A stretch of DNA of 64,000 nucleotides from Ignavibacteriota bacterium (GTDB lineage: Bacteria > Bacteroidota > Ignavibacteria > UBA10030), in NCBI GenBank assembly GCA_963701295.1, contig OY969585.1, forward strand, positions 3,424,001 to 3,488,000, given 5' to 3'. Position numbers and translations under genes: made by a program. Within the stretch, counting starts at the first letter, position 1. Every line of letters begins with the position of its first letter. A model generated the notes under the pieces. It was not told where the DNA came from. It worked only from the letters and a program-made list of their open reading frames with translations, and did no database searches. Below are positions 1 through 64,000 of this stretch, one piece after another.

Positions 1-450
1 AGACGCACCAGTAGTTCCAAGAATATTCGAAATGACGGCGCCTGTCGTTAAGAGCGCTACATTCCCGATAGGAGTTGACTTACCGTGTATCCGGACATGA
101 ATTCCTCCGGCAACGATATACAATGATCCGATGAGTGAAATAAAACTTATGTATTCGTAGGAAGTCAAGAACAGACGTGGAACATTGTGTAATGAAAATG
201 CATAATAAATAACAACCATAAACCCCAATGTATACGCCACGAATGGATAATTCTTCTGCCACCAATATTTGTTAATAAACGGCATGACAGCGAAAGAAAG
301 AAGCAAGAGAAGAAATGGAACGATAAACCATACATTCACCGGAACAATCTTTACCTCTTTGAGAAGGTAACCGAAGAAGTTATAGATCACGATGACTGAA
401 ATGGCAACAGTAGTAAACTTCCAGAGGAGGCGTCGTGTGTGTTGTTTCAT
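1..450 (-). CDS. Putative sodium:proton antiporter (IT/CitMHS_2-like family), 3' end runs off the window
   Basis: Not in the ORF track. Manual translation from the ATG at 450 gives MKQHTRRLLWKF...PFLLLLLSFAVMPFINKYWWQKNY...YEYISFISLIGSLYIVAGGIHV...GAVISNILGTTGAS, open to position 1. The start directly abuts the nuoM stop. Confidence 0.75.
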   Translation of the reverse strand, partial: MKQHTRRLLWKFTTVAISVIVIYNFFGYLLKEVKIVPVNVWFIVPFLLLLLSFAVMPFINKYWWQKNYPFVAYTLGFMVVIYYAFSLHNVPRLFLTSYEYISFISLIGSLYIVAGGIHVRIHGKSTPIGNVALLTTGAVISNILGTTGAS

Positions 451-2040
451 TTACTTTCCAGATTGCACTTGAAGTGCACCCGCAAATTTTATCGGCGATC
501 CGTGCTTCACACTTTCCATTTGTTCAACAGTGTGTTTCACCAACGAAGCAGATTTACTTAAGAATGTTTTCGGAAATACGCCAATCCAGACAACAAAGAG
601 CACAATTGGAACTAACACAGCAATTTCGCGTCTGGTCAAATCCGTAAGATGGTGTCCGCCATAAAGACCGTCTGAATGCACAGGTCCCATCATCACCCGT
701 TGGTACATCCAAAGTATATACACGGCAGAAAATATGACACCGAGGCCTGCAACAACGACGAACCAACGATTATCAAGGAGAGTTGACTTGAACGACCCTA
801 GCATCACAAGAAACTCTCCGACAAAGCCATTTAATCCGGGCAAGCCGATCGAGGAAAAGGAGATAATCATCAGGAATGTTGCATAGACCGGCATCAGCTT
901 CGCCACCCCACCATAGTTGGCAATGGATCTTGTGTGGGTTCGGTCGTAGATCATCCCAACAAGCAAGAAGAGTGCACCAGTGGAAAGACCATGATTGATC
1001 ATTTGAATAATCGCACCTTGTAAGCCTTCTTCCGTCATCGAAAATATTCCGAGCATGACAAATCCCAGATGCGAGACAGAAGAGTATGCAACAAGTTTTT
1101 TCATATCGGTCTGAACCATAGCGACAAGCGCACCGTAGACGATACCGATGACAGCAAGTAAACACATAAATGGCATTGCGCGTAGTGATGCATCGGCAAA
1201 AAGCGGCAAATTGAAACGGATAAACCCATATGTTCCCATTTTCAGCAAAACACCTGCAAGAATAACGCTGCCTGCTGTCGGAGCCTCTACGTGCGCATCA
1301 GGCAGCCACGTATGCAATGGCCACACTGGTACTTTAATAGCAAAACTTAATCCAAATGCCGCAAACATCCACATCTGGAGATTAACAGGAAGCAGTGGTG
1401 CGATGCGGTAGAGGTCAAATAAATTCGTGGTAAACTGTCCGCCAGGAACAGTAGAAGCAAAGTAGCCGAGCCAAATAATCGCAACAAGCATTAAAACACT
1501 GCCGAAGAGTGTGAAGAGAAAGAATTTCACAGCCGCGTATATACGATTGGGCCCGCCCCAGACTCCAATGATGAAGTACATCGGAATCAACATTGCTTCC
1601 CAGAAAATGTAGAAGAGGAACAAATCGAGAGAAGCAAAAACACCGATCATCCCTACTTCCAACAACAATATCATCATGGAATATCCTTTGAGCTGCTTCT
1701 CGATGGAGTTCCATGTGCCCAAAAGCGCCAGAGGTGTAAGAAATGTCGTTAACATAATTAAAAGAAGAGACATTCCATCGATGCCAACAAAATAACTGAT
1801 ATTGAGATTGCCTATCCAAGTAAACTTATGTAGGAATTGGAACCCTCCAATTGCTGTGTCATAACCAAAAAAAAGAAAGAGTGAAATGAGAAACGTCGCT
1901 ATCGATCCACCCAAAGTCACCAGTTTTATTCCCCTGATATTTTCCTTTGGCAGAAAAAAAATGACAACCGTAAAAACAAGCGGAAGAAAGATAATCGTTG
2001 TAAGGATGAATCCGGATGCCATTGAATCAATTCCAGTCAA
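451..2040 (-). CDS. nuoM: NADH-quinone oxidoreductase subunit M
   Basis: Motifs LFYIFWEAMLIPMY, KVPVWPLHTWLPDAHVEAP and KKLVAYSSVSH; follows nuoL. Confidence 0.95.
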   Translation of the reverse strand: MTGIDSMASGFILTTIIFLPLVFTVVIFFLPKENIRGIKLVTLGGSIATFLISLFLFFGYDTAIGGFQFLHKFTWIGNLNISYFVGIDGMSLLLIMLTTFLTPLALLGTWNSIEKQLKGYSMMILLLEVGMIGVFASLDLFLFYIFWEAMLIPMYFIIGVWGGPNRIYAAVKFFLFTLFGSVLMLVAIIWLGYFASTVPGGQFTTNLFDLYRIAPLLPVNLQMWMFAAFGLSFAIKVPVWPLHTWLPDAHVEAPTAGSVILAGVLLKMGTYGFIRFNLPLFADASLRAMPFMCLLAVIGIVYGALVAMVQTDMKKLVAYSSVSHLGFVMLGIFSMTEEGLQGAIIQMINHGLSTGALFLLVGMIYDRTHTRSIANYGGVAKLMPVYATFLMIISFSSIGLPGLNGFVGEFLVMLGSFKSTLLDNRWFVVVAGLGVIFSAVYILWMYQRVMMGPVHSDGLYGGHHLTDLTRREIAVLVPIVLFVVWIGVFPKTFLSKSASLVKHTVEQMESVKHGSPIKFAGALQVQSGK

Positions 2041-2041
2041 A

Positions 2042-3997
2042 TTATTTGAGTAACAGCCATGTAATCACAAAGAGAATACCACCGATAAATACGACTGCAT
2101 AAAATTGTGCCACACCGGTTTGAATTTTCCGCAAAGATTGCGCTATTGCACTGATAACCTTAGCCGATCCATTCACCATTCCATCAATCAAAGTGACATC
2201 GACGACCTTCCAAAGAATTTCTTCAGAAGTCTTCACCGCCGGTTCAACAATCACCGCACCGTATATTTCATCGACATAATACTTATTCAATAACAATCGA
2301 TAGACGCGAGGATACCGTTGTTGGAGTGAAGTAGCAATTTCGATACGTTGTAGATATACCCAACGCGCAGCATAAATTCCTGCGATTGCAATACCCACAG
2401 AAACAACCATCAGCAAATATTCCATTATCCCACCGGAATATTCACTTGACATCAATTTATATTGTGCATGAGAAAAAACAGGATCAAGCCAATGCTCAAT
2501 AGCGCTCCAATGTGGAATTCCAACGAATCCACCAACGATCGAAAGTCCTGCAAGAATTATAAGAGGCACCGTCATTGTTTTGGGTGCTTCATGCGGGTGA
2601 AGATGATGATCTCCGCCAGAGCCGGATCCGCCTTTAGCGGAGAAGCGACTTTTCCCTAGAAAAGTAAGTGTCACCAATCGGAACATGTAGAATGCTGTCA
2701 TCGCAGCGCCAAAGACACCGAGCAACCATAGAACCCAAGAACCTTGCTCGCTGTTGAATGTCTTCCAGAGAATTTCATCCTTGCTAAAAAATCCTGCGAA
2801 CGGGGGAATACCTGCAATTGCAATTGCGCCGATTAAAAATGTCTTGTAGGTGGTCGGAAGGTATTCTTTCAATCCACCCATTTTCTGTATATCCTGTTCA
2901 TCATGCATCGCATGGATCACTGCACCGGAGCCAAGAAAGAGGAGCGCTTTGAAAAATGCATGCGTCATCAAATGGAAGATACCAGCGCTAAAAGCCGCGA
3001 CACCCATTGCAAGAAACATATACCCAAGCTGGCTAATCGTCGAATAAGCAAGAACCTTTTTGATATCGTTCTGAACGAGACCAATGGTCGCTGCAAACAC
3101 TGCTGTGACTGCACCGATAACCGCCACAACTTCCATTGCAACCGGAGAAAGGGCATAAAGAATAGAACAACGTGCGACCATATAGACGCCAGCTGTCACC
3201 ATTGTCGCAGCATGGATAAGTGCGCTCACAGGAGTTGGACCTGCCATCGCATCCGGCAGCCAGACATACAATGGAATCTGCGCCGATTTACCAATTGCAC
3301 CAAAGAAGAGGAGCAATGTAATCCAGAGAATAGTTGTATTCCCCATTGATAATAGTGATGCACCGCTGAACACAGTACTGAAGTTGAGACTGCCAAAAGT
3401 AGAGAATATTAACAACATGCCAATAATGAATCCAAAGTCGCCGATGCGGTTAACCACAAACGCTTTCTTTGCGGCATCACCCGTAAATTTCTTCTCATAC
3501 CAAAATCCGATGAGGAGGTAAGAACAAAGTCCAACACCTTCCCATCCAAGAAATAGAAGAAGGAAGTTATCGGCAAGAACGAGATTGAGCATTGCAAAGA
3601 TAAAGAGATTCAAGTATGCAAAGAATCGCCAGAAACCACGATCGTCATGCATATATCCGATGGAATAGACATGAATCAGAAACCCGACGCCTGTGACAAT
3701 AAGCGCCATCAAAATGGAAATCTGATCAATTTGATAAGCAATGTCGACACTGAACGAACTTGGTGATCCGGTGAATGCTGAAAGCCATGTAAACAAGGTA
3801 ACAATCTGCTTTCTCTGCTCCGGCTCCACGCTCAGCATTTGGAAGAACACTAATAATGCAAAGAGGAATGACAATCCAACCGTGCCGCTTCCGAGAATAC
3901 CGATAAGCTTTTCGCTTTTCATCCGAGACCCGAAAAGACCAAGTATGAGGAACCCTAGCAACGGAAAAATAACGATGAGCGGCGTGTATATATTCAT
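2042..3997 (-). CDS. nuoL: NADH-quinone oxidoreductase subunit L
   Basis: Motifs GWEGVGLCSYLLIGFW, KSAQIPLYVWLPDAMAGPTPVSALIHAATMV and HAFFKALLFL. Confidence 0.96.
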   Translation of the reverse strand: MNIYTPLIVIFPLLGFLILGLFGSRMKSEKLIGILGSGTVGLSFLFALLVFFQMLSVEPEQRKQIVTLFTWLSAFTGSPSSFSVDIAYQIDQISILMALIVTGVGFLIHVYSIGYMHDDRGFWRFFAYLNLFIFAMLNLVLADNFLLLFLGWEGVGLCSYLLIGFWYEKKFTGDAAKKAFVVNRIGDFGFIIGMLLIFSTFGSLNFSTVFSGASLLSMGNTTILWITLLLFFGAIGKSAQIPLYVWLPDAMAGPTPVSALIHAATMVTAGVYMVARCSILYALSPVAMEVVAVIGAVTAVFAATIGLVQNDIKKVLAYSTISQLGYMFLAMGVAAFSAGIFHLMTHAFFKALLFLGSGAVIHAMHDEQDIQKMGGLKEYLPTTYKTFLIGAIAIAGIPPFAGFFSKDEILWKTFNSEQGSWVLWLLGVFGAAMTAFYMFRLVTLTFLGKSRFSAKGGSGSGGDHHLHPHEAPKTMTVPLIILAGLSIVGGFVGIPHWSAIEHWLDPVFSHAQYKLMSSEYSGGIMEYLLMVVSVGIAIAGIYAARWVYLQRIEIATSLQQRYPRVYRLLLNKYYVDEIYGAVIVEPAVKTSEEILWKVVDVTLIDGMVNGSAKVISAIAQSLRKIQTGVAQFYAVVFIGGILFVITWLLLK

Positions 3998-4115
3998 TTC
4001 TTCAGATTCTATCGTGTTTGTTTTTATGCAGATTGCAGATGACGCATTACCGATTATGTTTTTCCACCTACTGTCTACCTTTTACTTTCTACTTTTTTAC
4101 TTTCACACTTCCTTA

Positions 4116-4424
4116 TTACCATTTCATAATATTAATTTCATCAAGATTGACCGTTTGCTTTCGTCGAAAGAGCGCAATGACAATTGCTAAACCAACTGCT
4201 GCTTCTGCGGCCGCAACGGTCATAACGAAGAACACAAACACCTGTCCTGTAGCGTCACCCAGAAATGCAGAGAAAGCAACGAATGTCAGGTTAACGGAAT
4301 TCAACATCAACTCGATAGACATAAATACGATGATGGCATTCCGGCGTGTTACAACGCCAACGGCACCGATTATAAACATCATAGCGCTTAGGATCAGATA
4401 TGATTGCAGAGAAACCATAGTCAA
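4116..4424 (-). CDS. nuoK: NADH-quinone oxidoreductase subunit K
   Basis: ~100 aa with [11 protein letters not shown] and [12 protein letters not shown]. Confidence 0.95.
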
Positions 4425-4457
4425 TTCATAAGATAAAAGAATAACGTGATTACTATT

Positions 4458-4967
4458 TCAATCGAGATTTTTTTTCGCTATAACAATCGCACCAACGATC
4501 GCTGCCGTGAGCAGCAACGAAGTTACTTCAAATGGAAACAGGAACTGAGTAAAGAGTATGCGTCCGATCGCTTCTACTGTTCCTATATTCGTAGCTCGTG
4601 TCATCTCAATGGTCTGCGTACCGCTAGGTGTGATAAAGATATAAACCAATTCCATCAACACACCGAAGCCGAAACCCCCAGCCACTACTTTTTTCCACGA
4701 AAAGCCATCCCGCAGGCTGCGTTCATCACCAAGATTGAGCAGCATAATCACAAAGACAAAGAGCACCATAATAGCGCCTGCGTAAACGAGAATCTGAACA
4801 ACTGCAATAAACTGAGCATGGAGTGTAAGATAAATACCGGCAAGACAGAAAAAATTGACGATTAGATATATCGCCGAGATAATTGGATTGCGTCGAGTAA
4901 TTACCAATAACGCAGAAACGATTCCACCAAGCGCAAATATGTAAAAAAGAATTTGTTCGAGAGTCAC
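4458..4967 (-). CDS. nuoJ: NADH-quinone oxidoreductase subunit J
   Basis: Motifs QILVYAGAIMVLFVFVIMLL and PFEVTSLLL. Confidence 0.95.
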   Translation of the reverse strand: MTLEQILFYIFALGGIVSALLVITRRNPIISAIYLIVNFFCLAGIYLTLHAQFIAVVQILVYAGAIMVLFVFVIMLLNLGDERSLRDGFSWKKVVAGGFGFGVLMELVYIFITPSGTQTIEMTRATNIGTVEAIGRILFTQFLFPFEVTSLLLTAAIVGAIVIAKKNLD

Positions 4968-5004
4968 GTTTTCAATCCAAAATATTTTTTAAATACAAAA
5001 AATG

Positions 5005-6252
5005 TCATTTTTCACGTACCCAGTGGAAAAGTTCTGCAAGTGTCGGCCTTTTTCCATACGATAAAATCGCAATACGAAAAATCTTTCCCGCCACCCACAT
5101 CATGAAAATAGAAGAAACAAGGAGAAGTCCTATCGTGCACAAAATTTCCCATGTTGCCGGCATTTGGATTGGGATGCGCAGCACCATCAACGTCGGTGTC
5201 AGTAATGGAACAAATGATAGTACCTTAATCCAAACCGAATTGGCGTTTTGCATCACAGGAATTGCAATCACCATTGGAAAAACGAGCAACAGACTTACAT
5301 ATGTCGTAATTTGCTGTGCCTCTTGTTCTGTGGTTACCGGAGATCCAGCAGCGACAAATATTGCTGAATAGAAAATGTAACCCAAAACAAAATAAATAAA
5401 CGAGAGCATCAAACTACCGGAGGTGAAAAGATTTGAGCCGGTTTTTAATGTCACTGCAAAACCAATCATTCCCCAAATAAGCATTTGTAAAATTCCGAGT
5501 CCGCTGAGCCCAAGAATTTTCCCTACCATTAAATCCTGTGCCGAGCACGAAGAAAGCAATACTTCTATAACACGATTCGATTTTTCTTCTACAACACTTC
5601 GGATAAGAAGCTGGCCCGACGTCATGACCAAAAAAAGTAACATCATAATGACAATGTATCCGCTGAAAAATGTTTCGAGAAACCCTGATTCCTTTTCTTC
5701 GCCTTTTTCAGAGATCTTGATGGATTTTACATCTACATCCGCAATGATTTTTTTTATGAGAGACGGATCAAGCCCCTGCTTTATAATTCGACTCTCGACA
5801 ATTACTTCTTCAATCGTACGGGAGAATCGTTCTTGAATTCTCAAATTACCCACATTTTCTGCACGGTATTCCACCTTCCCACTGTCAAAGATAGCCTGTG
5901 GAAAATAAAAATAACCGCTTAGATCTCCAGATGTCACCAGACGATTTGCTTCAGCCTTTTTCTTTTCAATATCACCTTGCATAGTTAAGTTTTTTATAAC
6001 ATAGTTCGGATTACTATCCGGTAATTTATATTTTTCATCAAGCTTTTTTGAAAGCGGACCGACAACGCTTTGAGATTCATCAATAATACCAATAATAGTT
6101 GAAGTAGTATCAGGCCGTGAGGCTAAAATTCCCGGCAATACTCCGAACAATATCATAATAACCGGCATAATGACGAGCGATATGATGAACGCTTTTGACT
6201 TAACCTTTTCACTGAATTCCCATATTGCAACTTCAAATGATTTCGATTTCAT
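5005..6252 (-). CDS. ABC-2 type transporter permease (NatB-like)
   Basis: N-terminal TM helix, large extracytoplasmic loop, VVEEKSNRVIEVLLSS motif and C-terminal TM helices; overlaps the ATPase gene. Confidence 0.88.
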   Translation of the reverse strand: MKSKSFEVAIWEFSEKVKSKAFIISLVIMPVIMILFGVLPGILASRPDTTSTIIGIIDESQSVVGPLSKKLDEKYKLPDSNPNYVIKNLTMQGDIEKKKAEANRLVTSGDLSGYFYFPQAIFDSGKVEYRAENVGNLRIQERFSRTIEEVIVESRIIKQGLDPSLIKKIIADVDVKSIKISEKGEEKESGFLETFFSGYIVIMMLLFLVMTSGQLLIRSVVEEKSNRVIEVLLSSCSAQDLMVGKILGLSGLGILQMLIWGMIGFAVTLKTGSNLFTSGSLMLSFIYFVLGYIFYSAIFVAAGSPVTTEQEAQQITTYVSLLLVFPMVIAIPVMQNANSVWIKVLSFVPLLTPTLMVLRIPIQMPATWEILCTIGLLLVSSIFMMWVAGKIFRIAILSYGKRPTLAELFHWVREK

Positions 6253-7433
6253 GGCTGCACCTCTTGAGATATTTTTGCCATGAATTCTTGTTTCACTTTT
6301 TTCTTCATTAGTATGAACCTGACGCCGCTTATGACGACCAAGGCGTATGGGATTCCGATAGATAGAAGTTGTGGATTCGGCCGAAAAAAAGCAGAGACAG
6401 TGAAGACAATAGCAAGAATCCCCATTCCTATGAATGAAAATAATGCTTTCCGAACTCGCCCATCTTTCATAACAAGATCGTTAGTTGATTTTTGCTGAAT
6501 TTGAGGAACAGGAATCGGCTTTCCGCTTGCTTGTTCAATTTCTTGAGGGCCGCCAACAACATTAATAAAAATAGAATTCAGGGAGGGTTCGACAATTTCA
6601 AATTTTCTCAGCGATAATTTTCCATTGAGATTCGCAAGCAATTCGCTGCTCTTGGAAATATCGGTAAGCTCAAGTTCAGCATAATTCTGATAGATATCCG
6701 CTCGGCGAATAAAATTAAAACTTTTAAGAAATTCACCATCGCCTTCATATTCAAGATGAATAGAGTTGGTTCCATAGCGTTTCTTGATCTCATATAATTC
6801 TCCGCTGAGCACAGGTTTCCCTTTGTTGATCAAGCAAATGTTATCGCACATTTTTTCCACTTGTTCCATTTGATGCGTAGAGAAAACGATGGCGGTATTC
6901 TGCTGGCGAAGCTCAAGCAAAATATCTTTCAAAAGAACTTGGTTTACAGGGTCAAGACCTGTGAAAGGTTCATCAAGAATGAGTAATTGAGGACTGTGCA
7001 AAATAGATATGATAAGCTGGATTTTCTGTTGATTCCCTTTTGAGAGCTCCTCAATTTTCCGATGATACTCATCTTTCAACCCAAATCTTTCCAGCCAATA
7101 GATTGCTAAGGGTTTGGCTTGTTTTGGCGACAGACCTTTTAAAGCTGCAAAATAGAGAATCGCATTTATGATTTTACTTTTACGATACAGACCCCGTTCT
7201 TCCGGTAAGTACCCGATAGTATTCCATGTATTATCTGTAAACGGTTTTCCATCAAAATAAATCTCACCTCTATCCGGCTGGATAATATTAAGTATTGTTC
7301 GTATGGTAGTCGTTTTGCCAGCGCCGTTGGGGCCAAGCAAACCGAACAATTCTCCCCGTTTCACTTCCAACGATACGCCATCCACCGCAACGACGGTATC
7401 GTATTCTTTTCTAAGATTTGTTACTTTCAGCAT
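6249..7433 (-). CDS. ABC transporter ATP-binding protein (NatA-like) with hydrophobic C-terminal extension
   Basis: Walker A GPNGAGKT, signature LSKGNQQK, Walker B LILDEP; two hydrophobic segments at the C-terminus. Confidence 0.9.
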   Translation of the reverse strand: MLKVTNLRKEYDTVVAVDGVSLEVKRGELFGLLGPNGAGKTTTIRTILNIIQPDRGEIYFDGKPFTDNTWNTIGYLPEERGLYRKSKIINAILYFAALKGLSPKQAKPLAIYWLERFGLKDEYHRKIEELSKGNQQKIQLIISILHSPQLLILDEPFTGLDPVNQVLLKDILLELRQQNTAIVFSTHQMEQVEKMCDNICLINKGKPVLSGELYEIKKRYGTNSIHLEYEGDGEFLKSFNFIRRADIYQNYAELELTDISKSSELLANLNGKLSLRKFEIVEPSLNSIFINVVGGPQEIEQASGKPIPVPQIQQKSTNDLVMKDGRVRKALFSFIGMGILAIVFTVSAFFRPNPQLLSIGIPYALVVISGVRFILMKKKVKQEFMAKISQEVQP

Positions 7434-7505
7434 ACGTTTTTATTATACTCTTTCGTCTTGAAGTCTTTTTCTCTATTGTACCAATCTTAAAGATTTTTTT
7501 TGGAT

Positions 7506-8813
7506 CTATGGCGTGTTACGATAAATCATACGTGGGAACGGAGATGTTTCGCGTACATGTTCGGTTCCGCAAATCCAACCAACCGTTCGTTCAACACCAA
7601 GGCCAAATCCAGCGTGAGGTACACTCCCGAAGCGGCGTAAATCAAGATACCATTCAAATGCTTCCTGCGGAAGTTTATGCTCCTTGATGCGCGCCAATAA
7701 TACATCCAAATCATCTTCACGCTGGCTGCCGCCGATGATTTCTCCATACCCTTCCGGGGCCAATACATCAACAGCAAGTGCAAGTTTAGGATTCTCCGGA
7801 TCGCGTTTCATATAAAAAGCCTTCACGTCAGAAGGATAGCGATGCACCATGACCGGACGATCAAACTGTTCAGAGACAACCGTCTCATCCGTTCCGCCTA
7901 AGTCATTTCCCCACTCAAATGGCAATCCTTTATCGTGGAGAATCTTGACTGCTTCATCGTATGTAATACGCGGCAGCGGTTTTTTCACATTTTGCAGTTT
8001 TGTTATATCTCGTTCCAACACTTTCAATTCCGCGACGCAATCCTTCAAAACGCTTTGCACAATGTACTCCAGGAAATCTTCCGCCAGATCCATATCATCG
8101 TTCAGATCATTAAATGCAACTTCCGGCTCAACCATCCAGAACTCTGTTAGGTGTCGTCGTGTCTTCGATTTTTCCGCGCGAAACGTCGGTCCGAAGCAAT
8201 ACACTTTGCCGAACGCCATCGCGCTCGCTTCAGCATAGAGTTGCCCAGACTGAGTCAGGTATGCTTTTCCAAGGTCGAAGTAATCCGTTTCGAACAATGT
8301 CGAAGTACCTTCGCATGCTGCCGGCGTTAAAATTGGCGAATCAACAAGTGTAAAACCGCGCTTGTCGAAAAAATCGCGGATGGCCTTAACAACCCTATGC
8401 CTTATCCGCATAATAGCATGCTGTCGCGAAGACCGTAGCCAAAGGTGCCTCCGATCGGCAAGAAATTCGATACCGTGCTCTTTTGGAGTAATTGGATAGT
8501 CATGTGCAATCTGATACACATGAGGAATATCGGAAAGCTCCATTTCGAAACCACCTGGTGCACGTGGTTCCTTTTTAATCTTTCCTTTAATCGAGAAAGA
8601 AGATTCCTGTGTGAGTGCATCGAACTTGTCAAAAACCTCATCCGGCACTCCGCCCTTTACCATGACAGATTGAATTACTCCGGTTCCATCCCTCAGGAGC
8701 AAGAAACGGACCTTTCCGCTTGATCGCTTATTATACAGCCATCCGTGCAGCTGAACTTCTTCACCTACATACTGGTCTAATTGGTCAATATAGATACGTG
8801 CCATTGTTCCCAT
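7506..8813 (-). CDS. asnS: Asparagine--tRNA ligase
   Basis: OB-fold N-terminus; [30 protein letters not shown] and [11 protein letters not shown]. Confidence 0.95.
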
Positions 8814-8897
8814 TCAATTTATGAGAAATAATGTTTGAAGAATATAGCGAACTAATCAGACTTGTTCAATTGGAATGAAAAATTATGGAGAGTAAAC

Positions 8898-9140
8898 TTA
8901 TGTATTTGACTCCGGTTTGCTTTCCTTTTGTTTGTCAGGTAGTTCAACAAACTTCGCATCTTGAACATCTTTATAGTTTTCTTTCGGCTTCGAGGGTGTT
9001 TCTGGCTGAACGGAGCGTGAAAACGGGCGGGACGATCCCATTAATACTCTTATAATTCCTTTTACGAGCGTCAGCACAAAATAAATCACAAACGCTGCAA
9101 TAAAAAAACGAACAAGAGAAAATATTAATATCCTGATCAT
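8898..9140 (-). CDS. Small membrane-anchored hypothetical protein
   Basis: Hydrophobic N-terminus and 'VQDAKFVE' tail; in operon context. Confidence 0.7.
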   Translation of the reverse strand: MIRILIFSLVRFFIAAFVIYFVLTLVKGIIRVLMGSSRPFSRSVQPETPSKPKENYKDVQDAKFVELPDKQKESKPESNT

Positions 9141-9147
9141 ACTATTT

Positions 9148-9795
9148 CTACACCAGCGGATTGTAATACTCGACCGGCGCCTTATTCGGTCGAAGGATCT
9201 GAGTCAGAAGATCTTCAAAATGATCCGGATTGCCGACAAAATCGATGTCTGTAGCTTTCACGATCAACAACGGTGTTGACTTGTAACGAAAGAAGAAATA
9301 ATTATACGCTTCGTTGAGTTCCTTAATATATTCCTCTGACATATTCCTTTCCATCTCCCGCCCACGTTTCCTGATGTTCTCCATCAAGCGATCGACACTC
9401 GACTGAAGATAGATCACAAGATCCGGCGGTGGGATGGCTCTCTCGATCGCGGTCAATAAATTCTCATACAGCTTCAGTTCGTCATCGCGCAGTGTGAGGT
9501 ACGCAAAAATCTTGTCTTTCTCAAAAATGTAATCAGAAACAATGTGTGAGTGAAAAAGATCTGCTTGGAACAATTCCTGCTGCTGTCTGTACCGGCTCAG
9601 AAGAAAGAATATTTGTGTTTGAAAAGCGTAGTGTTCGGGGTCCTCATAAAACCTGGGCAAAAATGGATTCTCTTCAAATTTTTCCAGCACGAAGCGTGCA
9701 CCCAAACGCTCCGACAACATACGTGCAAGTGATGTTTTGCCTGCACCAATAACACCTTCAATGGCAATATAATGAATTTCAGAAGGGAGCTGCAC
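9148..9795 (-). CDS. Deoxynucleoside kinase
   Basis: IAIEGVIGAGKT P-loop, ENPFLPRFY, PDLVIYL and RKRGR motifs. Confidence 0.92.
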   Translation of the reverse strand: MQLPSEIHYIAIEGVIGAGKTSLARMLSERLGARFVLEKFEENPFLPRFYEDPEHYAFQTQIFFLLSRYRQQQELFQADLFHSHIVSDYIFEKDKIFAYLTLRDDELKLYENLLTAIERAIPPPDLVIYLQSSVDRLMENIRKRGREMERNMSEEYIKELNEAYNYFFFRYKSTPLLIVKATDIDFVGNPDHFEDLLTQILRPNKAPVEYYNPLV

Positions 9796-9798
9796 CGC

Positions 9799-10320
9799 TT
9801 ACACCTTTGCCTGAAGATCCATAGGGAGAGAAATCTTACGTACCGTTCTTGTATCCGAGCAGCGCCGTAAAAGCTCCTTCATACTCAGACATTGCATGGG
9901 ATCAAGAAATTCTCCAGCAATTTCTTTCATCGGCACAAGAACAAACCTTCGGTTAGCAATTTCAGGATGAGGTAATTGCAATCTTTCATCGTTGAATACT
10001 TCGCTGCCATAGTAGAGCATGTCCAGATCAATCTCCCTTGGCCCCCAATGTTCAGTGTGTGTTCTGCCTAGAGTATCTTCTATTTCTTTCAGTCTCCATA
10101 ATAAATCTTGTGGAAGCAATGTTGATTCCAACTCGGCTACCATATTGAGAAATTGCGGTTGTTCTTTTTTCCCAACCGGTTCTGTTTCATACACCGAGGA
10201 ATATTTCTTTATAATTATTTGCGGCGACTTTGCTATCTCGCCAAGTGCTTGAAATAAATAGTTCACCCGGTCGCCGAGATTTGAACCCAATCCAATAAAT
10301 ACCTGAACCATCTCTCTCAC
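9799..10320 (-). CDS. folK: 2-amino-4-hydroxy-6-hydroxymethyldihydropteridine diphosphokinase
   Basis: IGLGSNLG, WGPREIDLD, LPHP and RRFVLVP. Confidence 0.95.
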   Translation of the reverse strand: MREMVQVFIGLGSNLGDRVNYLFQALGEIAKSPQIIIKKYSSVYETEPVGKKEQPQFLNMVAELESTLLPQDLLWRLKEIEDTLGRTHTEHWGPREIDLDMLYYGSEVFNDERLQLPHPEIANRRFVLVPMKEIAGEFLDPMQCLSMKELLRRCSDTRTVRKISLPMDLQAKV

Positions 10321-10707
10321 CTACCTTCGCGTTTCTGTGAGTTCTACTTCAACATGATCGATCACACCCCTCACAGGAGCACCCGGTTTGCGTACTCGTA
10401 TCGTTACGGAGTCTACCTTAGAAAAATTCTTCAGGATCCCTTTCCCGATGGAACTTGCAAGCGATTCGAGGAGTAAGTGCTTCTTATCCAACACCAATGA
10501 GCGTATACAATCGTATACACGTTCATAATTGACTGTATCCTGAAGGTGATCGCTCTTTGCTCCTCGTGCGAGGTCACAATGTAAATCGACATCCACATCG
10601 AATTTGCCACCAAGACTCTGTTCATCCGTCAATACTCCATGATATGCATAAAATACTGCGTTATGAATGCGGATGATACCGAGTTTTTTTTTCTTTTTGG
10701 TCGACAT
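10321..10707 (-). CDS. folB: Dihydroneopterin aldolase
   Basis: FYAYHGV, DTVNY, LLESLA and RKP motifs; adjacent to folK. Confidence 0.93.
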   Translation of the reverse strand: MSTKKKKKLGIIRIHNAVFYAYHGVLTDEQSLGGKFDVDVDLHCDLARGAKSDHLQDTVNYERVYDCIRSLVLDKKHLLLESLASSIGKGILKNFSKVDSVTIRVRKPGAPVRGVIDHVEVELTETRR

Positions 10708-10762
10708 ATATAATTCTTTTCAATGATAGAAGAATATAGAGAACCAATACCCGAAAGGCAAT

Positions 10763-12219
10763 TTACTCTGTCTTGAACTTGTTTGCTGCGTAAAGCAGTC
10801 GTCGAATGACGGTTCCTTTTCCAAGTAACTCCATCATCTCGAAAAGACCAGGACCAATCGTTCGCCCGGAAAGCGCCAACCGTGCCGGGTGAATAAGTTT
10901 GTTTGGTTTAATCAAAAGCTCTTCTGATAATTGCCGCAGAGCAGTTTCGATGGATGCATGAGAAACTCATGTAATACTTCAAGACGGTCGGCAAGCAACT
11001 TCAGGCGTTCGCTCGATTCCGGTTCCCAGTTCTTTTTGAAACCTGCTTCATCGAATGATTCCGGATCGGCAAAAAAATACCCGCTCATTTCAATAAAATC
11101 CTGAGGAAAGGTGAGGCGTTCTTTCATCAATCCGATGACCTTGAGAAGATACTGTTCCTCAATGTTTTTCCACTTTTCTTTTTGAATGTACGGCGCGATA
11201 AGCCGTGCAAGCTCTTCATTGGATTTGAGTTTTATGTGCTGCTGATTCAGCCAATTTAATTTATCAACGTTGAACACTGCACCTGATTTACCAACACGCT
11301 CCAGAGAAAATTCCTGAATTAGTTGATCCATAAAAAAGATTTCCCGTTCATCACCCGGATTCCAACCAAGAAATGCGATAAAATTGACAATCGCTTCCTT
11401 CAGATATCCCTTCGCGCGATAATCTTCGACAGCAATATCACCCTGACGTTTGCTCAACTTGGACCTGTCTGGATTGAGCAATAATGGAAGATGAACAAGC
11501 ACCGGCACTTCCCAACCAAAGTATTGATAGAGCAAAATATGTTTCGGAACGCTCGATAACCATTCTTCACCGCGAATAATATGTGTGACTCCCATAAGGT
11601 GATCATCCACTACCATCGCAAGATGATATGTAGGGAATCCATCCGATTTGATAAGCACCTGATCATCCAGCATTTTATGGGCAATGGTTACTCTTCCTCG
11701 TATAACATCTTCAAACGTTATCTCTCCATCTAATGGTACTTTCATGCGGATAACGTAACGTTCACCAGCAGCAACACGATGTTCAGCTTCTGCAAACGAT
11801 AAGTTCCTGCAATAACGATCGTAAGATGGTGATTGCTTCAGCGCTATCTGCTTCTGCCGAACTTCATCTAATCGCTCAGAAGAGCAAAAGCAGTAATATG
11901 CTTTATCGAAGCCGACCAATTCCTTCGCATGTTGACAATACAATTCCAACCGTTGAGATTGGATGTACGGACCAAAGCCGCCATCTCGATCCGGACCTTC
12001 ATCGTATATCACACCGGCCCACTTCAATGTTTCAATCAGATTTTCGATAGCACCTTCAACTTTACGTGCCTGATCGGTATCTTCGATGCGGAGAATAAAT
12101 TTGCCGCCATGATGTTTTGCGAAAAGAAAGTTATAGAGCGCTGTACGCAATCCACCAATATGCAGGTATCCGGTTGGACTCGGGGCAAAGCGAACACGAA
12201 CCTGTTTTCCCATAAACAT
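10763..12219 (-). CDS. gltX: Glutamate--tRNA ligase (apparent 1-bp frameshift near 10964, probably a sequencing error)
   Basis: RFAPSPTGYLHIGG and KLSKR. Adding one T to the run at 10963-10965 restores the C-terminus ...IHPARLALSGRTIGPGLFEMMELLGK...KTE* ending at 10763. Confidence 0.93.
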
Positions 12220-12234
12220 TCACCTTTTTGATAC

Positions 12235-12265
12235 AAAAAAAGCGTCCCGAAGAATCGAGACGCTT
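12235..12265 (-). terminator. Intrinsic terminator downstream of the tRNA-Ser pair
   Basis: Minus strand reads AAGCGTCTCGATTCTTCGGGACGCTTTTTTT: stem-loop plus U-tract. Confidence 0.7.
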
Positions 12266-12329
12266 GTCCACCTTTCAGGACTACCTACTGAACGAATTCC
12301 CGATGTTATTTTATCAGGACTCCGCTTAG

Positions 12330-12418
12330 CGGAGAGAGAGGGATTCGAACCCTCGATAGCAGTTACCCACTATGCAGGTTTAGCAAACCTGTGCCTTCAG
12401 CCACTCGGCCATCTCTCC
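12330..12418 (-). tRNA. tRNA-Ser(GCT)
   Basis: GGAGAGATGGCCGAGTGG...CAGGT-TTGCTAA-ACCTG, long variable arm, GGTTCGAATCC, acceptor stem and G discriminator. Confidence 0.95.
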
Positions 12419-12483
12419 GAGCTGAATTTCTTGCTTCAATTAAACGAAAAGAACCGCTAAATGCAATGCGATTCTATTGATTG

Positions 12484-12566
12484 CGGAGAGCGAGGGATTC
12501 GAACCCCCAAGGGCTTACGCCCGCCAGTTTTCAAGACTGGTGCAATAGCCGTTCTGCCAGCTCTCC
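12484..12566 (-). tRNA. tRNA-Ser(TGA), intact copy at the left island junction
   Basis: GGAGAGCTGGCAGAACGG...CCAGT-CTTGAAA-ACTGG...GGTTCGAATCCCTCGCTCTCCG. Confidence 0.95.
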
Positions 12567-12567
12567 A
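12495..12567. repeat. att direct repeat, left (73 bp)
   Basis: ggattcgaacccccaagggc...gccagctctcca, identical to 38775-38847. Confidence 0.95.
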
Positions 12568-12604
12568 TGCAAATTTCGCCACTTATTTTTCCTACACAAG
12601 ACTT

Positions 12605-12640
12605 TTGCTAACTTTTTTGTTAGCAAATTAGTTAGCAAAT
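12605..12640. promoter_or_regulatory. Putative integrase arm-type binding sites (GTTAGCAA x2 direct, one inverted)
   Basis: TTGCTAAC at 12605; GTTAGCAAAT at 12619 and 12631. The same pair with 12-bp spacing occurs at 38719/38731. Confidence 0.65.
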
Positions 12641-12782
12641 TTTTTAAGTCTTTGTCTACGATTCACTGCTATGGAACAACCCTTCACGCTCATTCGCGCA
12701 TTTTGCGATGCTTTGCAATGCGAAAAGGGCAAATGATAATTTTTTAATTGTGGAAGTTTCGAATGATTTCATTTGCACTCTA

Positions 12783-12811
12783 AAGATAACCAAGAAAGGA
12801 AGTGAATGCAA
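12783..12811 (-). promoter_or_regulatory. Island-borne sigma70-like promoter facing the intact tRNA
   Basis: Minus strand TTGCAT-N17-TATCTT. Confidence 0.5.
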
Positions 12812-12975
12812 TAGTTTAGACTCACAGTTTTTCTTACTTCTCCATAGGCAATTCGTATGCAGAAGTCAGGATTGAATTACCACAGTGACATAAATGTCGA
12901 AAAACATTTTCCTCTCTAAAAATAAAAATCCCCCATAGTTTTCACCACGAGGGATATTTCATTTTGCCAAGTCTC

Positions 12976-13800
12976 TTAAGCTGCAAGTGGCAATGGCAAA
13001 GCATAGATGCCATGCAAAACAACAACCATCTGTCCAATGTCCGGTTGGACCGCCTTTGCTATCAGCCTATCTGCCGTTCGTGCGGAAATATTCGGACACC
13101 GTTTAATAAGCTGTTTCCGTGTTAATTGTTTATCACTGCCAAACACTGTAGGCCAATCGATTTTTTGTTCTGCAGTTTCTTGGCCGGAGGATTGATCCTG
13201 TCAGGCGATGTGCGCCGATTCATCTGCTTCCCCTAAGTCGTTAAACCAGAGTGTGGATGGATTTAATTCTAATAATCGAGCTGCCCGCATCTTATCATCC
13301 CCGTGTCGGAGTTTTGTGGGTTTCAGCAATCGTTTACTTTCATCGGTTGAGGATCGACGAAACATCAGCACAGTATCCGTTGCACCAGCGAAGACGCTTG
13401 AACCGCGCATATTATCATTATGCATAGTCTCGTATCGCACTCCTTTTTTAGTGTGGTGAACGACAAGCACTGCAACCTTATAAGCGTCACGTATTTCTAC
13501 CAACTGCCGCATCAGCTCTTTCATCTCAAAACTGTCGTTCTCCTTTTTATCGTGCGACCAATACAAGCAATCAAGCACTATAAGAACAGACTGATGCACC
13601 TCTATTAACTTCTGTAGTGTCACTAGAATCGCAGAGTCACTTGGTTTTAATGTTAGCTTTGGTGGGAAAGACAAAGTATTCATCGAGCGACGGAACAAAT
13701 CAGAAAGTGCTGCACTAACCGAACGACAGAAGGAGAAAATACTCCGGGAAGTCACAGATGCACTGCGGAAAGCGTTGGCCGAGCTCTGACGTTTTGCCAT
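12976..13800 (-). pseudogene. Decayed AAA_25/RepA-like helicase (C-terminal half)
   Basis: LIVLD, VLVVHHTKK and MRGSSVFAGATD motifs, no Walker A. After the TGA at 13201-13203 the frame stays open for another 74 codons to 12976. Confidence 0.75.
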
Positions 13801-13850
13801 TTCGTCAAAAGCACTATAGAGTGTTTAACAAGATGGCAAGATGCGACTTT

Positions 13851-14510
13851 TTAAAAATCATTCAAGTCAAACGGTTTTCCATGCCCCGGATAAAATCTCC
13901 TGATTTTTAGAATTTTTATTAATTCAAAGCTTTTATTTATTTCCTGCAAGTCGTCGATGAATGCCGAAAGTTCGACTGTTCCCTTCTTTGTTAATCCTAT
14001 TGTATCTCCACTAAACAAATCACCGTCGCTTGTCAAGATGGCAATCGAACCTTTCGTATGTCCTGGAGTGTGGATGACCTTTGCATCAAAGCTGTAGTCA
14101 TTTAACCTTTGACCGTCTGTCAGTACTATATCCGGTTTGAATGTCTCGAACTTAGATTTTCTATTCCGTAATCTCGACAAAACTCCGATGATCTTGCCAG
14201 AGAATGTCCTTATTTGACGTTTGAGCCGTATGCCGTTTGCAACCATAGAGGAATCAGCCGGGTGCATTGCAATTTTCACTTTATATTTCTTTTGAAGTGC
14301 GGCACAATTTCCGGTATGATCAAAATCCCCATGAGTGATGACCACGAGTTTAAGCTTGCCCGGTAAACAGCCCTCCGCCAACAATTTCCTTTCGAGCTGC
14401 AGCCACGAAGCATTCAATCCCGTATCGATAAGAATATAGCCGTCCTCGAGCTTCACCAAATATGAATTCACAAAGCCAAGCTGCACAAGTTCAATATTTT
14501 TAATTTCCAT
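13851..14510 (-). CDS. MBL-fold metallo-hydrolase
   Basis: LIDTG, THGDFDH, HTPGHTKGS, SGD and PGHG motifs. Confidence 0.9.
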   Translation of the reverse strand: MEIKNIELVQLGFVNSYLVKLEDGYILIDTGLNASWLQLERKLLAEGCLPGKLKLVVITHGDFDHTGNCAALQKKYKVKIAMHPADSSMVANGIRLKRQIRTFSGKIIGVLSRLRNRKSKFETFKPDIVLTDGQRLNDYSFDAKVIHTPGHTKGSIAILTSDGDLFSGDTIGLTKKGTVELSAFIDDLQEINKSFELIKILKIRRFYPGHGKPFDLNDF

Positions 14511-14816
14511 CTAGCACCCTTCTAGTATTTTCTTTCGTGAAATAGTTTATTTCCCTTGTTCAAAAAATTCGTTCAATAACCTAAATATTTCTCTGTCTCT
14601 TCGATATAGGGACAATGCCCGCTTTTCATTATTGCCATTACATAATTTTATCTAAGAATACTTCCCCTATTTTGTTTTCTTTCATCTCCTACACTTCTTA
14701 AAAAAATATGTTCCATTTTTTGAATTCTCTTTGGAATGTGCGTGAACTGGAGACAATTTACGTTGATAATGTAACGATTGATGATAGAAAATCAAATTTG
14801 TAGTGATGGCTTGGAA

Positions 14817-14969
14817 TAAAGTTTGATTTGCACTGCTGACTTCGAGCTAACTTTCAATTTGGTAAGCCGAGTCGCAATAAAAATTCATTTTGCACGTCCG
14901 ACTTCGACATAATTTTCGATTTGTACATCTGAGTCCGCATAAATTTTCATTTTGGCAAGCTCAATCGAG
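14817..14969. repeat. Degenerate ~30-32-bp tandem repeat, about 5 units
   Basis: Units such as taactttcaatttggtaagccgagtcgcaa and taattttcgatttgtacatctgagtccgca. Confidence 0.5.
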
Positions 14970-15201
14970 GATCCAAATCGTTCAACTATCATAAAACAAT
15001 GAACTTGCAGAGTGACTGTTTTTGTTATCCTTTTGTCACTATCTTCGCAGGCTTTTGCCATCGTTTGTCATCCCTTTGCGATCTCTTAACGATCGTTTCC
15101 AATCCTTTTGCCATACCGTCACGACCCTTAAAGTATCTGGCGAGATGGCAAGATCACCTATGGTCTATATGCGTGATGTGTCCCACTATCATTTTGAATA
15201 T

Positions 15202-15225
15202 GTCAGCTTGAGCGCCTGGTAAGGC
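15202..15225 (-). repeat. Half attC (R''-L'' only), terminal site of array A
   Basis: gtcagcttgagcgcctggtaaggc matches the end of the full sites, but the core is mutated and the rest is missing. Confidence 0.75.
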
Positions 15226-15676
15226 CGCTGACATCAATGATCTTATCAAATACTTCTTGAGTTTTCTTTGATTGAAAGCCAACCTGTTTATAAAACATTC
15301 TTGTTTTTTCTCGTAAGATATTTGTACGAACACGAAGATGATAACACTTTTTCTCACGTGCCCAATTTTCGGCAATTGTGATAAGTCGTCTACCAATTCC
15401 TGATCCGCGAGATGATTCCGCTACAACAAGTCCGCATATTTCTACAAAAGCATTACTTTCTAATGTCTGAATAAGGGCAATGTGAATCCAACCGACGATA
15501 GAATCAAGTTCCGCAACATAAATTCCATTGTCGGATGCAGAGGATACTTTGTAAAAGCGATTTTCCATCTCTTCCGTTGTTGTTGGATAGCCGAGTTCTC
15601 CAGAAAGTTTTGCAAGAGCGACAACATCTCTTTTCTTTGCTTCACGAATAATTAGATCTTTATTCATTTGTATCAA
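15203..15676 (-). CDS. GNAT family N-acetyltransferase (cassette)
   Basis: LVVAESSRGSGIGRRL acetyl-CoA motif and FYKQVGF; flanked by attC sites. Confidence 0.9.
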   Translation of the reverse strand: MIQMNKDLIIREAKKRDVVALAKLSGELGYPTTTEEMENRFYKVSSASDNGIYVAELDSIVGWIHIALIQTLESNAFVEICGLVVAESSRGSGIGRRLITIAENWAREKKCYHLRVRTNILREKTRMFYKQVGFQSKKTQEVFDKIIDVSGLTRRSS

Positions 15677-15689
15677 ATATTTTGTTGCG

Positions 15690-15845
15690 GCCTAACGGAC
15701 CGGTGCTAAGCTGCGGCGCTGATAATTATCAATGTACACAAAACGAAACAAGTTCATTCACTTTACTTTAAAATCTGCACTGAACCTATGAGCGCAATGA
15801 CTTTTGCACTCCGCTCATTCCGTCAGCTTGAGCGCCTGGTTAGGC
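15690..15845 (-). repeat. attC-like site (156 bp)
   Basis: Top strand GCCTAAC-caggc-GCTCAAGC-TGACGG...CCGCA-GCTTAGC-accggtcc-GTTAGGC. Confidence 0.88.
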
Positions 15846-15893
15846 GCGATGTATTTTATAAGATGATAGCGTACAGTAACATAATTAACAAAT

Positions 15894-17060
15894 TTACTTT
15901 CCTTTCTTCTCCGTAACAGCAAACGGAAGAGGATCGTAGAGGGCACGACATAGTCCTTCCGTATAGTTCCCCTTGACTGCAAGATAAGAAGATACATTCG
16001 TCAGGAGAACTACACCGACATGCGTATTCCGCTCAAAAATTACTCCAGATGTATAGCCTGGGGTGGCTCCGAACGCTCCTTGATGATTTTTGCCGCGCTC
16101 ACTGTAGGGCGCCCAACCAAGCGCTCCCGAAAAGTGCTCGTTGAATTGTTTTGTTGGTTTCTGGGCGAGGTAGAAATAAGTCGTATCAGTTATGTTCGCT
16201 TTGAGATATTTCACAAGATCTTTGGCCGAGGATTTTATTCCGCCGCAGCCGGTAAGCGCACCACAATCACCATTTCCAAAAGGGAGCAAATCGCCGTTTG
16301 GATGTCTTCCCTGAACCATTCGATGTATGCGCTCTAGTGTAAGGTCAACAAATGTGTTCTTCATTCTCAAAGGTTTACACACCATTTCAAATAATATTTC
16401 TTCGTACGATTTTTTAAATACTAATGTCAGAATGTGGCCTAACAGACCACCGCCGAGATTGGAGTATGTACGCTTTTCTCCTGGCGTAGATTGTAACACC
16501 AGTTGATGTGACAGGTAATCATAGAGTCGTTCTATACTATAGTCTTTATATGGAGCATATGGATCAAAGGGATGTTTGTCATCATTCTTTACATTGATTG
16601 GCTCAAATGGCAGACCTGATGTATGTTCGGCAAGTTGAACGAGTGTTATCTCCTTCCCATTAAGGGCAGATTGATTCAAAGTGATAGGAAGATAATTCTT
16701 TATAGGATCGTTGAGGTGAACCTTCTTGTCATACACGAGCTTAGCAAGCATGGTACCAGTAAATGTCTTAGTAATGGATCCTATTTCAAAAACGCTGTCG
16801 CTGTTCTCGACGTACACTAGGGAATCGTTGCGACGCTCAATGCCAACATACTTTTCTGAATCTCCTTTGATGATACAAATAGATAGTTGCGTTCCGTTGG
16901 GGAAATACTGAGCGCGGTCATAAACGGCCTGTGCTTGCAACGAATCTAACGAATTAGGATTACTTGTAATTGGTAACTTCGCCAGTTCTCTTGCCTTAAA
17001 AGGTGAACAGGATGTAATTACCAAAATTAGAATTATGGATAAAGTTCTAATAAGACTCAT
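15894..17060 (-). CDS. Serine hydrolase, beta-lactamase/AmpC-like family, probable lipoprotein (cassette)
   Basis: Lipobox-like ITSC, SxxK (FEIGSITK), HTSGLP and YSN motifs. Confidence 0.85.
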   Translation of the reverse strand: MSLIRTLSIILILVITSCSPFKARELAKLPITSNPNSLDSLQAQAVYDRAQYFPNGTQLSICIIKGDSEKYVGIERRNDSLVYVENSDSVFEIGSITKTFTGTMLAKLVYDKKVHLNDPIKNYLPITLNQSALNGKEITLVQLAEHTSGLPFEPINVKNDDKHPFDPYAPYKDYSIERLYDYLSHQLVLQSTPGEKRTYSNLGGGLLGHILTLVFKKSYEEILFEMVCKPLRMKNTFVDLTLERIHRMVQGRHPNGDLLPFGNGDCGALTGCGGIKSSAKDLVKYLKANITDTTYFYLAQKPTKQFNEHFSGALGWAPYSERGKNHQGAFGATPGYTSGVIFERNTHVGVVLLTNVSSYLAVKGNYTEGLCRALYDPLPFAVTEKKGK

Positions 17061-17112
17061 ATTTCAATATTCTCTAATCTCAGTGGACATCAAAATTGCA
17101 TTGGCACAGCGC

Positions 17113-17307
17113 GCCTAACGGTACGGCGCTAAGCTGCGGCGCTGATAATTATCAATGTACACAAAACGAAACAAGTTCATGCTGAGAACCAAATTAATAA
17201 ATATAAAAGTTATAGGTACTAAAAACTGAATAATAAAAACGAAAATCCACCACAAGCCATGCTATTTGCAGTGAGCTCATTCCGCCAGCTTGAGCGCCTG
17301 GTTAGGC
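17113..17307 (-). repeat. attC-like site (195 bp)
   Basis: Same R''/L''/L'/R' boxes as 15690-15845 with a longer central region. Confidence 0.88.
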
Positions 17308-17397
17308 GGCAATATTAATAATAAAAAAACAGATTAAATTTCATGCCAACAAAGTTAGCGCGCCGCCTTAATTCGCTTTTTTACGGCAAATTATTCT

Positions 17398-17766
17398 CTA
17401 TTTCTTTAGATATCCAAAGCCGATTGTAATAATAGGAATACTTAAATATTTAATTCCAATCTGGCTCATATATAAGGATAATGGCATCTGCATCGGGCTT
17501 TTGGGTAGAAATAATATCAAGTCAATAACTAAATTAATTATAAGCCAAAGCAATCCCAATAAAACTCCTTCGCGAACAAAGTTTGATTCTACTTTTTTGA
17601 AGTAACGAGTCGCAAACCACACCACCGTAAAGACAATCACAACTGCCATCAAAGATTCAAACAAATAGTAATTGTAATCCTTCAATGGAAAAATAACAAA
17701 TGAAACGGCAAACGGTAGTAGCCAATCGAAGAACCCAAGCAATAAAGCTGATTTAATAGATTTCAT
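17398..17766 (-). CDS. Small 4-TM membrane protein (cassette)
   Basis: 122 aa, hydrophobic, RBS GGAG; lies between attC sites. Confidence 0.8.
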   Translation of the reverse strand: MKSIKSALLLGFFDWLLPFAVSFVIFPLKDYNYYLFESLMAVVIVFTVVWFATRYFKKVESNFVREGVLLGLLWLIINLVIDLILFLPKSPMQMPLSLYMSQIGIKYLSIPIITIGFGYLKK

Positions 17767-17852
17767 AATTACTCCAAATTATTAAATATTTTCTTTAAGA
17801 TAATTATAGATTTCCCTTCAACGTCAGCAAATTCACTAAATGAAAGATTGCC

Positions 17853-18041
17853 GGCTAACGGATGGCAACTAAGCTGCGGCAACGACAATCCGCAAGTTGC
17901 TGAAAACGAACCAAGTTCATTCTGAAAAATTTATTATTAAACATTCGAACCTCTATGCGCCATGCATAACGTACCCATTTACCCGCCATGCTTTATCTTT
18001 GGGCGGGCGCTCATCCCGTCAGCTTGAGCGCCTGGTTAGGG
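17853..18041 (-). repeat. attC-like site (189 bp)
   Basis: ggctaac...ctaagctg...cagcttgagcgcctggttaggg on the plus strand. Confidence 0.88.
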
Positions 18042-18089
18042 CGCAAGCGGACTTTTAACAGAACACCAATCGATTGCATATATTGTGAT

Positions 18090-18596
18090 TCAATCATCAA
18101 AAGCCTTAAGAAGAATCTTTTGTTTCACACTCAAGATTTTTTCAGACCTGAGGTCATAGATCTCGTAATGACCAGATGAAGTGCCGATAATTCCACCAAT
18201 GAGAAAACCGCCTGTACCTCCAAGAATCCCTCCACCTAAAGCAACAGGCCCAGGACCAAGATCGATTGCAAAGGGTTTTGGCTCTGGTTTGTGGTAGGAT
18301 TCAAAACCGATGAATGCACCTATTGCTGCACCGAACAAAAATCCTTTCCCAGCCCCATTCCAGAAAGATCCTTCCTTGAAACGTGTTAATACTGCAATAG
18401 AGTCAATAGGAATGGATATTGTTCTACAAATACATGTGGCAAAGAGAACCATATCTGGAAGGGAATCAAGCTTGCAAACACTTATTGTATCACCCGAGAA
18501 GCAGATCAACTTCCAAGCATTCTCTTGAGCCGATGAGAGTGAAACGGAAATACAAAGGATTATTATAATCACTAAGAGTGTTTTAGTTGTTTGCAT
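18090..18596 (-). CDS. Exported hypothetical protein with glycine-zipper-like segments (cassette)
   Basis: Signal-peptide-like N-terminus and GxxxG-rich hydrophobic stretches. Confidence 0.75.
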   Translation of the reverse strand: MQTTKTLLVIIIILCISVSLSSAQENAWKLICFSGDTISVCKLDSLPDMVLFATCICRTISIPIDSIAVLTRFKEGSFWNGAGKGFLFGAAIGAFIGFESYHKPEPKPFAIDLGPGPVALGGGILGGTGGFLIGGIIGTSSGHYEIYDLRSEKILSVKQKILLKAFDD

Positions 18597-18612
18597 AAAA
18601 CCTCTCTTTGTG

Positions 18613-18801
18613 CCCTAACGGACCGGCGCTAAGCTGCCGCACTGATAACTTTCAAATTGTACTAAACGAAACAAGTTCATGCTGAAAAATCTATTATTAA
18701 GAACCGAAACCTCTACGCGCAATGCTAAACGTACGCATTTACCCGTCATGCTTTATCTTTGGGCGGGCGCTCATTCCGTCAGCTTGAGCGCCTGGTTATG
18801 T
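18613..18801 (-). repeat. attC-like site (189 bp)
   Basis: ccctaac...ctaagctg...cagcttgagcgcctggttatgt on the plus strand. Confidence 0.88.
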
Positions 18802-18809
18802 TGCAATTG

Positions 18810-21800
18810 CTACTTAAGCAAAATAAGCTTCTTAGTTTGGGTAAACGCACCAGTCTGCAATATGTAAAAGTAAATTCCGCTCGATATATTTGCTGCATTC
18901 CATTGTTTAGAATAACTTCCTGCAGGCATTTCTTCAGAGACGATGGTAGCTACTTCTCTTCCAAGTATATCAAAAATCTTTAGTGATACAAATGACTTTG
19001 AAGGAATAGCAAAAGAGATTGTTGTTGTCGGATTAAAAGGGTTTGGATAATTTTGTGCAAGCGCAAACTCTTTCGGAACGATTCCAACTTGCCTTTCTAC
19101 AGGCAACGCTGGATTAATATTTGTTCTTAAATCAGGATAATTAGTTCCTGTCATTTGCCAGACAGTGGTAAAATCCCAACCGGCATTTATAAAAGTGGAT
19201 CTCGTTTTCATTTCCGCAGTGGTTTTGCCTGTACCGGCATCGCTCGTGGATTGCATGGAGGTTACTGTATCCCAAAAGGAACTGTCTACGGAACCACCAT
19301 TATTATATCCCACCAGACCGCCAATATAAGAACCCTTGCTGCTAACACTTCCGATAGAATAGCAATTGGTTACACCGCCAACATAATTTTCTCCCACCAA
19401 ACCGCCAACAGAAGAATTACCGTTAACACTTCCGGAGGAATAGCAGTTGCTCACTATGGAATAAGAATAATTTTCTCCCACCAGACCGCCAACATAAGAA
19501 TTATTACCGTTAACACTTCCGGTAGAATAGCTGTTGCTCACTGTGGAAATAGAAAAATTATCTCCCACCAAACCGCCAACAGAATAAGTTCCATTAACAC
19601 TTCCGGAGGAGTAGCAGTTGAGCACTGTGGAAGAATCATCATTATCTCCCACCAAACCACCAACATAACTATATCCGCTAACACTTCCGGAGGAGTAGCA
19701 GTAGGCCACTTCAGAATAATCATTAGCTCCCACCAAACCGCCAACATAATTTCGACCGGTTATACGTGCATTTGTAATCCCAAGAAACACAACCGCTCCA
19801 TATCTGTATCTTGTGTATCCAAATAAACCAATGAAATCAGTTGATGGACGATTAATAAATAAACTATCGATAGTATGTCCATTACCATTGTAGTGACCGG
19901 TAAAATTCGTTATATCATTCCCTATTGGCGTCCAACCGGCACCATTAAACCAACTTGAAGTTACTGATGCGTTAATATTTGCGGTTTGTATGTAGAATTT
20001 ATCCCAATTTTCCGTGTTTAATGCTATCCAGTATAGATTATTTAAAGACGCTATTTGATAAGCATTTCCGCTTGTGCCATTACCCACTGAAGGTGCTGTT
20101 GCAGTTTTTGGCAATGGAGTACCACCTGGGTTTTGCCAGGATAAGTAAGGGTATCCATTATTAAATCCAGCATCCATATACCATATTGAACTGTTCCAAC
20201 CGGCTAATGAAAAAGTTAATTTTGTTTTCATTTCCGCAGTGGTTTCACCAGTACCGCCATTACTTGTGGACTTACCGGATGTTTCAATATTCCAAAAGGA
20301 ATAGTTTACTGTGCCAAAATAATTATATCCCACCAAACCGCCAACATAAGAACCCGTCCCGCTAACACTTCCGGTAGAGTAACAATTGTTTACTGTGGCA
20401 GAATTATATCCAACTAGACCGCTGGTATATTCAGCTCCGCTAACACTTCCGGTAGAGTAACAATTGTTTACTGTGCCACTATTAGATCCTACCAGACTGC
20501 CAACAGAAGAACCCGTTCCGCTAACACTTCCGGTAGAGTAACAGTTGCTCACTGTGGAATAAAAATTCCATCCCACCAGACCGCCAACTTCACCATTACC
20601 GGTTATGTTTGCATTTGTAATCCCAATGCTGTCGATAACTCCACCATTTGTAGCTCCAAATAAACCAATGAAACTAGTTGATGGACGATTGATGAATAAA
20701 CCATCAATAGTATGTCCATTACCATTATAGGAACCGGTGAATTTCGTCGCACCATTCCCTATCGGCGTCCAACCGGCACCGCCGAACCAACTTGATGTTA
20801 CTGATGCGTTAATATTTGCAGTTTGTTCAAAATAGACTCCGGTAAAATTAGTTCCAGAATTAGCTTGAAATGCTATCCAGTACAAATTTTCTAAAGATGC
20901 TATTTGATATGGATTTCCACTTGTACCATCGCTTGCTGAGGGAGCTATTATAGTTTTTTGCAATGGAGTACCACCTGTGTTTTGCCAGGATAAGAAGGGA
21001 TATCCATTGTTTATTGATCCGTCTATTTTCCAAATAGTACCCGTATCATCCCAACCGACTAATGAAAAAGTGATTGGATTTTTCATATACACAGTAGTTA
21101 TACCTGTGCCGCCATCGCTTGTTCCACATCCAGAAGTTTGAGTATCCCAAAAGGAATTACTCACTGTGGATGAAGAATTATCCCCTATCAGACCACCTGT
21201 AGAATAACTAACTCCGCTAACACTCCCAGCAGAGTAACAATTATTTACTGCGGAATAATCATTTAATCCCATTAAACCGCCAATAGTACTATTTCCGATA
21301 ACACTTCCTGTAGAATAGCTGTTGCTTACCGGGGAATATTCATTCCTCCCCACTAGTCCACCGACACACTGCTTTCCATTAACACTTCCAGAGGAGTAAC
21401 ATTTGCTTACTGTGGAATAAAACCAATTAACTCCCACAAGACCGCCAACACAAGTGTCACCGGTTATGTTTGCATTTGTAATCCCAATGCTGTCAATAAC
21501 TGCTCCACTTGTGATTCCGAATAAACCAATGTAACCAGTTGATGGACGATTGATAAATAAACCATCAATAGTATGTCCATTACCATTATAGGAACCGGTG
21601 AATTTCGTCGCACCATTCCCTATCGGCGTCCAACCGGCACCGCTGAACCAACTTGATGTTATTGATGCATTAATGTCTGAGGTTTGTAAGTAGTATTTAT
21701 TCCAATTTGCCGTGCTTGATGCTATCCAGTACAAATTTTCTAAAGACGCTATTTGATAAGGATTTCCGCTTGTGCCAGCACCCGCTGAAGGTGGGGTAGC

Positions 21801-21863
21801 CGTTTGAGCAAACAATGTGCCTGCAAAAAGAATAAGAACTGAAACGAATAAAAAGTTTTTCAT
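18810..21863 (-). CDS. GLUG-repeat protein with T9SS C-terminal sorting domain (cassette)
   Basis: Signal peptide; three internal modules (PYQIASLENLYW...WTPIGN...GGLVG repeats); CTD NYPNPFNPTT...KKLILLK. Confidence 0.9.
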   Translation of the reverse strand: MKNFLFVSVLILFAGTLFAQTATPPSAGAGTSGNPYQIASLENLYWIASSTANWNKYYLQTSDINASITSSWFSGAGWTPIGNGATKFTGSYNGNGHTIDGLFINRPSTGYIGLFGITSGAVIDSIGITNANITGDTCVGGLVGVNWFYSTVSKCYSSGSVNGKQCVGGLVGRNEYSPVSNSYSTGSVIGNSTIGGLMGLNDYSAVNNCYSAGSVSGVSYSTGGLIGDNSSSTVSNSFWDTQTSGCGTSDGGTGITTVYMKNPITFSLVGWDDTGTIWKIDGSINNGYPFLSWQNTGGTPLQKTIIAPSASDGTSGNPYQIASLENLYWIAFQANSGTNFTGVYFEQTANINASVTSSWFGGAGWTPIGNGATKFTGSYNGNGHTIDGLFINRPSTSFIGLFGATNGGVIDSIGITNANITGNGEVGGLVGWNFYSTVSNCYSTGSVSGTGSSVGSLVGSNSGTVNNCYSTGSVSGAEYTSGLVGYNSATVNNCYSTGSVSGTGSYVGGLVGYNYFGTVNYSFWNIETSGKSTSNGGTGETTAEMKTKLTFSLAGWNSSIWYMDAGFNNGYPYLSWQNPGGTPLPKTATAPSVGNGTSGNAYQIASLNNLYWIALNTENWDKFYIQTANINASVTSSWFNGAGWTPIGNDITNFTGHYNGNGHTIDSLFINRPSTDFIGLFGYTRYRYGAVVFLGITNARITGRNYVGGLVGANDYSEVAYCYSSGSVSGYSYVGGLVGDNDDSSTVLNCYSSGSVNGTYSVGGLVGDNFSISTVSNSYSTGSVNGNNSYVGGLVGENYSYSIVSNCYSSGSVNGNSSVGGLVGENYVGGVTNCYSIGSVSSKGSYIGGLVGYNNGGSVDSSFWDTVTSMQSTSDAGTGKTTAEMKTRSTFINAGWDFTTVWQMTGTNYPDLRTNINPALPVERQVGIVPKEFALAQNYPNPFNPTTTISFAIPSKSFVSLKIFDILGREVATIVSEEMPAGSYSKQWNAANISSGIYFYILQTGAFTQTKKLILLK

Positions 21864-21902
21864 AGGTAATTCCCTTTCATTCTATCATTAAGGGTAATTG
21901 CA

Positions 21903-22060
21903 ACCTAACGGACCGGCGCTAAGCTGCGGCGCTGATAATTTTCAAAATACACAAAACGAAATGAGTTCATGCTGAATAATTTATTATTAAGAACAAAACC
22001 TCTGCACGCCATGCGTAACGTACCCAGCTGGCAACCGTCAGCTTGAGCGCCTGGTTAGGC
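21903..22060 (-). repeat. attC-like site (158 bp)
   Basis: acctaac...ctaagctg...cagcttgagcgcctggttaggc; the upstream gene's TAA lies within R''. Confidence 0.88.
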
Positions 22061-22528
22061 AGCCTGTACGTTCTTAGTAATAAATGTGACTAGTTGATCA
22101 CTTGTCGCATTACCAATCCATTGTGCTACACCAACCTCAATTACTGGTAACGCTCGGATACCTTTGTTAATAAGTGTTTCTGGTTTCAAAGTAACATCTA
22201 TTTCTTTCAGCTCGAACCCCATTTTATGTTGTAGTTCGGTAAGTCGACGTTTGACAATTGGACAGAAAGGACAACCGACACCTGTATAAAGGATGACTCT
22301 TGTGTTAACGTGTGGAATATTTTTCGGTGGAGTGTCTTCGACTGAACCATACCCCATCAATTGAGAAAGCGACGGAAAATACCGAATGTAGAGCCTGAGA
22401 AAAAGAGCGATAAATAATATCCAAAAACAAGCTTGAAGATAATCGCCTTTGATAACATAAAATATTAAGCCACATAGAAGTATAAACCAACTGCCATAGA
22501 TAAAAGAAATGTGACATTGTTGTTTCAT
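22055..22528 (-). CDS. Membrane-anchored glutaredoxin-like protein (first cassette of array A)
   Basis: Two N-terminal TM segments, CPFC motif and cis-Pro region GIRALPVI. Confidence 0.8.
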   Translation of the reverse strand: MKQQCHISFIYGSWFILLCGLIFYVIKGDYLQACFWILFIALFLRLYIRYFPSLSQLMGYGSVEDTPPKNIPHVNTRVILYTGVGCPFCPIVKRRLTELQHKMGFELKEIDVTLKPETLINKGIRALPVIEVGVAQWIGNATSDQLVTFITKNVQAA

Positions 22529-22558
22529 ATAAATATCCTCAAATAATAATCACAGGCT

Positions 22559-22616
22559 GCCTAACAATGATTAGACTGCATATTGCAGCCTAACTATTTC
22601 TCACTTCCCTTGTCAA
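22559..22616 (-). promoter_or_regulatory. attI-like entry site of array A with upstream Pc-like promoter
   Basis: Top strand TTGACA-N18-TAGGCT overlapping gttaggctgcaatatgcagtctaatcattGTTAGGC; no attC arms upstream. Confidence 0.5.
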
Positions 22617-22934
22617 TTCAGCGCTCTTCACCTTGTCTGGATAAAAAAGATTCGTCCTGTCGGCGTCTGGTGAAAACGAGATAAGTTAACTCTCCTCTCT
22701 TATCTTGTACAGTGCAAATATGCGGCATCCTCAACTCAAAATCAAGTGTTAATCGCTGCTATTTTTCTTCTGAAAACAAAAATTTTAGAAATCGATTTGC
22801 CATAGGTGACTGAAAAAAAATATCCCAAAAAATTCTGGCAGAACCACTTTGCCTTTAGGTTTAGATTGATTCCTATCCTATATCGAAGTAGAAGCTATTC
22901 CTGAAACTCTTGTAAGGCTTAAAAGCGGGTCCCA

Positions 22935-23150
22935 TATTCGACATTTCGCCATATTGACAATGTCAATTGGCAAGATCGATCTTGTCATTTGTCATTTTGC
23001 AATTCCCCTATAGATTTTGACAAGATGACAATATCATAATTTGCCATTTTGCCATTTCGCCAATCACCTATAGAACGTGGCAAAACTTCATGACAATATG
23101 ATATTGACATCGCCGTCAATTCTCTAAGGTGCTGGCAAGATGACAAGATG
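22935..23150. repeat. Cluster of 8-bp-period inverted repeats around CTATAG-type cores (origin/iteron-like)
   Basis: Examples: ttgccattttgccatttcgcca-atcacctatagaacg-tggcaaaa and ttgtcattttgcaa-ttcccctatagattt-tgacaagatgacaa. Confidence 0.65.
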
Positions 23151-23188
23151 CTAAAGAAAAGCGCAGCACGTCGCGCTCTTCTCTGTCG

Positions 23189-23655
23189 TCATAGATAGAC
23201 GACAGCTTTTTGTTGGAGGGATTGTCGGAGGGATGGAATGTTGCGGGTGTGTCTTGAAATGTCTTTCATCGAATACCCAGCGGTTATGTCATCGAGAAAT
23301 AATCGTTCCTCGGCAGTTAGAGATTCCAGAAAGTTATTTGTGATCGCATAATCTAACGGATTGATCTTGACCGGAAGCTGAAACTCTCCGAGTGTCATTG
23401 GCCTGTCGATGTAAACACGGTCGTGATTCCAAGCATCAAGTTCACTTTTGCCAACTTCTTTTGCGGAAAATGCTGATCTACGATTTAATTCTTTCGAACG
23501 AAAATGCATCATTGACTTCATAAGTCCTAGTGTGCAGCATTTGCCAAGCCTCTCTCCTTCTTTCCAAGCTATAGTAACAAGCTCTGATCTCTGGAATTTG
23601 TCTCGCGTAAACTGTTCGCTATAATGCCACAATCTTCGTATTCTTGTTCGCTCAT
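23189..23655 (-). CDS. Hypothetical protein with possible C-terminal HTH (probable 1-bp frameshift near 23610)
   Basis: RBS AAGGAG and ATG at 23655. One extra T joins MSEQEYEDCGIIANS to FTRDKFQ...; C-terminus LTAEERLFLDDITAGYSMKDIS resembles a sigma region 4/LuxR HTH. Confidence 0.6.
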
Positions 23656-24016
23656 AGGTATTCTCCTTTCATATATTCTTATTCCATAATAAAAACGGTA
23701 TAAGAGAAAGCGGATCAGCCGCTACCATGTGGCAAAAAGACTGCACGAAAATTTGAAAAAGTATTCCTTTTACTTCCAATTTGTAGTTGATTGAGGACAG
23801 GAGTGTCTTACTTTCTCTACGTAAAGAGGATGCTTCTCGTGAAATTGTCACAAAAGATCTTATCTCAAACCAATAAATACTGGCAAGGAGTTTGTGAATT
23901 CACGACACAGCATCACTATCAAATAACACAATGGGGAAATAAAAAAAGCTTCTAATTTGTAGCTTATGTGCCAGTCATGAACTGGTCATTTCCAAATAAA
24001 TCATAATGGAGGATTT

Positions 24017-24568
24017 ATGAAAGCCATATCTGTTATCGTTATTGTCTTTTTATCATTTATAGAAATTCAAGCTCAAGATCAAATCAAAAAAGGTGTATAT
24101 ACACTTAGTGGAACACTAAGCTACTATTCAACAAGCGTTAAGGACGACGGTTCTGGCTTTGACGAAACGGATGTTATGCTTGCACCAACCGATTCATATT
24201 TTATTATTGACCAGGTCGAATTGTCATTCGGAGTAGAGTATGAAAGATCTATATCAAAAATCAACAATTCTTCACAGGAATGGAAGTACACGCGTCCTGG
24301 GTTAGAATTGGGAGCAAGGTTCTATCTTCCATGCGGAAAGGTAGCTCCTTTTATCGGAGCTGATGGACAAGTAAGTTGGACTTCTTTTAATGGACAATCC
24401 TACTCATCACCATCGACTTCTTATGGTTTTACCGGCGGGTTAGAAGTATTTATTTCCGGAGCTGCGGCAATAGAACCTTCTATGAGTTATAATATTTATC
24501 ATTCTATGGATCAACACTCCGAAAATCAATTTCGTATCGGTATTGGTGTGAAATATTTTATATTATAA
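24017..24568 (+). CDS. Outer membrane beta-barrel protein
   Basis: Signal peptide, amphipathic beta strands, C-terminal IGIGVKYF. Confidence 0.8.
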   Translation: MKAISVIVIVFLSFIEIQAQDQIKKGVYTLSGTLSYYSTSVKDDGSGFDETDVMLAPTDSYFIIDQVELSFGVEYERSISKINNSSQEWKYTRPGLELGARFYLPCGKVAPFIGADGQVSWTSFNGQSYSSPSTSYGFTGGLEVFISGAAAIEPSMSYNIYHSMDQHSENQFRIGIGVKYFIL

Positions 24569-24661
24569 TATATCACGATGGTCAGTTAATCAGTGAAGTC
24601 TGTAGTAGAAATAAATTTAAAGAACACGACAAATTAGTTATATCTTTTGCAAAATTGCAAC

Positions 24662-24768
24662 ATCAAGCCCCGTCATCGATGGGGCTTTTTTATTGCTCGA
24701 ACCAGAAGCGGTGATGGTTGCCGCGTTTTTTTATCTTGAAATTCAAACAAATAAAGTGTAGAGTTCCG
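24662..24768 (+). repeat. Tandem terminators plus promoter module (family B, copy 1)
   Basis: AAGCCCCGTCATCGATGGGGCTTTTTT, then TCGAACCAGAAGCGGTGATGGTTGCCGCGTTTTTTT, then TTGAAA-N17-TAGAGT. Confidence 0.7.
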
Positions 24769-24805
24769 GTATCCAATATATGAGTTAGCAGACGAAAGGA
24801 TATTT

Positions 24806-25237
24806 ATGGACAGAATCATAGTATTTATCTTGACGTGTAGTCTTGGTAGTATAATTGGATTGATATGGTCTGTAAGAAATCTTTGGCTAGGTATACGAAG
24901 TCAGTATTGGGACCGATTTGACTGTGAAATTATTGAGTCTCGATTAAGCCTGTTCCCTTTTAAGTTTTATCCGTTCATTTCCTATCAATACAAAATTGAT
25001 GGTATACCCTGCAAAGGGAAGAGAATAAAATATGGAGGCGTAAGGCAAGGTTATTTCAGAGCAGGTGCTTATTGTGATCAATATATTAAAGGGGAAACAT
25101 ATCAGGTAAGTGTTGACCCAAATAATTTCAAAAGAAGTGTCTTAGAACCCGGTCCTTCTTCGCAAATCTATGGGGCGATTATCCTTTGTATACTTATCGG
25201 ATTAATAGGTTTAAATGGATTATTAACTTACCGATAG
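24806..25237 (+). CDS. DUF3592-like membrane protein
   Basis: TM, then W...IIES...YQYKIDG...VSVDPNN..SVLE, then TM. Confidence 0.75.
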   Translation: MDRIIVFILTCSLGSIIGLIWSVRNLWLGIRSQYWDRFDCEIIESRLSLFPFKFYPFISYQYKIDGIPCKGKRIKYGGVRQGYFRAGAYCDQYIKGETYQVSVDPNNFKRSVLEPGPSSQIYGAIILCILIGLIGLNGLLTYR

Positions 25238-25351
25238 ACTAGTTTATCAATTCAATCTGCTGCCGCCTAACTACCGCTCAATCGGCAAGATTACACATCG
25301 GATGTGTCGTTCCAGAATGACGATGTAAGAGCAATTTGTTCGAGTTTGTTC

Positions 25352-25379
25352 ATTGCTCGAACCAGAAGTGGTGATAGTT
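25352..25379 (+). repeat. Family B partial copy
   Basis: attgctcgaaccagaagtggtgatagtt. Confidence 0.6.
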
Positions 25380-25551
25380 AAATCAAGGGGAAGAGTTCTT
25401 GCTTTTGTGTTGAAGAAGAAACATATTAGCTTTTTAGTTTTCACCCATCGCCAACGGAAACCTTTTTGTGAAACATTCAATTGGTTGAAATGTTTAGACG
25501 GGCGTCTTCATGCACAATGAAGTGTATAGTAAATTATACGAAATAATTACA

Positions 25552-25618
25552 AATTGTCGACCTTTTATGCCTAATAGTCATGAATTGTCGACTCAGTCGA
25601 CCTAATCAGTAGTTAGGC
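25552..25618 (+). promoter_or_regulatory. attI-like entry site of array B
   Basis: Direct repeat AATTGTCGAC (25552, 25583), then cctaatcagtaGTTAGGC. The core extension gttaggcgggcaac pairs with the cassette end gttgccagctaac. Confidence 0.5.
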
Positions 25619-25650
25619 GGGCAACGAATAACATAACAAGGACAACCTCA

Positions 25651-26235
25651 ATGAAGAATATCGAAACCCTAAAGCAAGCGATAATTCGTTGTTTTACCAT
25701 CTCTGGATTGATAATCGCAATCGCTTTTTTAATTTATCGGGCTGAAGTTTTTACTCCAACAATGTGGCCATTCCAATTTCTTGTTTCAGGCATTACGATA
25801 GGGATAGCATTTACTACATTTCGAGAAAAGAATTATTGAGGAGGTCTTGCATTATTATTACTTTGGTACCTTGTTCTTACCATCCCAACTTCGCAAGGCA
25901 ATTCTTGGATATTCATTCTAGAAGGTGTGTATACAGTCATCATATCTGCAGCAGTCTATTTATACATTCATATTGCTGGGAAATCATTCATAAAAAATGA
26001 AATATCCCGAATTGTCACTTCTACTTTAGTCATCGGGATATTCAACTCTCTGAATATTCTTGTCTTAAGTCTATATACTCTTCAATCGCTATTTAGCCAT
26101 TTTCCAAGCATAGTAGATGCAATGTTTCTGAATTTGAAGATTGGAGCAATGCTCGGTTTGTTTATGGGAGTAGGGATTGAGTTGGCAGATTATCTAATCG
26201 ATGCATTGTACAAGGGCAAGGACGTTGCCAGCTAA
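25651..26235 (+). pseudogene. Multi-TM membrane protein cassette interrupted by in-frame TGA at 25837
   Basis: ORFs 25651-25839 and 25927-26235 are in the same frame with hydrophobic sequence on both sides; final TAA lies in the attC R'' box. Confidence 0.7.
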
Positions 26236-26416
26236 CCAGCAACTCAAGCTGACAGAATGAGCGCCCGCCCAAAGATAAAGCATGGCGGGTAAATGGGTAC
26301 GTTAAGCATGGCGTGCAAAGGTTTTGTTTAATTTGAAAGTTGGGTATAATGAACTTGTTTCGTTGGGTACATTTTGAAACTTATCAACGCCGCAGCTTAG
26401 TTGCCGTCCGTTAGTT
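26230..26416 (+). repeat. attC-like site (187 bp), opposite orientation to array A
   Basis: AGCTAAC-cagca-ACTCAAGC-TGAC...CCGCA-GCTTAGT-tgccgtcc-GTTAGTT. Confidence 0.88.
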
Positions 26417-26445
26417 GCAATTGCCCGTTCTCAGGAGGAACAAGT

Positions 26446-26814
26446 ATGACCGTCACGTATCATTGCTTTCGAATTCTCTACTCTATTGGCTGCCATCGTT
26501 GTTCTTTGGAGCAGCGTACCCACCACGCAGACCAAGAATGGAGGGATAAGCCCAAGAAAGTCAAGACAGTATTAACAGTTGTTCTGCTTCTGGTTGTATG
26601 GAATAATCAATCAAACTCCCAAGCTAAGAATTGCTATGTAGATGCCACCGGCGGATCGGATGCAAACAACGGCTTATCACCTTCATCAGCATGGAAGACC
26701 ATTGATAGGGTCAACGCGCCAACGTTTGCACCGGGGGATTCCATTCTGTTTAAAAGAGGAGAAACATTCAAAGGTGACGGCGTTTCGGGCCACAGGGGGG
26801 GCAACTACAACTAG
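26446..26814 (+). pseudogene. Truncated right-handed beta-helix (pectate-lyase-like) protein cassette
   Basis: RBS AGGAGG; YVDATGGSDANNGLSPSSAWKTIDRVN...PGDSILFKRG, then an abrupt stop at a degenerate R'' (gggcaactacaactagc). Confidence 0.65.
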
Positions 26815-27027
26815 CAAACGGCAACACGACGCTCTAGTGTTTGAAAGGATATTAAAGATATTGCTCGATCCCGCTTAGCTCCACAAAGTACCTCTTTGAT
26901 ATATTTTTTTAAAGGAGGCTTTTTTATAACTTGATATGTTCTTATCAATTCCGAGAACTAATAAAGAGCTTCCATATCGAATAAAATGAACACATCCTCA
27001 CTCGCGAGTGCAGGCTGTACCCGAATG

Positions 27028-28770
27028 TTATTTCATTAAAATTATCTTGCACGATTTTGTTTCGTATGGCGCTGTTAGTCGGCAAATATATATTCCACTC
27101 GAAAGTGCCCGACTGTTTTCATCCCGGCAATTCCATCGCGCGATATGTTCTCCATTTTTTTCGACGTTGTTGATCAATCCGCACACCTTTTGTCCGATTA
27201 CATTATAGATGTCTATCTCAACTTGTTCAGTTACTGGAAGTGTATAACGTATGATTATATCCGAAGTGCTGGCCGGATAGGGATTCGGTCCAGATGATAA
27301 ACTCAGGCGTTGATTGTTTTCATGCGAATTCGACACTGAGACAGCATGTACAAATTCACCATCAATCTGAATCTCCCAGAGAGCATATCCATATGATGTA
27401 CCCCGTCTGTTTCCGTGCCACCGTACATATCGTGCTTCGGTAGGCGGGACAGAAAGAAATTCAGTACCACCGTTGCCGCTTGTTGTCGTATAGATTGTCG
27501 TCCATGTCTGCTTATCGGAAGAAACATCAATGGTATAAGCCAATCCATAGGATGTTCCCCAGAAAAGAGTAATATGTTTGATCCGATAAATTCCCTGTAA
27601 ATCAACCGAAATCCACTGCGGATCGCTAGAGGGGGTTGTCCATCTGGTTGAAAAATCTCCGTCGAAAACATTCGACGCCTTTAGTGAATTGTCGGCGAGT
27701 GCTGAATATTCGCATGGCTTGTTAAGAGCGATATTTGGCAGCAGTACATCGATCTTTTTAAAGTTCGAAGAAATTTCCGTTGTTCCGTCTTCGAAGAATG
27801 CTTTCGCGTGGATGAGATACTCGTTTTGAGTCAGATTGTTCACAGTAATTGTATAAGGAGGTGTAGATGATTCTCCAATTTTTATTGAGTCGGAAAAATA
27901 TTCAATCCTTGTCACGGGAGTATCCGATACGACGCTTGCGTTTAATTGAATAGTTGCAGGAGTTTCGTAAAATAAATTCACTGGCGAAGTTAATAGTACC
28001 TTCTTCTCCCGTTGGGGATGGTTATAGAAAAAATCGACTACGAGATCTGTGCAATTGATCGGATAATTCAACCATGTATGACCGCCGTGAGCATACGTGA
28101 CGAACTCAACATCTGCGCCGGTTTCAACGGCCGGCCATAGTTGAGCGATTGTCCCACCATAGTTGTACACTGTGTCTGGTGTGGCCGAACATTGGTTTTT
28201 TTGCCGCCAGGCAGCCAATCCGGCTTGATCCGGGCTGTAGGGAACAGTGGCATCATCCACGGCATGAATTGCAAGAACTGGTTTTGGTGAAGGAATTGCC
28301 TGACTGGATCCTGTCCAGTATCCCGCTACCGGCGCGATTGCCGCAATTATTTCCGGTAATTGAGCTCCCAGCGTGTAACAAAAAAATGCTCCATCCGAAT
28401 GTCCGGTTACATAGACACGTTTTGAGTCGATATGAAACTTTTTCTGGAGAGTATCCAGGAGAACAGAGACGAAATCAATGTCATTGTCGTGGGAGTTCCA
28501 TCCTCCGCCAACGACAGCACTGGGATAAACAACGAAATAGTTCATAACTTCCGATCGTTCATTGAATCCGCTTTTAAACAATGCGCTGTCCGTGCCGCTC
28601 AATCCGTGAAAAACAAAAATTAATGGATACGATGTAGAACCGTCGTATGACGCGGGCACATGGACGAGATATGCTCTATTGTATCCGTTGTGCATCATGA
28701 ATTGTTCCTGGGCTGCCAGATGGTAGAAGGAGAGACATAAAACCAAACAACTCAAAATTATTTTCATCAC
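27028..28770 (-). CDS. Secreted esterase (PHB-depolymerase/CE1-like) + Ig-like + F5/8 type C domain + T9SS-like CTD
   Basis: PLIFVFHG, GHSDG nucleophile, HAVDD, GGHTW; FDGDFSTRW..QWISVDL discoidin; CTD YNVIGQKV..GIYICRL. Confidence 0.85.
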   Translation of the reverse strand: MMKIILSCLVLCLSFYHLAAQEQFMMHNGYNRAYLVHVPASYDGSTSYPLIFVFHGLSGTDSALFKSGFNERSEVMNYFVVYPSAVVGGGWNSHDNDIDFVSVLLDTLQKKFHIDSKRVYVTGHSDGAFFCYTLGAQLPEIIAAIAPVAGYWTGSSQAIPSPKPVLAIHAVDDATVPYSPDQAGLAAWRQKNQCSATPDTVYNYGGTIAQLWPAVETGADVEFVTYAHGGHTWLNYPINCTDLVVDFFYNHPQREKKVLLTSPVNLFYETPATIQLNASVVSDTPVTRIEYFSDSIKIGESSTPPYTITVNNLTQNEYLIHAKAFFEDGTTEISSNFKKIDVLLPNIALNKPCEYSALADNSLKASNVFDGDFSTRWTTPSSDPQWISVDLQGIYRIKHITLFWGTSYGLAYTIDVSSDKQTWTTIYTTTSGNGGTEFLSVPPTEARYVRWHGNRRGTSYGYALWEIQIDGEFVHAVSVSNSHENNQRLSLSSGPNPYPASTSDIIIRYTLPVTEQVEIDIYNVIGQKVCGLINNVEKNGEHIARWNCRDENSRALSSGIYICRLTAPYETKSCKIILMK

Positions 28771-28890
28771 TTTTCCTTTTGTTCTTCGTATTAACTTTTC
28801 TATAATTTACTATATTTTTTAAATGATTTTTATAGCAGCACTTAATTTTATCCTCACATTTCTAACATTCCAAATCCTCATTAGCTCCAC

Positions 28891-28917
28891 AAAAAAGGCG
28901 CTCAATGAGCGCCTTTT
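28891..28917. terminator. Bidirectional intrinsic terminator
   Basis: AAAAAAGGCGCTCAATGAGCGCCTTTT hairpin flanked by A and T tracts. Confidence 0.65.
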
Positions 28918-29103
28918 GCTTTTCGTCCCCAGATACAATCTACTATATTATTGTGACTTCGATACGTCCAAATCTATAAAACGATTTGGACTATTCAGTC
29001 ATCGGCTTTTAGGTAAGATCAGTGAGTAGTGCCTATTTTATCGGCAAATATCGAACCGATAACTTTGCTCTGAATATTCATAATACCAATTCTTCCCAAT
29101 TTT

Positions 29104-29565
29104 TCATTTCATCAAGCACATCTTCATTGCTTGCGAATGATTGCCGGTTTTAATCCTGCAGAGATACATACCGCAGATAAGTCCGGAGCCGTTGAATTCT
29201 TGATTAATAGGTAGAGTTTTAATTTTGCCACCTTCATAAATTCGACTTGGCGGATGCAAGGCATCTAATCGATATACCTTTACAAGAAGTGTTTCATTTG
29301 CCGACCATTTGAATCCTTTCAAATCAACCGTGAGAGTATCTTTGATAGGTTGCTCAATGACCATTCGAGCTTTTTTAGTCTCAATGTCATATATCCATAA
29401 AAGACGATGATTATCTGAGTATAACCATACTGGAATTGCTAAATAGCGACCGTTAGGAGAAAAAAAAAGCATCATAAAGGACTTCTCGAATTCGATCCTT
29501 GCCGTAAATATTAGCATAGAAATCGCACATAAGTTCAGAAACTGGTTCGGCATGTGCACAACCAT
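29104..29565 (-). pseudogene. Chimeric gene remnant (beta-propeller-like fragment fused to the tail of a T9SS CTD)
   Basis: FSPNGRYLA..LWIYDIET followed by GMYLCRIKTG..KMCLMK; no signal peptide. Confidence 0.5.
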
Positions 29566-29669
29566 CGTAACGTGTAATTATTGAATCCTGAGATTTTGCG
29601 CAAGAAAATAAAAAAAGATTATTACAAATAATAATTCATTGTGCATTAATAGATTTCCTTATAAATGCC

Positions 29670-29710
29670 AACTAACGGATGACGGCTAAGCTGCCGCCTT
29701 GATAATTTTC
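29670..29710 (-). repeat. Half attC (L'-R' only)
   Basis: aactaacggatgacggctaagctgccgccttgataattttc; the R''/L'' arm is absent and the site nearly abuts the stop of the upstream gene. Confidence 0.75.
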
Positions 29711-29721
29711 ATATTATAAGT

Positions 29722-32151
29722 TCATTTCATCAAAATCAGTTTCTTTGTTTCTGCATAGGAACCAGCTTGCAGTCGATAGAAATATATTCCACTTGCTAAA
29801 TTATTTGTATTCCATTGTTTTGTGTAATTTCCTGCCGACATTTCTTCAGAGACAATGGTTGCCATTTCTCTACCTAACAGATCAAATATTTTCAATGATA
29901 CAAACGATCTCAATGGAAGAGTAAATGAAATAGTTGTGGCTGGATTAATCGGGTTGGGGTAGTTTTGCCCGAGGTTGAATGTTTTCGGTATTATGATTGA
30001 TGCGTTTTCAATTCCGGTGCGTGTGTAATCGGACCCATCATACGGAATCAGATCCGTTACCCCAGTCATATTATTTCTCGGAATGAACTGTAGTTTGTTG
30101 TTCGCCAGGAATTTGACCGTACCAAGATATTTTGGTGTATTATAAACGGAATCTCGTAAAACCGCGGCCCATTGCACCGTTGCCCGCCTGCCATTGCCAT
30201 CGTTGTCGCTCTGATTAATTGCCATACCGAAAATATTATTGACTGAAGGTATTATTGCCTCATTGCCACTATTGATGGCTGACCAGTTGACTGCTAGTTC
30301 TAATGCATATCCTCCAGGAATGATTCTTCGTGCCCACTGCTTCAGTGAATCGGGTACGCTATTCAGATTGTCCGCAGCAACTACTCCTGGCGTAGACATG
30401 CCCAGTGCTGTTAAACGTGTACTCCATATCGAATTTGTCATACTATCTGTCGGCTGTGGATCGATTTTGAGTTCGAGGCAATCATTGAACCATACAGTAG
30501 CGGAATTTCCAGAAAGAATGTTGTCCTTGACCTCTTCGTAGAGATAGAACCATTGGTCGTCCCATGCCGTCCATATCTTTGCCGAAAGATCGGCATCGTT
30601 TACCGGGGCGCCATTGTTGTTGTATGCATAAGAACGGATCTGAAGATAGCCGTCGTTAGGACCGGTTAATGCATTATAGAATGTATCTTTCAATCCATCG
30701 ATCACAATGGGGGCACTGTTCATGCTTTCAAAATTACCATGAACCAGAAACTCCCACAATGAATATTGATATGTTGTCCCCCGTTTAGTTCCGTGCATTC
30801 TCACGTAATGAGCATCAACCGGAGGGAAAGATATATATTCAGTGCCTCCATTTCCCGAAGTAGTGCCGTAAACTGTTGTCCAATTATTATTATCTTCCGA
30901 GACGTCGATGGTATAGGCAAGTGCATACGATGTTTCCCAGAAGAGCGTAACGCCGGTGATTTTATAAATTCCCTGAAGGTCTATGGAAATCCACTGAGGA
31001 TCAGAGCCCTCACTTGACCAACGCGATGTGAAATCACCGTCAAAGGCATATTGTGCAAAAAGGTTAGGAATAATAGAAAAAATGCTGGAACTGTTGGTTG
31101 GTTTATGAAGAGCAACACTCGGCAGAATAACATGGACTTTTTTCAGATTTGATGATACCATGCTCGTTCCATCGGCAAAAGAAGCTTTTGCAAAGAGTAT
31201 GTAATCGTTGGGCTGAACTTTATTCCAGAGAAATGTATAAGGCGCAATAGAGCTTTCGGATAGTTTATCCGCGTTTGCATAAAACTCAACTTTTGTTACT
31301 GCTGTATCCGACTCGATTTCTGCGCTCAATTGGATGTCTGGATTAGCATTATAAAATGTGATTACCGGTGAGGTTAACGTTACTTTCGATTTTTGTTTAG
31401 GGTGTGTCAAGAAAAAATCGACGATAAGATCGGTGCAATGTAGAGGGTAAATAAACCACGCATGCCCCCCGTGACTATAAACGTACAGCACAACATCAGC
31501 GCCAGTTCCCGGGGCCGTCCATTCTCGACCAACAACTCCGTTTGAATTATAAAGTGTATCTGCTTTATTCGAACATTTATTCTCGTTTCTCCAATGAGTC
31601 AGGATTGTATCAACACCCGATGTACCCCCGTACGCAACCATAGGATCATCTATGGCATGAATATGGATGATGGGCATCGGTGAAGAAATACTACTTATCA
31701 GACTGCTTTTTAATAATCCTGCAACGGGAGCTATTGCACAAATTTTTGTCGGCAATTTAACAGCCAGGGTATAGCATAAGAATGCACCCAACGAATGACC
31801 GGTAGCATAAACCCTCGTGGTATCGATATTATAATTCGCTTTTAGGGTATCAATTAATTCGGAAATAAAATTAACGTCCACATTGCCCTCGAGATCCCAT
31901 ACTCCACCGGATCCTCTCGGATAAACTGCAATGTAACCCATGATTTCAGCCCGTTCATTGAATCCATTTTTGTAAAGTGTGCTGTCGTTTCCTCCGCTTC
32001 CATGAAGCACAATTATGAGCGGATATGCTGATGAACCATCATAGCACTTAGGAACATAGAGAAGGTAAGATCTATTATTGATAAAATGCTCCTGCGCCAA
32101 AAGCTGGGAGAAGGAGAGGTAAGTTACAAGAATGATTAAAATAGTTTTCAT
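29722..32151 (-). CDS. Secreted esterase + Ig-like + F5/8 type C + CBM9-like domain + T9SS CTD (cassette)
   Basis: GHSLG, HAIDD, GGHAW; discoidin motif; DLSAKIWTAWDDQWFYL..VKD CBM9-like region; CTD NYPNPINP..KKLILMK. Paralog of 27028-28770. Confidence 0.85.
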   Translation of the reverse strand: MKTILIILVTYLSFSQLLAQEHFINNRSYLLYVPKCYDGSSAYPLIIVLHGSGGNDSTLYKNGFNERAEIMGYIAVYPRGSGGVWDLEGNVDVNFISELIDTLKANYNIDTTRVYATGHSLGAFLCYTLAVKLPTKICAIAPVAGLLKSSLISSISSPMPIIHIHAIDDPMVAYGGTSGVDTILTHWRNENKCSNKADTLYNSNGVVGREWTAPGTGADVVLYVYSHGGHAWFIYPLHCTDLIVDFFLTHPKQKSKVTLTSPVITFYNANPDIQLSAEIESDTAVTKVEFYANADKLSESSIAPYTFLWNKVQPNDYILFAKASFADGTSMVSSNLKKVHVILPSVALHKPTNSSSIFSIIPNLFAQYAFDGDFTSRWSSEGSDPQWISIDLQGIYKITGVTLFWETSYALAYTIDVSEDNNNWTTVYGTTSGNGGTEYISFPPVDAHYVRMHGTKRGTTYQYSLWEFLVHGNFESMNSAPIVIDGLKDTFYNALTGPNDGYLQIRSYAYNNNGAPVNDADLSAKIWTAWDDQWFYLYEEVKDNILSGNSATVWFNDCLELKIDPQPTDSMTNSIWSTRLTALGMSTPGVVAADNLNSVPDSLKQWARRIIPGGYALELAVNWSAINSGNEAIIPSVNNIFGMAINQSDNDGNGRRATVQWAAVLRDSVYNTPKYLGTVKFLANNKLQFIPRNNMTGVTDLIPYDGSDYTRTGIENASIIIPKTFNLGQNYPNPINPATTISFTLPLRSFVSLKIFDLLGREMATIVSEEMSAGNYTKQWNTNNLASGIYFYRLQAGSYAETKKLILMK

Positions 32152-32189
32152 AATCTATATTTCTTTCTTGAGTTGTTAAGAGCAATTGC

Positions 32190-32376
32190 GCCTAACGGAT
32201 TGTGGCTAAGCTGCCGCACTGATAATTTTCAAAATACACAAAACGAAACAAGTTCATTGTAAGTACTTTCAAATTAAACCGAAACCTATGTCAGCCTTGC
32301 TTAACGTACCCATTTACCCGCCATGCTTTATCTTTGGGCGGGCGCTCATTCCGTCAGCTTGAGTTGCTGGTTAGCT
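32190..32376 (-). repeat. attC-like site (187 bp)
   Basis: gcctaac...ctaagctg...cagcttgagttgctggttagct on the plus strand. Confidence 0.88.
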
Positions 32377-32384
32377 GGGCGGCA

Positions 32385-32916
32385 TTAGAAACAGATGCCT
32401 ATACTACTGCCAAACCACAACTTGAATAATCCAGTGTATGGAGAAAGAAACGGTGTTGCGAATAACCGAAAATGTATTCCACCATCTGATGGTTGATAAC
32501 GGTATCCAAGCGAACCAACAAATACAACACCTGAACTAGAACTGTTGGTTTTAACTTGCGATATATCACCTGAGGATTCTCCGTTGGATATCAGATAGTC
32601 CATTCCCGCCCCGATTTCAAATTTGCTATTTCCATTCCCAAGTAAATAGTTGAAAATGATTGGGACGATATAAATCGGTACTGTGATCTCTTCCACTGTT
32701 AAAATTGAGATCGAATATTGAAAGCCCAACGCGGATGGTAAAGTCATTCGAAACAAATCGCTCATAATTTACCGAATAGAAAACACCAGATCCAAAAGCT
32801 TCCACATAGATTGCATTCCGTGAATCAGGAGACTGAGACAAACTTGGAGTGGATAGAACTATAATCCCTATACCAGCAAGTATGACTATTCTATAGAAAG
32901 ATTGAAATATCATCAT
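32385..32916 (-). CDS. Outer membrane beta-barrel protein cassette (1-bp frameshift near 32725)
   Basis: Two overlapping ORFs join into signal-NAIYVEAFG..SVNYER..VG-FQYS..LGYRYQP..FGSSIGICF. Cassette ends pair perfectly (gttagctgggcggca). Confidence 0.75.
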
Positions 32917-32932
32917 AATTATTTTGCCGCCC

Positions 32933-32966
32933 AGCTAACGGATTGGCGCTAAGCTGCGGTGCTGAA
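32933..32966 (-). repeat. Half attC (L'-R' only)
   Basis: agctaacggattggcgctaagctgcggtgctgaa; no matching cagcttgag..gttag arm nearby. Confidence 0.75.
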
Positions 32967-33129
32967 AACTATGGGAACAAAAAGGACAAACAAATTGAGC
33001 GACCCCTCTCCGAATTCGCCAAAGCCAATATATTTACTCAAAATCTACAATATCTACTTTCCAATAGCAAACAAAAACCCCAACGCATAACGTCAGGGTT
33101 CATGGGAAGCTCAAAGTCGCGCCAACATT

Positions 33130-34464
33130 CTATTTTTTTGATTTCAGTTTTTCAATCTCACTTACTAATTCAGTTTGCATCTGTTCATACTTATCGAGTT
33201 TATCTTTTAGCTCTTGAATAGCTTTTACCATTACAGGCAGGAGATTGCCCGGTGTTGCTTCAAGTTTCTCGGGATTATTTTTAAGAACAAGATCAAGCCA
33301 GTCGGCATTCTCTTTGGTCTGGACTTCATCAAGCTCTTGTGCAATGAATCCCGCACTCGGCATTTTCTGCATCTTACTTCCATCTGATTTATTGTCTTTA
33401 TACCACTCTCTTTTATCCCAGTTAAACAGTCGAGGTCTCAATTTCATTAAGAAATCAATTCCTAAGCTGAGATCATGAATATTTTTCTTATCTCGTGCAT
33501 CCGATAAGGCAGAAATGGATGTTACCTGACATCGAAGAGAAGTAATATTGCCATCGCCAAGTGTAATCTCATTAGATATGGTTCTTGCAGACGGCTGGGC
33601 ATTGTAACCAATTACAGTATTATTTGAGCCGGTGGTAATAATATTACCTGCATTATGCCCCAATGCTGTGTTAGCATAGCCGGTTGTGTTGAAATATAAA
33701 GATAACATTCCCAGTGCTGTGTTATAATAGCCGATCGTGTTGGAATATAAAGATACATCCCCCTCTGCTGTGTTATAATTGCCGGTCGTGTTGGGAGATA
33801 AAGAATTATACCCCACTGCTGTATTATCATGGCCGGTCGTGTTGTTAGCTAAAGAAGAAAAACCCACTGCTGTGTTATCAACACCGGTCGAGTTGGAAGA
33901 TAAAGAAGACACCCCCACTGCTGTGTTATAATTGCCGGTCGTGTTGGAACCTAAAGAAAACGTTCCTACTGCTGTGTTATGATAACCGGTCGTGTTGAAA
34001 CCTAAAGATGACAACCCCACTGCTGTGTTATAATAACCGGTCGTGTTGGAATATAAAGAAGACACTCCCACTGCTGTGTTATAATAGCCGGTCGTCAGGC
34101 TTTGAAGCGAGCTAAAGCCAATTCCGGTATTATCGCTTGACTGGCTACCGGTACCTGACATTGTGAAATTTCCTGAATTAATGCCAACAAATGTATTATA
34201 ACCACTGGTTCCGGAAGGCGCAAAATCGTGTATGAATCTGTTTCCACCTTTCATAATAACCCCGAGTGATGAGCTGGTTGTATTCAGCAGGGATAGGTTC
34301 TTGTTCAAAGATAAAAGTCCGTCCGATTGACTTAAAGTTAAAAAAGTCGTCGTATTATCTTTGATACTGAATAATCCTGTAGAACCAAGCGTGTTGGTTA
34401 TATTTTGAGAATATACCGGCAGGGCACATACTGCCAAAAGCAGAATGACTGTAATTGTTTTCAA
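33130..34464 (-). CDS. Exported fibre-like protein with 14-aa repeats and C-terminal intramolecular chaperone (Peptidase_S74-like)
   Basis: Signal peptide, about 11 repeats of NTTGxxNTAVGxxSL, SDARDKKNI, GFIAQE and a coiled-coil tail. Confidence 0.85.
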   Translation of the reverse strand: MKTITVILLLAVCALPVYSQNITNTLGSTGLFSIKDNTTTFLTLSQSDGLLSLNKNLSLLNTTSSSLGVIMKGGNRFIHDFAPSGTSGYNTFVGINSGNFTMSGTGSQSSDNTGIGFSSLQSLTTGYYNTAVGVSSLYSNTTGYYNTAVGLSSLGFNTTGYHNTAVGTFSLGSNTTGNYNTAVGVSSLSSNSTGVDNTAVGFSSLANNTTGHDNTAVGYNSLSPNTTGNYNTAEGDVSLYSNTIGYYNTALGMLSLYFNTTGYANTALGHNAGNIITTGSNNTVIGYNAQPSARTISNEITLGDGNITSLRCQVTSISALSDARDKKNIHDLSLGIDFLMKLRPRLFNWDKREWYKDNKSDGSKMQKMPSAGFIAQELDEVQTKENADWLDLVLKNNPEKLEATPGNLLPVMVKAIQELKDKLDKYEQMQTELVSEIEKLKSKK

Positions 34465-34861
34465 TTTTAATTCTCCTTCTGATTAATATAATTTATGTTT
34501 TTGTGATATTGCGGCGATTTGATTGAGTGTTTCCTTTTTTATTTTGAACTGTAAATCATTTCTCCCTTGTATGACACTCTTCATCGACTGGAGATATTTA
34601 TGCCTATTTACCTTGCAGCATAAGTTATTTGAAACGAAATAATGAAGAGAGGAGTGAATGAGTAGATTTACAGATCGGATAGTAGCACCTTAGCAACACA
34701 CCGACTCATTACTGCCCCATTGAACCTGAATGATCGCTGCTTTAATGGAATTCCGTATATAACATACAACACTTCTTATGATGTGTCAATAAAAATATTT
34801 CAAAATTCTCGCCCAAATATTCTTACGAAGTATTAAAAGATTTCTCCATGTTGAAATAGCT

Positions 34862-34921
34862 ATCAAGCCCCGTCATCGATGGGGCTTTTTATTGACTTGA
34901 CCTCCAAACGATTGATATTAT
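34862..34921 (+). repeat. Family B hairpin plus promoter (copy 3)
   Basis: ATCAAGCCCCGTCATCGATGGGGCTTTTT identical to the 24662 copy, followed by TTGACT-N18-TATTAT. Confidence 0.7.
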
Positions 34922-35027
34922 CTCTAAAATCGGTATAGGGTATATCCTAACAACAAATCATCCCTCTGCTGATACCTATTTCACAATTTAAATAGCACTT
35001 TGTTTTCATAATTATACGGAGGTTCCA

Positions 35028-35132
35028 ATGAAAGGAAGTATGCTTTATTTTTTGTTGTCTGCCCTTTTATTTTCGGTTGTTTATACTCAGGTTAAAAAGC
35101 AAAGCAATAAACCCGACGAGCTTTTTATTTAG
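35028..35132 (+). pseudogene. 34-aa signal-peptide-only ORF (gene remnant or small protein)
   Basis: GGAGG RBS; MKGSMLYFLLSALLFSVVYTQVKKQSNKPDELFI*. Confidence 0.4.
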
Positions 35133-35147
35133 AAATGGTGATACCAG

Positions 35148-35252
35148 TTCCGTCATCACCGACGGCGTTTTTATTCGGTAGTTCGAACCAGAAGCGGCGA
35201 TAGTTGCCGCTTTTATTTACTGGTTGACATCATTGCATATTTGGTGTATTAT
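35148..35252 (+). repeat. Family B terminators plus promoter (copy 4)
   Basis: CCGTCATCACCGACGGCGTTTTT, then TCGAACCAGAAGCGGCGATAGTTGCCGCTTTT, then TTGACA-N17-TATTAT. Confidence 0.7.
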
Positions 35253-35295
35253 TTCACATTAATGAAATCACGAATATTTTAAATCTTCTTCAGGT

Positions 35296-36000
35296 ATGAA
35301 ACTAACCGAATTCAAGAGATATCTTCTCATCGTTTGCCTGGCGGTTTTTGCTATAGAATCCTGCGACAGCCAACCGTCCACGCGCATCCTGTTCATTGGC
35401 AACAGTTACACATTCATTAACGGCGGTCTCGACAAACAATTGAAAAGACTGGCTCCTTCAATTGAAACAGAGTGCATTGCTGTAGGTGGATACACTCTTG
35501 AGAATCATTGGACTAATGGCGATGCTGTCCGAATAATTCGTGAGGGCAAATGGGACTATGTCATTTTGCAGGAACAAAGCCAAATCCCAGTCATTAATCA
35601 GAAAAAGTTCTACGACTTTGCGAGAAAGTTCGATGAGGAAATCCGACGCAATGGTGCAAAGACCATCCTCCTCATGACATGGGAACGGCCCGATAGTAGA
35701 GAATTAGGAGTCACGACGGACAACTTGACGGCAACTTATGCAGCTGTTGGGAAGGAACTAGACGTCAAGGTAGCCCCAGCAGGACTAGCCTTCGCACGCG
35801 CCATTCGTGACAAGCCCGAACTTGCACTGTACAGTCAGGACGGACATCCAACCGTGGAGGGAACTTACTTGGCAGCATGTGTGCTTTATCAAACAATATT
35901 TGAAAACAGTCCTGTTGGAAATCCGTATTCGGAGAGATCTATTCCCGCTGAAATGAAAGCTTATCTACAAGGAATAGCCGCAGAAAATTCTGGAATGTGA
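35296..36000 (+). CDS. SGNH/GDSL hydrolase family protein, probable lipoprotein
   Basis: ILFIGNSYT, WDYVILQEQS and DGHP motifs. Confidence 0.85.
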   Translation: MKLTEFKRYLLIVCLAVFAIESCDSQPSTRILFIGNSYTFINGGLDKQLKRLAPSIETECIAVGGYTLENHWTNGDAVRIIREGKWDYVILQEQSQIPVINQKKFYDFARKFDEEIRRNGAKTILLMTWERPDSRELGVTTDNLTATYAAVGKELDVKVAPAGLAFARAIRDKPELALYSQDGHPTVEGTYLAACVLYQTIFENSPVGNPYSERSIPAEMKAYLQGIAAENSGM

Positions 36001-36025
36001 CTCAACATTTATAGCTGTTTATTTT

Positions 36026-36104
36026 TGCTTGAACTAGAAGCGGTGATGTGTGCGTTGCCGCTTTTTTTCTGGTTGAAGTTTGAATAAATAAAGTGTAAAG
36101 TTCC
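36026..36104 (+). repeat. Family B terminator plus promoter (copy 5)
   Basis: TTGAACTAGAAGCGGTGATGTGTGCGTTGCCGCTTTTTTT, then TTGAAG-N17-TAAAGT; spacer similar to copy 1 (aaataaagtgta.agttcc). Confidence 0.7.
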
Positions 36105-36133
36105 AATTGTCAAATTAAGTAGGCGCTCGTCTG

Positions 36134-37312
36134 ATGATGGAGGTTAGAATGGAACTACCAAAAACGTACCGCTGCTCAAAACTGCTTGCCGTTATCTTCT
36201 TCGTTGTTATGTTGTTCCCGATTGCTATTTTTATTTCTGTAACCTGGAAATCTCTCTTTGAAAGGTCATGGGATATATTGCCGGCACTAGGATTCCTGAT
36301 CCTTATGATAGGTGTGCTGATTGTTCCGAGAATCATTCAAGTATTGAGAAGTTATCTACGAATAGAAAACGACCGATTCATCCTCAGAACCTTGGGGCAA
36401 CCAAAAGAAATTCTATTTCCCCAAATTAAAGGGTACCGCATTGCCGAACGACAACCAATGCGTCTTGTGTTGAAGGACGAAGCGATGAAAGATGTGGTTA
36501 TACAAAAAACCTTTAATGATTTTCAAGAGATTAAAATATTCATTGCAGAAAAATTTGTTGATCTGGACGAGTTAGAAGCAAAAGAAGAAGAGAAAAGAAT
36601 TCTTGAAAATACGGAATTAGGACTTACAGAAGGTGAACGAAAGGTGTCCTTAAAGAAAGCAAAAGTGATTGTTCAGGTACTCATCTATGGAAGCCTCGCT
36701 ATTTCTGCTTGGGTACTGTATCCCAAACCATATACCGTAGCGGTTACGATCTGTGCTGTTTACCCAATGTTAGTGCTTTTTTATATGGTATACGCAAAAG
36801 GATTGGTAGGATTTTCGGTTCGTCCAAAAAGTCCAAAACCCTCTGTGATTCGCGCAATATTATTTCCTGTGATTGCATTGAAAGTAAGGACAATCGTCGA
36901 TTATGATTTTATTTCCTATGAAGAGCTCTTCGTTTATTCAGCCGCGATAGCAGCGATGACGGGACTGACGATAGCACTTCGTGTAGAAAATATTCGCAAG
37001 AAAAGAGACGAACTATTCTTTGGAGTTTTACTCTCAGGAGCATATGCCTTTGGAGTGTTGTCGATGGTGAATTGCGTTTATGATCCTTCTGTATCACAGG
37101 TATATCATACGACAGTATCCCAGAAAACAATAAGTCATGGACGGTCGACGAGTTATTACATCTGGATTCCTCCAATCGGTCCTATTCAAGAAGAAAAAAA
37201 GATTTCCGTATCACGTAGAATGTATGATAACATTCAGATAAAAGAACCTATCAATTTACACGTGAAAGCAGGCACTTTGGGAATGTCGTGGATTTACTTG
37301 TCAAAACAGTAA
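36134..37312 (+). CDS. Multi-TM hypothetical membrane protein
   Basis: 392-aa ORF with about 8 hydrophobic segments. Confidence 0.75.
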   Translation: MMEVRMELPKTYRCSKLLAVIFFVVMLFPIAIFISVTWKSLFERSWDILPALGFLILMIGVLIVPRIIQVLRSYLRIENDRFILRTLGQPKEILFPQIKGYRIAERQPMRLVLKDEAMKDVVIQKTFNDFQEIKIFIAEKFVDLDELEAKEEEKRILENTELGLTEGERKVSLKKAKVIVQVLIYGSLAISAWVLYPKPYTVAVTICAVYPMLVLFYMVYAKGLVGFSVRPKSPKPSVIRAILFPVIALKVRTIVDYDFISYEELFVYSAAIAAMTGLTIALRVENIRKKRDELFFGVLLSGAYAFGVLSMVNCVYDPSVSQVYHTTVSQKTISHGRSTSYYIWIPPIGPIQEEKKISVSRRMYDNIQIKEPINLHVKAGTLGMSWIYLSKQ

Positions 37313-37442
37313 TCACAGGATTAATCCACCCTGGAATCTTTTTTCTGAATTATAGCGATTTGGGGTTGTTGAAGTCGTTACGAGTTCGGGATGTTTTTAA
37401 ATTTTATAGCGATTGAACGGTTTTCGGTTGGGGAACCCGCAA

Positions 37443-37602
37443 TTCGTCATTTCGACAACATCATAGATAGTGACGAGATGGCAAGATGTATATTGCCATA
37501 TTGCCAAAGGGCAAAACTGTATGGCAAGATGACAAGATGGCGAAATGTGTTTTGACATTGCCAAGTGTTCTATAGGGTATGTGGCAAAGTGGAAATGGCA
37601 AA
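37443..37602. repeat. Second cluster of iteron-like inverted repeats
   Basis: ttgccaagtgttctatagggtatgtggcaaagtggaaatggcaaag resembles the reverse complement of 23041-23086; also tggcaagatgacaagatgg. Confidence 0.65.
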
Positions 37603-37669
37603 GTTCGTATTTCATTCCCCCTGTTGCTCCTGCTCGCTGAACACGAATCTGTATGTGCGTGTTGGTTGC

Positions 37670-38704
37670 AGGTTCGGTTCAAATTTAAGGTCATTTTGTT
37701 CACCGTCCCATGTAGCTGCTCAGGCTGCAGGTGACTGTATACCTGCGTCATTTGGCTTGAAGAGTGCCCAAGTAATTTCTGCACCTCGTAAAGTGAAGCC
37801 CTAACTTGACAAGGTTAAAAGCAAAGGAATGTCTAAGACTGTGAAAGTGCAAACGTTGGTCGAGCTCTGTCTCCTTCACATACGTCTTAATTTTTTTCGA
37901 GATGTAATCCTTGCTTAGCTTGCTTCCATTGAGATGGAATACCAGAGAGGTCTCACTTTTCGCTTTGCTAAGTCTTTCCTCAAGCATCGTGGAAAGTATA
38001 TCACACATTGGCACAATTCGGTTTCGTTTGGTCTTGATGGAAAAAGATTCTTTGTTTTGGACAAATATAACTTTGCAAGTGATATCGATATCGGACCACT
38101 CCAAGGATGATAGTTCCGAAAGTCTCATACCTGTCAAGAAAGCCATTATGACAAGCTCTCGGAAATCTTGATCATTGATTGTCTCGATGAAGATTGAGAA
38201 TTCTTCACTGGAAAAGTAAACAGGACTGATTTCCTTCGTCTTTGGCTTTGCCACTTTTACAAATGGATTCTCTGTTATTAGATTCCAACGTTTTGCAGTT
38301 TCAAAAACACTTCTAAGGCAAATATAAACACATCTCGCCCTCCATTCACTTGCATCTTTTGTTTTGGTGGCAAGTATCTTCTCCACATCTCTAATTGTGA
38401 CCTGATGAAGTGAAATGTCTCCAATAATTTCGCGGAAGTCTTTTAATGCGTATTTATATCCTTCATGAGTTCTTACCTTGTGGATTGATGCTGAATAGAT
38501 AAGATAATCAGCTTCAAATGATGAAAAGGATTTGTAGGTATCCCTCACCTTAAAAAGCTCCTTAAAATTACTGAGAGCCTTCAATGTATCGGTTTTGAGA
38601 AAAGCCTTAGTCGATTTCCAACGTTTGCGTCCATCTTCGACATAAATGATATACCATAAACCGTTGGAACGTTTGAAGAGTGAAAACTGAATTGCTTCGG
38701 ACAT
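37670..38704 (-). CDS. Phage-type tyrosine recombinase/integrase with 1-bp frameshift near 37800 (3' boundary approximate)
   Basis: N-terminal arm-binding-like region, TGMRLSEL, KTKRNR and HSLRHSFA. One extra G at 37799-37801 gives LGASLYEVQKLLGHSSSQMTQVY with the catalytic His and Tyr. No IntI-type insertion seen. Confidence 0.9.
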
Positions 38705-38718
38705 CGCTTCGCCTTTCA

Positions 38719-38740
38719 GTTAGCAATTCCGTTAGCAATT
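38719..38740. promoter_or_regulatory. Putative integrase arm-type sites
   Basis: GTTAGCAATT x2 at 12-bp spacing, matching 12619/12631. Confidence 0.65.
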
Positions 38741-38774
38741 TATCGATAAGGAATAAAAAGTGAGGATATTGAGC

Positions 38775-38847
38775 GGATTCGAACCCCCAAGGGCTTACGC
38801 CCGCCAGTTTTCAAGACTGGTGCAATAGCCGTTCTGCCAGCTCTCCA
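38775..38847 (-). pseudogene. 3'-truncated tRNA-Ser(TGA), right att repeat
   Basis: tRNA 5' end through GGTTCGAATCC, then diverges; the 3' acceptor strand is missing. Confidence 0.9.
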
Positions 38848-38888
38848 ATCAAATTTTTTCAATTGACATTTGAATCTTCTCTATGGTT

Positions 38889-38917
38889 AAGATAAGGAAA
38901 GATGATGCCTGAATCAA
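38889..38917 (-). promoter_or_regulatory. Probable native tRNA promoter
   Basis: Minus strand TTGATT-N17-TATCTT, about 40 bp upstream of the truncated tRNA. Confidence 0.55.
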
Positions 38918-38955
38918 GAATAGAAGACGTAAGCGACATCTATGGATTCATTCAA

Positions 38956-39414
38956 TCAAGGGATATCTGACTGCTTTTTTAGCGTGCGCCGTAATCGATA
39001 GAATGTTATACTAATTCCTTGTCCTAGGATACCGCCTACAATATCTATTCCTACATCCACAACGGAAGATGTACGCGATACCACAAATGACTGATGGTAT
39101 TCGTCTGTTACCGCAACGAAAATTACAATCATCAACGAATAAAATACCCATCGCCAATGTCTTTGAAATTGAAGAGTATTACGAAAAGAATGAAAAAGCA
39201 AGAGACTCGTGATGCAATACTCAGTCACATGGGCTGATTTACGGACAAAAAAATGAATGACATCAAATTCTCTCGCAGTAATATGAGGTACAAGGAAGCG
39301 AAGGAGAGGTTCAAGAATTCGAGAAGTATTCTCTGCTGAAAAATATTCAGTTGATAGAAAAAAAATACAGCAAATCCAAAGAACGACTGGTATCCAGTTT
39401 TTTATACTTTGCAT
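38956..39414 (-). CDS. VanZ family protein
   Basis: RKSAHVTEY and DEYHQSFVVSRTSSVVDVGID. Confidence 0.9.
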   Translation of the reverse strand: MQSIKNWIPVVLWICCIFFLSTEYFSAENTSRILEPLLRFLVPHITAREFDVIHFFVRKSAHVTEYCITSLLLFHSFRNTLQFQRHWRWVFYSLMIVIFVAVTDEYHQSFVVSRTSSVVDVGIDIVGGILGQGISITFYRLRRTLKKQSDIP

Positions 39415-39461
39415 AGTTTTATGTACTTAGGAATAATAATAAAATTTTTTATTGTTCGCAG

Positions 39462-41294
39462 TTATTCCGTAAGCATCATCGTTACGGCATCCACTCTACC
39501 AAACGGCGCAGAGATTTGAACTCCTTGTACTTCCGTCCGAACTTGCCGGTAGGTCTCGCTGGCTATTTTTACACCTTCACGAAATGCCTCTTCCTTCGTT
39601 CTCGTATTTCTCATTCGTTCCATAATTTCTGCTGGAACAGAAGCACCAGGCACCTCATTATTCATGAATTCTGCATTTCGATATGACACGAGCGGCCAGA
39701 TACCACAAAGAATCGGCATCTTAATATGATCGATTCGTTTAAGAAACTTTTCAAGAATTTTCAAATCAAAAACCGGTTGCGTTATCATATACTCCGCTCC
39801 GGCTTGAATCTTCCAATCAAGACGACGCAGTTCTTCATCAAGATTAATGGCACCGGGATTCACTCCAACTGCTATCGAAAATCCCGTTGGTTCGCCGATA
39901 GAATTACCAGCAAAATCAAGTCCATGATTCAAACGGTTAATCAGATTGGTGAGACCTATGGCATCGACATCAAAGACCGCTGTGGCATCGGGGTAATTGC
40001 CTAGTTTTGGAGGATCGCCGGTAATTGCCAGAATATTCCGAATCCCAAGTGCCCATGCTCCGAGTAAATCCGATTGCATCCCGATAATGTTGCGATCACG
40101 ACAAGCGATATGAAGCACCGGCTCGATACCAACTTTATTGTGAATTTGTACTGCCATTGCTAAAGCTGACATCCGTGCTGAAGCGCGCGGTCCGTCAGGA
40201 ATATTAATAGCATCAATACCATATTCGTACAATGTCTTTGCTTTCGCTATTTCTTTTTCTGCAGAGATTCCTTTTGGAGAAACAAGTTCGACAAGTTTAA
40301 CAAATTCATTGCAAACCAGCTTTTTTGAAAGACGAGATTTTTCTTCTTTCTGATACATGCGTATTTGTTCTGGTTTCTCAATTTTGAGTGTCTCAACTTT
40401 CACGTCCATCCGCTTCGATGGCTGCAGTGCATGTACAGCACGGCGAATCGCTTTGATGTGCGTTGGATTTGTTCCACAACATCCCCCAACAATCGATGCG
40501 CCCGTTTGAATAAAGCGCTTGGCATATTCCGCCATATATTCTGGTGAAGTCATATAGAGATTTCTACCGCCGATGTTCTGCGGTAAGCCTGCATTGGGTT
40601 GAACCGAAAGCGGTAATGTCGTCAATTCCCGCAGACGTTCGAGTGCTTCCAACATCAACCGTGGACCTTCCGAACAATTCAATCCGATTGCCTCGACATG
40701 ATATGGAGATAGTCCTTCTACAAACCGCTGAAGTGATTCACCTGAGAGAAGATTGCCTTCGTTATTGATTGTCACTTGTGCCAGAATAGGAACATCCGCT
40801 TGCAATTCTCTTATAGCCCTCACACCTTGGATAAGTTCCTCTATTAAACTAAACGTTTCAAATACAATGAGGTCGACGCCTCCGTCGAGCAATCCCTTGA
40901 TTTGCTCGGCAAAGGTAGCTCTTGCTTCATCAAACGACAATTTACCAAGAGGTTCAATTTGGACTCGAAGCGGCCCTACTGACCCGGCAACCAATGCGGA
41001 ATCTTTCGCAACAGATTTTGCTAACCGTGCTCCTTTGTAATTAATCTCGTATACTTTTGACTCAAGTCCATGGGGAGCAAGAGCAAACGTATTGGCACCA
41101 AACGTATTTGTTTCGATGACATCGGCGCCTGCGTTAACATAATCCCGATGTAATTCCATTACCAATTCTGGATTTGTTAGATTGAGTTCTTCAAAACATC
41201 GATTAATATAGATGCCCTTGTCGTACAGATACGTTCCAGTCCCGCCATCGAAAACAATGATTTCACTTTGAAGCCGTTCTCTAAAAGATTTCAT
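39462..41294 (-). CDS. Bifunctional homocysteine S-methyltransferase / methylenetetrahydrofolate reductase (YitJ-like)
   Basis: DGGTGT, ETNTFGAN, GLNC and GGCCGT, then MTHFR domain ACRDRN..ITGDPP..ITQPVF. Confidence 0.92.
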   Translation of the reverse strand: MKSFRERLQSEIIVFDGGTGTYLYDKGIYINRCFEELNLTNPELVMELHRDYVNAGADVIETNTFGANTFALAPHGLESKVYEINYKGARLAKSVAKDSALVAGSVGPLRVQIEPLGKLSFDEARATFAEQIKGLLDGGVDLIVFETFSLIEELIQGVRAIRELQADVPILAQVTINNEGNLLSGESLQRFVEGLSPYHVEAIGLNCSEGPRLMLEALERLRELTTLPLSVQPNAGLPQNIGGRNLYMTSPEYMAEYAKRFIQTGASIVGGCCGTNPTHIKAIRRAVHALQPSKRMDVKVETLKIEKPEQIRMYQKEEKSRLSKKLVCNEFVKLVELVSPKGISAEKEIAKAKTLYEYGIDAINIPDGPRASARMSALAMAVQIHNKVGIEPVLHIACRDRNIIGMQSDLLGAWALGIRNILAITGDPPKLGNYPDATAVFDVDAIGLTNLINRLNHGLDFAGNSIGEPTGFSIAVGVNPGAINLDEELRRLDWKIQAGAEYMITQPVFDLKILEKFLKRIDHIKMPILCGIWPLVSYRNAEFMNNEVPGASVPAEIMERMRNTRTKEEAFREGVKIASETYRQVRTEVQGVQISAPFGRVDAVTMMLTE

Positions 41295-41429
41295 CTCATG
41301 AGTTCCAAGAGGGATTGATGCAATTCTTTTATTCTAAGATAGGGATATAATGAGTGGGCTTCAAGCGGACTATCGAGATGAACAATAACAAATAAAAGTA
41401 CAGCTCTACAGTAAGAAAAGCTGCCGCTA

Positions 41430-42206
41430 TTATTGTTTCCGCGCCAGGAGCACCTGCTTCACTTCTTCAAGCTGGTCTACTGTATTCACACCCATAATTT
41501 CCTCACCCTGCATTGTCTTCAGTGCTGATACCTTCCATCGACGTCTCCAGAAATGCTCAAACACGTCGGTCAGGTAGTATTCATTCTGAATATTTTGTGG
41601 TGTGATATGTTTCAATCCATTAAAGAGTTTCTGTCCGTTAAACACATAAATTCCGGAATTGATCTCCTTCACCTGACGTTCTTCTTCGGTTGCATCTTTG
41701 TGCTCAACAATTCTTTTTACTGACCCATCATTGTTGCGAATAATACGACCATACCCTGTCGGGTCAGCAAAATCGGCGGTTAATATAGTTGCCGACGCTG
41801 CTGTTTGATGATGGTGGTCAATGAGTTCCTGCATGCTATCGGCAGTGAGCAATGGGACATCCCCGGACAGGACCACAACATCGCCGGTAAAATCTTTGAG
41901 CACTGCTTCGGTCTGCATCACTGCATGGCCTGTTCCAAGCTGCTCTGCCTGCACGGCAATTTCGACATTCGGATGAGAATTCTGGAGATACTGAATGACT
42001 GTATCACGCTGGTATCCGACGATTACGATAACATGAGAAGCTTTTAACATCTTCGCAAGATCAACAACATAGTGCACCATCGGTTTGCCGAGCACTTCAT
42101 ACATCACCTTGGCTTTGGATGAATCTTTCATGCGCGTTCCTTTCCCTGCAGCCATAATAACTGCCGCAAGTGGACGCTGAATTGGGGAGGTACTATTCTT
42201 CTGCAT
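41430..42206 (-). CDS. Sugar-phosphate nucleotidyltransferase (GlmU N-terminal domain only)
   Basis: MAAGKGTRMK, QLGTGHA, GDVPL, GYGRI, EINSG and EYYLTD; no hexapeptide domain. Confidence 0.88.
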   Translation of the reverse strand: MQKNSTSPIQRPLAAVIMAAGKGTRMKDSSKAKVMYEVLGKPMVHYVVDLAKMLKASHVIVIVGYQRDTVIQYLQNSHPNVEIAVQAEQLGTGHAVMQTEAVLKDFTGDVVVLSGDVPLLTADSMQELIDHHHQTAASATILTADFADPTGYGRIIRNNDGSVKRIVEHKDATEEERQVKEINSGIYVFNGQKLFNGLKHITPQNIQNEYYLTDVFEHFWRRRWKVSALKTMQGEEIMGVNTVDQLEEVKQVLLARKQ

Positions 42207-42212
42207 AGTTGA

Positions 42213-43085
42213 CTAAGGTATGATGGGAATGAGAGAATTGTCAATCAGGCGTGTAGTACCAAACCGCACTGCAAGTGCCACTAAAATTTCAGGGTGATTG
42301 AGATGGTCTATTTCGGAAAAAGTAGCGGGATCGACGAATGCAATATAATCAATCTGTGTTGGTGCACCCGATTGGACAATGTTCAGCATTTCCCTCCGCA
42401 ATAATGCAATCGAACGTTCACCTTGCCGGATCCGCTCTGACGCATGTTGAAGTGAATGGAATAGTACTAATGCACTTTTTCGCTCGGTTTCATTTAAGTA
42501 CATGTTGCGTGAGCTCATTGCCAGCCCGTCTGCTTCTCGAACAATCGGCGCAACAATAATATCAACATTAAAGTTTAAATCCTTAACCATCTTTCGGATG
42601 AGAAATGCCTGCTGCGCATCTTTTTGCCCGAAGACTGCTATGTGTGGCTTTGTGATGTTCAGAAGTTTCGCTACGACTGTTGTTACACCCCGAAAATGTT
42701 TAGGACGAAAGGCCCCTTCCAATCTATTTGATACTCCTTCAACTTCAACGATACTGCTGAACCCCGTTGGATATATTTCCTCAGTATCAGGATAGAAAAT
42801 AATGTCCGAACCAGCCATGTGAGCAACAACTTTGTCACGTTCGAAATCTCTAGGGTAACGAGTAAAGTCTTCGTTTGGGCCAAACTGTGTTGGATTAACA
42901 AAGATCGTTGTTATGACAATATCTGCAAGAGAACTTGCTCGTTCAATAAGACTCATGTGTCCCTTGTGCAAATATCCCATAGTTGGGATAACGGCAATTT
43001 TCTTCCCTTCACACCGGAACTTCCTAGAGACTTCCTGCATTTCCTGGACAGTTTTCAGAATTTGGACAGGCAACGCAGATTTCAT
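42213..43085 (-). CDS. panC: Pantoate--beta-alanine ligase
   Basis: PTMGYLHKGH, FGQKDAQQ, GLAMSSRN and RLIDN. Confidence 0.96.
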   Translation of the reverse strand: MKSALPVQILKTVQEMQEVSRKFRCEGKKIAVIPTMGYLHKGHMSLIERASSLADIVITTIFVNPTQFGPNEDFTRYPRDFERDKVVAHMAGSDIIFYPDTEEIYPTGFSSIVEVEGVSNRLEGAFRPKHFRGVTTVVAKLLNITKPHIAVFGQKDAQQAFLIRKMVKDLNFNVDIIVAPIVREADGLAMSSRNMYLNETERKSALVLFHSLQHASERIRQGERSIALLRREMLNIVQSGAPTQIDYIAFVDPATFSEIDHLNHPEILVALAVRFGTTRLIDNSLIPIIP

Positions 43086-43088
43086 TGA

Positions 43089-43946
43089 TCAACCTATGAG
43101 ATGATGCAGCATCTTCGTGACCGTTTCCTTGAGCTCTTTTCGATGTACAACTAAGTCGACGAATCCTTTATCTAATAAAAACTCTGAACGCTGGAATCCT
43201 TTTGGTAAATCCTTGCCAATCGTTTGTTTGATAACGCGGGGACCGGCAAAACCGATCAGCGCCTCAGGTTCGGCAATATGTACATCACCCAGCATAGCAA
43301 AGCTTGCTGTAACCCCGCCAGTCGTTGGATCTGTAAGAATGGAAATATACGGTACACCGGCATCGGAAAGTTGTGCAAGCTTTGCACTCATCTTCGCCAT
43401 CTGCATCAAAGATAAAGCCCCTTCCATCATCCGTGCACCACCAGTAGATGAGATGATGATCAACGGTTGTCTCTTTTTACGTGCGATTTCAGTAGCGCGG
43501 GCAATTTTCTCGCCAACTACAGAACCCATGCTTCCACCAATAAACGAAAAATCCATGCAGGCAACCACTACAGGAATTCCGTTCATCATTCCTTCACAGG
43601 TCCGTACAGCATCAAAGAGCCCTGTCTTTTTGATGGTTGCAGAGATACGCCTTGCATACTGTTTCGTATCAACGAATCCCAATGGATCGACGGACCGCAT
43701 TTTTTTATCCATCTCCTTAAAATCCCCTCCATCAAGCAGGATCTCGAAATATTCTTTGCTACCGATACGAAAATGGAAGTTACATTTAGGGCAAGTGAAC
43801 AGATTTTGTTCTAACTGTTTCTTGTGGATGATCTCGCTGCAGCCATTACACTTTGTCCACATGCCATCAGGAATATCTTTCTTCTGCCCATCCGATGAGA
43901 TATTTTCTTTTGACCGCTTGAACCACGCCATATATATCTCCTTCAC
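43089..43946 (-). CDS. accD: Acetyl-CoA carboxylase carboxyltransferase subunit beta
   Basis: C4 zinc finger, GGSMGSVVGEK, GGARMMEG and GFAGPRVI. Confidence 0.96.
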   Translation of the reverse strand: MKEIYMAWFKRSKENISSDGQKKDIPDGMWTKCNGCSEIIHKKQLEQNLFTCPKCNFHFRIGSKEYFEILLDGGDFKEMDKKMRSVDPLGFVDTKQYARRISATIKKTGLFDAVRTCEGMMNGIPVVVACMDFSFIGGSMGSVVGEKIARATEIARKKRQPLIIISSTGGARMMEGALSLMQMAKMSAKLAQLSDAGVPYISILTDPTTGGVTASFAMLGDVHIAEPEALIGFAGPRVIKQTIGKDLPKGFQRSEFLLDKGFVDLVVHRKELKETVTKMLHHLIG

Positions 43947-43964
43947 CTATCTTAAATCAATTTA

Positions 43965-44642
43965 TCATGCTTTCACATGTGTCCGTATGACGAAATCTTT
44001 CAAGTACATCGGTTCTAGATTTTCGGGAGCATTCTTCATGCCATCCTTCAGTTTTTCGATGGCAATACGTGCTATTACATCCCCGCGACAATATGAGAGA
44101 ATATTTTCAATAACTCCACTTTTATCTGAGATCTTCTTCAGTTCATCAATTCGATCTGTAACAATCACCGTTTCTCCTGTCATAGCAGAAAGCGCTGCAA
44201 TAAGGTTTCCGATTTGCACAGGAAGAAATTCGCAAAGTGTACCGTTCTTTTTTTCGTATGCACCAAGATAATAATCCCCCTGCTTTGCATCAACACACAC
44301 AACAACTCTATCGATTTGCGGGTGAGACGTGAATACCGCTTCTGCAACAGATTCAAATGCCGGAATTGCGATAAGAGGCTTTCCCCAAGCATAACATAAT
44401 CCTTTTGCAGTGCTCAATCCAATGCGAAGTCCTGTAAAAGAACCTGGGCCGATTGAAACTGCAACACCATCTATTTGTGGCAATGTGATTTTCTGATTTT
44501 CGCATACTTCTCGAATCAACGTCAACAATTTCTCCGAATGAATATGCGATTCAACAAGCGACCGTTCAGCATGCAAACCTGATTCGTTTATCAATCCAAC
44601 TGAACAAACAGCAGTCGATGTTTCGATGCCAAGAACCGTCAT
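43965..44642 (-). CDS. tsaB: tRNA t6A modification protein TsaB
   Basis: LGIETST and GPGSFTGLRIG. Confidence 0.93.
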   Translation of the reverse strand: MTVLGIETSTAVCSVGLINESGLHAERSLVESHIHSEKLLTLIREVCENQKITLPQIDGVAVSIGPGSFTGLRIGLSTAKGLCYAWGKPLIAIPAFESVAEAVFTSHPQIDRVVVCVDAKQGDYYLGAYEKKNGTLCEFLPVQIGNLIAALSAMTGETVIVTDRIDELKKISDKSGVIENILSYCRGDVIARIAIEKLKDGMKNAPENLEPMYLKDFVIRTHVKA

Positions 44643-45088
44643 TGTTTTTCCACTTCATGAATTTCAATCCGACGCTCGTTCTCATCCGCTCCGACCGATA
44701 GTCGGACGTCATACCTTCGCTCCGGCAGTAGATCGCTAAGCATTTCTGCCCATTCAATAAGACAAATACCGTCTCCTTGAAGAAATTCCTCGTACCCAAG
44801 ATCATACAGCTCGGTAAGTGACTTTACTCGGTACAAATCAAAATGGTACATCAAAAGTTCATTTCCGCTTTTGTCCACACCATCGTACCTGTTAAGAATG
44901 ACAAAGGACGGACTTGTTGCCGGTGTATGTGCCTTAAATGTACGGCATACACCTTTCACAAACTGCGTTTTTCCACTCCCCAAATCACCATACAGTGCCA
45001 CGACATCACCGCGCCGTAAGTTGCTGGCAAATGTATATGCCAGAGAAATTGTTCCCTCTGTTGATGTGGTGGTGTACGCCTCGATCAT
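44639..45088 (-). CDS. tsaE: tRNA t6A ATPase TsaE
   Basis: GDLGSGKT, SPSF, HFDLYR and IEWAE. Confidence 0.94.
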   Translation of the reverse strand: MIEAYTTTSTEGTISLAYTFASNLRRGDVVALYGDLGSGKTQFVKGVCRTFKAHTPATSPSFVILNRYDGVDKSGNELLMYHFDLYRVKSLTELYDLGYEEFLQGDGICLIEWAEMLSDLLPERRYDVRLSVGADENERRIEIHEVEKQ

Positions 45089-46650
45089 TTTGATTCAAAC
45101 TTCACAATGGGCAGAATCATTTCCTCCATTGAAATACCGCCATGCTGGAAGCTGTCACGGTACTGGCTGAGATACTTATGATACTCTGTAGGATACACAA
45201 AGAAGTAATCTTCTTTTGCCATCACATAATTCGTGGTGACGTTTCCCCTCGGCAACCTGTATTCTATTGGACTTTTTACAAAGACCGCTTGTTTGCTATC
45301 AACTTTCAGATTTCTACCAAACTTGAACCGTAGATTTACCGATGCATCCCGGTCACCGATCACTTTCGAACCACGCATGCAACGGACACTTCCGTGGTCT
45401 GTCGTAAGGATGATCTTGACGTTCTTCTGCGTTGCGAGTGTCTTGAGCATACCAAAAAGTGACGAATGTTGAAACCACGACCGCGTAAGCGAACGATACG
45501 CCGCTTCGTCTGGAGCAATTTCTTTGAGGAGCGCTGAATCTGAACGTCCATGTGCAAGCATATCAACAAAATTCACAACGACAGATGTCAATCGACTTTT
45601 TGTGTAAGAAAGGATGTTCCCTTCAAATTGCCTTCCAAATTCGGCATCTATAATTTTTATGTACTTCGACTCTGGCTTCAACTGGATGCGCCTACGTTCC
45701 AAGAGCTTATCTATCAGCTGGTGCTCAAATCTGTTCCGGCTGTTTTCATCGTCGTCACCTTCAGACGACCATAATTCAGGGAATTGCTTTTCGATTTCGG
45801 CAGGAAAGAATCCGCTGAAAATTGCGTTCCGTGCATAGGGAGTCGCAGTGGGAAGAATACTGAAATAATACTGTTTATGAAAAGTGAAGTATTCTGCGAG
45901 CAGTTCTTCCATAATGAGCCATTGATCGAGTCGCAAACAATCGATAACAAAGAAAAAAACAGATGTGTGTTCATTCAGTTCGGGAATTACGCACCGCTCT
46001 ACGACGTCGGGTGAGAGCAAGATCGGACGTTTTAAATTCTCGATCCATCGATGATAGTTACGTTCGACAAATTTGCCAAACTCTGCATTACATTCGCGCT
46101 TCTGATCCTGAAGGGTCTGCCGGAGTCCTAATTCTGGATGAGAGTCCAATTCCATATCCCAACTGGTGATTTTAAGATACAGATCAATCCAATCTTCCTC
46201 GGCAAGCGGAGTGTTCAAGGAAAGATTGATGTTTTGAAATTCTTTGATATAGTCGCGTGAGACTTGCGCGCCGGCAATTTTCTTCGCTTCCAGAATTTTC
46301 TTACATGCCATAAGAATCTGGCTGGGATTCACCGGCTTCACTAAATAATCTGTGATTTTGCTTCCGATAGCTTCTTCCATTAAGCTCTCTGTTTCACTCT
46401 TCGTTACCATGACCACCGGAAGTGTCGGAGAAATATTCTTCATCGCCGAAAGAGTCTGCAATCCTCCCATACCGGGCATCATTTCATCGAGAAAGACCAA
46501 GTCGTAGCCTTTTGTCTTGACCATCTCGACCGCATCCTCGCCATTTGCTGCCGTATCTACCTGATACCCCTTTTGCTCTAACAACCGCAAATGAGGGCGC
46601 AATAAGTCGATTTCATCATCGACCCAAAGTATTTTTTTGAGAGATTCCAT
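45085..46650 (-). CDS. porX: Response regulator with PglZ/alkaline-phosphatase domain (PorX-like)
   Basis: Receiver domain, IDCLRLDQW, SILPTATPYARNA, TTDHG and FQHGGISMEEM; adjacent to tsaE. Confidence 0.88.
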   Translation of the reverse strand: MESLKKILWVDDEIDLLRPHLRLLEQKGYQVDTAANGEDAVEMVKTKGYDLVFLDEMMPGMGGLQTLSAMKNISPTLPVVMVTKSETESLMEEAIGSKITDYLVKPVNPSQILMACKKILEAKKIAGAQVSRDYIKEFQNINLSLNTPLAEEDWIDLYLKITSWDMELDSHPELGLRQTLQDQKRECNAEFGKFVERNYHRWIENLKRPILLSPDVVERCVIPELNEHTSVFFFVIDCLRLDQWLIMEELLAEYFTFHKQYYFSILPTATPYARNAIFSGFFPAEIEKQFPELWSSEGDDDENSRNRFEHQLIDKLLERRRIQLKPESKYIKIIDAEFGRQFEGNILSYTKSRLTSVVVNFVDMLAHGRSDSALLKEIAPDEAAYRSLTRSWFQHSSLFGMLKTLATQKNVKIILTTDHGSVRCMRGSKVIGDRDASVNLRFKFGRNLKVDSKQAVFVKSPIEYRLPRGNVTTNYVMAKEDYFFVYPTEYHKYLSQYRDSFQHGGISMEEMILPIVKFESK

Positions 46651-46807
46651 TTATTCCTGAAGTAAAGTACCTATTCCACGCACGAGAATCAATGTAAGAG
46701 ACGTGGACGAAATACATAATTTAGAATAGTTTATTTTTCTTTCGCTAACTTCTTTGACATATATTATATGATAGAACAATATCCTCGCTTATTTCTCAAG
46801 AATCGGA

Positions 46808-49800
46808 TTATTTAATAGCAATGTTAACATCCAATCCGCCTTCATTGGTTGTAGAACCGGAGATTGTCGATCCACCTGCATCGGGAGAAAGTTTGGTGTA
46901 ACGATAATACAATGACGCGGTGACGCGTTCGCTCAGAGTGTACCGAATGCGCGGTTCTATTGTCGTAGTGCTTTGACCTCCCATCGGAAGGCCGCCACTT
47001 TGGAAATCGGTGAAATCATAACGGAGAGTGGAATTATGTGAGTAGCCGTAGGTGAGTGAGATATCAATGTTGTTCATGAGCGACAGGCCAAAAAAAGGAA
47101 TTTCAAATCCTTGCCGGCTAAACGTTCCGGAGATAGCAATATCCGATCTTGAATCTTCTCCAACATTCGATGAAGATGGCGTGAGATTGTACGTTGTAGT
47201 TTCATTGTACCGGAATGTAGCGCTCAATTTCCCTTTACCGAGGTCCTTGAATGTGATATTCAAACCGATTAATGGAGCAAACCCATACATAACCGATTGA
47301 TTTGTGATATCTTTCTCACCCACTTGTGTCAATTGCCAGTTCTCTGTATAGGTTGATGAATATGAATGATCGAGCGAGACAGACGACGCAAAACTCTTAA
47401 AGAGACTGAAGCTCTCCAATCCAGCCCATCTGATGGACCAATTGGCACGCGGTGCAATCGACCCAAGAATCTTCGTTAACCAAGGGAACGCTTCAAGCCC
47501 TTGCTCAAATGCTTGTGATAATTTAGCTGCATCGGTAGTTGAGTTATTCACGTCTTGCTGTTGCAGCGCTATATACTTCTTGTTCACATTGTCAAGATTC
47601 GTATTAAAGAATTTAAACATCAAGAAAGACGGCAGCGCAATATATGAGCGACTAATACTTCCGGTGACAGGTACTGTTCGCATTATAGGGGATACCGGTG
47701 GAGTCATTGCTGGTTGTGTTTTCATTATAGCTCCATCCAACTTTCCAATTTAAGTCAAGAGTTGCTCCCTCCCATAATGGGCGCGAGGTTTGTACGGAAA
47801 TATTATTATTCTGTGAATAATTATCCATTAAACTGACAACACCACTCGTATCTGAAGCGCGAAGACCCGGTACAGTGTACCCTGTAATAAACGGGAAAGC
47901 TCCTTTTGTCTTTAACAGCAAGCGACCGTTCGGGTCCGACGTAAGTCCGAGTTGATAGAATAGCGAAGGACCGTTTTCGATCAGCGATGATTGGAAAAAT
48001 GGGACTCGTGCAAATAGATTAGCAAATCCATTACTGCCGTACACACCGTTGTTTTGTGCCGAATTCGATTGAGTGAAGCTGATATTAAATTTTTCGAAAT
48101 CGAATAATGTATTTTTTATCAATAACCGCGTGATATCTCCAAACGATTTCAGCGGGCTAATTGATTTTTTTCCCTTACCGGTATCCGCCGGTGCCGATGC
48201 TGGTGTTGCAGACCAAATGGCTTCTGTGATCGGCTTAAGGCTGACATCCAGTGAGAATGAAGGATTTGCGGCCCAGTTTGCGCTCTTACCCAGTGGACCT
48301 AACGAAATATTATTTATCCAGCCATAATTTACGCCATACCGGAAATTGGGAGTAACTATCTTATCCAGCATGAGCACTTTCGGCGCTGTAAGTTTTGTGT
48401 TGAATGTTATTGATTGATTATAATTCTGATCGATGCCAAAGTTGATAAGGTGGTCGCTGAAGAATATATCACTGAGAATGTCGTAGAAAGAACGTAGTTT
48501 TCCGTTTCGTTTTTCCAAATTGTCAAGTGAACTTGAAATATTCACATTATAAGCGACGCCAAAATCGAACAATCCGCCTTCAAAGAATTGCCAATTGAAG
48601 TTCATGGACCGCGAGGCAGACATACTATGCGTAGTATCACTTCCCGATGTCTCTGTGCGCGCTTGTGATTCTGACTGGCTCCGGTTGAGCGACGCACCGA
48701 TACTTATCTGTTGTGGAGTGAAGAATAGTTTAAAATTCTTCCAGGGGCGCAGGACAAAGAAATCACCAAAAATGGAAAAAGGTGTTATATAGTTATTTTT
48801 ATTAAATTGTGTGCCATACAGAAAATTTGCGCCCCAATTCCATGCTTCATAAAATTCAGTTGACGGATCACGTCTGTGAGATATTGAGTAATTATATCCA
48901 AATGTCATCTTATTGATTGTCTCTGTCACAAGCCATGTTTTAAAAGGAATGTTAAATTTTATAGTCGGTACGGAATATGAATCCGTTATACTTAGATTCT
49001 CCGACTTGAGACGCACATCGTCTGCATTCTTGTATTCACGCGTGCTGCTTTTGGAAGTATCTGCTGCAACGGCGGCGGCCGCTGTCTCCACTAAAATATC
49101 TGTGCCGGGAACATACAGCGACTTTGCCATCGATTCTGAATGCGAATAACTTGCATCGAGAACTGTACCAGCCCAAGATTCCGGGAGCAATTTACCGAAA
49201 CTGAAGGCAGTTGAGATGTTCCAGCTTCTGCTCGTGTTGCGTGTACCAAAAGCGTCTTCCAATTGATGAAAGAATGGATTTGTTTCAGTCAAAGAAAACG
49301 CAATATTACCGATATCTGCAAGGGATATTTTTGCATCTAATTTATATGCCCACCCCGGTGTATCGTCTACATCGGTGAGACGGAGTTCGTCTGCCCACAA
49401 TTCACCGGTAAGAACGGTATCACCCTTTCTAAGAGCGGTATCGCCCTTTCCTGGATTTTGAACACCAAGAGAAATAAATTTTATTGCATCCAATCTCGGA
49501 TTTCCAAGCATCCGATATTTTGCACCTGGTGGTCCGCCAATTATTGTCTTTCCACGAGAGGCGGTGAGGCTATCAATTGCCTTAAGGTTAGTAAGATCGG
49601 CAAACTTAATAATCACATCGTTTCCCTGCCAATCTGGATGTACAGGTGCACTGTATTCGTAATAATTATATATGTCATCGCCAAAGCGAATGAAAAATCG
49701 GGCATCGTATTTGTTTGTATCTGTATATATAAATTGATGATATCCTTTTACACTTTCTAACCCTGTTTCACCATGAACAAACATCTTGAGCGTATGATAG

Positions 49801-52800
49801 TTGAACATATCAAGCGGTTTCTGTTCAAAACTCCTCACAGCTTCTTTTTCTTCTCCGACATGCAGGTTCTTAACAATCAAATTCAATGACTGCTCGTTGT
49901 CGAGAACGGTCGTAGTGGTCTGCGTAAGATCCGGTAGCTGGTTAACACCGGGAGGATGATTGTAATTTGGATCGTCCTCAACGTTAACAACACTGATTTC
50001 ATATGATGAATCTGCTTGATCCCTTTTTACCCATTGATTTCCAACAAGATTGAACTCTACAATGCGGAAGAGCGTTGGCTTGCTTGCTCCAGTCACCCAA
50101 AGACGCACTCCCTGAACGCTGGTCAATGTTGGATCTCCGATTTTTCTCGTATAATCAGAAAGCGGAATACGAATTTGCCGCCAACCGCTTTTTGCCCCCT
50201 TCCCTGTAACTAATTTCTGGAACACAAGGCTGTTAGTATCGAGCGGTATTTCATATTCAAAATACGAGTTGATTCGATCCAAGCTCTTATTTCCATTCAA
50301 ATCCTCACCATCAGGTGCCCTTCCTTCCATACTGTTGTAATTTCCTTCGGTACCATTGACTTTATCATACCGATTAGCGTCTGTAGTATCAACAAGTCTG
50401 CCTCCAAGGAGTAATTGTGCCCAATCATCTCCTGATGGATCGGCAGCATATTGTGGATAACGGGCGATGAAATCTTTGTAATAATTTTGTTCCATCGCAT
50501 CGCTCATTGTATCAAGACCCCAATCGAAGCTGGGATTACACACTCCTCGTGGAATATGGTTCGGATTATCCAATCCATCTTCCGTGTGCAATTTATTATC
50601 TCCGAAAAGATCTTCACTTATGTACCCAAGATCTATATTAAGTTTCGCCACACTATCCTGCTGTCCCAGGATATTTACCCAAAGCTCGACAAAAGTAACG
50701 TTTTGATCAACAAGGTTTGTTGATGTTGTACCAAGGACGCGTTGCATACCGGCCCAAGATTTTGTGTGAGAGCTGCCATCACTTTTTCCCAAGCCGATCG
50801 TATGCTCAAGATCCATAGAATAGTTGAACTCGCCGCGAACGGCTGGACGAAAATAAAAATCCAAAGATGTAACTTGATCTTGTCCTGCTATATCAGTCTT
50901 TTTTGCCCAAATATCTGAAATAATCACATCGGTCGGAAGAACATTGAACCAGCAGGCGCGCGCTTTGTAATGCATCTTTTCCGTATCTGCCATAATGCCG
51001 TTAATCGCCTCGCCGGTAGGGATGGAGTGAATATCCCCTGTATATGAGGTATCAAGATTCGGATTATACCATGGCGCGCTTGCATCTTTCCATGCTAAAT
51101 ATGAACCACCAAGAGGAATAGACTGTTTGGCACCTTCAAAGTCGTCAATATAGGCAACGCCCTTACCGCCGTCACTTGGTATAGGACTCGTACGAGTATT
51201 CGGGTTGGGGAGCATATATGCCACTTCACCGCTGACAGAGATTTGTGATAACGCTGTTGTTTTTGCACCGGGAAGAAAATTCAGCGCATTAGTTAGCCAA
51301 GGAGCATCCATGGTAGTATGGCTGTCGAGCCCTAACATTACATTACTGATCGGTTCTTCACCAAGACGCACCTTATCACTTAACGACTGTTGGCTGTATT
51401 TCATGACGGTAAACCCAAGCGAAGAACTTTTACCGAGATTGAACTCCCCCCGCGCACCCATTAATGATTTTGAAGCAAGCTGGAACATATCGTTCGCTTC
51501 GTATTTGATCTGGATATCCCTGCCTGGTGATAAATACATTTGATTTTTGATAAACACTTTACCAGAAATATAATCTACTGTATAATCGACACCGGGGGTA
51601 AGTGGCTGCCCGCCCGAAATCACTTGTACGCTTCCTTCAACAGTGTTAAAACCAATCGAGAAACTCGCTGCCCCTGAACCTTTAACAGTACCGCGTAAAT
51701 AGTATCTATTTTTGGGGTCATTCTGGGCAGCCGAGGCGCTCGTATCATAGATCGCGTCATAGGACAATGAATCTGAATAGTTAATTATATCCCCCGTAGA
51801 AAGTGCGGGTTGATGTGCGGTTAAAAACTTTCTAATACTTAAAGAATCAAAAGGTTCAACGGTCGGGAAAATAATCTCACCATTCACTTGATCAATCGTG
51901 ACACCGGCACTATAATCGAACACTTTGTCTGGCGGCGCCTGACCGCTCGTACCGGAAAAACGATCCAATCCAAATAATTCCAGAAGTCCAATATTTTGCG
52001 GCAATACTTCCTTCGTTGCTGTTTGTCCGGGTAATTGATACTCAATGTGAAATTCAAAAGAATTTGGGTCGATACCGGTTACGTAAAGAGGGTAGCGGTT
52101 TTTCAATTGCAGCTTCCACGCAGTTGGCAAATTGTTCTGTAAATTTTGGGGGCGAACAAGTTTCATTATAAGTTTTATAGAATCTGTCGGATCTCTTTGT
52201 TCCTGCCCGGAGTTACCGATGTATCTCGGAGAATTATCAGCATTACTGATGACGTAATACACAGCAACTGCCTGATTGTCTTGAAGTGATGTCCTCAGAG
52301 AAATAATGCCTGCATTTTTATTGACATCATATTGGGTTGGGTCCAGTTTGATGAAGAGTCCCTGCTCAACTTCCCCCGGAATTGGATCATAATTTTTGTG
52401 GCGGGCAAGAGTATTCGTTCGCAGACTTTCCACCATGGCTTGATTCATAAACGCCGTAACATTCCGCGCTGATTGTGGAGGCACCGATACTGTCGATGTG
52501 ACCCACACTTCAATTTCACGAATCAGCATAGATTGTTTAGAACGATTATTAAGATAATAATCTTCATACAGCCCTATGTACGATGTATCGATAAAAAAGT
52601 GATTCGTAGAATAAGCAGACGGAAGAATTTCAATTGGCTTTGCTTCCCCACCTCCGGAGACGGAAATTTGTTTCACCTGGCCTTTCTTCTGTGTGGCTAC
52701 GGTCGTTAAGCGCAAGGGCCCTAACTGAAATTTTGCTAAGATACCGAACAACGCCGAACCGCCGGAAATAAATGATGAGTTGGTAGGCAATGATACATTT

Positions 52801-53759
52801 CCTGCTTCCACGCTTTGCACAATTTCATCTTCGTACCCCGTGTATTTTACATGGAGTTGGTTCTCATAATCGAACGTGCGCTGTGTATTCCAGTCGGCGG
52901 CAATATTCAATTTATCCCCGATTTCGCCATCCACAGTCACTTGTATTTGTTGTGTGAAATCGGGCGTACTTTGGCTCTGCCCCAAAGGGTTCGATGTAGC
53001 GAGATCATATTTCGTATTGCGAAATCCGGCATGAATGTCGATCGCACCATTCACGCTCAACTTAATAATGTTAGGACCAAAAATGCTGAAGATTGGGTTC
53101 TTCGGAATGGGAACATCAATTTTAGTGATCGAGCCCATCAAATCACTCAATGTAGTTTTCGCATCAATTTGCTGTGAATAAGACTGCGACATCAATTCCC
53201 AATTCTGTCGGACTGATTGCTTCAATCGAAGTGATGAATATTCTTCAAATGGAACGTCAGTCGGGATACGCGAGTCGTTCTCGTCTACTGTGCGCCGTAA
53301 ACGATAAACCCATTTTGTTGAATCCAATGATGCCTGATATTTTACGACTGGTGGAGCGGAAAGAAATAATGGATGCTCTTTGTGATATGTACCTTCAGCC
53401 ATTGGATTATCTTTACGGACATATGTAAATTGGGCAATACGTGCAGAAGAATCCCGTGGGAGCGCACGGATTGCTGCCAATTGAGCCGCGAAGTTTGTAT
53501 CTGCTCTTGCACCGGTCAATGTTGTCTGAGATAATGCACGCTTTTGAGCAGCTTTGGCACGTCGAGAAAGTTTCCCAGATGCAAATTGTTGTTGTGAAGG
53601 TACGGAATCCTGACTTGCAGTTGTCGGGAACGACTCGTAGTTCGCCGCAATCGTAAGGTTAGACGCATCGATCTGTATCTGGCTGCCAAATGCGAGAGCT
53701 ACTATTGCACTGCTCCACCAGAACATTCGTGTTCGGAAAAATATTTTACACTGAACCAC
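46808..53759 (-). CDS. sprA: T9SS outer-membrane translocon SprA (1-bp frameshift near 47690, probably a sequencing error)
   Basis: Very large beta-rich protein with VEAGNVSLP, GEEPISN, YIDDFEG and WADELRL. Removing one base from GGGG at 47688-47691 joins the 2035-aa and 310-aa ORFs. Confidence 0.88.
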
Positions 53760-53981
53760 GTGCGCTCAGTCAGTCGTTTATTAATAAAGGATAATCGTTT
53801 AAAGCCAATTTAGAATGGTCGCAACCGTTCGATATGGCTCCAGGTAGAATCTGAATGAGGGAATTTAAGGGATGTAACGTTCATACTTCTTGCAACCTTT
53901 TCTGACGAATACGTACTATGAAAACTTAGCGAAAAGAACTCAAAATTGCAAGCACTGGATAAGTCAAAAATCAATAGCATT

Positions 53982-54350
53982 TTACTGCTTATTCTGCTTA
54001 AACGTCAGCAGAATCGCTTTTACCTGCTCAAATTCGCTTTCTATCTCTTTCGTATTTATACTTGCCGAAATCGGTATGCCGGAGCGTCCCAGCTCTTCCA
54101 GTTTAAAACAAGCTGCGCCAAGTTGTTTTGCCCCGAGATTGAGGCTGCTTCCTTTGAGCGTGTGTGCCGCAATGGTCAGCATATGATGGTCCTGAGTGTC
54201 CAGCGCCTTTACTATGGTCTGTATCTGTGTAGGTGTTTCGTTTAAATAGATATCGATCAGTTCAATAACAAATTCGTAATCGGTTTCCTGGACCAATTCC
54301 TGTAACCTAGTAAGAAGAGGATTGTCAGAGGTGTTGTCCGTTGTTGGCAT
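53982..54350 (-). CDS. Hpt (histidine phosphotransfer) protein
   Basis: AHTLKGSSLNLGA. Confidence 0.9.
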   Translation of the reverse strand: MPTTDNTSDNPLLTRLQELVQETDYEFVIELIDIYLNETPTQIQTIVKALDTQDHHMLTIAAHTLKGSSLNLGAKQLGAACFKLEELGRSGIPISASINTKEIESEFEQVKAILLTFKQNKQ

Positions 54351-54368
54351 AGGATTCTCTCACTTATT

Positions 54369-57300
54369 TTATTTTTTGTGAATTGTTTCATACCATTTTT
54401 GCATCATACGCCTGACTTCATCGATGAGAATAGGTTTGCTCATATAATCATTCATTCCAGCTTCAAGACATTTCTCCCTGTCGCCTTGCAAGGCATGAGC
54501 GGTCATCGCAATAATGACCGGTTGGTTTTCATGAGGGACTTCTCTTCGAATTCGCTGTGTTGCTTCGTTGCCATCCATCTCCGGCATTTGGACATCCATC
54601 AGCACAATATCGTACTTCTTCTGGTGCACAGCTTGTAACGCTTCTTTTCCGTTCGTTGTCACATCTACTTCTTGACCAAAATTCTTTAAAATACGCACGA
54701 TGAGTTTTTGGTTAATCATATTATCTTCCGCTATCAGAATACTCATAGGCGGTAATATTGTATTTTCTGCTCGCAAAACAGACTTCGCCTGCACTCCATC
54801 AATCCCGGATGATGAAGAAAACGAAAGAGTCGATTGCTTCAACAATGTAACAAGCGCGTCATAGAAGACACGATGCCTCACTGGTTTCAATACAATCTGA
54901 AGCGACGCATCATCCGGACGGATAATTTGATCACGTTTTGCTCTGGATACCAATATTACAAATACAATATCCTGCTTTCCGCTCGCACTTCGGAATGCTT
55001 CCCTTATCTGTACTCCGCTATAATCCGGCAAGGTTTGCTCAGCTACGACAATGTCGAATTGTTCGCCATTTTTTATGTGATCAAGAGATTCTTCCACTGT
55101 TGCTGCCGAATGCACCGAGAATCCCCATTCAACTAGTAACTCGTTCAGCGTTCGCCGGCAAGTTGAGTTATCATCGATAAGAAGCACTTTCTTTTGAGTT
55201 TGGGGGTCATAAGTCTCTGGCTTGGATATTTTTATCAACGGAGGATATACATTATTGTCTCGCGTATCACTTAAGTATTTAGAAACGTTAATGGTGAACC
55301 AAAATGTGCTTCCTTCTGCAAGTGTGCTTTCCACCCAGATTTGTCCGCCAAGAAGATCGACCGCATAGGAACAAATGGCAAGTCCGAGTCCTGTACCGCC
55401 GTATTTTCTTGTAGAAGAAGAATCGACCTGTGAGAATGGCTTAAAAAGTTTATGTAGACGGTCAGATGAAATTCCAATTCCAGTGTCACGGACAGAAAAG
55501 ATGAGTTCAACATTGCCATCCTTTTCGGAAGCCTGGGATACAACAACGTAGATTTCACCTTGTTCAGTAAATTTAATAGCATTGCTGACGAGATTTACTA
55601 ACACTTGACGCAGTCGCGTAGCATCGACGATAACAACTTGAGGTACTTGTTCATCAATCCAATACACTAGATCGATGTTCTTTTGATCTGCCTGAATAGC
55701 AAACAGTTCGAAAATCTCCTCAATACAAGTTTCAATACGGAATGGATGTTTTTCCAGTTCGATTTTGTGCGATTCAATCTTCGAGAAGTCAAGAATGTCA
55801 TTGAGCACCTTAAGCAAGGCATCGCCGCTTAATCGGATCGTTTCCGTATACTCACGCTGCTCTGGAGTCAGCATTGTACGACACAGCAGATCGATTGTGC
55901 CGATTATTCCGTTCATCGGAGTACGAATCTCATGGCTCATATTAGCAAGGAATTCATTTTTAACTCTGTACGCGATCTCTACAGCTTCTTTTGCAAGCTG
56001 AAGTTCTTCACGCAATTGTTTGGATTCCGCGTTTTGATCAACAAACACACGGAAGCGTTCCTCGCTCATTTGCAAAGCCTCTTGCGCGAGCTTAACTTCG
56101 CTGATGTCTGTGAGTGTCCCTTCGAAATAGAGAATGTCACCAAGTTTATTCCGAACGACACGAGCATTATCCAACACGGTGATGATGTGACCATCCTTCC
56201 GTCTGAGTCTGAACTCAGCGTTCTTAATCCGCTCTCCTTTGATCAGAAGTTCCAGATATTTTTTTCGTTCCTCCGAGTCGACATAGATATCTTTTTCAAC
56301 ATTGAGAAGCAACAAGTCGGTCTCTGTTTCATAGCCAAGCATTCGAGCTAAAGCCGGATTAGCAGTTAGAATTTCTCCATCCGGTGTGGTTTGATACACG
56401 CCGTCCAGAACGTTTTCGATGAGCGACCGATATTTCGCTTCAGAACTGCGAATGATCTGTTCCGCCTTCCTGCGTTCAGCAACATTGCGCAGCACAACTT
56501 GGATAGCGGAACTCCCCTGCCATGAGAACGGTATGGCAGCAACTTCTGCTTCAAACGTTGTCCAATCGACACGAAAAAATTTTTCTTCTGTGGTTGGTAC
56601 ACGTTTCCCTTGGTGCGCCATCTGGCGGAATTGATCTCTGATGGCAACACGATAATCCGGATGGACCATATCTACGATCGACCGTCCTACCAATTCATCA
56701 GATGATTCGGCACCGAAAATGTCAATTGCTGCACTATTCACAAAAGCGAATTTACCGCCGACAAACACACAAATCGGATCTGGCGAGAGTTCGACCAGTG
56801 CACGGTAACGTTCCTCACTCTCGCACAAAGCTTGATCTGCTCGCTTTTTCTCGGTGATATCACGTAACACTCCCATAACACCAATCACCTCGCCTTTTGC
56901 GTTTTGAAGAACAGAAGACGAGAAGAGACTTGGGAACGTTTCACCGTTTTTCCTCCGGTTAAGGATTTCTTGTACATAGCGACCGTTCTCTACAGTCATC
57001 TTGTGTATCTTCATCCCCTCGTCCGGATTGGCATAGAGAACGTTCGCATGTTTCCCCAAGACTTCTTTTGTTTCATATCCGAATGCTTCCTCCGCTGCTT
57101 TATTGAACTCGATAATGTTTCGATTCGTATCGACTGCGATAATCATATCCAATGAACTGTCGATGATGCTTTGCGCATATTCCTGTGCTGTTTTCAATCT
57201 CTCTTCAGCACGTTTCATCTCAGTAATATCGTGGGACATATTCATGGAACCAATTTTTTCACCAAGAGAATTTTTTAGTACTGACGACAACAGAAGACAA

Positions 57301-58367
57301 GGAAAAACTTCACCATTCTTCTTTATATTTAGTACTTCTGTGACTTCGCGTCCTAACTCATTAACTTGCCGATTGACGCGTATCTCTTCATCGGGATCGA
57401 CGTAGAGGATATTAATGTGCTTCCTGATCACTTCTTCTTTCTTGTAGCCAAACGTTCGTTCTGCCGCTTTATTGAATTCAATGATATGCCGCTCAAGATC
57501 GACTGCAATGACCATATCCATAGAACTATCTATAATACTTTGCGCATAATCCTGCGAGGCCTTTAATGCTTCCTGCACTCGCTTGCGCTCTGACACATCT
57601 TGAAACACCAATACCACTCCGACAGTATTTCCAAGTTCGTCTTTAATAGGTAAAGCACTCTCCTCAATCGGTAATTCTTTACCATCTCGCGAAATAAGTG
57701 TCGCATGGTACTTGAGAACAGCAGTAATCTTATTCTTCAGGATTTGATCAACAGGATTGATAGAGAATGATTTAACCAACTTATCTTTTGTCCGGAATAC
57801 CTTCAATAAATCTTTTCCGAGCACTTCGTTCATTTTCCACCCGGTAAGACTTTCAGCAACGGTGTTCATGAATTTGATCGATCCCCTTGCGTCAGTGGAG
57901 ATGACCGCTTCACCAATACTTCTCAGCGTTGTGCCATACCAGTTCTCGTTTTCTTTGAATCTCTGCTCCAACTCCTTTCGGTAGAATGCCATCTCGATCG
58001 TGGTCCGGAGTTCACGTTCATCAAGCGGTTTGAGGATATAACCAAAGGGTTCCGTTTTACTGGCACGCTTGAGCGTATCGGTGTCTATATCATCACTCAA
58101 GTATACAACGACAATTCCGTGTTGAGATCGAAGCGCTGATGCTGTTTCAATCCCATCCTTCTCACCCTTCAAGCGAACATCTATTAACACAAGATCGGGT
58201 GAAGTCGCAATCACTTTCTTCACAGCTTCGTCGCCTGTTGAAGCGAACCCTACAACATCGTATCCGAAATTAATCAAACGCTTTTGAAGATCTTTTGCAA
58301 CAATGTTATCGCCTTCGACAATAAGGATTTTTGGATTTGCCATTACGTCCGTATTCCTTCTTTGCAA
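54369..58367 (-). CDS. Cytoplasmic hybrid sensor histidine kinase (REC, 5 PAS, HisKA, HATPase, 2 REC)
   Basis: N-terminal receiver, repeated PAS/PAC, FLANMSHEIRTP, GGTGLGL and LMDVQMPEMDG. Confidence 0.93.
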   Translation of the reverse strand: MQRRNTDVMANPKILIVEGDNIVAKDLQKRLINFGYDVVGFASTGDEAVKKVIATSPDLVLIDVRLKGEKDGIETASALRSQHGIVVVYLSDDIDTDTLKRASKTEPFGYILKPLDERELRTTIEMAFYRKELEQRFKENENWYGTTLRSIGEAVISTDARGSIKFMNTVAESLTGWKMNEVLGKDLLKVFRTKDKLVKSFSINPVDQILKNKITAVLKYHATLISRDGKELPIEESALPIKDELGNTVGVVLVFQDVSERKRVQEALKASQDYAQSIIDSSMDMVIAVDLERHIIEFNKAAERTFGYKKEEVIRKHINILYVDPDEEIRVNRQVNELGREVTEVLNIKKNGEVFPCLLLSSVLKNSLGEKIGSMNMSHDITEMKRAEERLKTAQEYAQSIIDSSLDMIIAVDTNRNIIEFNKAAEEAFGYETKEVLGKHANVLYANPDEGMKIHKMTVENGRYVQEILNRRKNGETFPSLFSSSVLQNAKGEVIGVMGVLRDITEKKRADQALCESEERYRALVELSPDPICVFVGGKFAFVNSAAIDIFGAESSDELVGRSIVDMVHPDYRVAIRDQFRQMAHQGKRVPTTEEKFFRVDWTTFEAEVAAIPFSWQGSSAIQVVLRNVAERRKAEQIIRSSEAKYRSLIENVLDGVYQTTPDGEILTANPALARMLGYETETDLLLLNVEKDIYVDSEERKKYLELLIKGERIKNAEFRLRRKDGHIITVLDNARVVRNKLGDILYFEGTLTDISEVKLAQEALQMSEERFRVFVDQNAESKQLREELQLAKEAVEIAYRVKNEFLANMSHEIRTPMNGIIGTIDLLCRTMLTPEQREYTETIRLSGDALLKVLNDILDFSKIESHKIELEKHPFRIETCIEEIFELFAIQADQKNIDLVYWIDEQVPQVVIVDATRLRQVLVNLVSNAIKFTEQGEIYVVVSQASEKDGNVELIFSVRDTGIGISSDRLHKLFKPFSQVDSSSTRKYGGTGLGLAICSYAVDLLGGQIWVESTLAEGSTFWFTINVSKYLSDTRDNNVYPPLIKISKPETYDPQTQKKVLLIDDNSTCRRTLNELLVEWGFSVHSAATVEESLDHIKNGEQFDIVVAEQTLPDYSGVQIREAFRSASGKQDIVFVILVSRAKRDQIIRPDDASLQIVLKPVRHRVFYDALVTLLKQSTLSFSSSSGIDGVQAKSVLRAENTILPPMSILIAEDNMINQKLIVRILKNFGQEVDVTTNGKEALQAVHQKKYDIVLMDVQMPEMDGNEATQRIRREVPHENQPVIIAMTAHALQGDREKCLEAGMNDYMSKPILIDEVRRMMQKWYETIHKK

Positions 58368-58681
58368 AAATAAAGAGCAGTACCATTGACACCTGTGTGT
58401 TTTGATATCTCTTCCCAGGCGCGATGTACCATCACCTGTATATCCATTGCCGAGACAAAATTACTCTGGAGAAGACTGAAGAGCCGCAATTGGTGATACT
58501 TTCGATTCAGCACATTCTGCAAACTCCGTACTTCCACCTGCCCTTGATAGAATAGTAAGTCAAGGGCTTCTTCGATTTTACGCCAGCGCGAATTATCCGC
58601 ATTGAAAGATAGGAGAAATTGCTGCAAGTGTTTTGCGAGTGATTGTGCAATTTCATGTACTACAGTCCGGTTTTTGATCAC
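58343..58681 (-). CDS. Hypothetical protein
   Basis: 112-aa ORF directly upstream of the kinase; no recognised motif. Confidence 0.55.
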   Translation of the reverse strand: MIKNRTVVHEIAQSLAKHLQQFLLSFNADNSRWRKIEEALDLLFYQGQVEVRSLQNVLNRKYHQLRLFSLLQSNFVSAMDIQVMVHRAWEEISKHTGVNGTALYFCKEGIRT

Positions 58682-58818
58682 CTTAAGTTCCTTCAGAGCA
58701 ATAAACCCCCATGCGAAGGAATTCTACTACATGATTGTAGCAATATAGCTACCATCGCGGGCAAAGGCAACAAGCAAGTGCTTGTAATGAGCGGACATTC
58801 TCGTTATATTTCCAGTAG

Positions 58819-60189
58819 ATGTTTATTCTTTGGCGACATATCCTCCGTGTGCACATTGGACCCTTTATTTTTTCGGTGGTACTGATGATGTTCATTTTCC
58901 TTCTTCAATTTCTTATGAAGAACCTCGATCAATTGACTGGAAAAGGACTCAGCCCGGCAATCATCGCCGAATTGATCACTCTCAACCTTGCATGGATGCT
59001 TGTGTTGGCAGTCCCGATGGGTGTACTTGTGGCAACTCTCATGGCATTCGGTGGATTGGCATCTACCAACCAAATTACTGCAATGCGGGCAAGCGGTGTA
59101 AGTCTCTACAGGATGATTGCACCGGCCGTGGTCGGATCTATTATCGTTTGCCTTCTGCTCATCAGCTTCAATAATGATGTCCTGCCGGATGCCAATCATC
59201 GCACAAAGGTTCTGATGAGCGATATCTCTCATAAAAAACCAACACTCACTCTTGTACCAGGAATGTTCATCCAATTGTTGCAAGGGCATAGTATTCTTGT
59301 GCGAAAGACATTCGAACATACCAACGATCTTGAGGGTGTCACAATCATTGATTATTCCAAACCGATGACAGCGGCTACCATCACAGCACACCGCGGAATA
59401 ATTTCCTTCTCGACCGACTATCAGAAGCTGATTATGGATTTGTTTGACGGTGAAATTCATCAAGTCAATAATCAATTCAAGAACCAGTACCGGGTTATCC
59501 GTTTCCAGAAGCATCGGATGGTGATGGAAGCTGAGGGGTTCAACTTCCAACGTCATGAAGCAAGTTCTCAAGAGCGCGGAGACCGCGAGATGAATGTGCA
59601 GACAATGCAGCAAAAAGTGGATAGTATCCAGAAAGTACAGTCTGCAATCGAACTTCGTTTACACGAACAAATTGGAAAGCATGCCGAAGAAATTCTTGAT
59701 ATGAAATCCATTCATGAACCAGCTTCGGTCTTCAATGCACAACTCAATGGAATAAAAGTTGACCGCTCCTTGGAACAAACAATTCGTTATGATCTCTATC
59801 TGATCAGTGTCTGTAAACGGGAAGCGCGAGAATTTTTAGTAGAGATCCACAAAAAATTCGCAATTCCTTTTGCTTGCATTGTATTCGTGTTTATCGGCGC
59901 ACCGCTTGGCATTATGTCGCGCCGGGGAACATTTGGAGTTGGCGCAAGTTTAAGTTTGGGATTCTTTTTCTTCTATTGGGCATGCTTGAAGGGCGGCGAA
60001 AATCTCGCTGACCGAGGATTTTTTGATCCGTGGATTGGAATGTGGATTGCGAACATCGTCCTTGGGATCATAGGGTTATATTTGACATTTCGAACAGCCC
60101 GTGAGAACCTCACAATTGACTGGTCCGGTCTCGCACGCTTCGTTCCAAAATCATGGCGTTCCGATATTCCTCCACCGAGTGAAACTTGA
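58819..60189 (+). CDS. lptF: LPS export permease LptF-like
   Basis: NQITAMRASGVS and EIHKKFAIPFAC; paired with the downstream paralog. Confidence 0.8.
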   Translation: MFILWRHILRVHIGPFIFSVVLMMFIFLLQFLMKNLDQLTGKGLSPAIIAELITLNLAWMLVLAVPMGVLVATLMAFGGLASTNQITAMRASGVSLYRMIAPAVVGSIIVCLLLISFNNDVLPDANHRTKVLMSDISHKKPTLTLVPGMFIQLLQGHSILVRKTFEHTNDLEGVTIIDYSKPMTAATITAHRGIISFSTDYQKLIMDLFDGEIHQVNNQFKNQYRVIRFQKHRMVMEAEGFNFQRHEASSQERGDREMNVQTMQQKVDSIQKVQSAIELRLHEQIGKHAEEILDMKSIHEPASVFNAQLNGIKVDRSLEQTIRYDLYLISVCKREAREFLVEIHKKFAIPFACIVFVFIGAPLGIMSRRGTFGVGASLSLGFFFFYWACLKGGENLADRGFFDPWIGMWIANIVLGIIGLYLTFRTARENLTIDWSGLARFVPKSWRSDIPPPSET

Positions 60190-61289
60190 AAATTATTGAT
60201 CGTTATATTGTCCGGCAATTTCTCGTTTCTTTTTTCTTCGGACTGATCGCATTCATACTCATCTTCGTCATCGCCAATATGATGGAGAATCTGGATGATT
60301 TTATCGATGTACATGCGCCACTAAAAGTTATTGTTGAGTATTACATTGCGTTTATTCCGGAAATTATCAAGTTCATGACTCCTATGGCGGTACTGCTTGC
60401 TGCACTCTTTATTACAGGGCGATTGTCCAGCCAGAATGAACTCTCCGCTATCAAATCCACCGGCACCAGTTTGTACCGGATCATGGCACCATTTCTTATT
60501 GTTTCGCTTATGATCAGTCTTACATCCATTTTTTTTAACGGTTGGATCGTGCCGTATGCCAATCAGAAAAAATTTTACATTGAACGCATGCATTTGAATC
60601 GCTCTGTCACTACAAATAATAGGTACAATATCCTCTTTCAGGAAGGTCTCAGACGTATTGTCTCGATCAACTACTATGACCCACAAGCTAAGTGCGCGCG
60701 ACAAGTTAGTATTCAAGATTTCGACACCAACGATATGACCATCCTTCGACAACGGTTCGATGCACTCCAGATGCAATGGATACAACCGCTAGGAGATGAT
60801 GCACTGAAAGGAAGTTGGGTGCTGCTTAATGGAACGACACAGTGTTTCATTGATACAGCTCAAACGCTTGTACGATTCGACAGTTTGAAGGTGGGAAAAC
60901 TTGCATTGACACCCATCGATATCGAGAAGAAACAGCGTACACCGGATGAAATGAATTACACGGATTTACGAGAGTTTATTGAAAATCAAAAACGTGCCGG
61001 GCAAGATGTCGCACGGTGGTTAGTGGAGTATCATTTCAAACTAGCTTTCCCTTTTGCAAGCATTATTATGGTGCTGTTCGGTGTCCCATTTGCATCGAGC
61101 AGGCCACGCACCGGTGCTGCACTGGGATTCGGTATTGCTCTCGCTGTGTCGTTCATTTACCTTATTTTCATGAAAGCAAGCCAGGTCTTTGGTTACAACG
61201 GCGATCTCGACCCGCTTCTTACCGCATGGCTTTCCAACCTCATTTTTCTCGTGGCTGGTATTGTCAACCTTTTCAGAGTTCAGAAATAG
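60186..61289 (+). CDS. lptG: LPS export permease LptG-like
   Basis: IIDRYI, NELSAIKSTG, KLAFPFA and AWLSN. Confidence 0.8.
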   Translation: MKIIDRYIVRQFLVSFFFGLIAFILIFVIANMMENLDDFIDVHAPLKVIVEYYIAFIPEIIKFMTPMAVLLAALFITGRLSSQNELSAIKSTGTSLYRIMAPFLIVSLMISLTSIFFNGWIVPYANQKKFYIERMHLNRSVTTNNRYNILFQEGLRRIVSINYYDPQAKCARQVSIQDFDTNDMTILRQRFDALQMQWIQPLGDDALKGSWVLLNGTTQCFIDTAQTLVRFDSLKVGKLALTPIDIEKKQRTPDEMNYTDLREFIENQKRAGQDVARWLVEYHFKLAFPFASIIMVLFGVPFASSRPRTGAALGFGIALAVSFIYLIFMKASQVFGYNGDLDPLLTAWLSNLIFLVAGIVNLFRVQK

Positions 61290-61442
61290 CAGGCATTGTT
61301 ATGAGTCTTACCTTGCCGGTCTATTGTGAACTATTTGTAAAAAGGAAACCAATACAACAAAATTCTAATTCGAATATTCCACTCTGATAGAGCTTGTTAA
61401 ATTTTGCGTATCCCACAGGACATGGGAAAAAGTATAGTGAGC

Positions 61443-61862
61443 CTATTTCGATCTTTCCTTTCGTGCTTGATACTTATTAAACACTTGCTCCACTAAGATT
61501 GGCAACCGTATGGTATCCATTTCTCCTTTAATGAAATACTCTTCAGCTCCCCATTTGAAGGCTTCTTCAAATATCTCATCCCCCCCATGACTAGTGATCA
61601 GAATAACGGGGATATTCATCTTCCTCCCGTACATCCATTGCAGTATATTGATACCGTTCGTTCCTTCCATTTTAAAATCCAACAACACAATATCGAACAA
61701 ATCCTTCTGCAGACAAGTCAATGTCTCTTCACCTGAATTACTCACTGTAACTAAATAACCATGATCTGTGAGAGATCTTTTTAGAAGGGCAGAATAAGGA
61801 TGATCGTCATCTGCCACAAGTACACGAAGCGACTGCGTATTCATACGTGCACCACGATGCAA
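61443..61862 (-). CDS. Single-domain response regulator
   Basis: VADDD, LLD, ITS and K receiver residues. Confidence 0.88.
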   Translation of the reverse strand: MHRGARMNTQSLRVLVADDDHPYSALLKRSLTDHGYLVTVSNSGEETLTCLQKDLFDIVLLDFKMEGTNGINILQWMYGRKMNIPVILITSHGGDEIFEEAFKWGAEEYFIKGEMDTIRLPILVEQVFNKYQARKERSK

Positions 61863-62036
61863 TTGGTTGGATAGTAATATATACTGTAAGTGTACAATAA
61901 ACCAAAGAAGAAGCCAAACTGCCTAAAAGCAAATTCATCTGCTCTCGACTGACGATCGAGGAACATGTAATTCTCCAGAAGAATCAATGTATTTCTGTTC
62001 CATAATAACTCTCAAGAATCATGAAGTGGAAGCACA

Positions 62037-62447
62037 TTAATCCTTTTCAGATCTATGTTGACGTTCAGAGATTACCTGTTTATACACTCTCAAAACGAGC
62101 GCAGGAAGTTGAGACATATCTGATTTCCCTTTAACAAAGTAATCCTTCGCGCCCCATTTCCATGCTTCAAGAGCAATCTCTTCAGATCCATGCCCAGTAA
62201 TAATAATGACCGGAGTTTCTATTTTCATTCCATACATCCATTGTAATACATTTAGGCCGCTTGTGCCGGGCATCTTATAATCAAGCAGCACCACGTCATA
62301 TTTATTTTTCTTCAACAGATCGATAGCGGCATCTCCCGTCTCGCAAGCCTCGGTTGTGTACCCATATGTTTTTAGGGTTTGTGTAAGAACAAGACGGTAG
62401 GTCGGTTCATCATCTACAATCAGTACATGCAACATTGGTTCTTCCAT
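62037..62447 (-). CDS. Single-domain response regulator (paralog of 61443-61862)
   Basis: IVDDE, LLDYKMPG, ITGHG; shares LQWMYG and KWGA with its neighbour. Confidence 0.9.
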   Translation of the reverse strand: MEEPMLHVLIVDDEPTYRLVLTQTLKTYGYTTEACETGDAAIDLLKKNKYDVVLLDYKMPGTSGLNVLQWMYGMKIETPVIIITGHGSEEIALEAWKWGAKDYFVKGKSDMSQLPALVLRVYKQVISERQHRSEKD

Positions 62448-63307
62448 GTAAGCTCCAAAAGAATATGAAAATAAATGACTAAATTAAGTTTAATAGATTG
62501 TTACATTGAAAGCAAGTAGAGAAAAATATTAAAAATAATATAGAGAGTCTGTGCACTCTGTCTCAACAACCTATGCAAGGGCATCCTCCATCTCAACTTT
62601 GTGTCTGATTTTCTTCTTTTTTCAATGGATTACAAAAATGTCCTTAGCCGTGCTAAAATACAGGATTTCTGATGATGCAGCTTGCGTTTCGAGTACATTT
62701 TCATCGCCAGTTAGTACGAATGTGAAAAGCTCATCAAGCTTTTGAATGCGACCCGCGGAGCAAGAAAAATCATTTGTATTGGAAAATTCTGTTATCATTT
62801 TTTCTCCCTCATCTCGCATAACAACGTAGCGTTTTTACGGACAAACTATATATTTATTTCCATCGAATAAAAGTGTCGGACGATGGTAATAATCCTTATT
62901 AAAAGATTGAATGTCGTAGTTGGTATCGTTATGACGCCGTTCTTATAAACGAGGCGAATGGCATCACAACATTTGCATAAAGGAACACTCTTCCGTTCTT
63001 GCGCGATATTAACTGTTTTTATTTCTTTTATCTGTTATCTGATAATTTTGTTCTTACCTCATTTATTGGGATGAACCTCTTATGCGTTAAGTGGTCAAGA
63101 GTGCAAAAAAACATTCACCAAAACCATTACGAAACTTATCATAAGAACTCTCCTAAAACAGATGCAACCTATCAGACTGGAAAATCAGATGCAATTCAAT
63201 GGCGCATAAGCAGCAAAGCATTACACTCTACTATAGAACAGACAGAGGCAACAAGAATTGTCGCCTCTGCATATCGATTTTACGATGTTCTAAATTTCAA
63301 TTTTAAC

Positions 63308-64000
63308 TTAAGTTGACGATGTCTCTTTTGGTGTTTTAGGCGCTTTCGGGAACAACCGAATGGCAAGAATCGGTATGAGAAGAACCCCGAGAAGAACAAG
63401 CATATAGATCAACCATGATGCCCCAGGCGAGACAATTGAACGCCACTTCTCTACTTTAGCTTCGATTTCTTTCCTTTGTGTGTCCGATATTTTGCTAAGC
63501 TCGGTGAGAGCCGGCAACCATGTTGCATTCAGATCGGTCAGCCAAAGATTTTCATGAAAGTTAGTAAAGAGTTTAAAGCGTGTATCGTTCGTTTCTTCAT
63601 TCGGATTCTGAATTTGTTCAGAAAGAAAGGTAATAAAGTTCGCACTGAACTCTTCACCATTCTTAAATTCTTTCACAAAAAAACCCTTCTCCTTGAACAA
63701 TGTATTCAGCGAACGCCACATCGCATCGTCAACTTTATCTCCCCACACAGCCAGCATCGAATCAACTGCGCTTACCTCGTACTTCTTTGCTTTTCCGCTC
63801 ACGTAGATCGAAGTGAGTTTCGGTGCAATTCCTGTCCACTGTGATTGGAATCGCTTTTGTTGTCGTACAAGTGCTACTAAATCGCTTCCTTTCAATTGTG
63901 TCGTTTCGAGGAATGTTACGTTATCAATGATGGAATGCTTCACATTGCCGACAATATCATGCCGCTCAATTTTACCTAACAATCCTTGTTTCTCAACATC
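63308..64000 (-). CDS. Hypothetical protein with C-terminal TM helix, start probably beyond the window
   Basis: Frame appears open to the window edge; C-terminal hydrophobic segment. Confidence 0.6.
   Translation of the reverse strand, partial: DVEKQGLLGKIERHDIVGNVKHSIIDNVTFLETTQLKGSDLVALVRQQKRFQSQWTGIAPKLTSIYVSGKAKKYEVSAVDSMLAVWGDKVDDAMWRSLNTLFKEKGFFVKEFKNGEEFSANFITFLSEQIQNPNEETNDTRFKLFTNFHENLWLTDLNATWLPALTELSKISDTQRKEIEAKVEKWRSIVSPGASWLIYMLVLLGVLLIPILAIRLFPKAPKTPKETSST

Follow-up and report, generated by a model that had tools for sequence, protein, structure and literature searches.

Clusters of two or more attC sites with no intI in their neighbourhood are known as CALINs, a category already established (Cury 2016, PMC4889954), to which the integrase-less cassette arrays of an earlier note on this DNA belong. 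Four possible origins were listed in the survey's account of CALINs, loss of intI and rearrangement among them; recognisable intI pseudogenes were reported near only 15 of 279 CALINs, and attI sites lay outside that survey. In Xanthomonas, CALINs are described at conserved loci, where about half of the genomes have them at a distance from intI, and as elements that can be mobilised in trans (10.1101/2025.06.18.660453). Bottom strands of attC sites lie on the template of the leading strand in 25 of 30 SCIs (PMC5371416), and the canonical rule for extrahelical bases places a G at position 16 and a T at 23/24 of the bottom strand, with a 6-bp stem between them (PMC5027507). Complete integrons have already been mentioned in Ignavibacteriae (PMC9024848). 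Here we analysed a 64,000-nt stretch (the window) of an Ignavibacteriota genome of 3.64 Mb in one contig, and compared the arrays between 15.2 and 33.0 kb with the rest of this genome and with its relatives.

Repeats of the window are unusually long attC sites

Seven full attC sites of 156-195 nt and three half sites were present in the window, at the positions where the earlier note had placed them:

15690-15845, minus strand: full attC, 156 nt
17113-17307, minus strand: full attC, 195 nt
17853-18041, minus strand: full attC, 189 nt
18613-18801, minus strand: full attC, 189 nt
21903-22060, minus strand: full attC, 158 nt
26230-26416, plus strand: full attC, 187 nt; pfold 0.57
32190-32376, minus strand: full attC, 187 nt; arms mismatched; pfold 2.5e-4
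about 15200-15222, minus strand: half attC, R''-L'' only
29662-29716, minus strand: half attC, L'-R' only (3' part)
32925-32979, minus strand: half attC, L'-R' and part of the central region

The pattern of the 5' arm (R''-side L box) matched nine times in the window against 1.40 expected, a count of nine or more being reached in none of 100 shuffles, and eight of the nine matches fell inside the studied region; the remaining one, at 37718 with two mismatches, is probably due to chance. For the 3' arm, nine matches were found against 0.14 expected, all nine of them inside the region. A search of the whole genome for further copies, as the earlier note had proposed, gave 117 sites of the same type in 15 clusters; an arm pairing of 297 nt at 1509311 was spurious and was removed ahead of all counts.

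The sites ran from 120 to 231 nt (150-159 nt in 62 of 117, above 200 nt in eight), and the central region measured 99-178 nt except in about six shorter sites. The family thus exceeds the 57-141 bp and the 20-100 nt expected for the site and its central region, and the oversize noticed at first was borne out. IntegronFinder by default applies a size limit of 200 nt to attC sites, through which the eight longest sites would be missed. When the distance was left free, the L'-R' spacer was 8 nt in 106 of 116 arm pairs; two of the other ten were one nucleotide shorter, two were spurious and six lacked GTTA. The 8-nt spacer described at first is thereby upheld. Instead of 5-6 nt per arm, the central spacer comprised 5 nt on the R'' side and 8 nt on the R' side, of which 2 nt and 5 nt, respectively, were left unpaired after spacer pairing. 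This inequality is a departure in geometry and entails no loss of a feature. Core boxes RYYYAAC (R'') and GTTRRRY (R') were found at the site ends, and the four inner pairs of the R box were formed in 101-116 of the 117 sites. Variation in the outer three was expected, these being part of the next cassette. On the top strand, bulged C16 and A23 were present in 116 and 112 of 117 sites, separated by the 6 bp of AAGCTG/CAGCTT, which corresponds to extrahelical G16 and T23 on the bottom strand. The label atypical therefore suits the L'-R' spacer, the length and the central region, but not the R''-side arm or the two extrahelical bases, which are fully canonical.

Covariation in the stem was strong. 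On average 7.92 of nine variable pairs were paired, as compared to 6.85 ± 0.10 (maximum 7.19) in 2000 partner shuffles, and 65 of 117 sites had all nine formed, where 24.6 were expected. Compensatory changes between L'' and L' gave the pair types GC/CG, CG/AT/GC and GC/AT/GT at variable positions, and RNAalifold recovered the L''/L' stem on both strands. The bottom strand is able to form the hairpin on which the first reading had depended: the R box is followed by a short spacer, asymmetric between the arms, and by an L stem of 15 bp from which G16 and T23 protrude as extrahelical bases. Its pfold was above 0.1 in 58 of 117 sites genome-wide and in four of seven in the window, and below 1e-3 in 46 of 117 and three of seven, respectively; four or fewer of the six pairs of the first stem were formed in 30 of 117 sites and in two of seven. 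Two window sites, 17853 and 32190, have arms of differing subtypes that pair poorly. Bottom strands lie on the template of the leading strand in 96 of 117 sites, and the window array shares this placement.

The long central region was, as first described, conserved but mostly non-palindromic: it contained conserved blocks, and RNAalifold found no consensus pairing in its short (n = 68) or long (n = 34) class on either strand. A scan of 14-34 kb against Rfam at E ≤ 1 returned a sole match, to mir-31, whose 22.8 bits fall below the gathering score of 51. When a conserved block was inspected by eye, neither a promoter of Bacteroidetes type nor a site of IHF type emerged with any consistency. The conserved central blocks are explained by no known RNA family. 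One might take the repeats for intergenic elements of another kind (REP/MITE-like repeats, terminators of one family or genes for a small RNA), since a central part of 100-180 nt with conserved blocks and no consensus pairing is atypical of a textbook attC. This reading is already contradicted and extremely improbable: all defining features of attC arms are present, the family and intI are found together throughout the genus, and the Rfam scan of 14-34 kb named no family. The 5'-arm pattern occurred in all 15 species genomes of the genus (1-141 hits each), against 0-4 hits per genome in 25 genomes outside it, in agreement with a lineage-specific family. We conclude that the repeats are genuine, unusually long attC sites bounding mobile gene cassettes. 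With an 8-nt spacer and loops of up to 178 nt, they widen the known geometry of such sites.

Arrays, cassettes and the footprint of circular insertion

The sites delimit three arrays: A (22.6-15.2 kb, minus strand), B (33.0-29.1 kb, minus strand) and C (25.6-26.8 kb, plus strand), with the following contents:

21909-22564, minus strand: array A, cassette 1, glutaredoxin-like membrane protein (Pfam Glrx-like and Glutaredoxin), ORF 22055-22528; attC 21903-22060, pfold 0.26
18619-21908, minus strand: array A, cassette 2, 1017-aa GLUG-repeat protein with T9SS sorting tail (Pfam), ORF 18810-21863; attC 18613-18801, pfold 1.7e-4; end match 9/10
17859-18618, minus strand: array A, cassette 3, 168-aa protein, ORF 18090-18596; attC 17853-18041, arms GGCGCT and AGTTGC mismatched, pfold 1e-9
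17119-17858, minus strand: array A, cassette 4, 122-aa protein, no Pfam match, ORF 17398-17766; attC 17113-17307, pfold 0.34
15696-17118, minus strand: array A, cassette 5, 388-aa beta-lactamase-fold serine hydrolase (PF00144, E 1.4e-44), ORF 15894-17060; attC 15690-15845, pfold 0.28
15200-15695, minus strand: array A, cassette 6, distal end, GNAT acetyltransferase, ORF 15203-15676; attC R''-L'' only
32925-32979, minus strand: start of array B, half attC at the head, no attI
32385-32916, minus strand: array B, two overlapping ORFs (96 aa, 126 aa) in the cassette of attC 32190-32376
29662-32189, minus strand: array B, cassette of an 809-aa esterase / F5-8 type C / CBM9 / T9SS-tail protein, ORF 29722-32151
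25651-26235 and 26401-26814, plus strand: array C, ORFs on either side of attC 26230-26416

The layout as cassette arrays applies to most of the region but not to 22.6-26.2 kb, which is no plain cassette array, and the co-orientation claimed for all genes and sites breaks down at site 26230 and its genes, on the plus strand when all others are on the minus strand. The cargo is unremarkable, its accessory genes coding for an acetyltransferase, a serine hydrolase, a protein like glutaredoxin and surface proteins secreted by the T9SS. The two overlapping ORFs of array B are possibly one frameshifted gene. Arrays B and C are best read as truncated or rearranged fragments of the same integron system. 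With at least two clustered attC sites and no intI in the neighbourhood, the window arrays are CALINs by definition; a complete integron, with intI beside attI and cassettes, is absent from the window.

The start of a cassette was complementary to its own R''. Over 100 cassettes, the start matched the reverse complement of the extension of its own R'' at a mean of 6.96 of 10 nt, as compared to 4.34 for the start of the next cassette and 4.21 for random starts; nine or more matches were reached by 48 of 100 own starts and by three of 100 next-cassette starts (Wilcoxon p = 1.4e-12). In the window, the likeness of cassette ends beyond the core that had been noticed at first was found in all four cassettes tested (7-9 of 10 nt). 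Likewise, the cassette start that follows 32925-32979, GTTAGCTGGGCGGCA, matches in reverse complement the extension of R'' at site 32190-32376. Such complementarity is the trace that a circular cassette leaves when it inserts between G and TT of the core (G/TT).

Two cassettes of the window were also met in peat metagenomes. One contig covers 22035-22565 (cassette 1) and is unlike the window past the crossover G; another shows 64 differences in its alignment to 15838-17121 (cassette 5), which breaks off close to the ends of the cassette. Many attC-attC joints in metagenome contigs were uninformative, with sides of less than 31 nt inside the repeat family. No sequencing run contained more than 7% of the words sampled from 15.1-23.1 kb, and among the runs listed as containing some of them none was of RNA.

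The main array begins at a copy of attI

Array A is no passive heap but is headed by an attI-like site, overlooked by the earlier note, in which the arrays had figured as a satellite island:

22561-22594, minus strand: attI-like site, one palindromic unit (TTAGGCTGCAATATGCAGTCTAA) followed by CTAAT-CATT-GTTAG; crossover G at 22565
22595-22770, minus strand: upstream module of about 176 nt, common to the attI platform at 1.797 Mb

Cassette 1 abuts this site precisely at G/TT, with an end match of 14/14. As compared to the attI beside intI, the window copy was identical to unit A (24/24) and matched unit B plus spacer at 31 of 35 positions; it has one unit and the intI-linked copy two. The latter lies between intI and the first cassette, has its GTTRRRY core joined to cassettes and is conserved in relatives, as is expected of attI. 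In total, seven clear copies and one degenerate copy head arrays in this genome. They are 89-100% identical to each other, while the identity of the adjoining 120-195 nt is 22-82% for 14 of 15 pairs and 92% for the remaining pair. The junction with the first cassette matched at 13-14 of 14 positions in five of seven copies and at 9/14 in the other two. The attI motif also adjoins intI in the relatives G001, G009, G010, G011 and G012, in G009 as a single-unit form beside an intact intI; G007 has a like layout with stems that are changed yet palindromic, and G006 a partial form.

The module upstream of the window attI shares 94% identity over 176 nt with the flank of the copy at 1796906 and may contain a putative cassette promoter. 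The homology of these two copies to the others ends exactly at the outer G/TTAGGC of the unit, and the attI element is flanked by core-type heptamers on both sides; it may have been relocated by the integrase in the manner of a cassette. Upstream of the window copy lie an HTH-like ORF and a repeat of about 180 nt; because this flank is itself multi-copy, no orthologous locus of the platform could be fixed in the genus. A tblastn search with IntI beside the window attI revealed no remnant of intI, the nearby matches being to generic tyrosine recombinases only, and ORFs upstream of the eight attI copies, compared by eye without Pfam, had no gene in common.

A candidate for a second site was found ahead of array C:

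25602-25616, plus strand: candidate attI-like simple site, palindrome GTCGAC-TCA-GTCGAC followed by CTAAT-CAGTA-GTTAG; diverged

It lies 614 nt ahead of a plus-strand attC. The simple-site pattern has 40 matches in the genome, nine of them, 25602 included, with an attC on the same strand within 4 kb, and seven of the other eight are attI copies. Its end match with the cassette R'' was 8/14, ungapped and by eye, and we tentatively propose it as a weak candidate for a second attI-like site.

Weak first stems in the window are a sign of decay, and with low pfold, three half sites and an attI of one unit they weigh against an array that still recombines.

Array A and six other arrays begin at an attI copy, five of which keep DNA homologous to the intergenic region between intI and attI; one retains about 24 nt (about eight codons) of the 5' end of intI. 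Because the arrays keep attI and this intergenic DNA, loss of intI is indicated as their origin, and array A is most likely one of at least seven attI-headed platforms descended from integrons that lost intI. The window platform itself would descend from a once complete integron in this way. The same observations make it very unlikely that a distant IntI inserted the cassettes at non-att genomic sites, a route proposed for CALINs (PMC4889954; Loot et al., 10.1101/2022.09.11.507474) for which the lack of a clear attI in arrays B and C could speak. The truncation of the attC at the head of array B suggests that an array was cut, instead of a fresh insertion.

A distant integrase and exchange of cassettes between arrays

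The genome has one intact intI (C1:3566721-3567662), which scored 453 bits with TIGR02249 (cut-off 265). Its frame of 319 aa aligned end to end with VchIntIA (PDB 2A3V; residues 7-318, E 4e-86), and the R, K, HxxR, H and Y motifs of an IntI are visible in this alignment. Its best relatives, its own genome excluded, are at most 63% identical and occur in MAGs of several phyla. It belongs to the complete integron of this genome at C1:3.550-3.5677 Mb and is the sole match above cut-off, 120 kb from the window attI. This agrees with the earlier view that no intI lies in the window, where a lone tyrosine recombinase (about 37.7-38.5 kb) reached 32.7 bits against the cut-off of 265, and that the integrase is encoded elsewhere, here on the same chromosome.

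Four pairs of cassettes were 100% identical between different arrays, one of them over 1815 + 153 nt; copies at C1:235-236 kb and at 2.475 Mb are among the cassettes concerned. On the left, the identity stopped within 2-5 nt of G/TT in all four pairs; on the right, three pairs lost it within 5-9 nt beyond the G and the fourth 10 nt short of it. In the arrays concerned the neighbouring cassettes are unrelated and no intI adjoins. These identical cassettes with limits at G/TT point to recent action of the integrase in trans, in arrays other than those of the window; in an assembly of one contig, artefacts of assembly are in principle another source of such identical segments. All lie mid-array and none adjoins an attI; what they document are therefore events of the attC x attC type, and not insertion at the integrase-less attI copies.

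Array A thus keeps an attI docking site without an integrase gene of its own, and the integrase is likely supplied in trans by the IntI 120 kb away. This IntI would still insert and excise cassettes at the window array, and current recombination there would be served from a distance. The attC loop, very long and unstructured, may stabilise the arrays in the way of a brake; together with the leading-strand placement, it would make excision rare.

A competing reading takes the arrays for dead remains or pieces split by rearrangement, without recombination, the cassettes being fixed chromosomal genes by now. In line with it are the half sites at 15200, 29662 and 32925, the mismatched arms at 17853 and 32190, a pfold of 1e-9 to 2.5e-4 in three of the seven window sites and an attI cut down to one unit. 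Moreover, the bottom strand lies on the template of the leading strand and the central loop measures about 100-145 nt, two features described as disfavouring the folding of attC (PMC5371416, PMC5027507), and near-identical copies of the window cassettes are missing from the rest of the genome. However, the attI copies are conserved far beyond their flanks, a one-unit attI adjoins an intact intI in G009, and four of the seven window sites fold well. Cassettes were exchanged with zero substitutions among other integrase-less arrays of the genome, and two window cassettes are about 95% identical in peat contigs that diverge at the cassette ends. We therefore regard fossil arrays as unlikely and prefer a docking site served in trans. 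Whether a single integrase serves at least seven dispersed attI platforms as one distributed integron, with selection preserving the orphan attI sites, is a more speculative extension, to which we give somewhat less than an even chance. The genome offers a clean natural case on how CALINs arise and whether they are still in use.

Comparison with known integron systems

A search of titles and the beginnings of abstracts gave no match for several attI copies sharing one intI; supplementary tables of IntegronFinder may list the genome. Like the CALINs described in PMC4889954 and, for IntegronFinder 2.0, in PMC9024848, the arrays have at least two attC sites, no intI nearby and an IntI elsewhere on the replicon. 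They differ in that the array here retains an identifiable attI and that a single intI is common to seven such platforms; elsewhere in the genome, further copies keep intI-attI intergenic DNA, one with about eight codons of intI.

With the superintegron of Vibrio cholerae (VCR) and other SCIs the system shares a homogeneous, lineage-specific attC family, many cassettes of mostly unknown function and bottom strands that lie mostly on the leading-strand template. Where SCIs have one array behind one attI, there are 15 clusters and several attI copies here, and sites of 120-231 nt contrast with the 120-129 bp given as predominant in SCIs (PMC5371416). Unlike SCIs such as VCR, the central region here has no consensus pairing.

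The attC sites have the R''/R' cores, the L box and the 5-nt R''-L'' spacer described for attCaadA7 and attCoxa2 of mobile integrons, with extrahelical G16 and T23 and the 6-bp stem between them (PMC5027507). They depart from canonical attC in the L'-R' spacer, of 8 nt instead of the usual 5-6, of which 3 nt pair to leave a 2 x 5 nt asymmetric internal loop; in the central region, of 99-178 nt as compared to 20-100 nt in Cury 2016 (PMC4889954) and down to 3 nt in mobile integrons; and in the overall length, for which 57-141 bp are published (PMC5027507, PMC4889954).

The integrons of Xanthomonas (10.1101/2025.06.18.660453) resemble the present system as a genus-ancestral system with CALINs away from intI. 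In the account given there, intI is often inactivated and no attI is mentioned at those CALINs, whereas here intI is intact and the main array begins at an attI of its own.

Organization of the cassette arrays

The cassettes of the window fall into three arrays, A and B on the minus strand and C on the plus strand, as listed here in window coordinates.

Array A, 22.6-15.2 kb, minus: attI at 22561-22594, six cassettes (products in order: glutaredoxin-like, 1017-aa GLUG/T9SS-tail, 168-aa, 122-aa, PF00144 serine hydrolase, GNAT acetyltransferase) and a truncated attC at about 15200
Non-cassette segment, 22.6-25.6 kb: not of the attC family; HTH-like 147-aa ORF, iteron-like repeats and, on the plus strand, genes for an OMP beta-barrel protein and a DUF3592 protein
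Array C, 25.6-26.8 kb, plus: possible diverged attI-like simple site (25602-25616), attC (26230-26416) and one more ORF
Array B, 33.0-29.1 kb, minus: half site (32925-32979), attC (32190-32376), 809-aa esterase cassette with its attC cut down to 29662-29716 (minus), and a 153-aa ORF

An earlier note, made from the sequence alone, had described integrase-less arrays built on oversized attC sites. The repeat family lies where it was placed, both arms and parts of the centre being recovered as repeat families D5, D7, D10, D13, D15 and D17, and the three half sites are borne out by these families and by reading of the sequence. The 5'-arm pattern had nine matches in the window against 1.40 expected, the 3'-arm pattern nine against 0.14. 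On the minus strand a site reads RYCTAAC, CA, a variable half-stem of 6 nt, C, AAGCTG, A and 3 nt, followed by a centre of about 100-145 nt and then by 3 nt, CAGCTT, the 6-nt partner, 5 nt and GTTAGGC. The seven full sites measure 156, 195, 189, 189, 158, 187 and 187 nt; the site at 26230-26416 and its genes lie on the plus strand, a point absent from the earlier description. Genome-wide pairing of the two arm motifs gave 118 sites, 117 after removal of one spurious 297-nt pairing.

Several other features adjoin the arrays. Dense TTGTCA/TGACAA-type, iteron-like short repeats (22940-23180) lie just upstream of the attI module, next to the 147-aa ORF with its HTH-like C-terminus (23189-23632, minus); like a neighbouring repeat of about 180 nt, this ORF has several copies in the genome and the genus. 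A 34-nt intergenic repeat distinct from the attC family (24686-24719 and 25346-25379, plus; 88% identical) follows the OMP beta-barrel and DUF3592 genes, its first copy adjoining a terminator-like hairpin. The 13-nt direct repeat TTAGCTCCACAAA (26875-26887 and 28881-28893; two matches, 0.10 expected) flanks a 580-aa esterase gene (27028-28770), a paralogue of the 809-aa cassette gene, and its first copy lies within a stretch resembling a tRNA 3' end; the two copies may be the att sites of a small insertion. In array B, one cassette (32385-32916, minus) is filled by two overlapping ORFs of 96 and 126 aa, probably one gene that a frameshift has split. A phage tail-fibre-like 444-aa ORF (33130-34464, minus) lies immediately upstream of this array's truncated start; it carries a Peptidase_S74 (endosialidase chaperone) domain and a tandem array of seven 51-nt repeats. 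Two tRNA-Ser genes (GCT, TGA; 12329-12566, minus) lie about 2.6 kb past the truncated distal end of array A, and the tyrosine recombinase at about 37.7-38.5 kb is not an IntI.

Structure of the attC sites

On the top strand, position 16 is an unpaired C in 116 of the 117 sites and position 23 an unpaired A in 112, the 6-bp stem AAGCTG/CAGCTT separating the two. The bottom strand thus carries extrahelical G16 and T23 with 6 bp between them, exactly the canonical attC arrangement needed by IntI1, as described in the part of Nivina et al. (PMC5027507) compared. The half-stems beside the 6-bp stem covary (GC/CG; CG/AT/GC; GC/AT/GT), and 7.92 of the nine variable pairs were paired on average, against 6.85 +/- 0.10 (maximum 7.19) when partners were shuffled 2000 times. 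The earlier note had named a failure of the bottom strands to fold as grounds for refutation, and no such failure was seen: computed with DNA parameters, R-plus-L fold probabilities exceeded 0.1 in 58/117 bottom strands and lay below 1e-3 in 46/117, the seven window sites giving 0.28, 0.34, 1e-9, 1.7e-4, 0.26, 0.57 and 2.5e-4. In 30 of the 117 sites, among them those at 17853 and 32190 in the window, the first half-stem has at most 4/6 pairs, mostly with the 5' arm of one subtype opposite the 3' arm of another. Since integrase crossover at G|TT is unable to create such hybrids, we infer that they come from homologous recombination through the conserved centres, a sign of decay.

With the distance left free, 106 of 116 arm pairs had an L'-R' spacer of 8 nt. 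Pairing of three of these bases with the 5-nt R''-L'' spacer results in an asymmetric internal loop of 2 x 5 nt, whereas the usual attC has 5-6 nt per arm (PMC5027507, in the part compared). Site lengths ranged from 120 to 231 nt (62 sites at 150-159 nt, 35 at 180-199 nt and 8 above 200 nt; n = 117), and the inter-arm region measured 99-178 nt except in about six shorter sites; the portions of the literature compared give 57-141 bp for attC length (PMC5027507/PMC4889954) and 20-100 nt for the inter-arm region (Cury et al., PMC4889954). The centre had been called conserved but mostly non-palindromic, and correctly so: central blocks such as TCAGCATGAACTTGTTTCGTT are 80-99% conserved, insertion modules distinguish the size classes, and RNAalifold on either strand of both classes returned the L stem as sole consensus structure, with no central consensus pairing. 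A scan of window 14-34 kb matched no Rfam family.

The integrase and the attI copies

The integrase is encoded elsewhere in the genome, as the earlier note had supposed. One match exceeded the cut-off of the IntI model (453 bits against 265), at C1:3566721-3567662 (plus), outside the window (C1:3424001-3488000), C1 being the single contig. Its reading frame is open (319 aa) and has the catalytic motifs, and residues 7-318 align with VchIntIA (PDB 2A3V; E 4e-86). A second intI is represented by a C-terminal fragment of 45 residues (C1:581744-581878; 97.8% protein and 78% DNA identity to the intact gene), which seems to be what is left of another, diverged integron.

Between intI and the first cassette, attI reads on the cassette strand: unit A GTTAGGCTGCAATATGCAGTCTAAC, a linker of 15 nt, unit B ATTAGGCTGCGGTATGCAGTCTAAT, CAGA as spacer, and G|TTAGGC, where the first cassette starts. 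The same element also heads six more arrays (224105, 1796906, 2464754, 2834110, 3172052 and the window), and a degenerate copy lies at 2387953. The window copy, overlooked in the earlier account, heads array A at 22561-22594 (minus) with one unit, then CATT, then G|TTAGGCAGCCTGT. The R'' extension of the first cassette matched the sequence after G|TT at 14/14 positions in the window and 1.797-Mb copies, at 13/14 in three others and at 9/14 in two; the first cassettes of all seven copies differ. The six two-unit copies share 89-100% identity over 73 nt, while the adjoining 120-195 nt share 22-82% in all but one of the 15 pairs, the exception having 92%. Homologous intI-attI intergenic DNA is kept at five copies, and about 24 nt of the intI start at the 2.4645-Mb copy. 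The window and 1.797-Mb copies have in common a 176-nt flank unlike that of the others, and their homology to the remaining copies ends precisely at the unit's G|TTAGGC. Neither a common gene nor an intI remnant was found upstream of the attI copies.

Among 15 other species genomes of the genus, intI scored above the cut-off in 12 (two matches each in G001, G007 and G010), the attI motif (at most three mismatches) occurred in 10, and the attC 5'-arm pattern in all 15 (1-141 matches each, against 0-4 in 25 genomes outside the genus). In G001, G009, G010, G011 and G012, about 200 nt separate the motif from intI. Upstream of intI, G007 (IntI 72% identical) has the same layout with changed yet palindromic stems, G006 (61% identical) a reduced form and G009 a single-unit form. 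Further copies remote from any intI match occur in G001, G004, G006, G009 and G013; the intI-less attI platform is therefore a trait of the genus. That some relatives have two intI genes fits a history in which several former integrons lost intI. Stems of the attI units at five loci in relatives (L103, L104, L106, L107, L108) vary by species yet stay palindromic (e.g. GCTGCA/TGCAGT and GCTGA/TCAGC), which suggests a hairpin or a symmetric binding site.

Cassette insertion and transfer

A cassette start that matches its own R'' is the classical mark of a former circle (gene plus site) inserted at G|TT. Such a footprint, noted earlier as likeness of cassette ends beyond the core, holds over 100 cassettes, each with a site on either side: when the 10 nt that follow the upstream GTTA were compared with the reverse-complemented R'' extension of the same cassette, 6.96/10 positions matched on average, against 4.34/10 for the next cassette's start and 4.21/10 for random starts. 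At least 9/10 matched in 48 own starts and in three next-cassette starts (Wilcoxon p = 1.4e-12).

Comparison of 107 cassette bodies gave 17 pairs with at least 80% mutual coverage, none with homologous neighbours. Four pairs are 100% identical between arrays. The largest, a 1815-nt body with a 153-nt attC, is shared by the arrays at C1:235999-236157 and C1:2475707-2475865, 2.24 Mb apart, and at either end its identity stops no more than 5 nt from G|TT; the other three have bodies of 282 and 306 nt in arrays at 231 kb, 2.479/2.486 Mb and 3.166 Mb. Left-hand identity stops 2-5 nt beyond G|TT in each of the four pairs; right-hand identity stops 5-9 nt past G in three and 10 nt before G in one. 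Flanks are unrelated, and none of these arrays adjoins intI. Gene conversion via the flanking attC sites would not halt at the crossover each time. We therefore read the perfect copies, in this single assembly, as probable recent integrase-type transfer in trans. They all lie inside arrays, none beside attI and none in the window.

Peat/permafrost metagenome contigs showed very high summed depth over attC bins. Two aligned to window 15838-17121 (hydrolase cassette, 64 differences) and 22035-22565 (glutaredoxin-like cassette, 27 differences), both diverging from the window past the cassette ends; such contigs back cassette modularity weakly, because they break at repeats.

Orientation and comparison with known integrons

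Cumulative GC skew indicates that replication starts near 0.96 Mb (dnaA lies at 977 kb) and ends near 2.70 Mb. The bottom strand falls on the leading-strand template for 96/117 sites and 13/15 clusters; the exceptions are a 20-site array at 225-245 kb, which coincides with a local GC-skew reversal, and the plus-strand site of the window. The bias resembles that of sedentary integrons, 25/30 of which have this orientation, which limits excision, according to the portion of Loot et al. (PMC5371416) compared.

By the definition in the part of PMC4889954 compared, the window arrays are CALINs (attC clusters that have no integron integrase), in a genome that has a complete sedentary integron; the compared part of PMC9024848 mentions complete integrons in Ignavibacteriae. 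Relative to those parts of the literature, three features are new: the attC geometry, the orphan attI copies at CALIN heads, kept far better than their flanks, and the perfect cassette copies common to integrase-less arrays.
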